Part shown: positions 1 to 64,000 of the stretch, piece after piece
How the letters are laid out: each line of letters starts with the position of its first letter
Numbering within the stretch: position 1 is the first letter of the stretch
Notes under the pieces: model-generated
The model's database searches: none
What the model was told of the DNA's origin: nothing
What the model saw: the letters and a program-made list of their open reading frames with translations, nothing else
NCBI RefSeq assembly: GCF_003704095.1
Contig: NW_020847584.1
Location: 186,001 to 250,000 of the forward strand
DNA from: Pocillopora damicornis
Taxonomy: Eukaryota
DNA length: 64,000 nt
Direction: 5' to 3'
Program-made: the position numbers and the translations under genes

Positions 1-13549: not shown

Positions 13550-16500
13550 TTAGTCATCTCCGCCAGCGGAACTTGGAGTTTTAAAATATAGCAAGAAATG
13601 ATTGATGAGGTCATTCATTGTATCAGCTTGCACACTCCTGAAAGAGAAGGTCTGGGAACGAATTGTGTTCAGGACCAAAAGGGGATCCAGATACATTCCT
13701 TTCCTGAATACAAAACAAAAAGTTAACGTGAGTCATCCAATAGTTTATTATTGAGAAAGCAACATTTTCATGTACATGTAACCTTTTCCAGCTGTTTGGC
13801 ATACGTTAGTCAGACAGTCATTCAGACAGTTAGTCAGTCAGTAAGTCTATTAGACAGTTGTTTCTTCGGTCAGTCAGACAGCTGGTCAAACGGTCAACTG
13901 TCCAACTTTTCACACCCCAACGCCGACAAATCGAGATCCTAAGCATTTTGGCGATAATTCGAAACCAATTGAAGTCTCAACCCTGCTAAACGACAAACTA
14001 GCCAGCTACTGGAACAACCTTACATAAAAGTTGTCCTGTAATTAAAACCTAGTTCAACAGAATAATCCAAAATGCCAAAGTTTCGAATTTGGTTTGCTTA
14101 AATTTAACTTTTTCTAGCAAAAATTAATGCAAGGTGTTTTCATATCAAGGATCTCATTTAAAAGGACTTTTCCTTTTCTAAATAGTAATAGCAGAGGGTT
14201 TGAGCTCTCATGTTAAAGCATAAGACTTCTGTACGTAATAAGTGCTGAATCTCAATGTGTGTAACCAAGAGATCCCTTCTGAATCCACTAAGCATTCTAC
14301 AGACCTTACACTTGTCGCTTTCTTGATTTGAGAGTATCCCATACTAAGTAAGGGAGGACTGTCAGGAGTTTCAGATGACAAAACTTGAAATCTTTTTGAA
14401 TTGAAGGCGATTTTGACGGCGACTTTTGGAAGTTTTGGCCCCGATGACACAAATCCATCGAAAATTCTTGAGAAATCTCTGAACCAATTGCTGGCTGCAT
14501 AACGTACGATGTCTTGTTGCACAACCTCTACATTAGATCTCTCTTGAACGCGGGAACTCTTCACAACGATAAAAATAAAGAGCAATTTTTATTTTGAATT
14601 TTTATGTTTATCACAATATCCACCATTACATCTAAAATTACTTTCCCTTTCCCTTTCCCTACAACATTCTTCATTTTATGAACTTTAAACGATAATGTTA
14701 TCTTTTATTACATCCATTTTGAAATCATTGGCAATCCTTGCAATCTTATCAGTGTGATTTACAAACGAATCGGATCTAATTTTAATTGCTCTAAATCGCA
14801 TCCTTTTCCCAGCCAATAAGAAAGCAGCACTAAATCGAAACAACCAATCAGATTTCAAGGCCCATTTATAGTAACCGTAAAATAGCCACAATAATCTTTG
14901 AAACCTTTTCCCCTGAAAACCTTTCTTCTTCTTTTTATTCTTCTTCATCCGTTTCCATTAAATTTACAATCCTCGTCATCAAAGTAATGCTCGCGATTGA
15001 ACTCCAAATCAATCTACAAGAACACACATGTATTGTGAACAGGAAACTTACCGCATAAAAAGCTGACTTGACGTTACTGACAAGTTCGTCCTCTGAACTG
15101 TTAGCAAGTACAAATGGCGGAAAAGAAGCTTGGATAACCTCACGGAGTAAGTTTTCTTGTAATTCGGGACCATTCTCTATATAGTACCGTTTAGCCACAA
15201 TTTTAATCATTTCCTGTTGCTGCAATTAAGAATGAAATAAGATCGGCTCTACAATTCACCAGCTATCTCAAAACGGTTTGTCGTTCGTACGAGTTGTGCT
15301 GCCGTAGGGGCATTGTGGCGGATGTCCTCTCTGGAGAAAAATATATTTGACGTGAACCTACGCCGCATACGAGCGGAATAGTAGGGTTGACGACCGGCGA
15401 TGGGTAACCTCCTCCTCGTAATAAATAGAACAAAAAAACCGTTTCGAAAACATCTGGGAAAGCCTCAGCCAAAAAAGAAAAGGAGGGATTCGGATTATGT
15501 TCATATCAGCAATGAGTACTCGGACATCCTTTTCCCGTTTGGTTCTTACCTCACAGATGTACTCCTCAGCACGGATCCCTCCGACAATCTGATGGTAGAT
15601 CAGATTAGTGGCCACTTTGTCAATGCTGATATTTTCCGTGGGTGCAAATAAATCTTTTCGAAAGAATAAGTGCCAAGCACCAGACTCATTTAGAGTCTTA
15701 GAGCATGCATACTGCTCAGCTAAGGAGACGGCATCTAAAACACTCTCATTTCCACAGCCCCAGTTGGCAACCTGCGACAAAAAATAACAATCAACGGTAA
15801 TGAACTACGTTTACACTTTCGATCAGGTCCCAATAGCATTTGATCGTAGACCTCGTCAACCTGTCTACAGCCGTTTTGTTTTGTTTTGTTCTGTTTCTTT
15901 TGGTTTTTTGGGCGACGAAGCGTGATTCCCGCTTGCGACACTGAGTGTTAGGCGTGATGGTGACTACTGAGCGGGCAGAAGGACAAATGATGTCCGTGGA
16001 CATTCTTGGAAAAAAGACGCTTTTCATGATTCTACCCACGTCATAACCTTACCTTAAACCTTGCCTTAAACACAAATGACTTGATCAATTTAATTTACAG
16101 TGTTTAAGATGTCTCGTTTTTACCAAAAACTTCTTAGCACTGGTCTAATCTATGATACCCGGCGAACCTAAAACTGTGAAGAAATGTGAAGGCCACTGTT
16201 AAGAAGCCTCGTTACGGCGTCTAACCTGATTCAATGCTTCAATGAAAACGGAAAATCCAAAGATGTCCTTCAGCCCCAGTTCCTCTTTGATAAGCTGGCA
16301 CAGTTCAGCGCAAGTTGTGGCAGGATCCACTTCAAATACCTTCCTTGTTCCATCCATGAATATTACTGGCAGAGTAAGGGATGACTGCGATTTGACGGCC
16401 TGTGAATTAGATACCGACATTCCGTAAACTTCCACATCTTAGGAACTAATCCATTAGTTTCGGTGTGTCACCATAGCCCACAGGTTGGAATGTATTTAGG

Positions 16501-19197
16501 CTGCAGGAGGTTATAAAATCTCGGCAGATATGAAAGTGGTGAAACTTTCATTTAGCGGACACTCCCAAGAGGTTAAACATACTAAACCGACCATTACCCT
16601 TCTGCTAACTTGTAAATGACATTTTAATAAACTGAACAAATCTGTTAATCGTTTAAGATATCCTTAAATACGAAAAATTCAAAGGTAATTTTCTTGGAGT
16701 GTACATTTGATAGGGGTGTCCACAAAATATTGCGATACATTACGAGCCATGCAGTAAAACAATAAAAACGGAAAGGAATTCACCGTCTTGATCACTCACC
16801 TCCAATTCAACAATTGTAGAAGGCTGTGTTCTTGAACCTATTTCAAGAGTTCTCTGAAGAATCGAGTAGCAATATTCTCCAAATTTACCGGGGCCTTGTT
16901 TTAGAAAGTTTCTGAGGTAATTCAGCAGCTAACAACGAAAAAATGATTAATTTAGTTTGCAGCAGGCGGAGGAAAATACAGAAAAAGCGATTACAGTGTC
17001 AAGACAGCACCTCATCCGAAGGCGGGAAAACGCCAACGCAAAGGGCCAATAGAATCCATCCTCGGGTATAGCTTGTTGGAGAACCATTGTTTATTAGTTG
17101 GCGGCAAATTTGGCAGTAGATTTCATCCCTGTAATTAGATTAAAATGATAAGGATGACAAGCAGCAAAAAGCGAAAACAGATTTTCGTCTTTCTTGCTTT
17201 CCTTTCTTAAACTGGGGATACACATGACAGGGTCTCATTGATAAGTCTACAGAAGCAGAAAAGAGTGAAAAATGGGGGTACTTCTTATTCAGTAGGAAAT
17301 AAAAACCGTTTAGTATGGCCCAACCCAATTAAAGTAAAATAGTTTCCTTTTAGTTTTTCAGCTCTGAATGTTGTGGTGACCATCGATTGAGCTGGAATTT
17401 TATTGCAAGTAAACATTTAGGAAAATAAACAAAAAGGCGAAAAAATCAACAAAAAAACAAAGCAAAACGCCTCCTCTACATATTGCTCACCTTAAAGTCT
17501 GTCTACGTATTCCAAAGCTGGTGATAAACTGTATTTTCTCAACGTTTGTTGTGGGACGATTCATCATGATTAAAGGTGGAATGTCGTGAGATGTAAAAGA
17601 CATCTGTTGGGTCTAAAAAATATGTATCAACATGATCTTAAGAATAAATCCAGATCGAAAAACTTAAAAAATCGGACAAGGCAATGAGTAGCTATTGGGA
17701 AACATAACAGGTCGCACTCAGCCACTACAAGTTTTTTGAATGAATACGTAGCTTGCAATTCTTTAGAAACTATTGCAACCAATCCTTTATTGACCAAGCT
17801 TGTTCGATGGTAGTCAAGCACATTTATTGTAACAAGTTCTCCAGCCATCGCTAGCTTTTTCGAAGTTTGTCGACTTAAAAAAAGGTAACAATCAATGATT
17901 TCTGTGGGTGTCGGGAACAATCCCCTTCACACCCGTTGAAAACAATCCATTGCCATCCGGTCAATCATATTGGTACATTGAGTGGGAAGCAGAGGGTTTC
18001 AACAAAACAAATTAAGATAATGGGGAGTATAGAGTCCTTTCCCTGGTGAAGTATAACCAAGAGATTATAAACTGTTTATATTCTCTTGGCATAACTGAGT
18101 GCTTGCTCCTTTTCACCTTCTCAGAGACAACCTTCCTCTTGAACGTGGTTCCTGATGCATAGGCTTTGTCAATTGGCTGTGGCGTCTCTTTTACTTCTGA
18201 AACCTTTAAAAAAACATGAAGTATTTCTTTTCTGCATATTATTTTACTGCTACTTTATAAGGGAGTATTGTGATACGGTACGAAAGAAATAAAATGTGCA
18301 TTACAGCAACAAGCAAGCTTTAATTCGCGACAAATAAATACCATAATGTCTTCTTCGTCGAATTTTGGTTCTCCCATATCCCTCATGAATCGCAATATGG
18401 CGACAGAAATTGCACAGGACGCCTTTGAAGTAAACGGGAAATAATAGTATGTCATCAAATAAATCATGGATAAACGAAAAGATTATGTAAAAATATCCAG
18501 TTTTATCACTTATATATGTGACCTTAATTTTCATTTGATTGATTTAGTTTTAATATTCTGACTGTAGCAAAATTTTCCGAAATGTGTTGACCAGCTGTGG
18601 AATTTCATACTACCATTTCTTACATTCGAGCCGAAGTCATTTGATTAACTCCAGAAAATTCTGATAACTGTACGCAACTCAACCAGTTTACTCCTCGGGC
18701 TAGAAACGTATCTCACGGTCACAACTGTGATATCTACTGGGTGCCATTTTAAAATGGAATCGCTATTGTTATTTTAACACATTTATATTCTGCCTAATGA
18801 TCGATTAGATCAAAATGGTACAAGTGATTGATATGCATTACAAGTAGAAATTGTTACCTTCCTGTCGTCGATATTGTTGCAGTGTAAAAGAGATGACGTA
18901 AGAGGTACTCTTGAGAACTGGCATATTTCTCCATTTTGAAAATTGCTTTTGGCAAAACTTAGAAAATCACAGCTTGACAAATCATCAGGTTCCTGCATTT
19001 TCTGTTTACCACAACAAATAAGAGAAAACAAAGACTGCGTTGTAAAACTGACGTCATTGGAATGGACTGATACAATTTACAAAATCAATCAATTGGAGAG
19101 AGCAAGCTAGCTGTAAATGTTATCATAAGTCTTAGGAAAGGCCTGAGCACAAGACTAATGGACACTGATTATTTCTGACCTGTCTGTGAGGTTCCAT
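13550..19197 (-). CDS. Motor-less myosin VII tail paralogue: stand-alone MyTH4-FERM protein (~556 aa)
   Basis: Exons 19180-19197 (MEPHRQ), 18858-19001, 18342-18422, 18117-18203, 17491-17612, 17011-17128 ([11 protein letters not shown]...[16 protein letters not shown]), 16800-16928, 16226-16399 (LPVIFMDGT...TTCAELC...GFSVF), 15550-15771 ([10 protein letters not shown]...[13 protein letters not shown]), 15052-15219, 14305-14558, 13550-13703 (stop TAA). All introns are GT-AG and the total is 1671 nt with no frameshift. Colinear with the first MyTH4-FERM of myosin VIIa, ending just before the SH3. The start codon is inferred. Confidence 0.85.
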
Positions 19198-20559
19198 CCT
19201 GTTTGGTCCTGTTGTTGAGGTGTGGAAAAAGATGCGTGTCTCACATTTTAACCAACACCTGAAAAAATTAGTTAATAAACGAACCAAAAAACTAATTTAA
19301 AAATCTTCGACATCTGATTCGTCAATTCCTATAAAAGTTTATAGAAAAAAAAAGTGTTTGCGAATCTTTTTAAACTAAACCTTGCTTGTTATGCTTCATT
19401 TGCTATAAACAAAATGGCTGCTCTTTAATCGCTGCTCCTGTATTGGAACTGTTTGGCCATTTAACCAAACGACTTAGAGCTTTTGTTTCATTTAAGGCGA
19501 TGGTCGTTATTTGAGATGACTCAAAGGCGACTAAGCTGTGTTAAAACAATCAGAGAATACATCTGCGTGTAATAAACAACGAGTTAAAATTCTTCAGGAA
19601 TTTTCTATGCTATAATTTTGTATGCAATAATTTCACAAATAATTCTTTAATTCCGCTATATTACCGTGTGACTAAGTTATCTTACCTGGATAAACGACTT
19701 TACTTCCTTTTCTACTCTTTGGTCGAAGTTGATACTTCTGTAAAGTTCAACTTCACATCAGCGACATAAGCATGTTATTGTGACAATCGGGGTTTGAGGC
19801 GTGAGCCTGTTCAGAATCACAAAGAATAAAATGCTTTAGCGGTCATGCAGAACAGAACATTCCGGAATAAATTTGGAGCCGTCACACGCTAATTAAAGAA
19901 CAATTCACTCTTAAAAGTAATAACAAAACCCATTTCTACTGCACTTACTTGATTCTTGAGACAGACATTTCTGAGACGGCACTGTATACCAGGAATGCCA
20001 CAGCAATTCCAGACCCTCCCGGGCCAATGTGTGAGAATAAGACAGTAATTCATTTCCAGCGCTGACTCCGAAGGCGGCCACCCCAGGATGTGGCTCACCC
20101 ACCCCCCAAATATTAAAAAATGCAAATATTCATTGCATTCCATTCACAAATAACAAACTGACCAAGAGAAACACTCCAATAATAATTGGGTGAACAGACG
20201 TTAGCAAAAAAGCATGTTTCTTTCTATTTTGATTTAATTCTCAACCAATTTGATCATATTCGCCTTCTAACTATGACCCTTTTGTGACCCTTTTGTGTAT
20301 TGGTCCAAACACCAGCTTTTAAAACTGGTCCGCTATTTTTGTAACTGATTCCGCATTGAATACAAAATGTACATTATTCACTCTGCTCAGTACTTAATGA
20401 TCAAAGATAGCTATTCGCGAATTATTCCTGCTGCCTTTTAAAGAAATTTCCATAGATCAAAATATCAGTGACATCATTCCCGAAAAAATGGCTGGCTAAC
20501 ATTGTTCAAAATATCATTGGCGTCATTTGCGAAAAATGAACGGCTAATGACGTGTGAAG

Positions 20560-20700
20560 GAAAGAAAACAGCAGAGAGATAAAAGGAAAGAAATAAAAAG
20601 CTTGGAAGAAAAAACTAAATAAAGAAAAGAAAGTAAGAAAGGAAAGAAGGAAGGACGAAAGAAGGGTAGAAAGAGGGAAAGGAGAATATAAGAAATCTAG
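20560..20700 (+). repeat. A/G-rich low-complexity tract in the divergent intergenic region
   Basis: AAAG/GAAG-rich run, directly visible. Confidence 0.7.
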
Positions 20701-23509
20701 AGGTCTTAACCGCTTTGTCAGTAGGAAACAGAGAAGTTAGAATTGACTTTTTAATATCTTTCTCTATTTCTTATTAACTCTCCTTTCATATCAGACAAGG
20801 AATTTTCTCTCCTGTTACTTAAACGTAGAATTCCGTCAACGAACCCTGAATACCAGGCGCTCTTCGAGTAGTTGAAAATCTCACAAGTCAACTCAACTCC
20901 CATCTTAAAAATTCACATTTTTTTCACTGATTGTATATTTTGGAATCAAATTTGTCACAAGATTAACAAGCTGTTTTATTGGGCACGAGTGGAGGCTTAT
21001 CTACACAACGGTAGGTCATATGTGGTCTTCATATTTAGAATAACCTGTAGAAATTATGTTTAATTAACGATTTGGAGGGCCTTTGGGGGAGGAATTCATT
21101 AATAGCTAAGTTTCTAAACTTACAGGCGACAGTGCAAACTACATGTGTCAAGATACAAAATAACACACAGGTATGTTTACAACTCAATCTTTAGCCAACC
21201 AATAAAGAACTCAGCCATGTAATTAATTTGATGCAAAGTGTCAAATTTGATTTTGATTATTGTATCCGTAATTTGTCGATCCATTAGCTCTGTGGTTCAT
21301 CTGTAGTTCATGATTTAAAGTTGATTTGGTTTATATACATGGCAGTTCAGCTGACGCATTTGTATTTTGTGTGGGTTTTTCTAGTAGGCTTGCAGTCGTC
21401 ATCAACACAGAAATCAGGTGAGAAGACTGTGATTTTTGCCATCAACCTAAGGATTCAAACTCTTTCTCTTTTTGCTGAGTCTAATCATAGTGCTCGTCAG
21501 TATTGCACGTCACTGCCAAAATTTTCCATATCTTGAGCAACTGTTTATATTCCCCTTAATTTGACCTCAGTAGGTGGTAATAATGAATACAAATGTCGCA
21601 AAGGAACCTAGTAAGAGCTGATAACCGTAATTCCATGTAAAATTACATGTTTTGTTGGCTTAACAAGCTGGTGTCCACCCCTCTAATCAAACCGAGGACT
21701 AACTAATGTTTAGTTCGAAAAGTAAAAAGCTGCACTATTTAAAAGTGGTTTCTTGGAATTAGTGATTTTTTGGAATTACTTTGACAAAATATGCTATTGT
21801 AAAAAATCGTTCTGAGTCGTATGTAACGTTCACCTGTAAAACCTGCCAACAAATCAAACAAGTTCAAGAATACTTTATGTTTTGCAAGTTGTTTTTCATT
21901 TCAAACGTAGCATTTATTTGACGAAAATTTCATGGTCCACTAAGGCTAATGACATGAAGATAATAATGAGAACAGCATTGTTGGTCATGTTTTGTGGTCA
22001 GCTTTAAGAGTACCATCAATAATTTATAAGACGAGGATTTCTAGGTATCGATTCAGTTGTTAGGTGCCAAATTAGACATATTTCCTGTGTAATCCTCCGG
22101 ATAAGTGTGTCTAATTTTAGAAACTTTTATACTTTGATTATCAAACCTAACAACTCTTTCGTCCTGTCCCTGTCGCCACTTTCTTGTTACTTAGTCGCTC
22201 TCCATGTACAGGTGTCATTGTTTTGTTCGGTCATTGTTCAAATCTTACGGCCGTTGTCGTTGTCGTCATTGTTTACTGGTTTCACAAATTCTGAAGAGAC
22301 TTTTGCTATTTTGTTTATCCGTTTTAAGACTAATGTTGACTGAAGCGTGCCTTTAATTGACATATCGAGTTCCCAAAGTTTCCGTCTCTTCACAATTTTA
22401 CCCCTCCCATTTTGATTTCATCTGAGTAGAGAGACGTTTTTTGGACAAAAAATTCGAATAGGAGAAAGGTTTAGTGGTGAATTTCTTCTCGTGGAGAGAA
22501 ATGTTCGTGATGGGGACGAACTTGAAGCAGGCGGCAGTGCAATTAAGCGAACTGACATCCGTAAACCGATGATAACAAATGGAGTTTAAAAGAAGTAGTG
22601 GAATGATAAGCAATTTATCAAAAGGTTTGGAGCACACAATCACTGACAAATTCATTTCGTGAAAAGACTCGTAACTAAACACTAAAATTAAGGTAATTAT
22701 AATCATCCCTTCTATGAAAATCATCCGAGGCCCATAAAACTCGGAAAGGTTTCGGATGTAACCAACAGATATTTGTTGTTTTGACTGTTCAGCTTGGTTC
22801 ATGTCTTGAAGTGTGTAGAAAAGGGAAAATATAGGGTAGGAGGGAAGGTATTCGATTCGTGGTTTTCGTTAAAGGAGGTTTACATAATCATTAGCGGAGA
22901 CGACTTTTGAAACAAAGAAAAAGAAAAACTTTGATCGGATTTTTAGGTGACAACGATAGATATTACTTCTAGTAGAAGTATTTGATAATTGGTAAAATGT
23001 CACACCCAAAGTGCGTCCTAAAATTTGGACTAACATACAGGTAAGCGATGAGATAAAATTCCTCCCCCTAAAACCTTTCAAGGAAAAGCTGAAATCTATT
23101 CTTATTGAAAAGTTTTTTCTTAGACATTTTTCTAATTTTAATTTGTTGTTATTCCTCTCGCTTTTATTTTTTTTTCTGCTTTTTGTGTTTTGGGTAGGTG
23201 TGTTTGAACGGCTGGTACCTGACCCTAACATAGTATCTATCAATTAAATACCTAAGAACGGCTGTCCTATCTTTCTAACCTTTTATGGTTATTAAGGACA
23301 GCCTGTACTCTCTGTGTAGTTTATAATTGCAGCAATCTACTTGTAACTCTTGAGGACAAAAAAAACTCATCGTTGTTCTTGTTTAAGTTACTTTTTCAAT
23401 CCTCTAATAGGAAATTTCTTACTCTTACTGGTTTTTCCGTATGTGAGAACTTAATCGTTGAAGTGGCTCGCTTAATGCGACTCCTGACAGATTTCTATTT
23501 CGTTTGTAG

Positions 23510-26500
23510 GAAAATTATGCAACTCACCGCTGGATATCATAATAGCTTTGGATGCGTCTGGTAGTGTGCTTAAAGGAAACTGGGATAAAAGCGTAGATTT
23601 TGCCTCGCAGCTCGGCAAGAAGTTACTTTCCTGGAATGCAAAAAGTCGCATAGGAGTCATTGACTTCAGTGAGATTGCTAATGAGGTTATTGAACCATCC
23701 AGCGACCAAAAGCTTTTGGAATGGAAGTTAAATAACCTGAAAAACAATTATCAAAACGGAATCACGAGAACAGAGTTAGCCCTGAAGAAGGCGGCTGAAA
23801 TATTTCAGCGAATCGACCGAACATTCGCGAAAAAACTGCTATTGATATTGACTGATGGTCAAACGACACCACTAAACTACAAGCAAGGAAAAGAACTAAT
23901 TCAGGAGCCTATGGCCAGCCTGAGAACCATAGGGGTACATGTGATTGCTGTAGGTGTTGGCATGTTGGTTGACAGTGAGGAGTTGAACATTATGGCCTCT
24001 GAACCGACAAATGAAAACGTAATTTATTTCCAGGATTATGATGTCCTAAATATGGTGGATTCAATAACTCGGGTCGTTTGTTTAGCAGAAGGTACAAAAC
24101 CAAGCGCTATACTTTGTTCTAAAATAAATTAGAGATATAGAAATTTGAAACAAAAATTCATCTTTTCAATTCTTGTTTTTTTTCTTGATAGATACTTATA
24201 TTGATTATAACTTGTAGCACAAAAGTAAAAAAGGGTAGCACATTATACAAATGAACTTTATGGTATTGATAACTGAATGATAATGATGATGTCTAATGAT
24301 GAAAAGAAGCTCTAATGCTAATAATTATCCCTATTTTATGATAAATCTTCGAGAACCCCTAACTTGTTTCAGAGCCCCAGTCCCCCGAGTCTCCAGTGCC
24401 GTATGTTGCTGCCGTCGAACCTGTCAGCTCAAGTAAGTATGCACATGCTTCTTTTAGATATAGAATTTAAACCAATGAAAGTAACAGTATCATAAAACTA
24501 CGGCAAAGCTCGACGATTTTTTTCAGAAAGTGAAGTCTTGAACTTACGTCATTTGTGTCACCCTCTGGATTATCTTACCATTTGATCTTGCTCATGTTGT
24601 TGTCTACGGTTTTCTTTGGAATCATAAGCCTCTCGCTTTCCTCTCCTGTTTGTACCGGCCGTGTTAACTATCATCTCTCAGTATAGACTGTACTCCTTAT
24701 TTTCCTATAATTCACTCCTATTGGCGTATATATGTCTATCATACTTTTTTTCGATTAGGCTGCGATTAAGCATCAACTCACTTTTCACACTTTCTCAGTA
24801 AACGACATATCCATACCAAATTTGCTCCAAAATCAATGAAGACGACGAGATCCCATCCCCTGCCACCCTTCGAGCGCCATATTAACATGAATTAAAATTC
24901 TTCGCGCGATAAATAATCGTTGTTTTCGTACTTGTTGTAATCTGTGAGTCTTTTTCCTCCAAGTATGCATGTTTCATTCACTAAATAAATTTTCCTAAAT
25001 TCATCTCCTATTTAACGGTGTTAATATTTTAACAAGAATATTCTAGGAATTTTTGGTCATAAAATTGGTTTTTCTTTTTCCTCTGATGTAACAGCATGTC
25101 CTGCTAAGTACACTAAAGTAGGCTGTTTTAAGGATGACATGAAACTCCCACGCCCTCTTCCAAAGTTGCTTTTCACCGACCGCGACTCAGCGACTAAGAA
25201 GTTTAGTGGTAAATCAGTCGACTGGCAGGACTGGAATTCTTACATTAACGACCTCGTCTGCCGTTGTGCAAAGGAAGCAAAAGTTCGCAATTATGCATAT
25301 TTCAGTATTCAGTTCTACGGTAAGTGACATAATCATCAACAGAATTGACACCAAGGTCTGACGCCAAATACAAAAAAGATGAGTCCTTGTAGGCCATGAA
25401 ACAAGCGAAATTTCGGGTAAAGTTTGGCGGTCTTGATAAAAACCCTTTGCTCGACATATGTTCCAAAATTGTATTAGCTTTTTAGTGAAAGCCTGTCGCT
25501 TGAAAACCTTTTCTTCGTGCTAAACTGGTTAATTCTTGTTCCAAAGTTTATTATTTCAAGAGTCATTAGAACTCAAACACGACATATTATTTCAACTTAA
25601 GGTTAAGTAACTTATTTTCTCTACAGGCGAGTGTTGGTCTGGTCCACAGGCGCAAGAGACGTACAACAGGGCTGGTGCCAAAAATACATGCATTACGAGT
25701 AATTTTGAGAAGTGCGATGTTTCTGATTCAAAGATATGCGTTGGAGAAAAGGAAACCAACTTCGTGTATGAAGTACAAAGAGCAGGTAACGTAAAACAGG
25801 ACATCTCAGTAAGAGCTAGGAGTATATAATTTTAACAGTTAAAATAACATCATGTTAACATGATGCTGAAAGCAAGAATCTCATTGCCGGTGATAGATTC
25901 ACACCAAGAGATTATTATATTCTTGGTTCCCACCAAATCTACTTCAGTGAAGAAAAATGGAGGGTAACCAAAATTAGACAAGGTAACACGCTCCTGGAGG
26001 ATCACCCTGAGCCTGCATAACAATTTGGTCACAGAACTGCTAATTCAAGTTCGGTCGTCTGCAACGGTAAGGATGTGTTGGCTAACAGTCTATCATGTTT
26101 TTGTCATAGTCACATATGTATACTTGTATGTCTGTCTGTCTGTTTCTGTAGTATGTATGTATGAATGTACGTATGTATCTATGTATGTATGTAGTGTCCA
26201 TTTTTAAACGATGTCTTACCTCAGTGGGAGGCTATTTGCCTTACGCACTTTTCTCTTTTTCTTGTTGGAAGAGGCTGAACCAATTATATGCATACATGTA
26301 TGTCTGTCTGTCTGTAGTATGCATATATGAATGTACGTCTGTATCTATGTATGTATGTAGTGTCCATTTTTAGACGATGTCTTACCTCAGTGGGAGGTTA
26401 TTTGCCTTACGCACTTTTCTCTTTTTCTTGTTTGAAGAGGCTGAGCCAACATGTGGAGTAGAATATCACAAACTCGGATGTTTCAAAGACAACAAAAAGG

Positions 26501-29144
26501 GCCCTCGGCTTTTAAATAAACTCATATTAACTGATCGCGATTCCAAGTCTCCTGTTTACAGTAATATTAAGATAGACTGGGGGAATTGGAACGCGTACTT
26601 GCCAAAGTTAGCATGCAGATGTGCGGAGAAGGCTGCAGACAACAAGTTCACCCATTTTGGCTTACAGTTTTACGGTGAGGAGGTTTAGTCTTGAACAATA
26701 TTATAGACAAATGTTATTTTAACGAAAACTTTGATAGGTGGAGAGGTTGGACCCAAAAAACAAAACTACCGAGAAAGTAAAGGAACCTCCATTGCCCTAC
26801 AGTTTGGCTTGTTAGCTCAGTTGGTAGAGCACTGCACCGGTATCGCAGAGGTCATGGGTTCAAATCCCGTACAGGCCTGAAGTTTTTCAGACTTTATTTT
26901 CACTACCGCTCAAGTAGTGTTCATTACTGCGAAGATCGCCTTCATATTCACGTCTTTGTCCGCAGTTCAAATCCATGATTTTCATATATTCACAATCAAG
27001 TATTATTTAAGTAGCAAGAACTCAGTTGACTAAGGTTATTGATCACCAGAAGTTTTTGGATTTTACCTCCATAAATAATGTGAGCTTCTAATGGTAAACG
27101 ACTTCAGGGAAACTCTAGTTCCTTAAGCATATACTTATAGAATGACACATTCTATATGATAACACTCATGCATGTGAACTTGTTTTACTTCTCCTGCGAG
27201 TGCTCTTGTATATTGCTCAACTGCTCTCGCAATTGAGTTAAATTGCTGTCATTGCCTATGAAATCTGTATAGCAGAACTTGTTCACCTCGAAGTTTGATG
27301 GAGATTGAAATATCCAAGCATTGCTTGAACGTTCATATCAACTTTTCTCTGGGCATATCCTTCTGAACAGGAGAATGTTGGTCAGGTCCAGAGGCCGCTG
27401 AAACATATAACCAACTTGGTCCTGCTTCAGCAGACAGCTGTTTGACCAGCGACTATCAGCCATGCCCTGAGGATCCAAAATCTACAGACATAGAGTGTGT
27501 AGGAAAACTCTTCGTAAACTATGTTTACACCATAATAAAGAGTGAAGGTAATATCGTTACGTGCAGTTTAGCAGGCGTTGCTTTTACAGAAATTACTAAG
27601 CAGACATGCTTCTCGTTTTACCATTTGAACGGAGAAACTCACAATTCCTTTCCACAGAATAAGGTAGATGATTACAGCCAGTTCTTAAAGGAGGATATAA
27701 CAAAATCTCAATGGATGAATTCTTGCCCTAAGTTTGTAGGGCTTTCAGCATTGCATTCTTGAACAGAAAGTCCGCAGTCAGTCAAGTTGATGAATCTTTG
27801 TCGTTTTCGTTAATATATTGACTTAAGGTTTAACCAAGTTACCAATTAGAGTGGATAAATGAATAAATGAGCCCCGTAGAGAATAGGTATCGACGTGGAT
27901 CGTGCTTCAGATGTAAAAAAAAAATATTGGCACTTTTCCAATGAATATACTGAGTTCTATTTAAGATGTCGAAGGACTGTGATTACCAGGTAGCATGCAG
28001 ACAAACGAGTGACCCACAACAAATGAACGATGGAATTTATCCTTACTCTTGATCTGAATAAGATAAGTGGCCCATGCTATGGTCTCAGCTGGTTGCTTCT
28101 CATAACTCAGCAAGTACGTGCTCGAAAATCAGTCAAGCTGTCGTTACCTTATCTCAGTCTATTGATAACTATTTTCATTTGGTTTAATTTGCAGCGTTTT
28201 ATTAAAACCATCCATTAACCACTTTGTGACTTCTTAGGAATATGTCATACCACTCTGGTTTTTGGGCTTTTTCAGATGCACGTTGTTCAGTTCCTTTTAA
28301 ACCTGTTGGCTGCTTTAAGGATAATCAGAAGAAGAATGCTCGACCACTCGGTGAACTGCTTCTTACATATCGCGACCGAAAAAGTGCCAAAAATAACGGA
28401 ACTGAAATTAATTGGGGAGAATGGGACGTTTACTTGTATGAGTTGGTGTGTCTCTGTGCCCAGAAGGCAAAGGAAAAGAAATACTCCCACTTTGGGTTGC
28501 AGCATTACGGTAGGCGAACACGTGCGACAGAACACACTTGCACAATAAAATCACTGATACGGGTTTTTTTTTTCAAGCCCTAATTTTGCTTGACAAGACA
28601 TTGTAACGTAGAGGAAGGTAGCTGAAAAGTTACCGTCCAATTTGTAAACATTGTAACTAGTGACTCTGGATAGCTTCGTATAGTTAATTCATAAAGTCGG
28701 AATTCAGATATCATCTTAAAACTTCATATAAATGTTTGTTTCCTTAAACCTAAACACCAAAACTTTTAAGATCGCATCGTTTATTCATCTAAAACATGTA
28801 TATTTCCATCAGTTATAGAACAAAATTCCACGTGACGTTCTATTCTCGCTGGATCCCCTGAATCCCAAAAACCGACAAAAAATTAATCCTATTACGCTCT
28901 CTATTTCCCACAAAATATATTCTCTGCCAGGACCCGAAGTACCGGCTACTGTTTGATTCAAAGCAATTTTTATTGTTCCTAAGGTGAGTGCTGGTCGGGG
29001 CCTGAAGCAGGCGAAACATTCAGCAAGGATGGACCTTCAGAGGCAGATAAATGCATTGGTCGAGGATTTAAAACATGTAACGCCTTGGTTGATGACATCT
29101 GTGTGGGAAGGGAAAAGACTAACTTTGTCTTCTCTCTTTACTAG
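23510..29144 (+). CDS. Gene A: predicted secreted protein, VWA + Pro linker + three 8-Cys WSC-like domains (5' exon(s) unresolved)
   Basis: Exons 23510-24091 (whole VWA: LDIIIALDASGS, GITRT, LLILTDG, VIAVGVG), 24373-24432, 25095-25319 + 25627-25785, 26438-26674 + 27371-27547, 28276-28509 + 28984-29144 (TAG). All introns are phase 1. One candidate signal exon is MKIIMRTALLVMFC at ~21954-21996, not confirmed. Confidence 0.85.
26116..26450 (+). repeat. Tandem duplication (period ~166 bp) including TGTC/TATG microsatellites and a splice acceptor
   Basis: ATGTCTTACCTCAGTGGGAGG at 26211 and 26377; GAAGAGGCTGA at 26268 and 26434. Confidence 0.9.
26806..26995 (+). mobile_element. tRNA-derived SINE with a tRNA-like head (GGT at the anticodon position), in an intron of gene A
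   Basis: 26806-26878 folds as a cloverleaf (GGCTTGT/ACAGGCC, GCTC/GAGC, CTGCA/CGCAG, ATGGG/CCCGT). It has an A box TAGCTCAGTTGG and a B box GGTTCAAATCC. C at position 33 and an A-C mismatch argue against a functional tRNA. The ~120-bp body that follows resembles, from recall, an abundant coral repeat. Confidence 0.7.
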
Positions 29145-29431
29145 TACGAAGAAAATAAAAAAGTACAGCAATCAACAGGCTAATTTAAAGTGTCAAGTGG
29201 TTTATGTTGGATATGGCTGGAACCAGAGAATACAAACAACTTAATTGCTCTTACTTTTCGGAAATTCAAAACGGTCCGATTTATCTGGCAAATTAAAACC
29301 TTACGAGGCAGTCCGATTCTTGCATCCACCAGCTTTCTTTTGTCATAGACAATTAGAGGTCAGATAAATTGCGTGTGAATTGACTGACGATATTAAAATC
29401 TTTACCGAGTGTGAATTGCCTTAGGATCGTC

Positions 29432-29568
29432 GGATCAATATCAGTATCTGGGCAACTGCCCACCTACCCCTCCCCTAACCCAACATTAACCTTAACTTGT
29501 TGTCAATTGACTGTTGTTGAGTTAGGGGAGGGGTAGGTGGGCAGTTGCCCAGATACTGATATTGATCC
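29432..29568. mobile_element. MITE (137 bp) with 48-bp perfect terminal inverted repeats and an 8-bp target-site duplication
   Basis: TIR GGATCAATATCAGTATCTGGGCAACTGCCCACCTACCCCTCCCCTAAC and its exact reverse complement. The direct repeat GGATCGTC lies at 29424-29431 and 29569-29576. Confidence 0.9.
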
Positions 29569-30839
29569 GGATCGTCTCTCAAAGCCATTTTACCTCTTAA
29601 ACCCGTCCTCTCCCCCCCCCTCAAAAAAAAAAGAAAACAAAACAAAATCTTCTCCTTGACTCAAATAACAAATAACCATAGTTGTTTCTGATGCTTAAAG
29701 ATTAATAAACCCTAGCAAAGTCAAATCAACAGCAGCGTGATATTTCCTCATTTTACGATATGAATAAAGGACCTCTCTAGGAAATAATGCAGCGGTCATT
29801 TTTTATCCGGGCACCGCCATTTGGATCGTGTGGCGTTTCATAGTTTCCACTATTGACTATAAGTTCCTTTTGGGAATGCTGCAAACAGAGGACTCGAACA
29901 TCAGCCTATAATGATCAAAAAAATGCTCGCTGAAAGCCTCTTTTTGAAGCTCTTGAAATGCTTTATTTCTGATAAGACTGAACAAATCAACCTTGAAAAA
30001 AAACACATCGCAAAAAGCCTTAAAACATAAAATCTATATCATTCTCCTTACTTCATTCATCTTGATGAAAAGGAATCGCTCGAAAAAGGAACCGTTTGAG
30101 GCCGCTTTATTCCGCTATTGTTCTCAAGAACTCTCATTTCGTCACCTTGACCAAACCGAACGAAACCAAATTCAAACTACACGCGCTCGGTGGCCGCCGA
30201 AGCGAGTTTCCTAAAGAGACTTCTGAGCCTACAAGCCAAAATATATAGCCGGATTACCCATTTTGGAAGTGGAAAGGCATGCTGGCTTTTTCGGGGTATG
30301 CAGTTTCTTTATCTTAATAGACTTTGGACATTTCTTTGCATGACCGAGCTATAATGCCGTCTTAATCTGACGTAAGTCTTGGATCTGTCAGACAATCTTA
30401 CCTTATCGAAGTCGAACGGGTCACGCCCCGTGAAGAAAAAAGTTTCCATTACCTTAATACGAGTCAAAATGGTTGTTTTCAACGCCATAGTGACAAAACT
30501 GTTACCCACGTCGGGATTACTCTCTGAATAACATGATTCTAAACAGGGTGCTTTTTGTTATGTCTAGTAAAATATTGTATCTTTCTGTCTCTTTTGGATT
30601 TGACCGAGACTCGCTGTTATCGAGAGAAAATGATAAAACACTATTTTCTATTGCTATTACTTAATATTTCGCCTCACCCTCATGCACTCACTACGGCGAG
30701 TCTATCAAACGATTTAATGATTGGTCGGGATTTTTCCTTACGGACCGTTTCCACGGAAACGGTCATAAACCGTGTATTTTTGTTTCCTAAAGCCGGCAAA
30801 TTCAAATTAATCAAGTTTGGTCCGAGTGCCATATGATAA

Positions 30840-30992
30840 ACTACTTAGTCACCTCGCTTGCTCTACTGGGTCTTATTGGGGATGATTGGCCCTCCGTCGT
30901 TTTTGCACGGACCCCGCTGCACTCGGTCCCGACTGCCACGACCTTGGGCCAACATTCCCCACTGCGGCCCTTGCGCTCGCTCAGTAAGAAGT
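30840..30992. repeat. Imperfect palindromic MITE-like repeat
   Basis: GC-rich island with nested inverted repeats (TGGGGATGATTGGCCC / GGGCCAACATTCCCCA; GGACC / GGTCC; CTTAGT-like / AGTAAG ends). Confidence 0.45.
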
Positions 30993-31392
30993 AAATTTGG
31001 TACAAAAAGATGTATAAAGAAAGGTTGATTAAACTGTAACAGACAGGTTAGCCGGTCACGAGTACCCTCCTCCGGTAGTTTTGTTCGGTTGTATCAGAAG
31101 TCCGGTTGTATGTTGTTATGTAACCGAATTTGTACTTTCAGACTGCCGACAATCTACCCGGTATAAACGGCGCTAAATAATCTTTAGCCGGACTAAATTT
31201 TGTGTTCATTAAACAGAACGGAAAATTTCAGGCAGCGTTCGTTGGACGCACTATGATAGGTTATGTGCCTATGGGCAAAAATATGTTTACGTAATATTTG
31301 AGAAATTCACTGGTCCATGACAAACTGACAGTTGGAAAACATCAGTTCAATTTATGAAATCTCCTGAATGGCAATATTGAAGTATGTCTAAT

Positions 31393-34300
31393 ATGAATGC
31401 ATCATTTTTTCTGGCCTTTTTATTTACATATCTATCAATATCAGGAAAGTCTGACGCTGATTTCCGTAAAGGTATGTTTTGATAATTAACGAAAGAGAAG
31501 GTTTGTGCTTTCTCGCTTTACATGCACTGGACACCCCCTCCCTGAAATGAATAACAGAAAATGAATAACAGAATGTCTCTGGCTACACTGACACAATAAC
31601 AATTTCTCTTCTATTAATAATTTGGGGGAAAATGTTTCCATAAGCTTGGTTTCTTCATCTCTATTTATGGTGATTAATGTTCATTCCACTTCAAGCTAAC
31701 ATTGTTGATTTCGATGGACTTATATATAGATTCATTTCTATTGTCCCTCTGGAAAATATTGTTTTGAAATCATGCAAAGTAAGAGTTAAAAGAGTCACTA
31801 TTGAAGTTCATAAATGGGGAATAACTATAATTTATCATCTCGCTCACTCTGTTTTAGATTGCGTGTGGAAGATAATTTGATATTCTTGTCAGCAGAAATG
31901 CGTTAACTATTCATAAATTTGATAAAATCTGTCACCATTTTTGAACAAGCGTAGGAGTTGTAAAGAGAAAGAAGAATGAGACGTAATCAAAGAGAGATCT
32001 GTAGTAAATTGACAAATCCTGCAAGTTAGTAGGTTCCACAGTTTTTGCAACCCTTTGTCGTTGTCAGACAGCCTTGATACTTGTTTATTCGCAGCTCGGT
32101 AACTTTAGATTGCAGGTGTTAAGATTGTTGGTTGTCCCTTAATATGCCAAACCGCAGGGCATAAAGATTTAGCTTAATCAAGGAGAAGTCACCATTTGAG
32201 GCCGTGAAACGTATGGGTTTATATGCAAATACTAGTTATGGTGAACTTTACATGTTTAAAAAAATGGTCTCGAATAACAAAGATCATTCTTCGACTTTTT
32301 TCCTTGATGTAGACTCTCGTCAATAAAACTATTCCACCCCGCTGATTGTGGCCATGGCAAATTGCTTTTATGTGACTGGTTCTTCGTAACCTTTTAGTGC
32401 AGGTTGACCGACTTTTGCGGGCCGAAAGAGTTTGATTGAACCCTTCTGATTACACAATTATAGACCATATATATTACACTCGGGAGGACGAGTTGTCTCG
32501 CCTTAACTGGTAAAGTAACCCTGTCAGGCGGGACAACTTATTCTTATCCAAGCACCTCAGCTCACCTTCCTGACCCGAGGCTCAGGCAATGAGTATTTCT
32601 TTTTGGGTAAAAAGTAGCGCCAGGAAAATATTAACAACCATCGATAATACTTCGGTCAGACGTGGAAGCAAAAACTCAATACTGATTGTTAATCCTTTCC
32701 TTCGGTCTGCCATTTTGTACAAAATGTAACCTGCCTATCTGTCACGATAGTGACAGATTGGCAGGTTTCATTTTCACCCCACCGCTGGTGAGGGGACAGC
32801 TGTTATAACTCACAACCCTATATCAAAGCTCCGTTAAGTTGTCTCGAGGAGGAGCCTGGTTGCCTCGTGCACCTGAGACCATACAGTAGGGTTTAGCCGT
32901 CTTCTGCATCCTAAACTATAAACTAAGTTATGTTGTAACAAGCTTCCTGCATGTTGTTAGGATCAGCAATGTTAAATGCGTCGTTCAGAAAATAAGATAA
33001 GAAAGATGGTTGAGTTTGAGCTCGTTCATGAAATGAACTTTCCTTTCCATTTCATGAGCGCACTCAAAATTTACCGTCTTTCATATCACGCATGTTTAAT
33101 TCTCAACGTTAGTAGAGGCAATGATTCAATCAATGTGAGAAGGGAAGTGAGGATGGAAAATCACTAATATTTATGAATTTTCACCATTACCGAAGCACTA
33201 AATCTAATGAGACTTTTCATTTATTTTTTAAAGAAAACCCAGCAAATTCTTCCTCTCTACCCATGTCTGTTTCGTGGTCGGAACCTATGTGGAACCAATT
33301 TAATGCATACCAAAAGACTGGTACCGGAATACCTGCTCCACCAACGACTCACAGCACTCCTCAAACTTTACCAGCACTGCAACTCAGAGGACAAGGAGCA
33401 CCAGTAGCTGAACCTGTATCACTGCCTCGACGATATTCTGTGTGCCCTATGCCTACATGCAGCTTTCCATCTATTTGCGTTAAAGTAGCAGTTTATGCGA
33501 CTTGTGTTCCTCCTCCTAATCCATCAGCATCCACCAACAATTCATNNNNNNNNNNNNNNNNNNNNNNNNNNNNNNNNNNNNNNNNNNNNNNNNNNNNNNN
33601 NNNNNNNNNNNNNNNNNNNNNNNNNNNNNNNNNNNNNNNNNNNNNAACTAAAACACTTACGGCAACCTCCACGAGTGTGGTGACCACTTGTAGCGCTAGT
33701 TGCTTAACTGTGGGTAAGTGTACGTTTTTCCGAGACGGAGTGGTGGAGAGGTTAATACAGATTGGCCATGGTTTGATATTTTCTCTTAAGAAAAGAATGG
33801 CAAGGACACCTACGGATTTCGCTGTAGAGCTTTTAATTTTTGCTCAGATAATTTTAGCTGTATGTAATACAATTTAATCTTTCTGGGTATTTTTGGTCCT
33901 TACCAATTTTCCCCTCGAAGAGCTCGCGTCATATCGGCCACAAGCTCCAGCCATGTAATATGAATACAACAGTCAAACGTCTGCGCATGCGAACGTTGTC
34001 ACTACTAGGTGGCGTGCTTTCAGGCTGCCAGTACCAAATTTATCTCACACGAGTTACAAAAACCACACAAGCTAGAAAGTCACGGTTTTAGAACCGCAAG
34101 AACTTTATTGATGTAGTCCAAAACGGAAAGGTGAATCAGCCGGATACCCGTGCTTGAATGAGCTTTGTGTTCAAAAAGTTACAGCAGTTTTGACACAAAC
34201 GAGTTTCCTTTTCCCTAATTTATTTTCCTTTTAACAAATTTCTATAAAAGTCTTTTTGGCTCACAAGGCGAAACAGCAGTTATTTCTATGAAATAGTACT

Positions 34301-37300
34301 GTTTTCCTACTGTTTTCCTTTGCAATAATTCGCTGGAAACTGGTGCGTTTCCGGCTGTAAGGATCCCCTTGCGCATGCTCGACGTTGGGCCGCTGTGTTT
34401 ATAATGCGTCACGATAGGATCATAATTTGACACTGTAGAGATATTGCTTTCTGAGAACCTCACGTTGGAATTTTTTTTCTCCTGCTTTGAAGCCAAAGAG
34501 CTATTTTCTTTCCGGTTCGTACTTTTTTTTTATAAATGGTACTTGAGCAAAAAACTTTTCTTTTTTCATTTGCAGTACCTACTACCACTCCTTTGCCACC
34601 TACACCACCTACACCAAAACCACCAGGTAAGTTCAATGCCTAAGTACGAGGGAAAGGAATGTTAGCTAATTGGCCAAATTTTTTTTGATTCTGAACGAAT
34701 TGGTGGGAAACCTCAGACTTGGAAGGTTTATTCACGTTTATTCCTGTTTTATTTGTCTACAGTTTGCGAACAAGCGCTGGATATCGGTGTAATCATTGAT
34801 GCTTCTGAGAGTGTCAAACTACCTAATTACAAGCTCTGTCTACAGTTTGTAGCTAACTTGACAGAACACTTTAAAGTGTCACAGAAGGGAACTCATTTTG
34901 GAAGTATAGTTTACAGCAGTGATGCTGAACTGCAATTCAGCTTTAAAGACATTCAATATCACGACGCCGAAAGTCTAAAGAAAAAGATAAAGAGTTTTCC
35001 TTACTTGAGAGAGGGAACAAGAACCGATATAGCACTTGAACTTGCGAACACCCTACTGTTTTCTGTGCAAGGAGGAGATCGGTTTGACAAGCCTGATGTC
35101 CTCATTGTTATCACAGATGGGTTAACGGATCCTGAAAGGAGTAAACCATACCCAGTGGTCTTAAAACCTCTTGAGGTAAGTATTGGTACATTTTAAGCAT
35201 TGTAGTACGACGTATCTGCTACGTGGAAGCACACTGAAGGGTGAGGGCTCAGTTCTTGATCGCAAGAGGAGGGGCCCCCATTTTGTATTCTTGAACCACT
35301 AAGGAAAAAAACTTGACTTCGAACGCAGAGTTGGCCGATAGGCACTGAGTAAAAGGGAGTTGTTACGTTACCTCTACCCTTTGTTATCAAATATAGTGCT
35401 GATTAATGATGTGGAACAAAGTACGAAAGAGAAAGATGAATATTTCTTTTATGATTGTATTAGCTGTAATTCAACAGTTGTGTATAATCTAAACAAGGGC
35501 AAGGTACCCATTACATGGTCATGCTGGTACTTCTCTTTCGAGCGTCCAAGTCTGTTGACATTAACATATCCATCACATAACGTTTAATTACCCTTTGTAC
35601 AATTGATATGTTTCTTTCTACTTCGTGTTAACCACTGTCCCCATGTAGTTCATTTTTACCACACGCCTGGCCCTTTTTTTTTAGTGGTGTAAATTCCCTT
35701 CTTTCGCTTGCATAAGATCACAATGAAAAAAATTTTTGTAACTATTTGTCACTCAAATAGTGTGTTTACTTAGTGTTCTCCTCAGCTAGGGCAAATGTTT
35801 AATCTAGGCCAAATTTGTCAAAATGCTAATGCAAAATTTAAGAAATTCAGCTTATCAAAGCCGAATTGATCAATACGATATTTCTTGTCGCATCTGTGGA
35901 ATAGGCACCTTTTACTAGTTCGTAGTGTGAGTAACGGACCGAGTTATTTACCCATTTGATGTCAGCGCTGAGCGCGAGCGGGAGGACAAAAAGAGATTCT
36001 GAGTTAAAACTGCCTCAGGTATTCAGGGACGTGCTGGTAAATCTAGCTACCGAAATTATCATGAAGTCGTATTTAAAACTAAGATAAAATAGTTACTCAA
36101 AGTTTCAACATACAAATTGACTTATAATCCAAATTGTTCGTATTCTTTTGGTATTTTCGTTCATCAAGGACAAATTGGAAGCCATGTATCTCCAGCCAGA
36201 ACACCATAAATTTGTTCTTTGGCATTTCTTGAAATTGCTGAACAGTAAAGATTCACTCACCAGGGTTGGATACACTGCATATTTCTTGATATGCAATAAT
36301 ATTCTCTCACTGAAGGGAAGAAAACCAGCATTGCGTCGCTTCATAGGATTGGGAGTTACAAAGATTACCCTCTCTATTTCAATGTTTTATTATTCAATCA
36401 TAAGGTATCGTAAGGACATGTTCAATTTCTGATCATGTGACAGGATAAGAAGGTTGTGGTGATTGCAGTTGGAGTTGGAAAGGAAGTAAATAAACCCGAA
36501 TTGACGTCTATAGCTATGGGTGATGTTAATCACGTTTTTATGGTCGATCAATACACAGATCTGGTCAAAATCATAAATGCTCTTCTCGACAAATCGTGCT
36601 CTGGTAAGTTTTTTCGATTAAAAAGAAAATAAACCATAGATGTTTTAAGAATTTTAAGATCACATAAGCTTAAAACAACCACACAATGTATGTTTAATTC
36701 TTCACGAAACTAGAATCTTGCCGAAATATTTATACCGGGTCGAAACAGCTCTAAAAGCTACTTTGGCTAGATTCCACACAATCTTGCATAACTCGAGAGA
36801 ATCCCGTGGAATCAACGTTGGCATCTAATTTGTGGTTATTTATTTCTTAAAAATCAGTGATGATAGAAAGAACTGGTAAACAGAGACATGCCTTGAAAAA
36901 AACTGAGAACTGTTGGTTATATTCTTGCAGTCTTCGCCTGCTATATTATCAAAGATTTTTTGGAAATTGTCATTGGGAAAGACCATATCATTTTCTTCCT
37001 CTTCTTTTCAAGTCTACTTCATGTTTAATGAGAGGGTGAAGTAATTTTTATTTGACCCACAGCTGCGACACAACCGAAAATGGTACCGTCAAAGGCTGTT
37101 GCACTTGTCAAGAATCAAGAACACTATGATGGTAGGCATGCCGACTGTAGTAAAGGTCTTGTTTCACACCTAATTCTAAATAACCGGGTTCGCATGCTTT
37201 TGTTCAAAGCAAAGCAATCATCTAGGAGAAAAACCAAAAGGAACCATAATCTTGTTAGTGTTTGATTTTGCATGTCTCACATCAATGTTTAACTCTTGCT

Positions 37301-39827
37301 CTGAATAGCCGGTTTTTTCCTCTGCCAGCTGAAGAAGTTCAGAATTGAACGAGATATGTTGGTTAGCTATCCACCAATCAGTTAAGAATGTACTTTCCGT
37401 CTCTTTCCATTTTTAGGTGAGTGTCCTGTGCAATTCATCAAAAAAGGTTGTTTCAACGCAATAAAAAGTCAAAAGCCTTTGCCGAGATTGATGTTCACAG
37501 ACCTCGACGCCAGAGACTCTAAATTCAGTGGTGTTCCAATAGACTGGGGAAGCTGGAACAGTTATCTGCAGAACGTGGTTTGCCGATGTGCTCAGGTTTC
37601 AAAAGCAGAAGGATTCTATTACTTCGGGGTTAAAAACTTTGGTAGGTTTAAGTCCAAAAAGACTCTTTTTAGTATCCTCGGCCTTTGTTTTCATCAAGGA
37701 AATCTCTATTCGAGTAACTGCCCTGAACAAGACTCTAGGAAAGAACATTATTATAGACGGGAATGAATTATCAGGGCAGGAAAAATATCGAAGAAACAAA
37801 GAACTTTGAGCAGCCGCGAATGAAGAGTAAAAAGGACGAACGATCGTAATATGGAACGGCGCACAGATGTGATATGAAACGAACAAAGGGTGAACGAACA
37901 GTGACAGATTTGTTGCAATGTAATATGGGACGGCGCACAGATGTGATATGAAACGAACAAAGGGTGAACAAACAGTGAGAGATTTGTTGCAATGCTAGAT
38001 ACTGGACTGAGAAAAATTGCTCGAGGGCGACCAAAAAACTGTCCATATATGAATGATCTTACAGTCCTTACAGTTAATCCTTTGCACCTTGGAATACAGC
38101 CATGAAAAAGTGTTTTAATAGCAGTGGCTGGCTATTAGACCTACCTGTATCCTTTTTGTTTAATTTCCTCAACAAAGTCGCTGCGTATACAGCTTTTCCG
38201 TGGTAATTAGAGGACTCAGTTCTTTTAGTTTCAAAAAGCCCGGCCTGTCGAAAATAAACTTTAACTCTGCAACACTTTATTCAATTTGAAATTTCCTTTT
38301 ATGTGACTGGCTTCATTTTGAGTCCTTATTAAGGTATTGTATGCTTAGCCTTTCTATTTTGTAACGTAAAGTACGTTTCCCAACCTTAGTCTACTAATGG
38401 AAAGTCACTTTTAAAGCTAAACTGGCTAACCGTCAATTCTTAGAATTAATCCTCAACTTAATTTCTACAAATTTTTTTTTATTCTGACTGAAAGTTTACG
38501 AGAGAATTCTTTTGATACCCAGGTGAATGTTGGTCTGGAGAAAATTTAGACATAACTTATAGCAAAGACGATTCGTCTGAATTCTGCATCTCGAAGGAAT
38601 TCGCTGAGTGTGATACGAACGACAGGAATGTTTGCGGCGGAAACGCGACTACCACATATATTTACAGGATGCCTAAAGAAAGTGAGGCCAAGCAAGGTAA
38701 ATGTGCAACACATCGCATTTTTACGACAAACATTAAAGATATTCCGTTTCTTGAACTGAGTTACCCCTGAGATCTAAGCAAAGTAAACAATATGTAATGC
38801 TTGATTCTGAACCAATTGGAAATTGGAGTGGTAAACAAGAGCTGAACAACGATGTGAGACAAAGGTAAAATGGGTGATTTTAGACGCCATCGGGTAGATT
38901 TGATTGCGAAGGAGTTGGGCAGCTATTGATACGAACACACTCGACAATGTTTTCTACTAATACCGGCAGTTTAGCCTTTCAACTTAGTTTTCGGGTCACA
39001 TTCACCAAAACTTGAATTTCCTGAGAAAAGTTTCGGAAATGGTGTAGGAATGGTGCGAAATGAATGAAATGGTGCGGAATGGTGTTAGGGCGTATGCCAA
39101 TTTATTTGATGGCCTGAAGCATCAATGTGGGGACATTTCACCCCAATAGTAGACTAAAAACAAAAGCCTGAGTGCAATAGGTTGCTCCAATTGTGCACAG
39201 ATAAATTTCTTTTAGATTCGAGCAGATTCTATAAATTTTTATAAAATTTCGAAAAGCGAATTCTAAAGAATTAAATCTCATGTTCTCAGGGAAACGTTGC
39301 TTCACAAAGTTCAAGAATGTCGGCTGTTTTGCTGACATGCAAACCTCTTCCAGGCCTATACCAGAGCTTATTTTTACTGACTTGGATGAGAGCTCAACCA
39401 AATACAGCGGCCATAAAGCGCAACTAGGAGAACTCGACACTTACTTGAGTGACCTACTTTGTCGGTGTGCTGAACTTACTCAGGAGCTTGGGTACGAATA
39501 CTTTGGATTGCAAAATCACGGTGAGACAAACAACATTAATGTGCACTCAGTTGCAAGCTTAAGTGTTTATTCAAAATATTTAATAATCAATCAAATGAAA
39601 CATATAACCGGTGGCTTTTTGACGTATTTATTGTATTGTTTAAATACTTTTTAGGTGAGTGTTACTCGGGACCAAGTGTTCAGCATACCTACAGCAAGGA
39701 TGGTTCATCAAAAAAATGCATCACAAGAAATTTCAAACAATGCCCAGCAGGAAAAAAGTACGAAAATCGAGACGGCCAGGACTACTGCGTTGGCGCGCAA
39801 GGCGCTAATTATGTTTATCGTGTCTAG
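31393..39827 (+). CDS. Gene B: predicted secreted protein, signal peptide + Pro/Thr/Cys-rich region + VWA + two 8-Cys WSC-like domains
   Basis: Signal exon 31393-31471 (MNASFFLAFLFTYLSISGKSDA...), 33234-33713 (interrupted by an N gap), 34576-34626, VWA 34763-35175 + 36444-36603 (DASES, GTRT, ITDG), 37063-37131, 37417-37641 + 38523-38696, 39290-39520 + 39655-39827 (TAG). Content of the gap at 33546-33645 is unknown. Confidence 0.8.
37846..37995 (+). repeat. 74-bp tandem duplication in an intron of gene B
   Basis: GGCGCACAGATGTGATATGAAACGAACAAAGGGTGAAC at 37858 and 37932. Confidence 0.9.
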
Positions 39828-40584
39828 GTCAGATATCTCGGACTACCTAACTGGCAACTTTGAAGAAGACACAGTTAAGTTATTTCAGTCGACTGATCCA
39901 GAATTTGACGAAGATTACGATCCTCGTGTTGTTCGTTAAGGCGCAAAATTGAATTTCTTGATCTCATGGATTTACTATGGTTACTTCTTTTAAATCAGAA
40001 ACCCTTCATCTCATTCTAAAAAACGAACAGCTGCTCGTTTCAGTTATGATGAAGAGAGTTACTTCTGTAAATTATTACCCGACCTGACTAGAATAAGGTG
40101 AAGTAATGCTACGATGAGTATTATCCATCAGTACATATCTAAGGTTGTTTTATGAATTTCAACAGGAAATCATGCACACTCATTGTCATGAAAAACATAG
40201 GTCAGTGTTGCTGCCTGTGCAGCTAGAGTAACTGAGATCGAAGGTGTTCAGTTCAGTTACCAAGTGAATTAGCCGTAAATAGTAATGCGAGAAGGGCGCT
40301 CGGCGTTTGGCGGCTGGTTATCAAACTGTCGCCTTCTTTGACGAAAGAGAAATGCCTCAAGTAAGTCGTCTGAAATTAATGAAATTATTTATTCGCCTCC
40401 TACCTTCACCGCACACTTGAGCTAATGCTTCAATCCAATAGTTTTTGCTTCTTACATTTCTGTGTTTGTATGTCGAAATTAGTGATCTTCGTCAAGCTTT
40501 TGTTGAGGATTTAATAAATCTTCTGATTCTCACCTATATGACCTAGTCCAGCTGAGAACATAGTGAAAAGGATAATCTAAAATC

Positions 40585-40825
40585 AAGTATTATCAACTGA
40601 GTTGATAACGTATATTGGCCACCGTAGAGAGTTTGAAAGCTGACGTGTCGAGCGTTAACCCTTTGCCATTCGCTCTGACAGAGGGCTAACGCTCGACACG
40701 TCAGCTTCGGAACTCTTTAAGGTGGCCAGTTTACGTTATCAACTCAGTTGACAATACAAAATAACCCTGTTATACTCTCACACCGCCACAGCACCAAAGT
40801 TTCTTTAGAGACTTGCCTCCTTTAT
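40585..40825. repeat. Palindromic interspersed repeat (resembling Penelope-like element ends), copy 1
   Basis: An ~80-bp imperfect inverted repeat, TTATCAACTGAGTTGATAACGTA...TGGCCACC...AGCTGACGTGTCGAGCGTTA / TAACGCTCGACACGTCAGCT...GGTGGCCA...TACGTTATCAACTCAGTTGA, plus a tail CACAGCACCAAAGTTTCTTTAGAGACTT shared with copies 2 and 3. Confidence 0.7.
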
Positions 40826-42219
40826 TCATTTACTATCATTGCGCTTCATTAGCTTTGACGATCTCGATACGGTTAATAATCACCGTCATGAGCAAACCCA
40901 GCTTTTTGCAAAGGCTAATACTAACGGTAGAACAGAGAAAACGAACGTTAGGGAAAACCTTTCGACGGAAATCAGTATCAAAAGCTATGAGTTAAAGATC
41001 TTTGTAATATATTTAAAAAGTTTTCGTACAAAATCTTGCTGGTACCATGACTCCCACACTCATGAAAGCGTTGAAAAGACCAATGCAAACACCTGCTTTC
41101 TGGTAGTATATGGTACGACTCATTGACCATGGCAATATCAGACTTGCGTCATTTCAAAACATTATTTTTGACTGACTGAAAATAAACCCATAACAGAGCT
41201 CATGCTTTAATTCTTATGTTGCACTCGTCCTCTGGTTGAAGCCGAGTTTCAAAGTCTAAACCATCTTTAATGCTTGCTCAGCACTGAAGCAAACAGCTCA
41301 GTCTTTCATAACGTTCTGAGACGTTTTAACAACTGAGAAAATGTCACGCTCTTTTAATATCAAGATAGTATGAAAAAAAAAAAAAAAAAAAACGCCTCCA
41401 CATAATACTGGCGTAAAAGGTTGTGGTATTCAGTTCTCTTTCATTACCTCCCATGGACAGACGATGTTGACGTAATATGACAGTTATTTATCAATAGTCT
41501 TTCGACATGAACAAACAGTTTTCCAATTTAAATTCTTTTGTGTACATTCACGTTTTCATTAGACATCACTTTCAAAACGCACCATGAATTTTCACTTTTA
41601 TCTGCTTTCGATAATCGTATTTACGTCGATATCAAGAAAAAGTGACGGACTCTTCATGGAAGGTGAGTTTAAAGCATTTTAGGCAGACGGATACTTAGCA
41701 CCAGGTAGGCAAAGTTGGTTACCTGTATTAATGTACATGGTTGGTTTGATTTTAAAATTACTCGCACGTCAAAGACTTTTCTACTTTGCAGCGAACTTGC
41801 GAGTTTTCTTTTTCCGTGTTGTATTTTATAGGTTTGATTTGTTTTCGAAGGTACCTTGACTTGAAAGACTCGTAAGCAATAAAAATTTTTGGTAACAGTA
41901 TCGTAATAACATGTATCTCGCGAATGCATTCAAGAAAATTTTAGAGAATCCTTAGGTCATGTTTATGATTATGATTGTTATTGTTTGGTATGCTTGTTAT
42001 TGTAGTGGTTTTACCATATAGCAATGACATAGCCGTATTCTTGAGGGCAAGCCCTTAAAGTCCTATAAGCAAAGCCCTTGACTTATAACGGTTGCAAAAA
42101 ATTAATTCTATAACTTGGCAAAAAAAAAACGATAACCGGTTTTATCTTTGAGAATATCATAAGTTTATCTCTTTGATATTCATCTCACCGAAGTTAGTAT
42201 TCATTGTAATCAGGTGATT

Positions 42220-42450
42220 TGGTTTTATCAACTGAATTGATAATGTAAACTGGCCACCTTAGAGAGTTTCTAAATCTGACGTTACGAGGGTTAGCCCTTT
42301 GTCAGAGCGAAGGAACGTCATCATTCGGTCACCTCAAACGAAGGGAAAACGCTCGAAAAGTCAGCTTTAGAAAGTCTTGATAGTGGCCAATTCNNNNNNN
42401 NNNCCCCCCCCCCCCGTCACAGCACCACAGTTTCTTGAGAAACTTATCCA
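42220..42450. repeat. Palindromic interspersed repeat, copy 2 (broken by a short N gap)
   Basis: TTATCAACTGAATTGATAATGTAAACTGGCCACC...GTTAGCCCTTTGTCAGAGCGAA...AACGCTCGAAAAGTCAGCTTT...CACAGCACCACAGTTTCTTGAGAAACTT aligns with 40585-40825. Confidence 0.65.
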
Positions 42451-43077
42451 CATTATTAATCATAATCACCGCCAACATTAAAGCACTCGCTGAAAATTGA
42501 GAAAAATAAACTCCCACGTTGATTTCTTTAGGATTCCGTCAATATAACAAGCAAGACACCCGTTCTCGATCTTCAATGAAAATTGTCATCAGTGAGAACT
42601 GGGGCGTTATCAGGACAACTTGACAATAGCCCTTGCATAAGTTTGGCTCGCGAGATCCAAACTATCATTAGAACTAATTCAAAGAAAAAGAACAATTTTT
42701 TTGCATTGACCCTTCAAGACATCCTGATCTGAAAAACGGATGCGATGTGTGATTGAAAATGGTCTGATTTAAAGCCTATCTGAATTTATGTCGATAGAAA
42801 GTATACAGTTTAGATACTGAAAGGAAAGGTATTTGTATTTCATTATTAATGAAAAATAAACTTACTTACAAACCATAGAATGAAAACAAACCCTATAACC
42901 GTGACTCTGCTGCGGCGCGTGCAGTATTTTAGTTTCTCGTTCACCCTACAACAGGAGTGCGCGTTTGCTCCTGTTGATGGTTTTCATCCCAAAATGTAAG
43001 TCTTTTAATGACAGAGCTATAAGAAAATGCTTGGGGTCTTGGGAATCTTACATAATAAATCCTATCTATCGTCGCAG

Positions 43078-46000
43078 AGCCTCGGACTGAAATAGAATAT
43101 CAGCCAATAGGGGAAGTCGAACGGAAAGAGATTAACGAGTCATCTGCATCAGAAGTATCCAACAACCCACTTCCAGCTGAGCCCGAGCATGCTCAAGTTG
43201 TCAGTACAGAGCACGTGACAAATATAGATCCATCTAAGACTTCCATGCCTGCATCAGCCTCTATTCAGCTTCCTGGGGTACCACCAGTGAGTGGTAGGCC
43301 CCCGGGTAGCGAAAAGGAACCACTTCCCCCTCCTTCCGTTGAGCCAGGTGAGCCGTTTTTCAACGATTAAAATCAAGAGAATATAAAGAGGGATGCTTCC
43401 AGGCTCCACCCAAGTTTTTGATAAAATATATGTACACATGTAGTCTCACGAACAAAAGTCTGTTTTCTAAAGGTTTACTTCAATCTGATACGCGAAGGCA
43501 AAATAGTGGGGTATTGTGTAGAGATACGTTTCTCTGATGAAAACAACTTTTGAAGGGATTATTGAACAAGATTTCGCAATGAGACACCTTACATTATAGA
43601 AGACTGATGACACTACCTTCCACTTCCGTCTAAAACCAAAATTATCTCAAACGGAGACGACGTCTCCCAACCAACACTCTGTTTACCACCGATCATTTTC
43701 CCTTGATTAAGTGACTCGTAAATGTAGATTATGAACAAGAGCAGATCTCAACATCCCAGGCGTCAAAGCTCGCCAGTTTTCCAACACCCCATGTCAAAGC
43801 ACATGATATAATTTGAGTCTGCGTATGTCACTGCTCATATGATTCATTAAATAAGTTTCACTACTCCTAGTTAAAAATCACGATAAATTTCATCTATAAC
43901 AGGGTGTTTTGATATTATCAACTCAGATGATACTACTAAATTACCCTGTCGTACTCTTCCACCGACGCAATACCGCAGTTTCTTTAGAAACTTGCCTCCT
44001 TTATTTTTTTATTTTTTTATTTCATATATACTTTTTCTAGCACTTTAATATGCGAAACTGCTAACACTCAGCAGCTGAAAGCTAGATAAAGACGTTTTAC
44101 CCATCAAGTAATCTAACAACCAATTTTTTTGGTCGGCTTTCTTACATTCTCACTTATATGATATATTGGTGACACAAAAACAAAAAAAACCTACCGATTA
44201 TTATTAACTACTGGTCATACATGAAGAAACAGAAGTAACTGTCATGAATTGTGCTGACAAAAATAATATGAACCTAAGACTAAGAGAAATATTCCCATAG
44301 AGCCACCTGTGGTACAACAACCGCAACCTCCAGTCCCTTTGACGGCACCATCGACATCGACCACTGGTAAGACCCCTATAGTGCTCCATTTGTTTATAAT
44401 CGTTGAGAGCATTTACACTGATAGAATGAGTCTACCTCATAACCCATTACAGACATTGGGTCTTAATTTGTTAGTGAGCACTACGATCGTCAAAGCATAT
44501 TGAATGTTGCCCTTATTTGTGTCGTTAGATGATATGAAACTTGTAACGTTGCTACAATGTACTAGACAAGATAACAAGAGACATTAAATTAATTGTACAT
44601 TATTCAAATCATCATCTTAGACTCTTGCTCTTACCTCTTTACCTCTTTTTCATTGCAGCTGGGTGCCATAAAGTGATGGACTTAGGAATCCTTATGGACT
44701 CCTCTCATAACATCTCTCCGTCGCTTTGGGAAGAAGAGAAGTCAATTGTTGTGACTGTCATGGATAAACTTGACATAACTCTTCTTGGAACACATATGAG
44801 TGTAATGACACTCAGTTCAGAGGTGGAATTTCCGATCCCATTCAATGGATACAGGGACGAGGTTGATCTAAAGAGGAAAATAGCAGAGTTGCCTTATAAT
44901 TACCACTCTGGATTGTCTCGGGTAGATCTTGGATTGAGTGCAGTCAAGGAGCGAATGTTTGATCCTCGGGTTGGAGTTAGGGCCAAAGTGCCAAGGGCTC
45001 TTTTGATGTTTACCAACGGACTAACAGACGGTGCGAAAACACTCATTATTACATTAATTTATTTGAAGTTTAAGAAGGATTGTGTCTTTGCTTGGTTCAA
45101 TTCTTTTTTGGTGTCGTGGTCAGACAAAAGTAAATAACATGATGGATCAGGTTCAAATACATGCATAAATAACTGGATGTTCAGTTGAGGGGATCACTCA
45201 TTCAGAGGGAAATTATCTTGCCTTCATAATTATTTTATTTCAACCCTTTGACATATAGTCCCTACCTCCCCCAGCAGATTTGGGAGTGGAATCAGTGATC
45301 ATTCACTATACTTTTGAACACTCTAATTGGAAACTGACCCTGGATACTTTCAAATCATTCCTTTATCCATTTATTTATTTACTATCTATTCAGTTATAAA
45401 GTCATTCACCGTTTTCAAGTTCCTTCAGTTTGCACAGAATTTTCTTTGAAGAATTACATTCGGCGATGAAGTACTGGCATAACATCTACTCATGTCCACG
45501 CTTGTACAGCATAATTGGTGTTAATCAAAGAGGAAAAAAATCATATTTTATTTTTTCCCACAAAAATATGGTCATCAAGGAGGCCGATGAGGGGGACACT
45601 AACGGGGACCTTTCCTTACACAAATTTCTGTCCACTATATCCACCAAACCCGATAATTAATCAAAGGGGGTCTTGAGGTTCCTTTAAACTGTTGTAATTG
45701 AAAAGAATAAAAATATGATACATGTAACAACTTAATTACGGCTGAGTTAAAACAGGTACTTTAGGGTAAAATGGCTAGTATCGTCATGAGACACCTTGTG
45801 CAACAAAAACGGTCCAAAAGAATTACATCACTAACTACATTTAGAAATGTAATATCGCTAACCTATGCGTATACGTATCTCTCCTTGGGAAAATATTTTT
45901 AGAAAAACGATCCCTCGACAGACATGACATGTTAAAGAAATCTTTAAGAAACCCATCCTTAAATCATATCGAAAAGAGTAATACCCGTAAGACATATTAA

Positions 46001-49000
46001 TAAAGCCTTCGCCTCAAAGCTTAATGCTTTGCCTAAAAATTTTTCTTTGAGTTTGAAACCAAAGTTAGTATTCTTTATAATCCCAGTAACATAACTTTGT
46101 CGGGGACAAAACTCTAACATAACTCCATGGGAACTTGTAACTTACTATTGGAAAAACTCTGACCTCATTTCAGGATCACAAAGTGCAAAGATTCTTCAAG
46201 CTGTCGATGATCTCAAAGTTGCTCAAATAAAAGTCATATACGTTAAATTGGGAAATGTAACAAATCAAGATTTCTTAACGACTGCAAGAAAGAATTCTTT
46301 GGTGTTCAGCGAGAATGACATTGATGGCCTTTCAGGGGCGTTACTGGATACATGTGTTGAAATCTGCAGCAGTGGTATGTAAGGAGATTGTTTGGTTGCT
46401 TTAAGCTATTTTTCTTTTAGCCCAGAAAGTATGAACGCAACTGCCTGACTGACATAAAGCAGGGTTTGTGTTGAGATGAAAAAAATTGTTCATTGTCCAT
46501 TACACTCACTGATTTCCCTCGGTTTCAAGGTTAAACGAATATGAATTTTCAAAACTTGTAGGCTAAAAAAAAGTTATGTTTAAACGAAACAGAGCAGAAT
46601 CGAAAAAGGTAGATTTTCCGCCATTGGAGGTTAATTATGCTTCTGCATGCGAGATAAGCCAAAATTCACCTATTTGCAAATTAATATTTCAAGGTTAAGA
46701 CGTCACTTCTCAATCTCAATCTAGCTTTGTGAATACAACTGGGCTGCAACATAGTCTGCTGATGCGCCAAACGTGTATTAAACTTCCCTTAACCGTTCTC
46801 CACGGGTGAAAGATGGACAAAATCGAGAGTATTAAATGGCTCTTCCTATAGAATTTCCTCGACAACTTTTTAATTATGATATAGTGAAATGCTGGCGTTT
46901 TAACTTTTCTAAGATGCTCTTTAGCTGCGCAAATAAAACAATTCTCAAATTCGATAAATTAAACTAAATTGTAACCTTTTTTTCTGACATATTTTTTAAA
47001 TGTTTGGTGATATTTTCTTCAAGAAAAGAGTACAAAACCAGTTACATTAGCAGCATCAGTACCACCCCTTGCACCTACACCTTCTCCTTGGCCTGCCACT
47101 CAACCTGCACCAGCTCCCTATCCTGCACCCATACAGCAGCCTCCTGTCCAATGTCCAATTCCAGGGTGCAGCTTTCCATTGGTTTGTGTCCAAGCTTCGA
47201 TTTATGCGACTTGTGTTCCTCCTCCTAATCCATCAGCATCCACCAACAATTCATNNNNNNNNNNNNNNNNNNNNNNNNNNNNNNNNNNNNNNNNNNNNNN
47301 NNNNNNNNNNNNNNNNNNNNNNNNNNNNNNNNNNNNNNNNNNNNNNNNNNNNNNGGAGAGACATATAACCGGGCTGGAAGTTCTGATCAGTGTGTCACCA
47401 AAGGTTACGAAAAGTGTGATCCCAGCGACAAAGAAGAGTGTGTCGGCGATAAGAACGTCAATTTTGTTTATGGAATCGATGTTACAGGTACTTGAGTAAA
47501 ATTTAAATTAGCTTTTGTCATATATTGATACGGTGCCGGCATAATAGAATATCTCATGTTCCAAAACACTTATGCTACTCTGTGCTGTGTCTTCTTCAGA
47601 AATCACTTTTAGCCTCAGGAATTTCAAATTTGCTTATGCTCGAGCATATGCATGCTTTTTGTTAAAAGCTCGAGCTTTTCTTTATATTTAGTTATTTGTT
47701 ACAAAGATCGATTGTGAACAAGTGGATTAAATTCCCTGTTTTTTACATCAAATAAAAATCTCACCTCGTCGACATTTATGCATCTATAATTGTAATGGAA
47801 CCGAATAGAATCCATTGCGATCTGCAGTCATACGAGTGATTGCAAAATTGAACGAACGCGTGGCGGGAGCCCGATTTGTCAAGTAAGAGTATGATTACAT
47901 TCTGAATTTGACAATTACACTAATTAACTATGACCATTTCAAGTTCCGAAAGAAACAAATACAGTTATCTGAGAAAATGTCTCCGATATAGACAATGTCT
48001 TCCGATATAGGCAATGTCTAAAGTAAAAAATTATTTCATTTTGGAAATTCCCTGGTTTTGTTGGGTAAGTGGTTGTTGCTATGGTTATTGTAATCAATTC
48101 TGTGATTGGCGAGTTTAGCTGAGTGGACTTAATATGGGTGGCTGCTTTAACTGCCGATTACAGAAGTCCGATCAAAGCCAACTGTCTGAGTTCATTGTCT
48201 GATTAAAACTCGACAGAATAACTGGTGAAAAATATAGCAGCTAGTGCACTAATCATATTTGAGGAAATTGTAATAGATCGATATTGACACGAAATTTGCC
48301 CCTCGACCGACCAAAATTCCAAAGTCATTTTAGCACGGGTCTGCTATGAAATAAAGGCTTGTTAAGGTTGATGGAGAATTGAAGCGTCTAACCTTGTCAC
48401 CTTGTGTTTTAAGAAGTTGTCTTAACACTCCTTTGCATTTTATTGCGGCATATGATTTGCTCCACAGTACCCGTGACCACTCCACCTCGGACTCCCTCTC
48501 CCGCCCCACCGGTGACATTAGGTACGTATGAATTACTTCCTTCAGGCAGTATCCAAACATTTTCATCAAAAGGAAAACAGGAAAAAATGAGCGATAACCA
48601 ACTGATGACCGACAATCTTCATCTTTTTATTCTCATCAGCGATAACGCAATAAGCATTTGAATATGATTTCAACAAAAATATAATTACAATCGGTGGCCT
48701 CCGTTTTCGATTCCATCTCCTTGAGTGCAAAGATGTATTTTAGTTATGAAGAAGCACAGTAGTAGAAGGAGTGGTCACGACAAAAGGGGCATTTCTACCT
48801 AATGTGTATCATATATATGCCATTCTTGTTCCACAGTAACAGTGTCCACACCGACACAGCCTCCTTCTCCAACATCAGAAGTCAAACCCGGTAAGTCAAG
48901 AGTCACAATTCTATTACTCTACAGCTAACACCAAGCAAGATAGCTACAGTGAAAGCCTTTTAAAGTACAACTTCTGCCTAGATCATGAATAGTAACTGTA

Positions 49001-52000
49001 TCGAATTACTTACAACCGCAAACAACATCTCAACAACAGTTTGTGCTTGCTGTGGGTTTTTTTTGTGCGAGTAGAATGTGCTTGGCCTTCCAATCATCTT
49101 TCCAATCGACTGACTTATTTGGAATTTAATTTCGTTATCTGCGACATAATGAAAATGAAAACTCTTACTTCATTTTTTTCCAGAACCAACACCTAGTCGC
49201 CCAGCCACACCTACAGTGTCCTCCTCAGTGACACCAAACCCAGCAACTCCGGGTACTGGTTTAACTTTTGACTTGTCTGTAGGAGCTAAAAGTTTAATTA
49301 GACATTTGAAAATCTACTCAGTTTTGCAATAATGGCTCTTCTTTTGAGGAGCATGATTTAAAAAATATTAAGCCTACGTTTTCCTTCGTGTTTGTATCCT
49401 GCAGATGACCACTGATCCATTAATTCTATGGTTTCCTGAAGCTGAAATTTTTGCCCAGTTGCCTTTTATTCTAGTTATCATGGCTCTCAATGCTTTTGAT
49501 TATCTAAACAAACCTGTCCTTGTTCTTCTCTTTGCAGGCTGCACAGTGAATTACACCAAATTAGGTTGTTTCAAAGATGACAGAAAGAAACCCCGCCCAT
49601 TACCAGAGCTACTTTCCACTGATCGCGACTCACGTAGCAAGGTCTTCAGCGGAAAGACCATAGACTGGAACAATTGGGACACATATATGATTGGTTTGGT
49701 TTGCCGATGCGCTGAGGCAGCTAAAGCAAAGAAGTACAACTATTTCAGCCTTCAACACTTTGGTAACTATCCAATTATTAAATTATAGGAGGTGAAGTGT
49801 GAATACAGTTAAAACCCACATATAAGAACCTAGTTATTTCAATTTGGCCCCCATAGGTTCTTATAGAAATGGTGTTTACTATGAAATTAGGCTACCTAGG
49901 TATGAAATATACGTGGTTTCTTACTGTCCATCTCAATTCTATCCAGGCGAGTGTTGGTCTGGACCGGAAGCTGGAGAGACATATAACCGGGCTGGAAGTT
50001 CTGATCAGTGTGTCACCAAAGGTTACAAAGAATGCGATCCCAACGACAAAGAAGAGTGTGTCGGAGATAAGAACGTCAATTTTGTTTATGGAATCGATGT
50101 TACAGGTATTCGAGTAAAGTTTCATTAGCCAGTGTAAAGTATTGACACGAAGCCGTTATACTTACAGTATTGACTAGTATAAATTACTTCTTATCCTTTA
50201 TGACGAAGTTTCTCGAGAATTAAACACTTTTATCCTTAGAACTTTCAAATTTGTAAAGAACAATGGTTCTTACGTTCGAGCTTAAAAGTATTATGATAAA
50301 ACGCGAGCTTTTTTCATATTGCAATGTTGATTTCAACATTTGATTTAATAATCGTTAATGAACAAATGAACCAAATACTCTGTGCGTTACTCAATAATAA
50401 CTCAACCCGTCGGCAATGTTGCGTTTCACAGGAAATTTACCCTTCAGCCACCCAAAATTAAAGGCTTGTTAATATTCGCTGCAAAATTATCGCGTCTAAC
50501 CTTGTTTCTAAGGAAGTTCGTGTTTTCAACCTGTTTCATTGGCACATCTTCAAAGTGGTACAGATTAACTCAGACTCCCTCTCCTAACCCAGGTGTAACA
50601 TCACGTGTGACATCTCGTGTGACATCACGTGTGACATCACGTGTGACATCACGTGTGACATCACGTGTGACATTAGGTGTATTGAGTCTCTTCCTTTCAG
50701 CAGCATCCAACATTTTCATTAAAAGATAAACGGGAGAAACTGATGCGATAACTAACTGATAACTGATAATCTCCACTGTTTTTTTCATCAGCAATAATGT
50801 AAAAGCATTTGAAATAGGAATTCAACAATAATTATAATTTGTCAATTATCTGTGTTCGATTCCAACTTCTTGAGCAGTGTTCTCTAGTTATGAAGCCCTA
50901 CAATACCAGCAGGAGTGGTGAAAGTTAAAAGAACATTTTCGTTTGATGTACATCATAATTATGTTATTTCTTGTTCTACAGGAACAGTGACCACTCCCAC
51001 AAAGCCTCCTACGCCGACACCACCAGCAGAACCCTGTAAGTCAGGATCACTATTGATATCCTCTCTCTCTCTCTAACTTCGTTGTTCCGTAAAAACAAGT
51101 GAGGTAACCTCAGTGAAAACTGTATATTGTAGAAATGTTGAACCCGCATCATGAATAGTGACTGCATCAAATGACTGATGACTAGACAACACTATGTCAA
51201 ATGCTACCAGCTTAATCAAAACCAAAAAGCCTACCTGAGAGGCAGCTTTCATTTTGAAATATGATCCTTTTCCAATAAAGCAGCTTGGTTTATGTTGTCG
51301 CTGGCTCAGCTTAAAATAGCCATTTACTTGGTTTTCTCTCCATCAGCATGTGATCAAGCCTTGGATATCGGGGTCGTCATTGATTCGTCAGATAGCATAA
51401 CATTGGAGGATTACAACCTTTGTTTGAAGTTTGTCGCCGATTTAGCCAAGCGTTTTAAAGTATCTGAACAGGAGACTCATTTCGGTGCTATAGTATTCAG
51501 TACAACACCACAGCTTCAATTCAGTTTCGCAGACAAAGAATTTTACAAACTTAAACGCCTGAGAAAGAAGATAAGGAGCTTCCCTTATTTAGCAGAAGGA
51601 ACTAGAACAGACTTGGCCCTTACGCTTGCTGACCTGGAGCTGTTTTCCGAGCAGGGAGGGGACCGGCTCGATAAGCCTGATGTTTTGATTGTTATTACTG
51701 ATGGAAGAACCCACCCTGTGTTAAGCAAACCGTACCCAGAGGTTTTACAACCACTTCAGGTAAATAATCCAGTCATCTGCAACACCTTTAAGGGAGTTTT
51801 CCTATGATTTTAACGCCATTAGTGTAACGAAAACGTGTGCCATCATATGTTCCGTGGTGTGTCAGTCAAAAGAATACATAAGGAAATTTTAGCTTCAAGA
51901 ATGTTTCCTTTTACCCGATAGGCTAAGAATGTTAGAGTCATAGCTGTTGGTGTCGGAAAGGATGCGGATAGTAAAGAGTTAACAGCCATAGCCATGAATG

Positions 52001-55000
52001 ATAAGAATCACGTGTTGAAGGTCGATCAGTACAAGGATCTAGTTAAAATTCTTGACATTATTTTAAAAGAATCGTGCCACAAAGGTAAGTTTGGCCCAAA
52101 CCGATCATGTTGCGTTATGGTGTTTGATATTCTCTCTTTGGGATGAAGGAGATTCACGGGTATCGTGAAGAATATTAGCAGGAGTGACGAGGAGAAAGCC
52201 TACCTTGTGATATATTAGTGAGTCCAAATCTCGCACTCGACATATTTGGTACCAAGCTCTATGGATTTCGCATATTCCATGTTTGCACCTTTTTCCTACC
52301 ACAGAAAAAAAGCACTTTTTTAATTCCATTTTGATGTTGGATGTGCTTTAAACTTGGCTTAAATTAGAATTGATATAATATGAGGATTTTTGTTATTACC
52401 CACAGCCACACCTCCTACCGCCATTACAACACCTCCTCCGTCCCCTGCGATGGCTGCTAACCTTCGTAAGTTGTATTAGACGGATAACCATCTACTTTGT
52501 AAGCAAACTTATGCATTACTTATGATCTAGTATTAGTCAAATATAATAAAATTGACTAAAAAAGTTCCGTGTTTCCTTTTCTTCCAGGTAAATGTAACAT
52601 CGAGTACCAAAAGCTTGGCTGCTTTGTCGATAAGCAGCCTAAGACTAGCACACTTGCTCTACCTGAAAAGATGTTGAACGAAGTCGTCAACTGGGATCAG
52701 TGGAATGTTTGGCTTCCAGATTTTGTGTGCAGATGCGCCAATTTAGTTTATGAGAACAACTATAATGTGTTTGGAATTCACCTTTTCGGTATGTTCACCC
52801 GTTTCCTCTTTAAAACCATTAAATCTGACCAAAATCTCTAGTAATCTTATGGCTTTAGACATTATCACAGCCACAGAAAAAAGTAATTGAAAAAAAAAAA
52901 AGAAAAAAAAAAGCCATTTGACTCTCTTAAACCTGTGGTAACTTTCTAGGAGAGTGCTGGTCCGGTGTCAAGGCTGGTGATACTTACAATATGTATGGTA
53001 CAGCAGAGGAATGTTTAGACACAAACCAACAGCAGTGTGGCGTTCAATCAGTCAGAGAGTGCTCAGGAGACCAGAATTCCAACTTCGTCTATCGCATCAT
53101 CATCTCCCAAGGTCGGTTTTGGTAGAAATTCTGAATTGTTTCCGGTGGGCTTCGAGCGATTATTTTTTTTAGCACCGTCGTTTGTTATCGTTATAAGAAG
53201 AGATTCCTTCTCAGTGCTTCATGATTACCCGACACAATTCTATTGTTCTATTGTCGTTTTGGCGGTTCACGGTATTTTACTCTTTGCAAGCCGGTCTAAC
53301 ATTGCCAACTTCCAAAAGTAGAATGCAAAGACTAAGCTCATCCTTGTTTTCTCAACAGGGGCACAAGTAGAACCCTCTCCTGTTCCTGAAACAGCAAAAA
53401 AGAGACATGGATTGAAGGGTAAGATTTTTTGTCCCTTTTATTGATATCAACTCAAATGTGAAAAAAAGAATCTAAAAAATTTCGTTAAGGGGTGTAAACC
53501 CATAATAAAACCCATAATAAAGAGCTAAAAGGAGATGCAATAATTTTTTGTTACAGAGAACTGTCTGGTGGACTTCATCAAGAGAGGTTGTGTTAACGAC
53601 TTGCAAAGTCGGAGGCCTTTGCCGCAATTGATGTTCACAGATCTTGACATCAACAACGCTAAGTTCAGCGGTTTCCCAGTGGACTGGGGAAGCTGGAATA
53701 GTTATATGGATGATGTTGTTTGTCGGTGTGCCGAGATTTCGCGGTCAAAAGGTTTTGATTATTTTGGACTGGGAAATTTTGGTGAGTCTCTGTAATGTAA
53801 CGACGTGTCCTTGTAGCTGGCCTGACTGAGGCAGAGTTAAGCGTGGACGAGTAATTTTATTAAGGTTTTATTTCTCATTTATCATGATTGTGAGTGGCAC
53901 CATGTTAAATATCATCAAGTTATTGTCATTTCAAGTCATTACTTGTTCAGATCTTTACTGCCTCATTTGGAGTCAATTCAATTTTTCTTTGTCTTTTAAA
54001 TTCTATTTACATTAATGTGACAGGTGAATGTTGGTCAGGGAAAGGTGCTCAAAAGACATATGACAAAGAAAACACTTCTCCATTCTGCATTACAAAAGAA
54101 TTTGCTGAATGTAATGCAGAAGATGAACATGTTTGCAGTGGAAACAAAACTACTGCGTTTATCTACAGTGTGAAGGAGAATCACAACCCCAAGAAAGGTA
54201 TTCATGGAAACTTACACGAGATTGAGTGATGAGTCATTAGTCACATTCTGTTTACTAATTTTCTGCATCCTAAAGTACTGATGAAAGAAATGTTATTTTC
54301 ACCTGCGGATGATATTCAAGAAATACTCCTCGAGGGTAGGCTGCATTTAAAGAAAATTGCAGAAAGAAACCCGTAACAATTTATACTCGGACGGAATTTG
54401 ACCGCAACTTGCTGTTGCCTCTTCCTCTGCATTAGGTATTACTTTGTGGCTCATGGCCTTAATATAAAAATTTTGAAATAGAGAATATCCTCCTCGATAA
54501 CGTAACTAAATTTTTAGCAAATGTTTTCTTGTTAACCTTATCTCTAAAATCCGTCCTCAGTGTTTTGGAATTTTTTGTTTTTTAGAGAAGAATTGCTTCA
54601 CCCAATTTCAAAATGTCGGGTGTTACGAAGACAAGCAAATCAGTCCTCGTCCAATACCAGAACTTATTTTTACCGATATGGATATTAATTCACCAAAATA
54701 CAGCGGCAAAAAAGTGCAGCTGGGGGAATTGGACACCTATATTGACGACGTTCTCTGCCGGTGCGCTGAGCGTTCCCAGAAGCTTGGTTACGAGTACTTT
54801 GGAGTGCAGAATCACGGTGAAGAATTTTATCTTGGTGTTAAATTTATAACGATGATTTTGGTGACGGTAAACGTCGGTCTTACACAGGTTGTTGATTATT
54901 CATCTCACTTTCAGCGAATAATCTTTGCGAACCGATAGCATGTTTTAGCGTAATTTTGCAAAATCTCTTTTGAGCAACTATATTTTCTTCCCGTTAATTC

Positions 55001-55335
55001 TGATTTAAACAACAAAAGTAATTTCCTTGTAAACTGATTTGTCTCGGTTTTTGATATTTAAGAGGAATCAGAAAGTGGAAGGATTATTATGGAACGTTAT
55101 ATTTTTTGTAGGTGAGTGTTTTTCCGGAAACAATGTTGAGCAAAGCTACAGCAAGGATGGTTCATCAAAGCAATGTATCACAAGAGACTTCCAGCAGTGC
55201 CCAGAAATAAAACCTAGCAGTAAAGAGACTCAGCAAGACTGTATCGGAGTGCAAGGCTCTAACTATGTTTACCGCATCAGAAATTTGGCGAAAGAAAACA
55301 AAATGGACGCTGAGAAGTTGCATCTAGGAAAGTGA
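43078..55335 (+). CDS. Gene C: large mosaic, probably extracellular protein with two VWA domains, Pro/Thr linkers and at least five 8-Cys WSC-like domains (5' end unresolved; spans a gap)
   Basis: Exons 43078-43347, 44301-44366, VWA1 44659-45030 + 46174-46374, 47024-47254 [gap], 47355-47487, 48468-48521, 48837-48890, 49184-49252, 49538-49762 + 49947-50105, (50593-50676), 50982-51035, VWA2 51347-51759 + 51922-52084, 52406-52465, 52588-52788 + 52950-53111, 53359-53418, 53557-53781 + 54024-54197, 54586-54816 + 55112-55335 (TGA). Continuity across the gap at 47255-47354 is assumed. Confidence 0.75.
43900..44005. repeat. Truncated copy 3 of the same repeat family
   Basis: TTATCAACTCAGATGATACTACTAAATTACCCTGT...CAGTTTCTTTAGAAACTTGCCTCCTTTATT matches 40736-40826. 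Confidence 0.65.
47785..48288. mobile_element. ~500-bp insertion (probable non-autonomous element) in one copy of a duplicated intron
   Basis: The flanks (TCACCTCGTCGACATTTATGC / GACACGAAATTTGCCCCTCGACCGACCAAAATT) align with contiguous sequence at 50402-50459 in the paralogous intron, which lacks the insert. AATTGTAAT occurs near both ends. Confidence 0.6.
50595..50676 (+). repeat. 12-bp tandem repeat (GTGACATCACGT) x ~6.8
   Basis: Directly visible; units start at 50595, 50607, 50619, 50631, 50643, 50655 and 50667. Confidence 0.95.
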
Positions 55336-57555
55336 CGTGACTTTCGATTACGTAGTAGCGGACTCCAAGAATATTGTGATATCTGCTAAAGTTCCAGTTC
55401 AATTATTTATCGAATAGTTTGTTCAGAAGAACTCAAATCGATATTTCTGGTCATTTGTAGTCTGCGCAAATTTCCTATTAGCCTTCTGTATAGTCAGTGC
55501 TTAACGAAACGAAAGTTTCTCGTTTCAATTAACTAAGAGTCAAAATACCTCACACCGAACGGCACGCTTAAATGAACTTATGTCGGATTTTGACAAATTT
55601 TTATCACGCGTCTTTCAACACGCTGTGAACTAGGTATAATGAGGACCATTTTCGACCCATAGTTCACGGAATTTACCTGAACTATCAATATAAAGTTTTT
55701 GTCGGCACGGAGTGTCGAGTGCTCGCAACGATCACTATGCACCACATCAAAATTCACTCAAAATTGATTTTCTACAACTCTAAAATAACCAGACAGGTGC
55801 GCAGCTGAGCAGAACTGGTAACATTGAATAACATCTTTTCCCCTATTTATTGGTCAGGGAAATTCAATTTAAATGTGAGATTCATAATCGTGATTTGTTA
55901 CAAATGTTTTAAACCGGAAATTGCAGAATCAAGTTCTTGTGTACGTCATTCTGTTTAGAGTAATTCTTTTTTAGACCTTTACAGATTGAAAAATGAAAAA
56001 CATTTTTCATTGTCTCCTTGGATAACCAGTCAGGGGAGACTCCCAGTTTCTAGGGGTAGAAGTACCATAGCTGCTATTACCGTCGGTCATGCGTGTGCCA
56101 GGGCTCAAAACTGCAACGCAAATATAGTCTCGTCGGACTTTAAAAGGGAACCATACTCCTTCAAGAGAGGATAGAGAGACTCTTTATAATGTAAAACGTA
56201 GAACTTCCGGGTGACCGCCGGAAAAAGGAGAAGGGTGTCTGCAAATGTCATTATCATAAACCATTCTGAATCGATCGAGATGATTGCCATGAAGGGTTCA
56301 GATGTACAAAAAATTACAATAAATTTACATAATTAAGCGTATTACTGAGAAACGACTCTTTCACTGACTCTGATGTAAATAATTGTATACTTACCGTACC
56401 AAATGACCAAACGAACCAAAAAGTTTGTGTTTTTTCCAGACACTAAACTGCACGATTTTCATGGGCAGTTTAATCGTTTAACCTCTCTGAGTTTTCCTTC
56501 AAATTGTGTTTGAATCGAGTTTTGAAAAAATGCTGCAAACATCAATTGTTTTTTATTTCACCTCTATGGTGCTTTTCAGTAATTTGTAAAATTTGATTTG
56601 TCGCCTGTCTTACAATTGTCTTTTCACAGACATAGAAATATCAGCCAATTTCTTNNNNNNNNNNNNNNNNNNNNNNNNNNNNNNNNNNNNNNNNNNNNNN
56701 NNNNNNNNNNNNNNNNNNNNNNNNNNNNNNNNNNNNNNNNNNNNNNNNNNNNNNNNNNNNNNNNNNNNNNNNNNNNNNNNNNNNNNNNNNNNNNNNNNNN
56801 NNNNNNNNNNNNNNNNNNNNNNNNNNNNNNNNNNNNNNNNNNNNNNNNNNNNNNNNNNNNNNNNNNNNNNNNNNNNNNNNNNNNNNNNNNNNNNNNNNNN
56901 NNNNNNNNNNNNNNNNNNNNNNNNNNNAAAAGAGTCGCGGTTTATAAGTCACCCGCCTGACTTATGAGCATACTTAAATAGGCTCAATTACTGCTTCACT
57001 AAACCAATAATTCAACTAATAGAAAACTGCAAACAAGATTTTCCTACCTATCACTGTTCAAAGTCCTCTCGGCCATCTAAAAACTGTTTGGAACAAATAG
57101 CATCAGCATGTCTAGACGCAAGTCCATGATGTAATAAACTAAAAGCAAAATCTCATGTTTCAATCATTACATTGGCTCTGATCGACTCAGCAAGCAGGTG
57201 AATCAAGGCATGTGGTTAAATCATGGAAATTTGTGTGGGTGGAACTGGTCAAATCCGGTCTACCAGCATTCTTGGCGATTGCAACAGTTGGCAATAAATG
57301 CGAGTGAATGAAAAGAATATTGCAAACAAAGACAAGCAGCGCGTAAGGATCATACCAAACAACATAATAATTTTGTCTTTTTTCTTAATTGGCCTCGTTA
57401 TGAACGATAGAAACCGAATAGACATGCATGACGTCATGAGATCAATTGGCGTTAAATGGAAAGACTCTCGCCTGGTGAGCTAATTAATGGTTATTTGTTA
57501 CCTGCAGGAATCTTTACCAAAATCCTTAAGGGAACACAACTTTTCAATTTATAGC

Positions 57556-60228
57556 ATGGAGAAAATTTTCTACTATATCCATGTTGCTTGCCTTCTTTCA
57601 TCTCTTCTGTGGAACGTCAAGGGTGCGTATTATTTAAAACCGACAGGTAAGTGTAGGAAAACATTCCCGGTCGAGGCAACAGGACTAAATAACCAGAAAG
57701 ATGGCAACAAACATGAGTAAACATGACTGGTGACCTGTTAAAATAAGGATGAACCATTCTAGATTGTTGTTTTGTACCCTGCGTTCGATCGAAAGAATCT
57801 CTTTAGGGAAATCGAAAGCAAGTTTTACTGCACTGCGGATATTAATTCATCAGCATATATCACGTTTTGTCATCTCGCGTGCACTGTTATCCCCGTTTGC
57901 TTGTTTACCCGCTTCAGCCAATGAATACGTTGAAAAATCATAGTATTTAAATGGAAGGGGAACACACTGATGAGCTTAATAGCTTATTGTTTACTTTTTT
58001 TTAGGGAACCTCCTTAAAATGATACATTTATTTATTCAAGATTCTTTTGAGCCAAGGCTTTAGTGGAAGAAATGAAAAAAATGACCTGTAATACCACTGG
58101 TAACTGTCTCGTCATTTTAAATAACAATATGTTATGGTTTACATCAAGAGATCTTTTGCTCGCACTCATTTTTATAACGTTCGCTTGTAGAGGCAACCAG
58201 ACAAAGTTGAAATCTGTGAAACCTGGAAGTATAAACACATCGGACACATAACAAGATCAACATAATTCGGGGCCACTGTAGAATAAAATTAAAATCTTTA
58301 ACAGTGTTAACCGTAGGTTTGCAAAGAAAGAGCTAAACGGAACTGTCTCTCGTGCATTCCTAGTCCCGCATTATAAATTCTTCATAAGTCAATTTGCCTT
58401 AACAAATGAGCTCAGATCTTTCGAGATGCAGATACCTTGGTATTTCCCTCGGTTTGTAAACTGTCTGAGCGAATCTGATGAACACAATCATATTGCTTTT
58501 CCTTTCAGCGTCATAACGTGACAATTTCTTTGATTGAAGGTCGATTTGAGATTACAGAGATACCCTTACCATCGTCAGTTATTGAACAAATAAACGGAAC
58601 CAACGTGTCAGTCACACCCAACCCAGGCCAAATAAATGCCACTGGTGTTCGTATCGTTACAGTGACAAGAATTTCAAATACATCTCAAGTACCAAAACCA
58701 GGTAAATTTGTCACATGAGGCCACAAAGTGCCTCTAAGTATTTCTGTTTTGATTGCTCGTCGTAGAAAAAAAAACTCCTAACCCATGTACTAGTTTCGTT
58801 CAATTAAACGAACAGACTTAAATACTGTCATTAACAAGGACACTTCCAACTATTAAGTGTAAATCAACAATAAAGTTCTACTCTTCTGAAAACCTTGCAA
58901 ATAGATAGATGAAAAATCCTCCCTTCCGTTGTTCAGTTCAAGAATGTTAACATAACGGCATACTCATGCATACTGTATTTTTCAGCTGGATCACAGCAAC
59001 CATGCCCAACTACACCCGTGTGTTCTTGTCCATGTCAAAAACCTCCAATGAGTGGTAAACCACCGAGTCTTCAACCCCTTCCCCCCAAAAATGATAGCAT
59101 TAACACTTGGTGCACCTCAGTGTGTATTTGCCTTTGTATCGGTGGTTCTCCTGTGCCCATCCAGCCTCCCACTGAATCTACAAGTAAAGCGAACGTGGCT
59201 ACTCTTAACCTGGTGGTCACCAGTCCCTTGTCAAACCGGATAACTACAGCAGTACCTTCCAGCACTCCAACGATCATAAATAAGTCCAGATCAACCTCCA
59301 TTACCTGCCCTGAAACTGCAGGTACCTGCATATGCCTGTCTGTTTCTGTTTTTACGATTCTTCCGTCAAATATGTTTTTCTTGAAATGTTTCCCTTTTGC
59401 TGAATCAGTTCCTGATCATTTTACTGACAGTTTTTTCTCCTTCGTTCTCAGTTTGTTCCACTTCCGAAACTAACCTAAGCTCGTCCAGAACAAGTAAGAA
59501 CCTTTAGCTCGATATTTTTCATAGCTTCCCGTATGAAGGCAAACCTGTGTTTCCTTCATGGTCATTCACTGTTAAATAATAGACACATCACGTTAAAGTA
59601 AACAAGACTGCTTTGATTAGTTCAAATGTGTGACTCTAGTTATGTACTCGATTGTCTTAAATACTGATGACCCTGAAGACCAATGTACTAGTTTGGCTTG
59701 ACGAAAATATCTTCAAAACATCTGAAATGTTTGCAAGAAGTGATGAACAACGTATCTTGAAGGAGAAGCTAAGTTTTAAATGATACGACAAATTAAAAAC
59801 TGCAACTCCGGCATACGTTTTTGCTTATCGAGAAAAGGGATGAAATGTATGGTTCTGTGATAAATAAATTTAACCGGTAACCTCAGGGTTATGTACTCCA
59901 GCTCTTCGTGCAAGCTTTATCTCCAACTTTAACAGACGTTGATTTTCGAAAAAATCCTCTCTTACAGGTCAAAGTAGACTCAGTGTGACACTCAGTCCAA
60001 CCCTCACACAACCGATGCTTCCTGTTCAGAAAGGTAAATCTTCCAATTAACAAAATATATGTAAGAGTAAATCTATATATTAACATGTACTGAGAATTTG
60101 TCATGGTTCATTCGGTTCGACAAACAAGTTTTTCATTTGCAGGCTTGAATGCCACCTCGGCCCTCCTGAATGAAACTCTAGCTTATGGCTTCACATCCGA
60201 CTGGGTTTTTTTTATAATCCATATTTGA
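57556..60228 (+). CDS. Gene D: predicted secreted mucin-like Pro/Ser/Thr/Cys-rich glycoprotein
   Basis: Signal-peptide exon 57556-57646 (MEKIFYYIHVACLLSSLLWNVKGAYY..., phase-1 GTAAGT donor). Candidate exons 58064-58099, 58540-58701, 58986-59321 (CPTTPVCSCPC, WCTSVCICLC), 59452-59493, 59968-60033, 60143-60228. Many N-x-S/T sequons. The last exon and some internal exons are uncertain. Confidence 0.55.
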
Positions 60229-63200
60229 CATAATTATCATGCATTTCCGTGAAATTCTTTTTTCTATTGAGGTCACCTTTTGATTTTCATTGCACGGGGA
60301 ACAAATCCTATCAATGGTCAATCCAGGTGATATCTCATGTTATATTTATATTCTCTAACATTTGGACTGTCCTTACAGGCTCCCAAGAAAACTAAAAGTC
60401 ACCAATGTGCTCCTTAACAGGTGTGGTATGGTTCTACTGATTAACAGTAAGGCAGCAGCTTGGTCTTAAAGCGACCCATTGTGAGAGACGTCATTGGGTT
60501 GTTGCATAATGGGTAACATTCGACTTTTTTCTTTCAATTGCTAGCAGACATCTAGAACCCTCCAAACAGCCCCTCAGGTGTATTAGCGGTCTTGACTTAA
60601 GCCCCGCATGGAAATTCTCGGCTAAGGTCAAGGCAAAGCTCCGACCAAATTTTATTTAAATCTTGCATTTCGCGGACTTTGCGCTTATGTTCACTTATTT
60701 ATTCATCTATCAATGTTTTTCCGTCTGAAACATGTCGACAGTAGCAAGCGTATCGCATGCTGTGGTGCATAGATCCCAACTTGAGGGCAAATAGAAACCA
60801 CCATGATTCAAGGAATAAAACAAACGATCAATGACTGGCTGAACACAGGTTTTAAGATTCATTTGGTACTTGTAACATACACTAATAATTAACACTTTAC
60901 TTCCAAATGTATAAATCTCTAAGGTCTTTTGTAGTTGATGAAACCAAGGTTATGGAGGCAGATGATAGAGACAAGATGCTTTTTTCAAGCTGTAAAATAA
61001 TTTAGTTTTCCTATCGATTACCAATTCAAGGATAAATACTTAAAATGAGACACTAATTGTAAAAAAGGTGCATCACACTAGCAGAAACATACTGTTAATT
61101 AATTTTCACTGGTATCCAAAGGCACTCAGTATAAGTTTTTATCATTGTATGATATGCTAAGGTGTTTAATTAAACGTGTATTTGGGAAGGAAGTACATGT
61201 ACGCTAAAAAAAGTGAATAAAAAATAACAGAACTGAGAATCCTAACTTGTATTAAACAACGTAGCATACTTGTATATTTAAGTATCTATGGTAAGTCAAA
61301 ACAGTGGACATACAGGTAATCGTTCAAGGAAGGTATCATGTGAGGGCATGTTCATTAAATTTCATTGCTCCAACCGAGAGGAATATATCTGCACTTTGGA
61401 TGAGTTTTCAAGACTTTAATCTATACCGCCTGGCAGCAGATAATAGAGTTTACATTACATAAAGCTTCAAAAAGGTTGTTTGACTGAATTATGAATAAAA
61501 CAGTGCTGAATGTAAAAAATTCTGTCCACAGAGAAAAATTTCTTTCAACACTACCTTTAAGTACGGGCCATACTTTGAAATTTAAACATATCATAGATGT
61601 TGACATCTAAATCCTCACGAATATCAGTGTGGCTCATATCTCGAAAACCAGTTTATTCTGTTTCGTTTCCCAGAACTTTAATCGATAAAATTTCAGTACT
61701 CTCGAAAGTGAACACCGGAAACAAAAAGTACTTTTTTGGACCAGGAGACGAAAAGCGGGTCCCAGCAGACAATCTTACTTGCATTCCTTAACATGATCAG
61801 AAACACTATTAACGTAGAACATTACCGGCATAAATGTAACGAAACACCTTAGTCTGCATAAGGATATGTTTGCGCATAATATTTGTGCATTATTTTTGAG
61901 CATAATGTGATACTTTATTTCATTTACGTTTTGTCGAATTATTCAAATTTGTGTGAAGAAAATTATTTTGATAAGATAAAGCCATTTAAATAATTATTAT
62001 TATATCTATTTTATCGATATCACTTAGCTATTTGTTATGTATTTGTAGATCTCTCTCGACTTGCTGAGTGAATATCAATAAAGTTACCGTTGTCCCTTAC
62101 GAACTGTTTAAAACTCAACGCAATAGGCTTGTTTCAACTTTTGACCGTTTTTTTCAGTTTGCACGTATTAAAACGCGCTTTTCAAGTTCGTTTATTCAGT
62201 CGCTGTTATCATCTAACGTTCATGGCTTAGACGTGAAATGATAGTCGATTTCTGGTCGAGTTTTGTCGCATGCTACCGAAAATATGCTTCTACCACGTAG
62301 TGGCATTTATCGTATAAGTACCACAATAACTGAGCCAGCAATAACTTCAGTGAGAGATTTCGCCGCTAACCCTCGGTGGAGATCAAGTAACCACACGCTG
62401 ACTGGAAATTTAAATGTCAAAATATCTCTTCTATCAGCCAAAAATTGATAATAGTATCAACGGGGAAAGAAAAAAATAAACGCGGTAAAAAAATTAAGGT
62501 TTCATTCTGGGGTAATCTAATTTCTTTCGACGTCCTTATTTGTGCCCGAGCACCAAATTGAAAAGCTGGATTTATTACAAAATTCCTCCTGTTTCTTTAA
62601 ATTCTCTTGCGATAGATACATGTATTTTGCTCATTTTACAAAGTAAGTAATGGTCGGGAAAGTTTAAGTGGCTCAAAAGTCGTGTAATCAACAAAACAAA
62701 CGTCCATAATGATTGTTCCGACAGGCTTTAGGAATTTCCATTACAAAGGTTAAAGATAAATTGTCCACCACTGAACGCCTGTCAACAGCAGACTGGCTAA
62801 CCGAGTTATTCCTTTATGCTACTTGTAGCGAACTTTTCATTACTACTGATTTCGTAGCGAGTCGAAAATAAACCGATTGTAGAATACATTTATTACTGTA
62901 TCTATTCAAAAACTTCATTTTTGGCGAGGAGATAACCTACAATAGAGATTTCATACTTTTTTTAAAGTGATTTTTTTTTCTAAACATGACATCATTTTTG
63001 AGGAATTAAACAAAGTTCCCACTTTGATAAATGCCAGATGCAGCCAGGGTTTCTGGACGCTGTAACCTCTAATTAGGATGTGTACTGAAATGTTATCTCT
63101 TTCATTAAAAGAGCAAATAAAGAAATCAGTGGCTCTTTGATCAGCTTCCGTGATACTAATATGAATCATTTGACTTCTGATCAAACATAGCTAATTAGAA

Positions 63201-63587
63201 AGATAAATAACAAGAACTAAGATCACTCAACATGTTTAGACTTAAATTCTTCTCGGATATCACAATTCTACATACTTCATTGATTGTCCGTTAATTTCAC
63301 ACCATTTGAAGTCAAATATTCACTCCCAGGAACAGTAAAAGAACTTAAGTATTGCAGAAAAAACAAAATGTGGGCGAAAATCTGTTCAAGCGAGTAAGTT
63401 TAATTTGACAACTGTTGCGGGTGGTTCATCTGTAAAAAGTCACCATTCGTTGTTTGGAAATCACAAGCGAGGAAAAGGATTAAAGAACACTAAATTATGG
63501 ATGAACTATGTCATTGTTTATGGACATGGATGAGTCAAGGAGTTAATACTTGGTGTTAAGCACTTCCCCGTTGTTGGAAAGGGAAAT

Positions 63588-63669
63588 ATGGCGATGGAGG
63601 GTGCCAGTATAACTTGGCTAGTTTTGATCGCATTAAGCCTCACCTCATGTCACTTTTCAAATGTGAACG
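63588..63669 (+). CDS. First coding exon (signal peptide) of another predicted secreted protein continuing beyond the right edge
   Basis: ATG...MAMEGASITWLVLIALSLTSCHFSNVN followed by a phase-1 G|GTAAGT donor, the same design as the first exons of genes B and D. Confidence 0.55.
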
Positions 63670-64000
63670 GTAAGTTACTTAATAGCGATTAAATCAAAGT
63701 AAGAAGATTTTTTCAGACAATCAGTATAAAGTCAATTTTATCTTCCACTTTACCTGAACAATGAGTCGTTATTTAGGAAACGTTTGCTAAATAACCGCCC
63801 CACACTTGACATGTGTTAATCATTGTCTAAATTAAGTTGTAGTGTTTGCATAGGCTATGGGGCGTTGGTTTTTTTTATTAAGATTTGTGTAGTTCTATTA
63901 GTAACGTGAGGTTGTTTAATTACCCAATTTACTGTAGAGAGGAAATGCAAATTTCTTTTAGAGGTTTAGCTGTCGGGAAATTATTCCAACTATTTGCAAT

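Follow-up and report, generated by a model that had tools for sequence, protein, structure and literature searches.

A separate gene in Pocillopora damicornis encodes a motorless MyTH4-FERM protein of the myosin VII MF1 type

The window, i.e., the whole stretch of DNA that was analyzed, comprises 64,000 nucleotides of Pocillopora damicornis (assembly GCF_003704095.1, contig NW_020847584.1, positions 186,001 to 250,000), and all positions given here refer to it. A gene on the minus strand was rebuilt from the sequence between 19197 and 13550; it has 12 coding exons, every one flanked by AG/GT (Table 1). The open reading frame is 1671 nt long (556 codons, a TAA stop and no internal stops), and its translation matches in full (100% identity) a RefSeq protein, XP_027058854.1, "myosin-VIIa-like isoform X1". 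The first-pass annotation of this DNA had described an intact 12-exon GT-AG reading frame of about 556 aa, and the rebuilt model is in full agreement with it. The gene, called the headless gene below, is already correctly modelled in RefSeq, where it is named "myosin-VIIa-like", and is ordinary as far as annotation is concerned. A full myosin VII gene (~2190 aa) lies downstream on the same strand, with about 1.3 kb between the headless polyA signal and the myosin VII start codon. The next gene upstream, a VWA/WSC gene, is on the opposite strand, as had been noted previously.

Table 1. Exons of the headless gene and the first exons of the downstream myosin VII gene, in window positions
Feature	Position	Strand	Description and basis
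Exon 0	19686..19803	-	5'UTR exon; transcripts L006-L009 aligned to window, loose ends at 19261 align at 19689-19718
Exon 1	19180..19261	-	Remaining 5'UTR, ATG 19197-19195 and 6 codons (MEPHRQ); phase-0 donor
Exon 1, coding part	19197-19180	-	Rebuilt exon model
Exon 2, 144 nt	18858..19001	-	MF1 N-terminal helix region; aligns to 3PVL from chain residue 27
Exon 3, 81 nt	18342..18422	-	MyTH4 N-terminal helix; length equals myosin VII exon M2; RNA contigs
Exon 4, 87 nt	18117..18203	-	Disordered MyTH4 loop begins; joints 17612/18117 and 18203/18342
Exon 5, 122 nt	17491..17612	-	Ends ...LR, phase-2 donor; sequence and RNA contigs
Exon 6, 118 nt	17011..17128	-	MyTH4 core; Pfam MyTH4 E 3.6e-15 with the single exon
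Exon 7, 129 nt	16800..16928	-	MyTH4 end; length and phases equal myosin VII exon M6
Exon 8, 174 nt	16226..16399	-	FERM F1 lobe; Pfam RA_2 E 5.2e-14; length and phases equal myosin VII exon M7
Exon 9, 222 nt	15550..15771	-	F1 end and F2 start; sequence and RNA contigs
Exon 10, 168 nt	15052..15219	-	FERM F2 lobe; helical in model; RNA contigs
Exon 11, 254 nt	14305..14558	-	F2 end and F3 start; Pfam FERM_C1_MyoVII; phase-2 donor like myosin VII exon M10
Exon 12	12655..13703	-	F3 end, TAA 13552-13550, 3'UTR ~0.8-0.9 kb; coding part 13703-13550
Myosin VII first coding exon (not part of the headless gene)	11396..11413	-	MVIVSK, 6 codons, phase-0 donor
Myosin VII exon 2	9450-9563	-	Followed by motor exons as far as window position 1 and past it

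Splicing of all 11 coding introns, and of the 19686-to-19261 junction, was found in RNA contigs (as joints or loose ends, in four polyA/oligo-dT studies). The same junctions are present in four assembled full-length transcripts of 2.65-2.69 kb (L006-L009) whose 5' ends lie at 19780-19803, one of which (L008) carries adapter sequence at both ends. A polyA signal, AATAAA, is located at 12731-12726, and contig 3' ends fall at 12744, 12741, 12712 and 12655. The headless gene has its own transcription start, 5'UTR exon, stop codon and polyA signal, and gives a mature mRNA of ~2.7 kb; the independent transcript expected from the first-pass annotation is represented by L006-L009, full length and with their own 5' and 3' ends. 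The upstream exon ending at 19686, in which an in-frame stop had been noticed, is real and is the 5'UTR exon of the headless mRNA itself; its in-frame TAA is situated 81 nt 5' of the ATG, and it also contains short uORFs. The joint between exons 1 and 2 (19001/19180) was found in 4 runs, and a minor isoform that skips exon 1 starts at Met8 and encodes 549 aa (P0337; an exon 0-to-exon 2 contig in X12).

The domain content of the protein was examined by sequence and by structure prediction. Pfam matches in the whole protein were MyTH4 (residues 137-234), RA_2/F1 (241-331) and FERM_C1_MyoVII/F3 (450-544), and individual exons matched MyTH4, RA_2/FERM_N and FERM_C1_MyoVII. The best match in a PDB sequence search was 3PVL, the mouse MYO7A MF1-SH3/Sans complex (E 5.5e-107, residues 9-544, 35% identity), and 5F3Y (MYO7B MF1/ANKS4B) was matched at E 1.2e-85; the values for MF2, Dictyostelium myosin VII and myosin X in the same search were ~1e-25, 2e-20 and 3e-8. 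An AlphaFold model (pLDDT 85, pTM 0.84) had a pLDDT above 90 in the helical F2 lobe and below 50 in residues 77-119, a MyTH4 loop, and Foldseek with this model returned 3PVL first (TM 0.82) and 5F3Y next. The protein ends 9-12 residues past the C-terminal helix of F3, where SH3 would begin. The earlier description of a reading frame that follows the first MyTH4-FERM of myosin VIIa and stops at the start of SH3 is borne out by the Pfam domains and by the extent of the 3PVL match. Myosin_head, SH3 and a second MyTH4-FERM were absent from the full protein by Pfam, PDB alignment and model, and Pfam gave no PH match at E <= 0.01; ~130 residues precede the MyTH4 core. The headless protein is a complete MF1-type MyTH4-FERM supramodule without motor, IQ, SAH, SH3 or MF2. 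It is not a class VII myosin in the strict sense, as it has no head domain, no IQ/SAH neck and no MF1-SH3-MF2 tail.

The headless protein is 38.6% identical to the MF1 of the neighbouring myosin VII. Nine of ten introns match those of this MF1 (five in the same alignment column and phase, four within gap ambiguity), and the two genes agree in the length of three exons (81, 129 and 174 nt). The shared introns show that the gene arose when tail exons of myosin VII were duplicated at the DNA level, long ago, and is no retrocopy, and the shared positions, phases and exon lengths support the partial duplication that had been suggested before. A processed copy is ruled out by the 12 introns of the gene, most of them at parental positions. 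The low identity to MF1, and the occurrence of orthologs in Nematostella and both scleractinian clades, show that the duplication was old and not recent. The phase-2 intron at LR|DEIY is present in the headless gene, in Nematostella, in amphioxus and in a clam myosin VII, and is missing from the coral's own myosin VII; the first-pass assignment of this intron to myosin VII thus holds outside human. The headless gene has no counterpart of the charged loop exon (M4) of myosin VII.

Orthologs of ~540-570 aa were found, with exon 9 as the query, in at least eight scleractinian genera and in the sea anemone Nematostella; those listed are from three Pocillopora species, five Acropora species, Oculina, Orbicella, Desmophyllum, further coral transcriptomes and Nematostella. 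In a phylogenetic tree they formed a 100/100 clade within the myosin VII MF1 group, apart from MF2 (MF1 versus MF2 split, also 100/100), where the first-pass annotation would place them. The stem of the clade is long (0.88 substitutions per site), whereas canonical MF1 branches are short. Estimates of dN/dS were 0.25-0.34 at a dS of about 0.2 and 0.14-0.18 at a dS of about 1.1; on these longer branches the ratio is not near 1, which shows purifying selection on the headless gene. The range of 0.14-0.34 is looser than expected of a core cytoskeletal domain.

Several explanations that do without a separate functional gene were considered. The headless mRNA could be an alternative product of one myosin VII unit, made from a shared promoter or first exon or by read-through, in the style of headless Myo10. 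The common strand and short spacing of the two genes favor this, as do the phase-0 end of exon 1 after six codons, which would allow in-frame joining to myosin VII exon 2 (9563), and the first coding exon of myosin VII, which likewise has six codons and ends in phase 0. However, that MVIVSK exon is a canonical start exon of myosin VII's own, and it is where the annotated CDS of the 2193-aa myosin VII of P. verrucosa starts (L011:17739). In addition, four of four full-length transcripts stop at the AATAAA region, and the RefSeq isoforms of the headless gene are all 447-556 aa. No RNA contig on the stretch joined headless exons to myosin VII exons, the RNA evidence being assembled contigs throughout, from which rare junctions, e.g., read-through into myosin VII, may escape. 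The gene also stands alone in Nematostella, where no myosin was found within 10 kb of the ortholog. A single transcription unit is largely refuted by these observations and is very unlikely. The tandem position upstream of full myosin VII, emphasized in the first-pass annotation, stands for Pocillopora, the only genus in which it was seen, and falls as a general trait, the two genes not being adjoining in Nematostella.

A transcribed but functionless partial duplicate in slow decay would agree with the dN/dS of 0.41 obtained within Pocillopora, a value resting on only 10 differences. Against it, at least 12 species of both scleractinian clades and Actiniaria have an intact ORF whose length hardly varies, 118 columns are invariant across 13 orthologs, and dN/dS is lower on the longer branches; the divergence of P. 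damicornis from P. verrucosa is 0.6% in the coding sequence and 1.9% in the introns, a threefold difference. This explanation is strongly disfavoured and has a very slight chance of being correct. The assembly is a draft at scaffold level, in 4393 contigs and with N runs within the window, and the exons might be the misplaced tail of a motor-bearing gene. However, 12655-19803 is free of gaps, the spliced full-length mRNAs match it, and the order VWA/WSC, headless gene, myosin VII recurs at ~98% identity in the chromosome-level assembly of P. verrucosa. An artefact of this kind is refuted for practical purposes and its probability is negligible. Motor exons were also sought directly: there were no Myosin_head matches above window position 7994 on the contig (C4219), and tblastn with motor, IQ and SAH queries returned only noise over window positions 12001-64000 and the next 10 kb, in line with the original claim that none lie upstream.

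The gene was compared with known MyTH4-FERM proteins. Like the MF1 of MYO7A (3PVL) and MYO7B (5F3Y), the headless protein has an N-terminal helix, MyTH4 with a disordered loop, F1, F2 and F3; unlike these, it has its own gene and no attached motor, IQ, SAH, SH3 or MF2, and unlike canonical MF1 it lies on a long branch and is without the charged loop exon. PLEKHH1/2/3 and C. elegans MAX-1 are likewise motorless MyTH4-FERM animal proteins with genes of their own, but they have PH domains and do not derive from class VII. The coral protein has no PH domain by Pfam at the threshold given above, which rules out membership of this family, and its nearest relatives are myosin VII MF1. Hdl-Myo10 is a brain isoform of myosin X without the motor, and has been proposed to regulate the full-length motor (PMC6345916, PMC5725431). 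Both it and the coral protein are motorless products that keep the MyTH4-FERM cassette of a MyTH4-FERM myosin. However, Hdl-Myo10 is made from the Myo10 gene itself, as an isoform, and retains neck, coiled-coil and PH domains, whereas the coral protein is MF1 only and is the product of a separate gene of ancient duplication; a Myo10-like headless isoform is ruled out by the coral gene's own 5' and 3' ends, the separate start exon of myosin VII and the stand-alone Nematostella gene.

The preferred reading, to which a probability of roughly 0.7 is assigned, is that this is an independent functional gene for a stand-alone MyTH4-FERM of the MF1 type, the first cargo-binding cassette of myosin VII, for which the following role may be proposed. 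The protein is predicted to fold as a complete MF1 supramodule in which most of the basic MyTH4 residues that correspond, by motif spacing, to the CEN2 site are kept and, for that reason, would most likely bind adaptors of the kind bound by myosin VII MF1 (Sans/ANKS4B-type CEN2). As the protein is motorless, an adaptor bound to it would not be attached to actin; the protein could then be a soluble scaffold, or a competitor that sets the adaptor supply to motor-bearing myosin VII. The first-pass annotation had likewise proposed a decoy, adaptor or regulator, with cnidocytes or hair cells as possible sites of expression. Direct inhibition of the motor would be unlikely, because the C-terminal FERM (MF2), to which autoinhibition of class VII myosins is ascribed, is missing here. 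The CEN2 motif of ANKS4B/SANS is acidic and is bound by basic MyTH4 residues in vertebrate MYO7B, where binding of ANKS4B and SANS was abolished by the MyTH4 mutant A1128E-R1129E-K1192E (PMC5493754). The headless counterparts of these three residues are T172, R173 and K236, as mapped by motif spacing and not by human alignment. With the same mapping, 10 of 13 orthologs retain R173 (the three Acropora sequences have Ser), and K236 is Lys in 12 of 13 and Arg in the other.

The gene could also be functional through another mechanism, with ligands outside the myosin VII adaptor complex (e.g., microtubules via MyTH4 or membrane receptor tails via the FERM groove), serving at the cortex as a general adaptor that does not depend on myosin VII. 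The long stem of the clade beside short canonical MF1 branches, the modest identity to the neighbouring MF1, the unlinked Nematostella ortholog, the loss of R173 in Acropora and the missing exon M4 all favor this possibility. On the other hand, the ligand-bound MF1 structures of MYO7A and MYO7B were the best matches, ahead of MF2 by 20 to 80 orders of magnitude and of myosin X by ~99, and most basic residues of the CEN2 site are kept at the positions mapped by motif spacing. A role apart from myosin VII is a serious possibility, if a rather improbable one.

In stereocilia and microvilli, cadherin links are anchored by myosin VII together with Sans and harmonin. Homologous components, namely a cadherin-23 homolog, are used in the hair bundles of sea anemones (PMC3899209). 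If the proposed binding is true, a conserved gene for a motorless, adaptor-binding half of the tail would offer a natural and genetically separable means of tuning this complex, and would provide a ready-made "dominant-negative" for study in Nematostella, where knockouts are feasible. No published description of the headless gene was found in the literature searched. Automatic names such as "myosin-VIIa-like" hide non-myosin proteins, and motor-based myosin catalogues overlook tail-only descendants; a MyTH4-FERM tree has been built from head domains (PMC3942036).

MF-only models named "myosin-VIIa-like" were also found in amphioxus (P0147/P0355, 757/756 aa) and in the annelid Ridgeia (P0356, 633 aa). 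Like the coral gene, they are motorless, have the same three Pfam domains and are placed with MF1 in the tree. A common origin of the coral, amphioxus and Ridgeia genes was neither supported nor rejected (AU p 0.40), and the LR|DEIY phase-2 intron that the amphioxus gene has in common with the coral gene is uninformative on this point because it is ancestral to myosin VII. It is conceivable, but unlikely, that the hexacorallian gene, these MF-only genes and a Logan transcript (P0186) represent one ancient metazoan family of motorless MF1 proteins that predates the cnidarian-bilaterian split and was lost in vertebrates and ecdysozoans. Such a family would have been missed by motor-based inventories, and its members might be soluble partners of, or a soluble brake on, the myosin VII/Sans/harmonin complex that anchors cadherins in microvillar mechanoreceptors. 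The amphioxus gene is situated alone between unrelated genes, and both the amphioxus and the Ridgeia models differ from the coral gene in having extra N- or C-terminal extensions and an identity of ~30%.

The gene beside myosin VII was shown to encode a stand-alone MF1 module (the first MyTH4-FERM of myosin VII, MF2 being the C-terminal one), which is made from its own mRNA, folded and conserved. The window lies in a 234-Mb assembly of 4393 contigs; its minus-strand open frames were listed and splice sites placed by hand. The resulting gene, here called headless, has 12 coding exons, with AG/GT at every border, and a coding sequence of 1671 nt (556 codons) that ends in TAA. Its translation is identical at every residue to XP_027058854.1 (RefSeq "myosin-VIIa-like isoform X1"). 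The exon model in the first-pass annotation, which was drawn from the sequence, therefore coincides exactly with the RefSeq model (100% residue match), and the gene model itself is already in public databases. Sequence searches used single exons as queries, and whole-protein steps used the database protein that is identical to the model.

Transcription was examined with assembled contigs from four polyA/oligo-dT studies placed on window 13400-19399, which carry no strand, level or rare-junction information. All eleven coding introns were spliced in these contigs at the model coordinates. Loose contig ends at 19261 matched 19689-19718 and so indicate a splice from an exon whose donor end is at 19686. 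Four assembled transcripts (L006-L009), each of 2.65-2.69 kb and encoding the full 556 aa, aligned to the window in 13 exons. One transcript contig has sequencing adapter on both ends, which suggests that these are genuine fragment ends. The 5'UTR exon contains an in-frame TAA 81 nt upstream of the ATG, and the 5'UTR (19686-19803 plus 19198-19261) holds four upstream ATGs, which open uORFs of 1-6 codons only and none of which is in frame with the main ORF.

Features of the headless gene and its surroundings (window coordinates)
Feature	Position	Strand	Content or basis
VWA and WSC-repeat gene	~23500-33000	+	divergent; counterpart is the 638-aa VWA/WSC product of P. verrucosa
5'UTR exon	~19803-19686	-	L006-L009 alignment
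Exon 1	19261-19180	-	L006-L009 alignment; start codon side, MEPHRQ, 6 codons, phase 0
Headless coding exons	19197-13550	-	12 exons
Departure of RNA contigs from exon 1	19172	-	8 nt into intron 1
Repeat in intron 10	14704-14877		dispersed, ~175-185 bp
Last exon	13703 to 12744-12655	-	L006-L009 alignment
Polyadenylation signal	12731-12726		AATAAA
Myosin VII first coding exon	11413-11396	-	MVIVSK, GT donor, 6 codons, phase 0
Myosin VII exon 2	9563-9450	-	gene model
Myosin_head matches	2859-7994		all matches on contig C4219 (NW_020847584.1)

The whole protein gave Pfam matches to MyTH4, RA_2 (F1 lobe) and FERM_C1_MyoVII (F3 lobe), and no further domain. Its best sequence match in the PDB was 3PVL, mouse myosin VIIa MF1-SH3 bound to Sans (E 5.5e-107; headless residues 9-544 on chain residues 27-567), followed by 5F3Y, MYO7B MF1 bound to ANKS4B (E 1.2e-85). 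Matches to the C-terminal MF2 (~1e-25), Dictyostelium myosin VII (~1e-20) and myosin X (~1e-8) were weaker. A structure model, as proposed in the first-pass annotation, was calculated with AlphaFold from a 67-row alignment and reached pLDDT 85 and pTM 0.84; a shallower 13-ortholog input gave pLDDT 50.8 and was discarded. Disorder was predicted only at residues 1-6, 77-119 (the MyTH4 loop) and 549-556. Foldseek agreed with the order of the sequence search, again with 3PVL at the top (TM 0.82). Together, the Pfam matches, the PDB ranking and the predicted fold indicate a complete MF1-type supramodule, and both the 3PVL alignment and the fold model place its end at the point where myosin VII continues into the SH3, as had been noticed from the sequence.

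The headless protein has no motor domain; it is therefore not a myosin, and the database name "myosin-VIIa-like" is misleading. Headless Myo10 (PMC6345916, PMC5725431) is an isoform, whereas the coral protein is encoded by a separate gene, and unlike PLEKHH-type proteins it lacks a PH domain. Full-text literature searches returned no paper on the gene, the single match for the RefSeq name being another accession. A pan-eukaryotic myosin survey built its trees on head domains (PMC3942036), and the headless gene therefore could not be listed there.

As the first-pass annotation had held, no motor exons lie upstream: profile matches to the myosin head are confined to the neighbouring myosin VII side of the contig, and tblastn with two myosin VII proteins (their motor, IQ and SAH regions) against window 12001-64000 and the 10 kb beyond it returned noise only. 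The next upstream gene, a VWA/WSC gene that starts at about 23.5 kb, is on the opposite strand, again as had been described, and the 5' ends of the two genes are about 3.7 kb apart. A complete myosin VII (contig 197413 to about 169063), with motor, IQ, MF1, SH3 and MF2, follows downstream in the same orientation. Headless exon 1 has the same size and phase as the first coding exon of this myosin VII and could join its exon 2 in frame. Its use as the first coding exon of myosin VII is ruled out by the separate MVIVSK exon; in the chromosome-level assembly of P. verrucosa, the annotated CDS of the 2193-aa myosin VII starts with this exon. Gene order is conserved at the P. verrucosa locus, where identity is ~98% over the whole length, and mis-assembly is therefore excluded as well.

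A partial DNA-level duplication had been proposed as the source of the separate headless gene, and comparison with the MF1 exons of the neighbouring myosin VII (M1-M11, set from coordinates, all GT-AG with an open frame) upheld this. The two proteins are 38.6% identical. Alignment column and phase coincide for five introns, four further introns differ only inside gapped regions, and three exon pairs are equal in length (81, 129 and 174 nt). In myosin VII an additional exon, of 93 nt, encodes the charged MyTH4 loop. At LR|DEIY, the headless gene carries an additional phase-2 intron, which is without counterpart in the Pocillopora myosin VII MF1 and is common to the Nematostella ortholog, an amphioxus MF-only gene and the canonical myosin VII of a clam; this marks the intron as ancestral and its absence from Pocillopora myosin VII as a loss. 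The headless gene thus keeps an older intron structure than the adjoining myosin VII, and it is an old duplicate made at the DNA level, not a retrocopy.

A MyTH4-FERM phylogeny was calculated by maximum likelihood with MF2 and two protist proteins as outgroups; the coral MyTH4 loci C666, C781 and C1921 were left out as too diverged for tblastn assembly. The hexacorallian headless clade (support 100/100) was placed with myosin VII MF1, apart from MF2, the MF1-MF2 split also being supported at 100/100. In AU tests, a headless clade sister to cnidarian myosin VII MF1 was retained (p 0.435), so that a cnidarian-specific duplication is not rejected, as was a headless clade with bilaterian MF-only genes (p 0.403). 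Stand-alone genes for motorless MF1-type proteins with the same three domains are also present in two bilaterians: the amphioxus protein has 757 aa (gene 10001-23148 of locus L021, with a carboxylesterase gene on one side and a MutS5 gene on the other), that of the annelid Ridgeia 633 aa (gene 10001-26109 of locus L022). One transcriptome contains a motorless 876-aa protein with these domains. Constraining these three and the cnidarian genes to one clade costs 0.03 log-likelihood units. That they might form one family is a lead and not a result, the branches being long and the grouping having been named after the tree was seen.

Orthologs of ~540-570 aa were found in three Pocillopora species, five Acropora species, Oculina, Orbicella and Desmophyllum (partial), and further orthologs in several coral transcriptomes; exon 9 alone, used as a library query, recovered full-length proteins of 539-557 aa. 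Nematostella has XP_048588922 (567 aa) and XP_048588923 (539 aa). Scleractinian orthologs are 57-73% identical to the Pocillopora protein and the Nematostella ortholog 37%, and 118 columns of the ortholog alignment are invariant. The tandem order described in the first-pass annotation holds in P. damicornis and P. verrucosa and fails in Nematostella, where an ABC transporter gene lies on one side, a TSP1/Vps62 gene on the other, and no myosin within 10 kb. The dN/dS comparison that had been suggested gave values below 1 between corals (0.14-0.34): 0.25-0.34 within a pair of corals at moderate divergence (dS about 0.2), and 0.14-0.18 for Pocillopora against that pair (dS about 1.1, which is close to saturation). 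P. damicornis and P. verrucosa differ at only 10 coding positions (0.6%, against 1.9% in introns), and their dN/dS of 0.41 carries little weight with so few differences. These ratios show moderately relaxed purifying selection. One library match, the 2760-aa protein P0001, aligned to the 74-aa exon 9 segment at 50 separate places (E 8.7e-112); it may represent a FERM fragment repeated in tandem or a wrongly assembled model.

In class VII myosins, direct motor inhibition is attributed to MF2, and direct inhibition of a motor by the headless protein is therefore unlikely. In human MYO7B, A1128E-R1129E-K1192E in the MyTH4 CEN2 site abolishes ANKS4B and SANS binding (PMC5493754). These residues correspond to headless T172, R173 and K236, as matched by motif spacing and not by alignment of the human sequence. 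R173 is retained in 10 of the 13 orthologs, with Ser in Acropora, and K236 is Lys in 12 of the 13, with Arg in Nematostella. The headless protein may therefore bind MF1-type ligands; a motorless MF1 could hold a Sans/ANKS4B-type adaptor without coupling it to actin, and would then serve as a scaffold or compete with motor-bearing myosin VII. We put the probability of this ligand-binding mechanism at perhaps 40-50%.

The annotated isoform records (P0332, P0337 and P0159) describe alternative forms of the protein. In a minor isoform of 549 aa (P0337), exon 1 is skipped and translation begins at Met8; a 447-aa isoform differs at the C-terminus after residue 421 and has a truncated F3, and an annotated 442-aa form of Orbicella is missing the counterpart of exon 9. 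Of these forms, the RNA contigs placed here showed the exon 1 skip alone. At 19172, contigs of the RNA runs X1 and X12 leave exon 1 into at least 255 nt of sequence that had no match in the window or the whole assembly with up to 2 mismatches. It could be an insertion in another haplotype or species, or a chimeric contig. The repeat in intron 10, with at least 335 candidate copies across the genome at 74-79% identity, accounts for very high RNA depth, for the odd short 'joints' that run from 14727 to 14792/14836/14839, and for several of the loose ends.

Follow-up and report, generated by a model that had tools for sequence, protein, structure and literature searches.

To understand what is encoded by a coral locus that is rich in an eight-cysteine (8-Cys) repeat, it is essential to know how many genes carry the repeat, which domain the repeat represents and what the products may bind. 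The window analysed here is a stretch of 64,000 nucleotides from Pocillopora damicornis (contig NW_020847584.1, positions 186,001 to 250,000). An initial annotation, based on the letters of the sequence, had described three adjacent same-strand genes that combine four VWA domains with 10 copies of a ~125-aa domain, and had regarded them as a candidate undescribed system built on a lineage-expanded, WSC-derived domain.

The 8-Cys repeat was located on the + strand at 25095-55335 using a motif scan and stop-free segments. Nine complete copies and one half copy were obtained, all on the + strand, and three in-frame stops after copies 3, 5 and 9 fit three genes, a count that also agrees with the congeneric RefSeq models. 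The description of three adjacent same-strand genes was correct, and nine of the 10 claimed copies are whole, the tenth being only partial and truncated by an assembly gap. The window matched Pocillopora gene models of RefSeq at 92-100% identity (tblastn), and genes 1 and 2 correspond to the RefSeq "uncharacterized protein" models XP_066025026.1 and XP_058950079. The database proteins P0164, P0005 and P0163 correspond to gene 1, gene 2 and both genes, respectively; P0165 covers the WSC array of gene 1, and P0054 is a single-domain protein. Exons were joined solely in local scripts (frame checks and a local HMM), and searches and folds were run on the database proteins, not on the joined window exons. 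The features of the locus are as follows.

21339..21422, + strand: first exon of gene 1, carrying the start codon and a signal-like, hydrophobic peptide (tblastn with P0163 aa 1-28, 96%; translation)
23509..24090, + strand: gene 1 VWA1 exon, MIDAS DxSxS/T/D intact (PF00092 E 3.8e-25; MIDAS alignment; P0164 aa 27-221)
25095..25785, + strand: WSC-type copy 1, gene 1; N-half 25095-25319, C-half 25627-25785 (exon alignments; RefSeq model match)
26438..27547, + strand: WSC-type copy 2, gene 1; N-half 26438-26674, C-half 27371-27547 (exon alignments; RefSeq model match)
28276..29144, + strand: WSC-type copy 3, then the stop that ends gene 1; N-half 28276-28509, C-half 28984-29141 (exon alignments; RefSeq model match)
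31393..31470, + strand: first exon of gene 2, carrying the start codon and a signal-like peptide (P0005 aa 1-26, 100%; translation)
33224..33712, + strand: gene 2 large Cys/Pro/Ser/Thr-rich exon, broken by the gap 33546-33645 (model match; left flank resembles 47167-47254)
34575..34625, + strand: gene 2 short exon preceding VWA2 (P0005 aa 406-422, 100%)
34762..35175, + strand: gene 2 VWA2 first exon, MIDAS intact (Pfam E 2.1e-21; model match; MIDAS alignment)
36441..36605, + strand: gene 2 VWA2 second exon (P0005 aa 560-614)
37059..37136, + strand: gene 2 linker exon (P0005 aa 613-638)
37417..38702, + strand: WSC-type copy 4, gene 2; N-half 37417-37641, C-half 38523 to ~38702 (exon alignments; RefSeq model match)
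39290..39827, + strand: WSC-type copy 5, then the stop that ends gene 2; N-half 39290-39520, C-half 39655-39824 (exon alignments; RefSeq model match)
43077..43301, + strand: probable early acidic/Pro-rich exon of gene 3, whose orthologue is an alternative exon in Acropora model P0154 (local tblastn: E 1.7e-9 at 40% identity)
44664..45035, + strand: gene 3 VWA3 first exon, MIDAS degenerate (Pfam E 1.7e-16; MIDAS alignment; 64% identity to Acropora P0003 aa 90-213)
46191..46376, + strand: gene 3 VWA3 second exon (P0003 aa 224-285, 45%)
47011..47254, + strand: gene 3 Cys/Pro-rich mucin-type exon running into the gap 47255-47354, a paralogue of the gene 2 exon (stop-free segment; self-similarity; Acropora match)
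47355..47487, + strand: partial WSC-type copy 10, 3' part of the C-half exon, abutting the gap (89% identical to 49973-50155; spliced onward in RNA)
48468..49252, + strand: three short Pro/Thr/Ser-rich linker exons, 48468-48521, 48837-48890 and 49184-49252 (GT..AG joints in RNA contigs; open frame)
49538..50105, + strand: WSC-type copy 6, gene 3; N-half 49538-49762, C-half 49947-50105 (exon alignments; RNA splice joints)
50982..51035, + strand: Pro/Thr-rich linker exon between copy 6 and VWA4 (RNA contigs; open frame)
51347..52084, + strand: gene 3 VWA4, exons 51347-51759 and 51922-52084, MIDAS intact (Pfam E 3.1e-22; RNA; MIDAS alignment)
52406..52465, + strand: Pro/Thr-rich linker exon (RNA contigs; open frame)
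52588..53111, + strand: WSC-type copy 7, shorter insert; N-half 52588-52788, C-half 52950-53111 (exon alignments; RNA)
53557..54197, + strand: WSC-type copy 8, gene 3; N-half 53557-53781, C-half 54024 to ~54197 (exon alignments; 72.5% nt identity to copy 4)
54586..55335, + strand: WSC-type copy 9, then the stop that ends gene 3; N-half 54586-54816, C-half 55112-55332 (exon alignments; 74-76% nt identity to copy 5)

The interval marked in the initial annotation opens at the VWA exon of gene 1, and the signal-like exon at 21339-21422 lies upstream of it. A local search of 39900-44663 found no signal exon for gene 3, and the connection of VWA3 to the rest of that gene spans the gap at 47255-47354. 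One large exon of gene 2 is interrupted by the gap at 33546-33645; because ~253 residues of the congeneric models map between the flanks of this gap, the flanks are not contiguous. At the gap 47255-47354, the left flank is a paralogous copy of the large gene 2 exon (87.5% identical by self-similarity) and the right flank is the middle of a WSC C-half exon; coding sequence is missing at this position. Both of these gaps conceal coding sequence; a further gap at 42394-42403 lies among repeats between genes 2 and 3. The reference assembly is unreliable here, with two collapsed mucin-type exons, and one RefSeq model, in which genes 1 and 2 are fused, is also unreliable.

RNA contigs from four runs in three studies show GT..AG joints and, between 47355 and 53111, an open frame of 582 codons, and they confirmed the splice sites of copies 6 and 7. 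The genes are real and are expressed as spliced polyA RNA. A spike of RNA depth at 47955-48154 was also considered as an intronic RNA gene and was rejected, as it is a dispersed ~150 bp repeat with hundreds of genomic copies.

Each complete copy of the repeat consists of an N-half exon and a C-half exon, with a phase-1 intron that splits the Gly codon preceding ECWSG in all nine cases. When joined, the nine copies gave open frames of 120-150 aa with exactly eight Cys each, and their pairwise identity was 30-67%. For copy 10, the last 42 aa of the C-half exon are visible (47355-47480), directly past the gap. The consensus proposed earlier agrees with the alignments of both half exons and with 385 family instances.

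The identity of the repeat was evaluated using profile searches and predicted folds. Four database proteins exceeded the PF01822 gathering score of 27.8 bits (P0164, 33.2; P0165, 38.7; P0163, 58.0; P0005, 37.9), with matches that cover only profile positions ~20-82. The single-domain P0054 scored 21.2 bits, below the threshold, and the exon pieces gave no WSC call against Pfam, the best score being 14.3 bits for one C-half exon; the threshold is thus reached only by summing tandem copies. Since the exon pieces are sub-threshold in Pfam, the domain looked unrecognised from the raw sequence. Profiles of the half domains and the whole domain searched against PDB sequences returned nothing significant, the best being ScWsc1 (E 0.9). 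In the AlphaFold model of P0054, the top seven Foldseek matches were all WSC domains, and VIA-align scored the model against those of Kremen, glyoxal oxidase and Wsc1 at Z 9.0-10.3, with PAN/apple next at 4.6. The model of P0165 (pLDDT 89.6) returned the same top WSC matches with probabilities of 0.97-1.00, and the ESM Atlas was in agreement with a WSC fold, in which the long L5 loop wraps a PAN/apple-type core. Compared with the profile-to-PDB sequence searches, the comparison of modelled folds was the only decisive test. As assigned by profile and predicted fold, the repeat is a WSC domain; its WSC-derived nature, proposed initially, is upheld by PF01822 on the full-length products and by the fold comparison. 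The model matches in Foldseek and VIA-align and the ESM Atlas rejected a new fold distinct from WSC.

The GC Cys and the three Cys of the C-terminal loop are invariant in the nine complete copies and are found in 348-385 of the 385 family instances. These four Cys align with ScWsc1, in which the WSC-specific disulfides are C27-C86 and C90-C98 (PMC9024836) and the helix-to-strand disulfides are C49-C69 and C53-C71. The equivalents of ScWsc1 C49 and C69 are present in the repeat, and alignment to ScWsc1 places a non-Cys residue at C53 and Ser (ECWS) at C71; no Cys occupies the C53 and C71 columns in any of the 385 instances. Two new invariant Cys sit elsewhere in the repeat. After the last Cys, the CGG motif is CGG in copy 4 only and CVG, CSG or CIG in the others, with the second Gly kept. 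The alignments confirmed the deviations from WSC listed in the initial annotation: CxC stands for CxxxC and ECWS for ECxC, one Cys is added at the N-terminal side, and a DWxxW-bearing insert is present. Without the C53 and C71 equivalents, the repeat would be short of one disulfide between helix and sheet, and the two additional Cys may pair to tie the N-terminal extension to the helix.

The presence of four VWA domains was verified by PF00092, which matched the four VWA first exons at E 1.7e-16 to 3.8e-25 (61.3-89.5 bits; threshold 23.8). By alignment, the MIDAS (DxSxS, Thr, Asp) is intact in VWA1, VWA2 and VWA4. In VWA3 it is degenerate: the motif reads DSSHN, and Ser and Asn replace the Thr and the Asp. 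The VWA partners proposed initially are thus upheld, three of the four with an intact MIDAS. Five RNA-confirmed linker exons are Pro/Thr/Ser-rich, a composition in line with the stalks suggested earlier. The N-termini of genes 1 and 2 are hydrophobic and signal-like when read by eye, and Pfam gives only VWA and WSC on the full-length products.

The named full-domain relatives are all cnidarian and comprise anthozoans, hydrozoans and a scyphozoan; the Pocillopora genome has ~30 strong copies in several tandem clusters. Judged by these sequence matches, the repeat is a conserved cnidarian WSC subtype. A Pocillopora-specific expansion was rejected as homologues occur across cnidarians, and the term lineage-expanded does not hold in the sense of a local expansion. 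Nor are the genes absent from present databases: RefSeq has gene models, the homologues carry the PF01822 label in precomputed Pfam, and a Stylophora homologue is named 'WSC domain-containing protein' in UniProt. Literature searches with RefSeq, UniProt and LOC identifiers of the Pocillopora, Stylophora, Nematostella, Exaiptasia, Acropora and Hydra homologues found no paper, and searches by domain words found none on the VWA-WSC family. Nothing on this family was found in papers on coral tandem duplications, P. acuta spatial expression or Hydra head TSR proteins, or in studies of the Nematostella tryptome or nematosomes. Both domain types are already known and the genes are catalogued; the repeat is a modest variant of WSC, not a new system, and that word overstated what is a cluster of paralogous genes.

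On balance, and with moderate confidence, we consider the cluster to be three tandem paralogous genes whose products are secreted modular extracellular glycoproteins, likely cross-linkers of matrix or mucus, or lectins. Genes 1 and 2 open with a signal-like peptide, a Cys/Pro/Ser/Thr-rich mucin-type segment is found in genes 2 and 3, and genes 1, 2 and 3 carry one, one and two VWA domains, respectively. Each gene ends in an array of 2-3 divergent cnidarian-type WSC copies linked by short Pro/Thr/Ser-rich exons. The WSC arrays would serve as multivalent binding modules for glycan or, less likely, protein; the MIDAS-intact VWA domains may bind a protein partner via a metal ion, and the proteins could decorate a layer outside the cells or cross-link it, for example surface mucus, the glycocalyx or the mesoglea. 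The known partners of WSC domains are beta-glucan for fungal lectins and Dkk1 for Kremen (PMC9024836). Glycan binding is not guaranteed, because an obvious pocket for glycans is missing from the WSC structures solved so far (PMC9024836).

It is possible, although unlikely, that the products are pattern-recognition lectins for microbes or symbionts, with WSC arrays that bind beta-glucan, chitin or algal cell-wall glycans and clusters that diversify under host-microbe selection. Beta-glucan binding by fungal WSC lectins (PMC9024836), the ~30 genomic copies in tandem clusters and the divergence of within-cluster copies to 30-67% identity are consistent with this, as may be a host 'WSC domain' protein, possibly of this subfamily, whose abundance shifted under heat in P. 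acuta (PMC5792016). However, no known signalling or effector domain is attached, and the family is also present in non-symbiotic cnidarians, e.g., Nematostella and Hydra vulgaris. We are rather more doubtful of protein-binding adaptors, in which WSC would bind protein as in Kremen and the whole would act as a matrilin-like protein-protein cross-linker. The best structural match is the Kremen WSC, which contacts Dkk1, WSC domains have no evident sugar pocket (PMC9024836) and VWA domains are protein binders, but the Kringle-WSC-CUB context of Kremen is missing, and a tandem array carried on a mucin-like stalk is a layout more typical of multivalent, lectin-like binding. A more far-reaching proposal, to which we give little credence, is that the cnidarian WSC subtype constitutes a separate class of lectins that has a ligand specificity of its own and that the VWA-WSC clusters form a diversifying recognition repertoire shared by all cnidarians. 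Such a class would be defined by the relocated disulfide and a structured, aromatic ~25-residue insert with DWxxW, and it might bind glycans of mucus or of microbial or Symbiodiniaceae cell walls.

A role in calcification as skeletal organic matrix proteins is improbable. Coral skeletal proteomes do contain VWA and other ECM-type proteins (PMC4890752), and the homologues include VWA domains 40-45% identical to coadhesin-like proteins; nevertheless, sea anemones, a soft coral, hydrozoans and a jellyfish, none of them calcifying, have close homologues, which argues against a skeleton-specific role, and the sole WSC domain mentioned in the Acropora digitifera skeletal proteome paper is that of a REJ/PKD1-like protein (PMC4890752). 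Components of nematocysts, or of venom or mucus secretions, are very improbable: 'WSC domain proteins', possibly of this subfamily, were reported in venom of the sea anemone Stichodactyla haddoni (PMC6627431), but the coral proteins have no toxin-like domain.

Fungal and Kremen WSC domains have been studied thoroughly, those of early-branching animals hardly at all. The subtype described here, so far seen whole only in cnidarians, differs in its disulfide framework, carries an additional surface element and is repeatedly paired with VWA and TSP1 adhesion modules. It provides a concrete family of clonable candidates for binding glycans or matrix at the surface of the coral, the meeting place of mucus, microbes and symbionts. 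As VWA and WSC are both familiar domain types and databases already list the genes, the practical value is moderate.

Among known systems, the fungal Wsc1 sensors and WSC lectins (PF01822; PDB 7PZ2, 9N3U) have the fold in common with the coral repeat (Z 9.0-10.2), including the GC of strand 1, the helix Cys, the EC motif, the three Cys of the C-terminal long loop and the final VY; an aromatic-rich surface and a frequent occurrence in tandem arrays are also alike. In contrast, the coral repeat lacks the ScWsc1 C53 and C71 equivalents, has an extra Cys 8-9 residues before GC and another two residues before the helix Cys, and inserts ~25 residues with DWxxW between strand 1 and the helix. Its CGG is mostly CxG, a single coral domain falls below the Pfam threshold, and the proteins are animal and predicted to be secreted, without the transmembrane sensor context of Wsc1. 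Of all structures, the WSC domain of Kremen1/2 (PDB 5FWS) matches best, with Z 10.3 and an rmsd of 2.6 over 90 aligned residues. Kremen, a transmembrane modulator of Wnt with the layout Kringle-WSC-CUB, has one WSC domain, whereas the coral proteins join VWA to 2-3 tandem WSC domains on mucin-like linkers, with no transmembrane segment seen; Pfam found only VWA and WSC and not the Kremen architecture. The cnidarian coadhesin-like or cartilage matrix protein-like TSP1-VWA proteins have related VWA domains (40-45% identical), and some of them (P0023, P0192, P0196) carry the same WSC subtype beside TSP1 and VWA, but the window genes have multiple WSC copies and mucin-type segments and no TSP1 repeat. 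Matrilins, collagen VI and other VWA matrix proteins also have MIDAS-bearing VWA modules, and they are secreted matrix cross-linkers, as the window proteins are predicted to be; the window proteins lack their EGF, coiled-coil and collagen parts and have WSC as the partner modules. Finally, PAN/apple arrays (factor XI, plasma kallikrein, HGF N domain) have the core fold and tandem layout in common with the coral repeat and are the second-tier structural matches (Z ~4.6), while the coral repeat has the WSC-specific long loop and its disulfides instead.

The window is AT-rich, intron-containing eukaryotic DNA, and a six-frame motif scan with stop-free segments located related exons in series on the plus strand at 23.5-55.3 kb. 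Pfam detected four VWA domains from their first exons (E 1.7e-16 to 3.8e-25), and of the four only VWA3 has degenerate MIDAS residues, those of VWA1, VWA2 and VWA4 being intact. The Cys-rich repeat unit is encoded by two exons in every case: the N-half exon contains the first Cys, GC[FY]xD, RPLP, DWxxW and CRCA, and the C-half exon runs from ECWSG to N[FY]VY. The internal intron splits the Gly codon ahead of ECWSG after base 1, and the outer boundaries of the unit are likewise phase 1. Alignments of the N-half (A1) and C-half (A2) exons gave nine complete copies, 30-67% identical in pairs, and a tenth copy of 42 C-half-exon residues only. With their halves joined, all nine complete copies read as open frames, 120-150 aa long and each with exactly eight Cys, a regularity far beyond chance, and the repeat consensus of the initial annotation was accurate. 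The cluster is the product of segmental duplication: VWA2 matches VWA4, copy 4 matches copy 8 and copy 5 matches copy 9, at 67-76% nucleotide identity. In the intron just ahead of the N-half exon of copy 2, a 170-bp tandem duplication (91% identical) at 26114-26449 extends over the acceptor site of that exon.

23509-24090, plus strand, first exon of VWA1 (Pfam)
34762-35175, plus strand, first exon of VWA2 (Pfam)
44664-45035, plus strand, first exon of VWA3 (Pfam)
51347-51759, plus strand, first exon of VWA4 (Pfam)
21339-21422 to stop 29142, plus strand, gene 1 (XP_066025026.1, 638 aa): signal-like exon (21339-21422), VWA1, copies 1-3
31393-31470 to stop 39825, plus strand, gene 2 (XP_058950079, 903 aa): exon 1 (31393-31470), large Cys/Pro/Ser/Thr-rich exon, VWA2, copies 4-5

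RefSeq/GenBank models of Pocillopora verrucosa, P. damicornis and P. meandrina match the window at 92-100% identity (tblastn). All matching locus models are annotated as 'uncharacterized', and the gene 2 model XP_058950079 formerly carried the automatic name 'streptococcal hemagglutinin-like'. The P. damicornis RefSeq model XP_027058841.1 (P0163, 1544 aa; window 21339-39827) joins gene 1 (aa 1-637) to gene 2 (aa 639-1544). Two separate models, of 638 and 903 aa, exist in P. verrucosa, and the window has an in-frame stop in gene 1 at 29142; the fusion is probably an artefact of annotation. Signal-peptide-like N-termini were read from the translation of genes 1 and 2, and no transmembrane segment was seen in the readable parts. 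Upstream of the cluster, the minus strand at 1-19200 holds myosin motor-like and MyTH4/FERM-like open segments. Downstream of gene 3, plus-strand open segments at 58482-59470 have a high content of Pro, Thr, Ser and Cys and showed no WSC or VWA motif; they may be part of another gene for a secreted protein.

Three assembly gaps affect the cluster. The flanks of 33546-33645 fall in a single exon of congeneric gene 2 models, about 253 model residues apart, so the 100 N take the place of some 0.75 kb of repetitive coding sequence and the apparent shared frame across them is meaningless. The left flanks of this gap and of 47255-47354 are 87.5% identical, indicating that both gaps begin at the same point of paralogous exons. 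The right flank of 47255-47354 starts partway through a WSC C-half exon with 89% identity to copy 6, and this gap hides the remainder of the mucin-type exon, one or more introns, an N-half exon and the beginning of the C-half exon. The 10-N gap at 42394-42403 lies between genes 2 and 3, surrounded by short dispersed repeats, direct and inverted (40587-40832, 42213-42311 and 43915-44011), which are probably transposon debris.

No model matching gene 3 was present among the retrieved database proteins, and its structure was read from RNA. In 49400-52200, 25-39% of sampled words were present in RNA runs, a coverage that fits exons only. Contigs from four RNA runs of three studies gave 11 GT..AG joints on 47355-53354, and the joined exons form a 582-codon open frame without a stop, in the order partial copy 10, three short linker exons, copy 6, a linker exon, VWA4 (two exons), a linker exon and copy 7. 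All predicted splice sites of copies 6 and 7 were confirmed, and the transcript runs on past copy 7. By these joints and this open frame, a single spliced gene 3 transcript includes VWA4 along with, at the least, copy 10, copy 6 and copies 7-9. The peptides encoded by the five linker exons are 17-22 residues long and Pro/Thr/Ser-rich, consistent with O-glycosylated spacers. The RNA-joined frame begins to the right of gap 47255-47354, and VWA3 lies to its left; VWA3 shares 64% identity with an Acropora 'VWFA domain-containing protein' (P0003/P0154), and the exon upstream of it (43077-43301) matches the alternative second exon of the same protein. Within a gene 3 intron, 47955-48154 showed a very large depth spike (up to ~1750) in all four RNA runs. 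This interval corresponds to a dispersed ~150-bp repeat, present in the genome in hundreds of copies at 80-86% identity, and gave no Rfam match; it was rejected as an RNA gene of the locus and is a SINE/MITE-like element. A 12-bp tandem repeat at 50550-50650 (within 50370-50726), one frame of which reads as repeated Val-Thr-Ser-Arg, lies in the intron that follows copy 6, ahead of the next linker exon, and is skipped by the RNA joints.

Searches and folds used exon pieces or database proteins as input, and joined exons were used in local analyses only. Exon pieces alone reached no Pfam family, the best being WSC at 14.3 bits (PF01822 gathering score, 27.8 bits). Contiguous products of the locus scored 33.2 (P0164, gene 1), 38.7 (P0165, the gene 1 WSC array), 58.0 (P0163, genes 1 and 2) and 37.9 bits (P0005, gene 2), matching about the last two thirds of the profile only. 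The single-domain relative P0054, which is 73% identical to copy 2 across the C-half exon, scored 21.2 bits, under the threshold. Its AlphaFold model (pLDDT 72.9; core 85-94) had WSC domains as its seven best Foldseek matches, from yeast Wsc1, Kremen and fungal glyoxal oxidase; VIA-align gave Z 9.0-10.3 over 90-102 residues against WSC domains, and the next fold, PAN/apple, reached 4.6. The P0165 model (pLDDT 89.6) had the same top matches, and an ESM Atlas comparison gave the same WSC answer. On these Pfam scores of contiguous relatives and this fold evidence, with every top structural match a WSC domain rather than an unrelated fold, the WSC derivation initially proposed is correct.

The locus products are most likely secreted, multivalent matrix or mucus proteins, with WSC and VWA as predicted binding modules. 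The WSC arrays would bind glycan or protein, and the VWA domains would bind a protein partner through a metal ion. In the searchable literature, no test of this reading was found. WSC domain proteins occur in Stichodactyla haddoni venom (PMC6627431), and a P. acuta host 'WSC domain' protein is lower at high temperature (PMC5792016); these reports, neither of them tied to the subfamily of the locus, hint at secretion or stress response among cnidarian WSC proteins. The presence of close homologues in non-calcifying cnidarians makes a skeleton-specific role unlikely.

An N-half-exon profile retrieved 676 relatives from 1.84 billion representative proteins. Relatives looked up by name came from stony corals (Pocillopora, Stylophora, Acropora, Montipora, Porites, Oculina, Desmophyllum), sea anemones (Nematostella, Actinia, Exaiptasia, Actinostola), octocorals (Dendronephthya, Paramuricea), hydrozoans (Hydra, Clytia) and a scyphozoan (Rhopilema); the sole non-cnidarian, a tunicate protein, matched only 20 profile positions. 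Precomputed Pfam already labels most of them PF01822, and UniProt names the Stylophora relative 'WSC domain-containing protein'. In the window's own assembly (234 Mb, 4393 contigs), we found 57 N-half matches, about 30 of them at E < 1e-10, in several tandem clusters. Other clusters of the subtype lie on contigs C4107 (295-337 kb, with at least nine N-half exons), C2983, C4125, C1899, C3843 and C4317.

Yeast Wsc1 (ScWsc1) has four disulfides, of which C49-C69 and C53-C71 connect the helix with strand 4 and C27-C86 and C90-C98 are WSC-specific; a CGG motif is also conserved in WSC (PMC9024836). In HMMER alignments to the family profile, C49 aligns with the second Cys of the cnidarian CxC, C69 with the EC Cys, and C86 and C98 with loop Cys, whereas C53 stands opposite a non-Cys residue and C71 opposite the Ser of ECWS. 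The retrieved proteins supplied 385 near-full-length domains, across which the eight Cys columns are nearly invariant; no domain has Cys at the C53 or C71 column. Two Cys are new relative to ScWsc1, one 8-9 residues ahead of GC and the other two residues ahead of the C49 equivalent. The overall Cys pattern suggests the paired loss of one core disulfide and the paired gain of another. An extra Cys at alignment column 101, four residues past the sixth Cys, occurs in 75 of the 385 domains; it restores the canonical C-x3-C spacing of C86/C90, and these domains may form a sub-branch whose loop disulfide differs. The cnidarian domain further differs from canonical WSC in about 25 added residues with DWxxW between strand 1 and the helix, modelled at high confidence, and in CxG replacing CGG in most copies. 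The VWA + WSC combination also occurs in Oculina, Acropora and Hydra, and 'coadhesin-like' WSC-TSP1-VWA proteins share the WSC subtype of the locus. The initial annotation had proposed a candidate undescribed system; the repeat and VWA cluster it observed is confirmed, its interpretation is supported in part, and the genes prove to be catalogued. The cluster is not a new kind of system, and its repeat is a conserved cnidarian WSC variant in catalogued but uncharacterised VWA-WSC genes.
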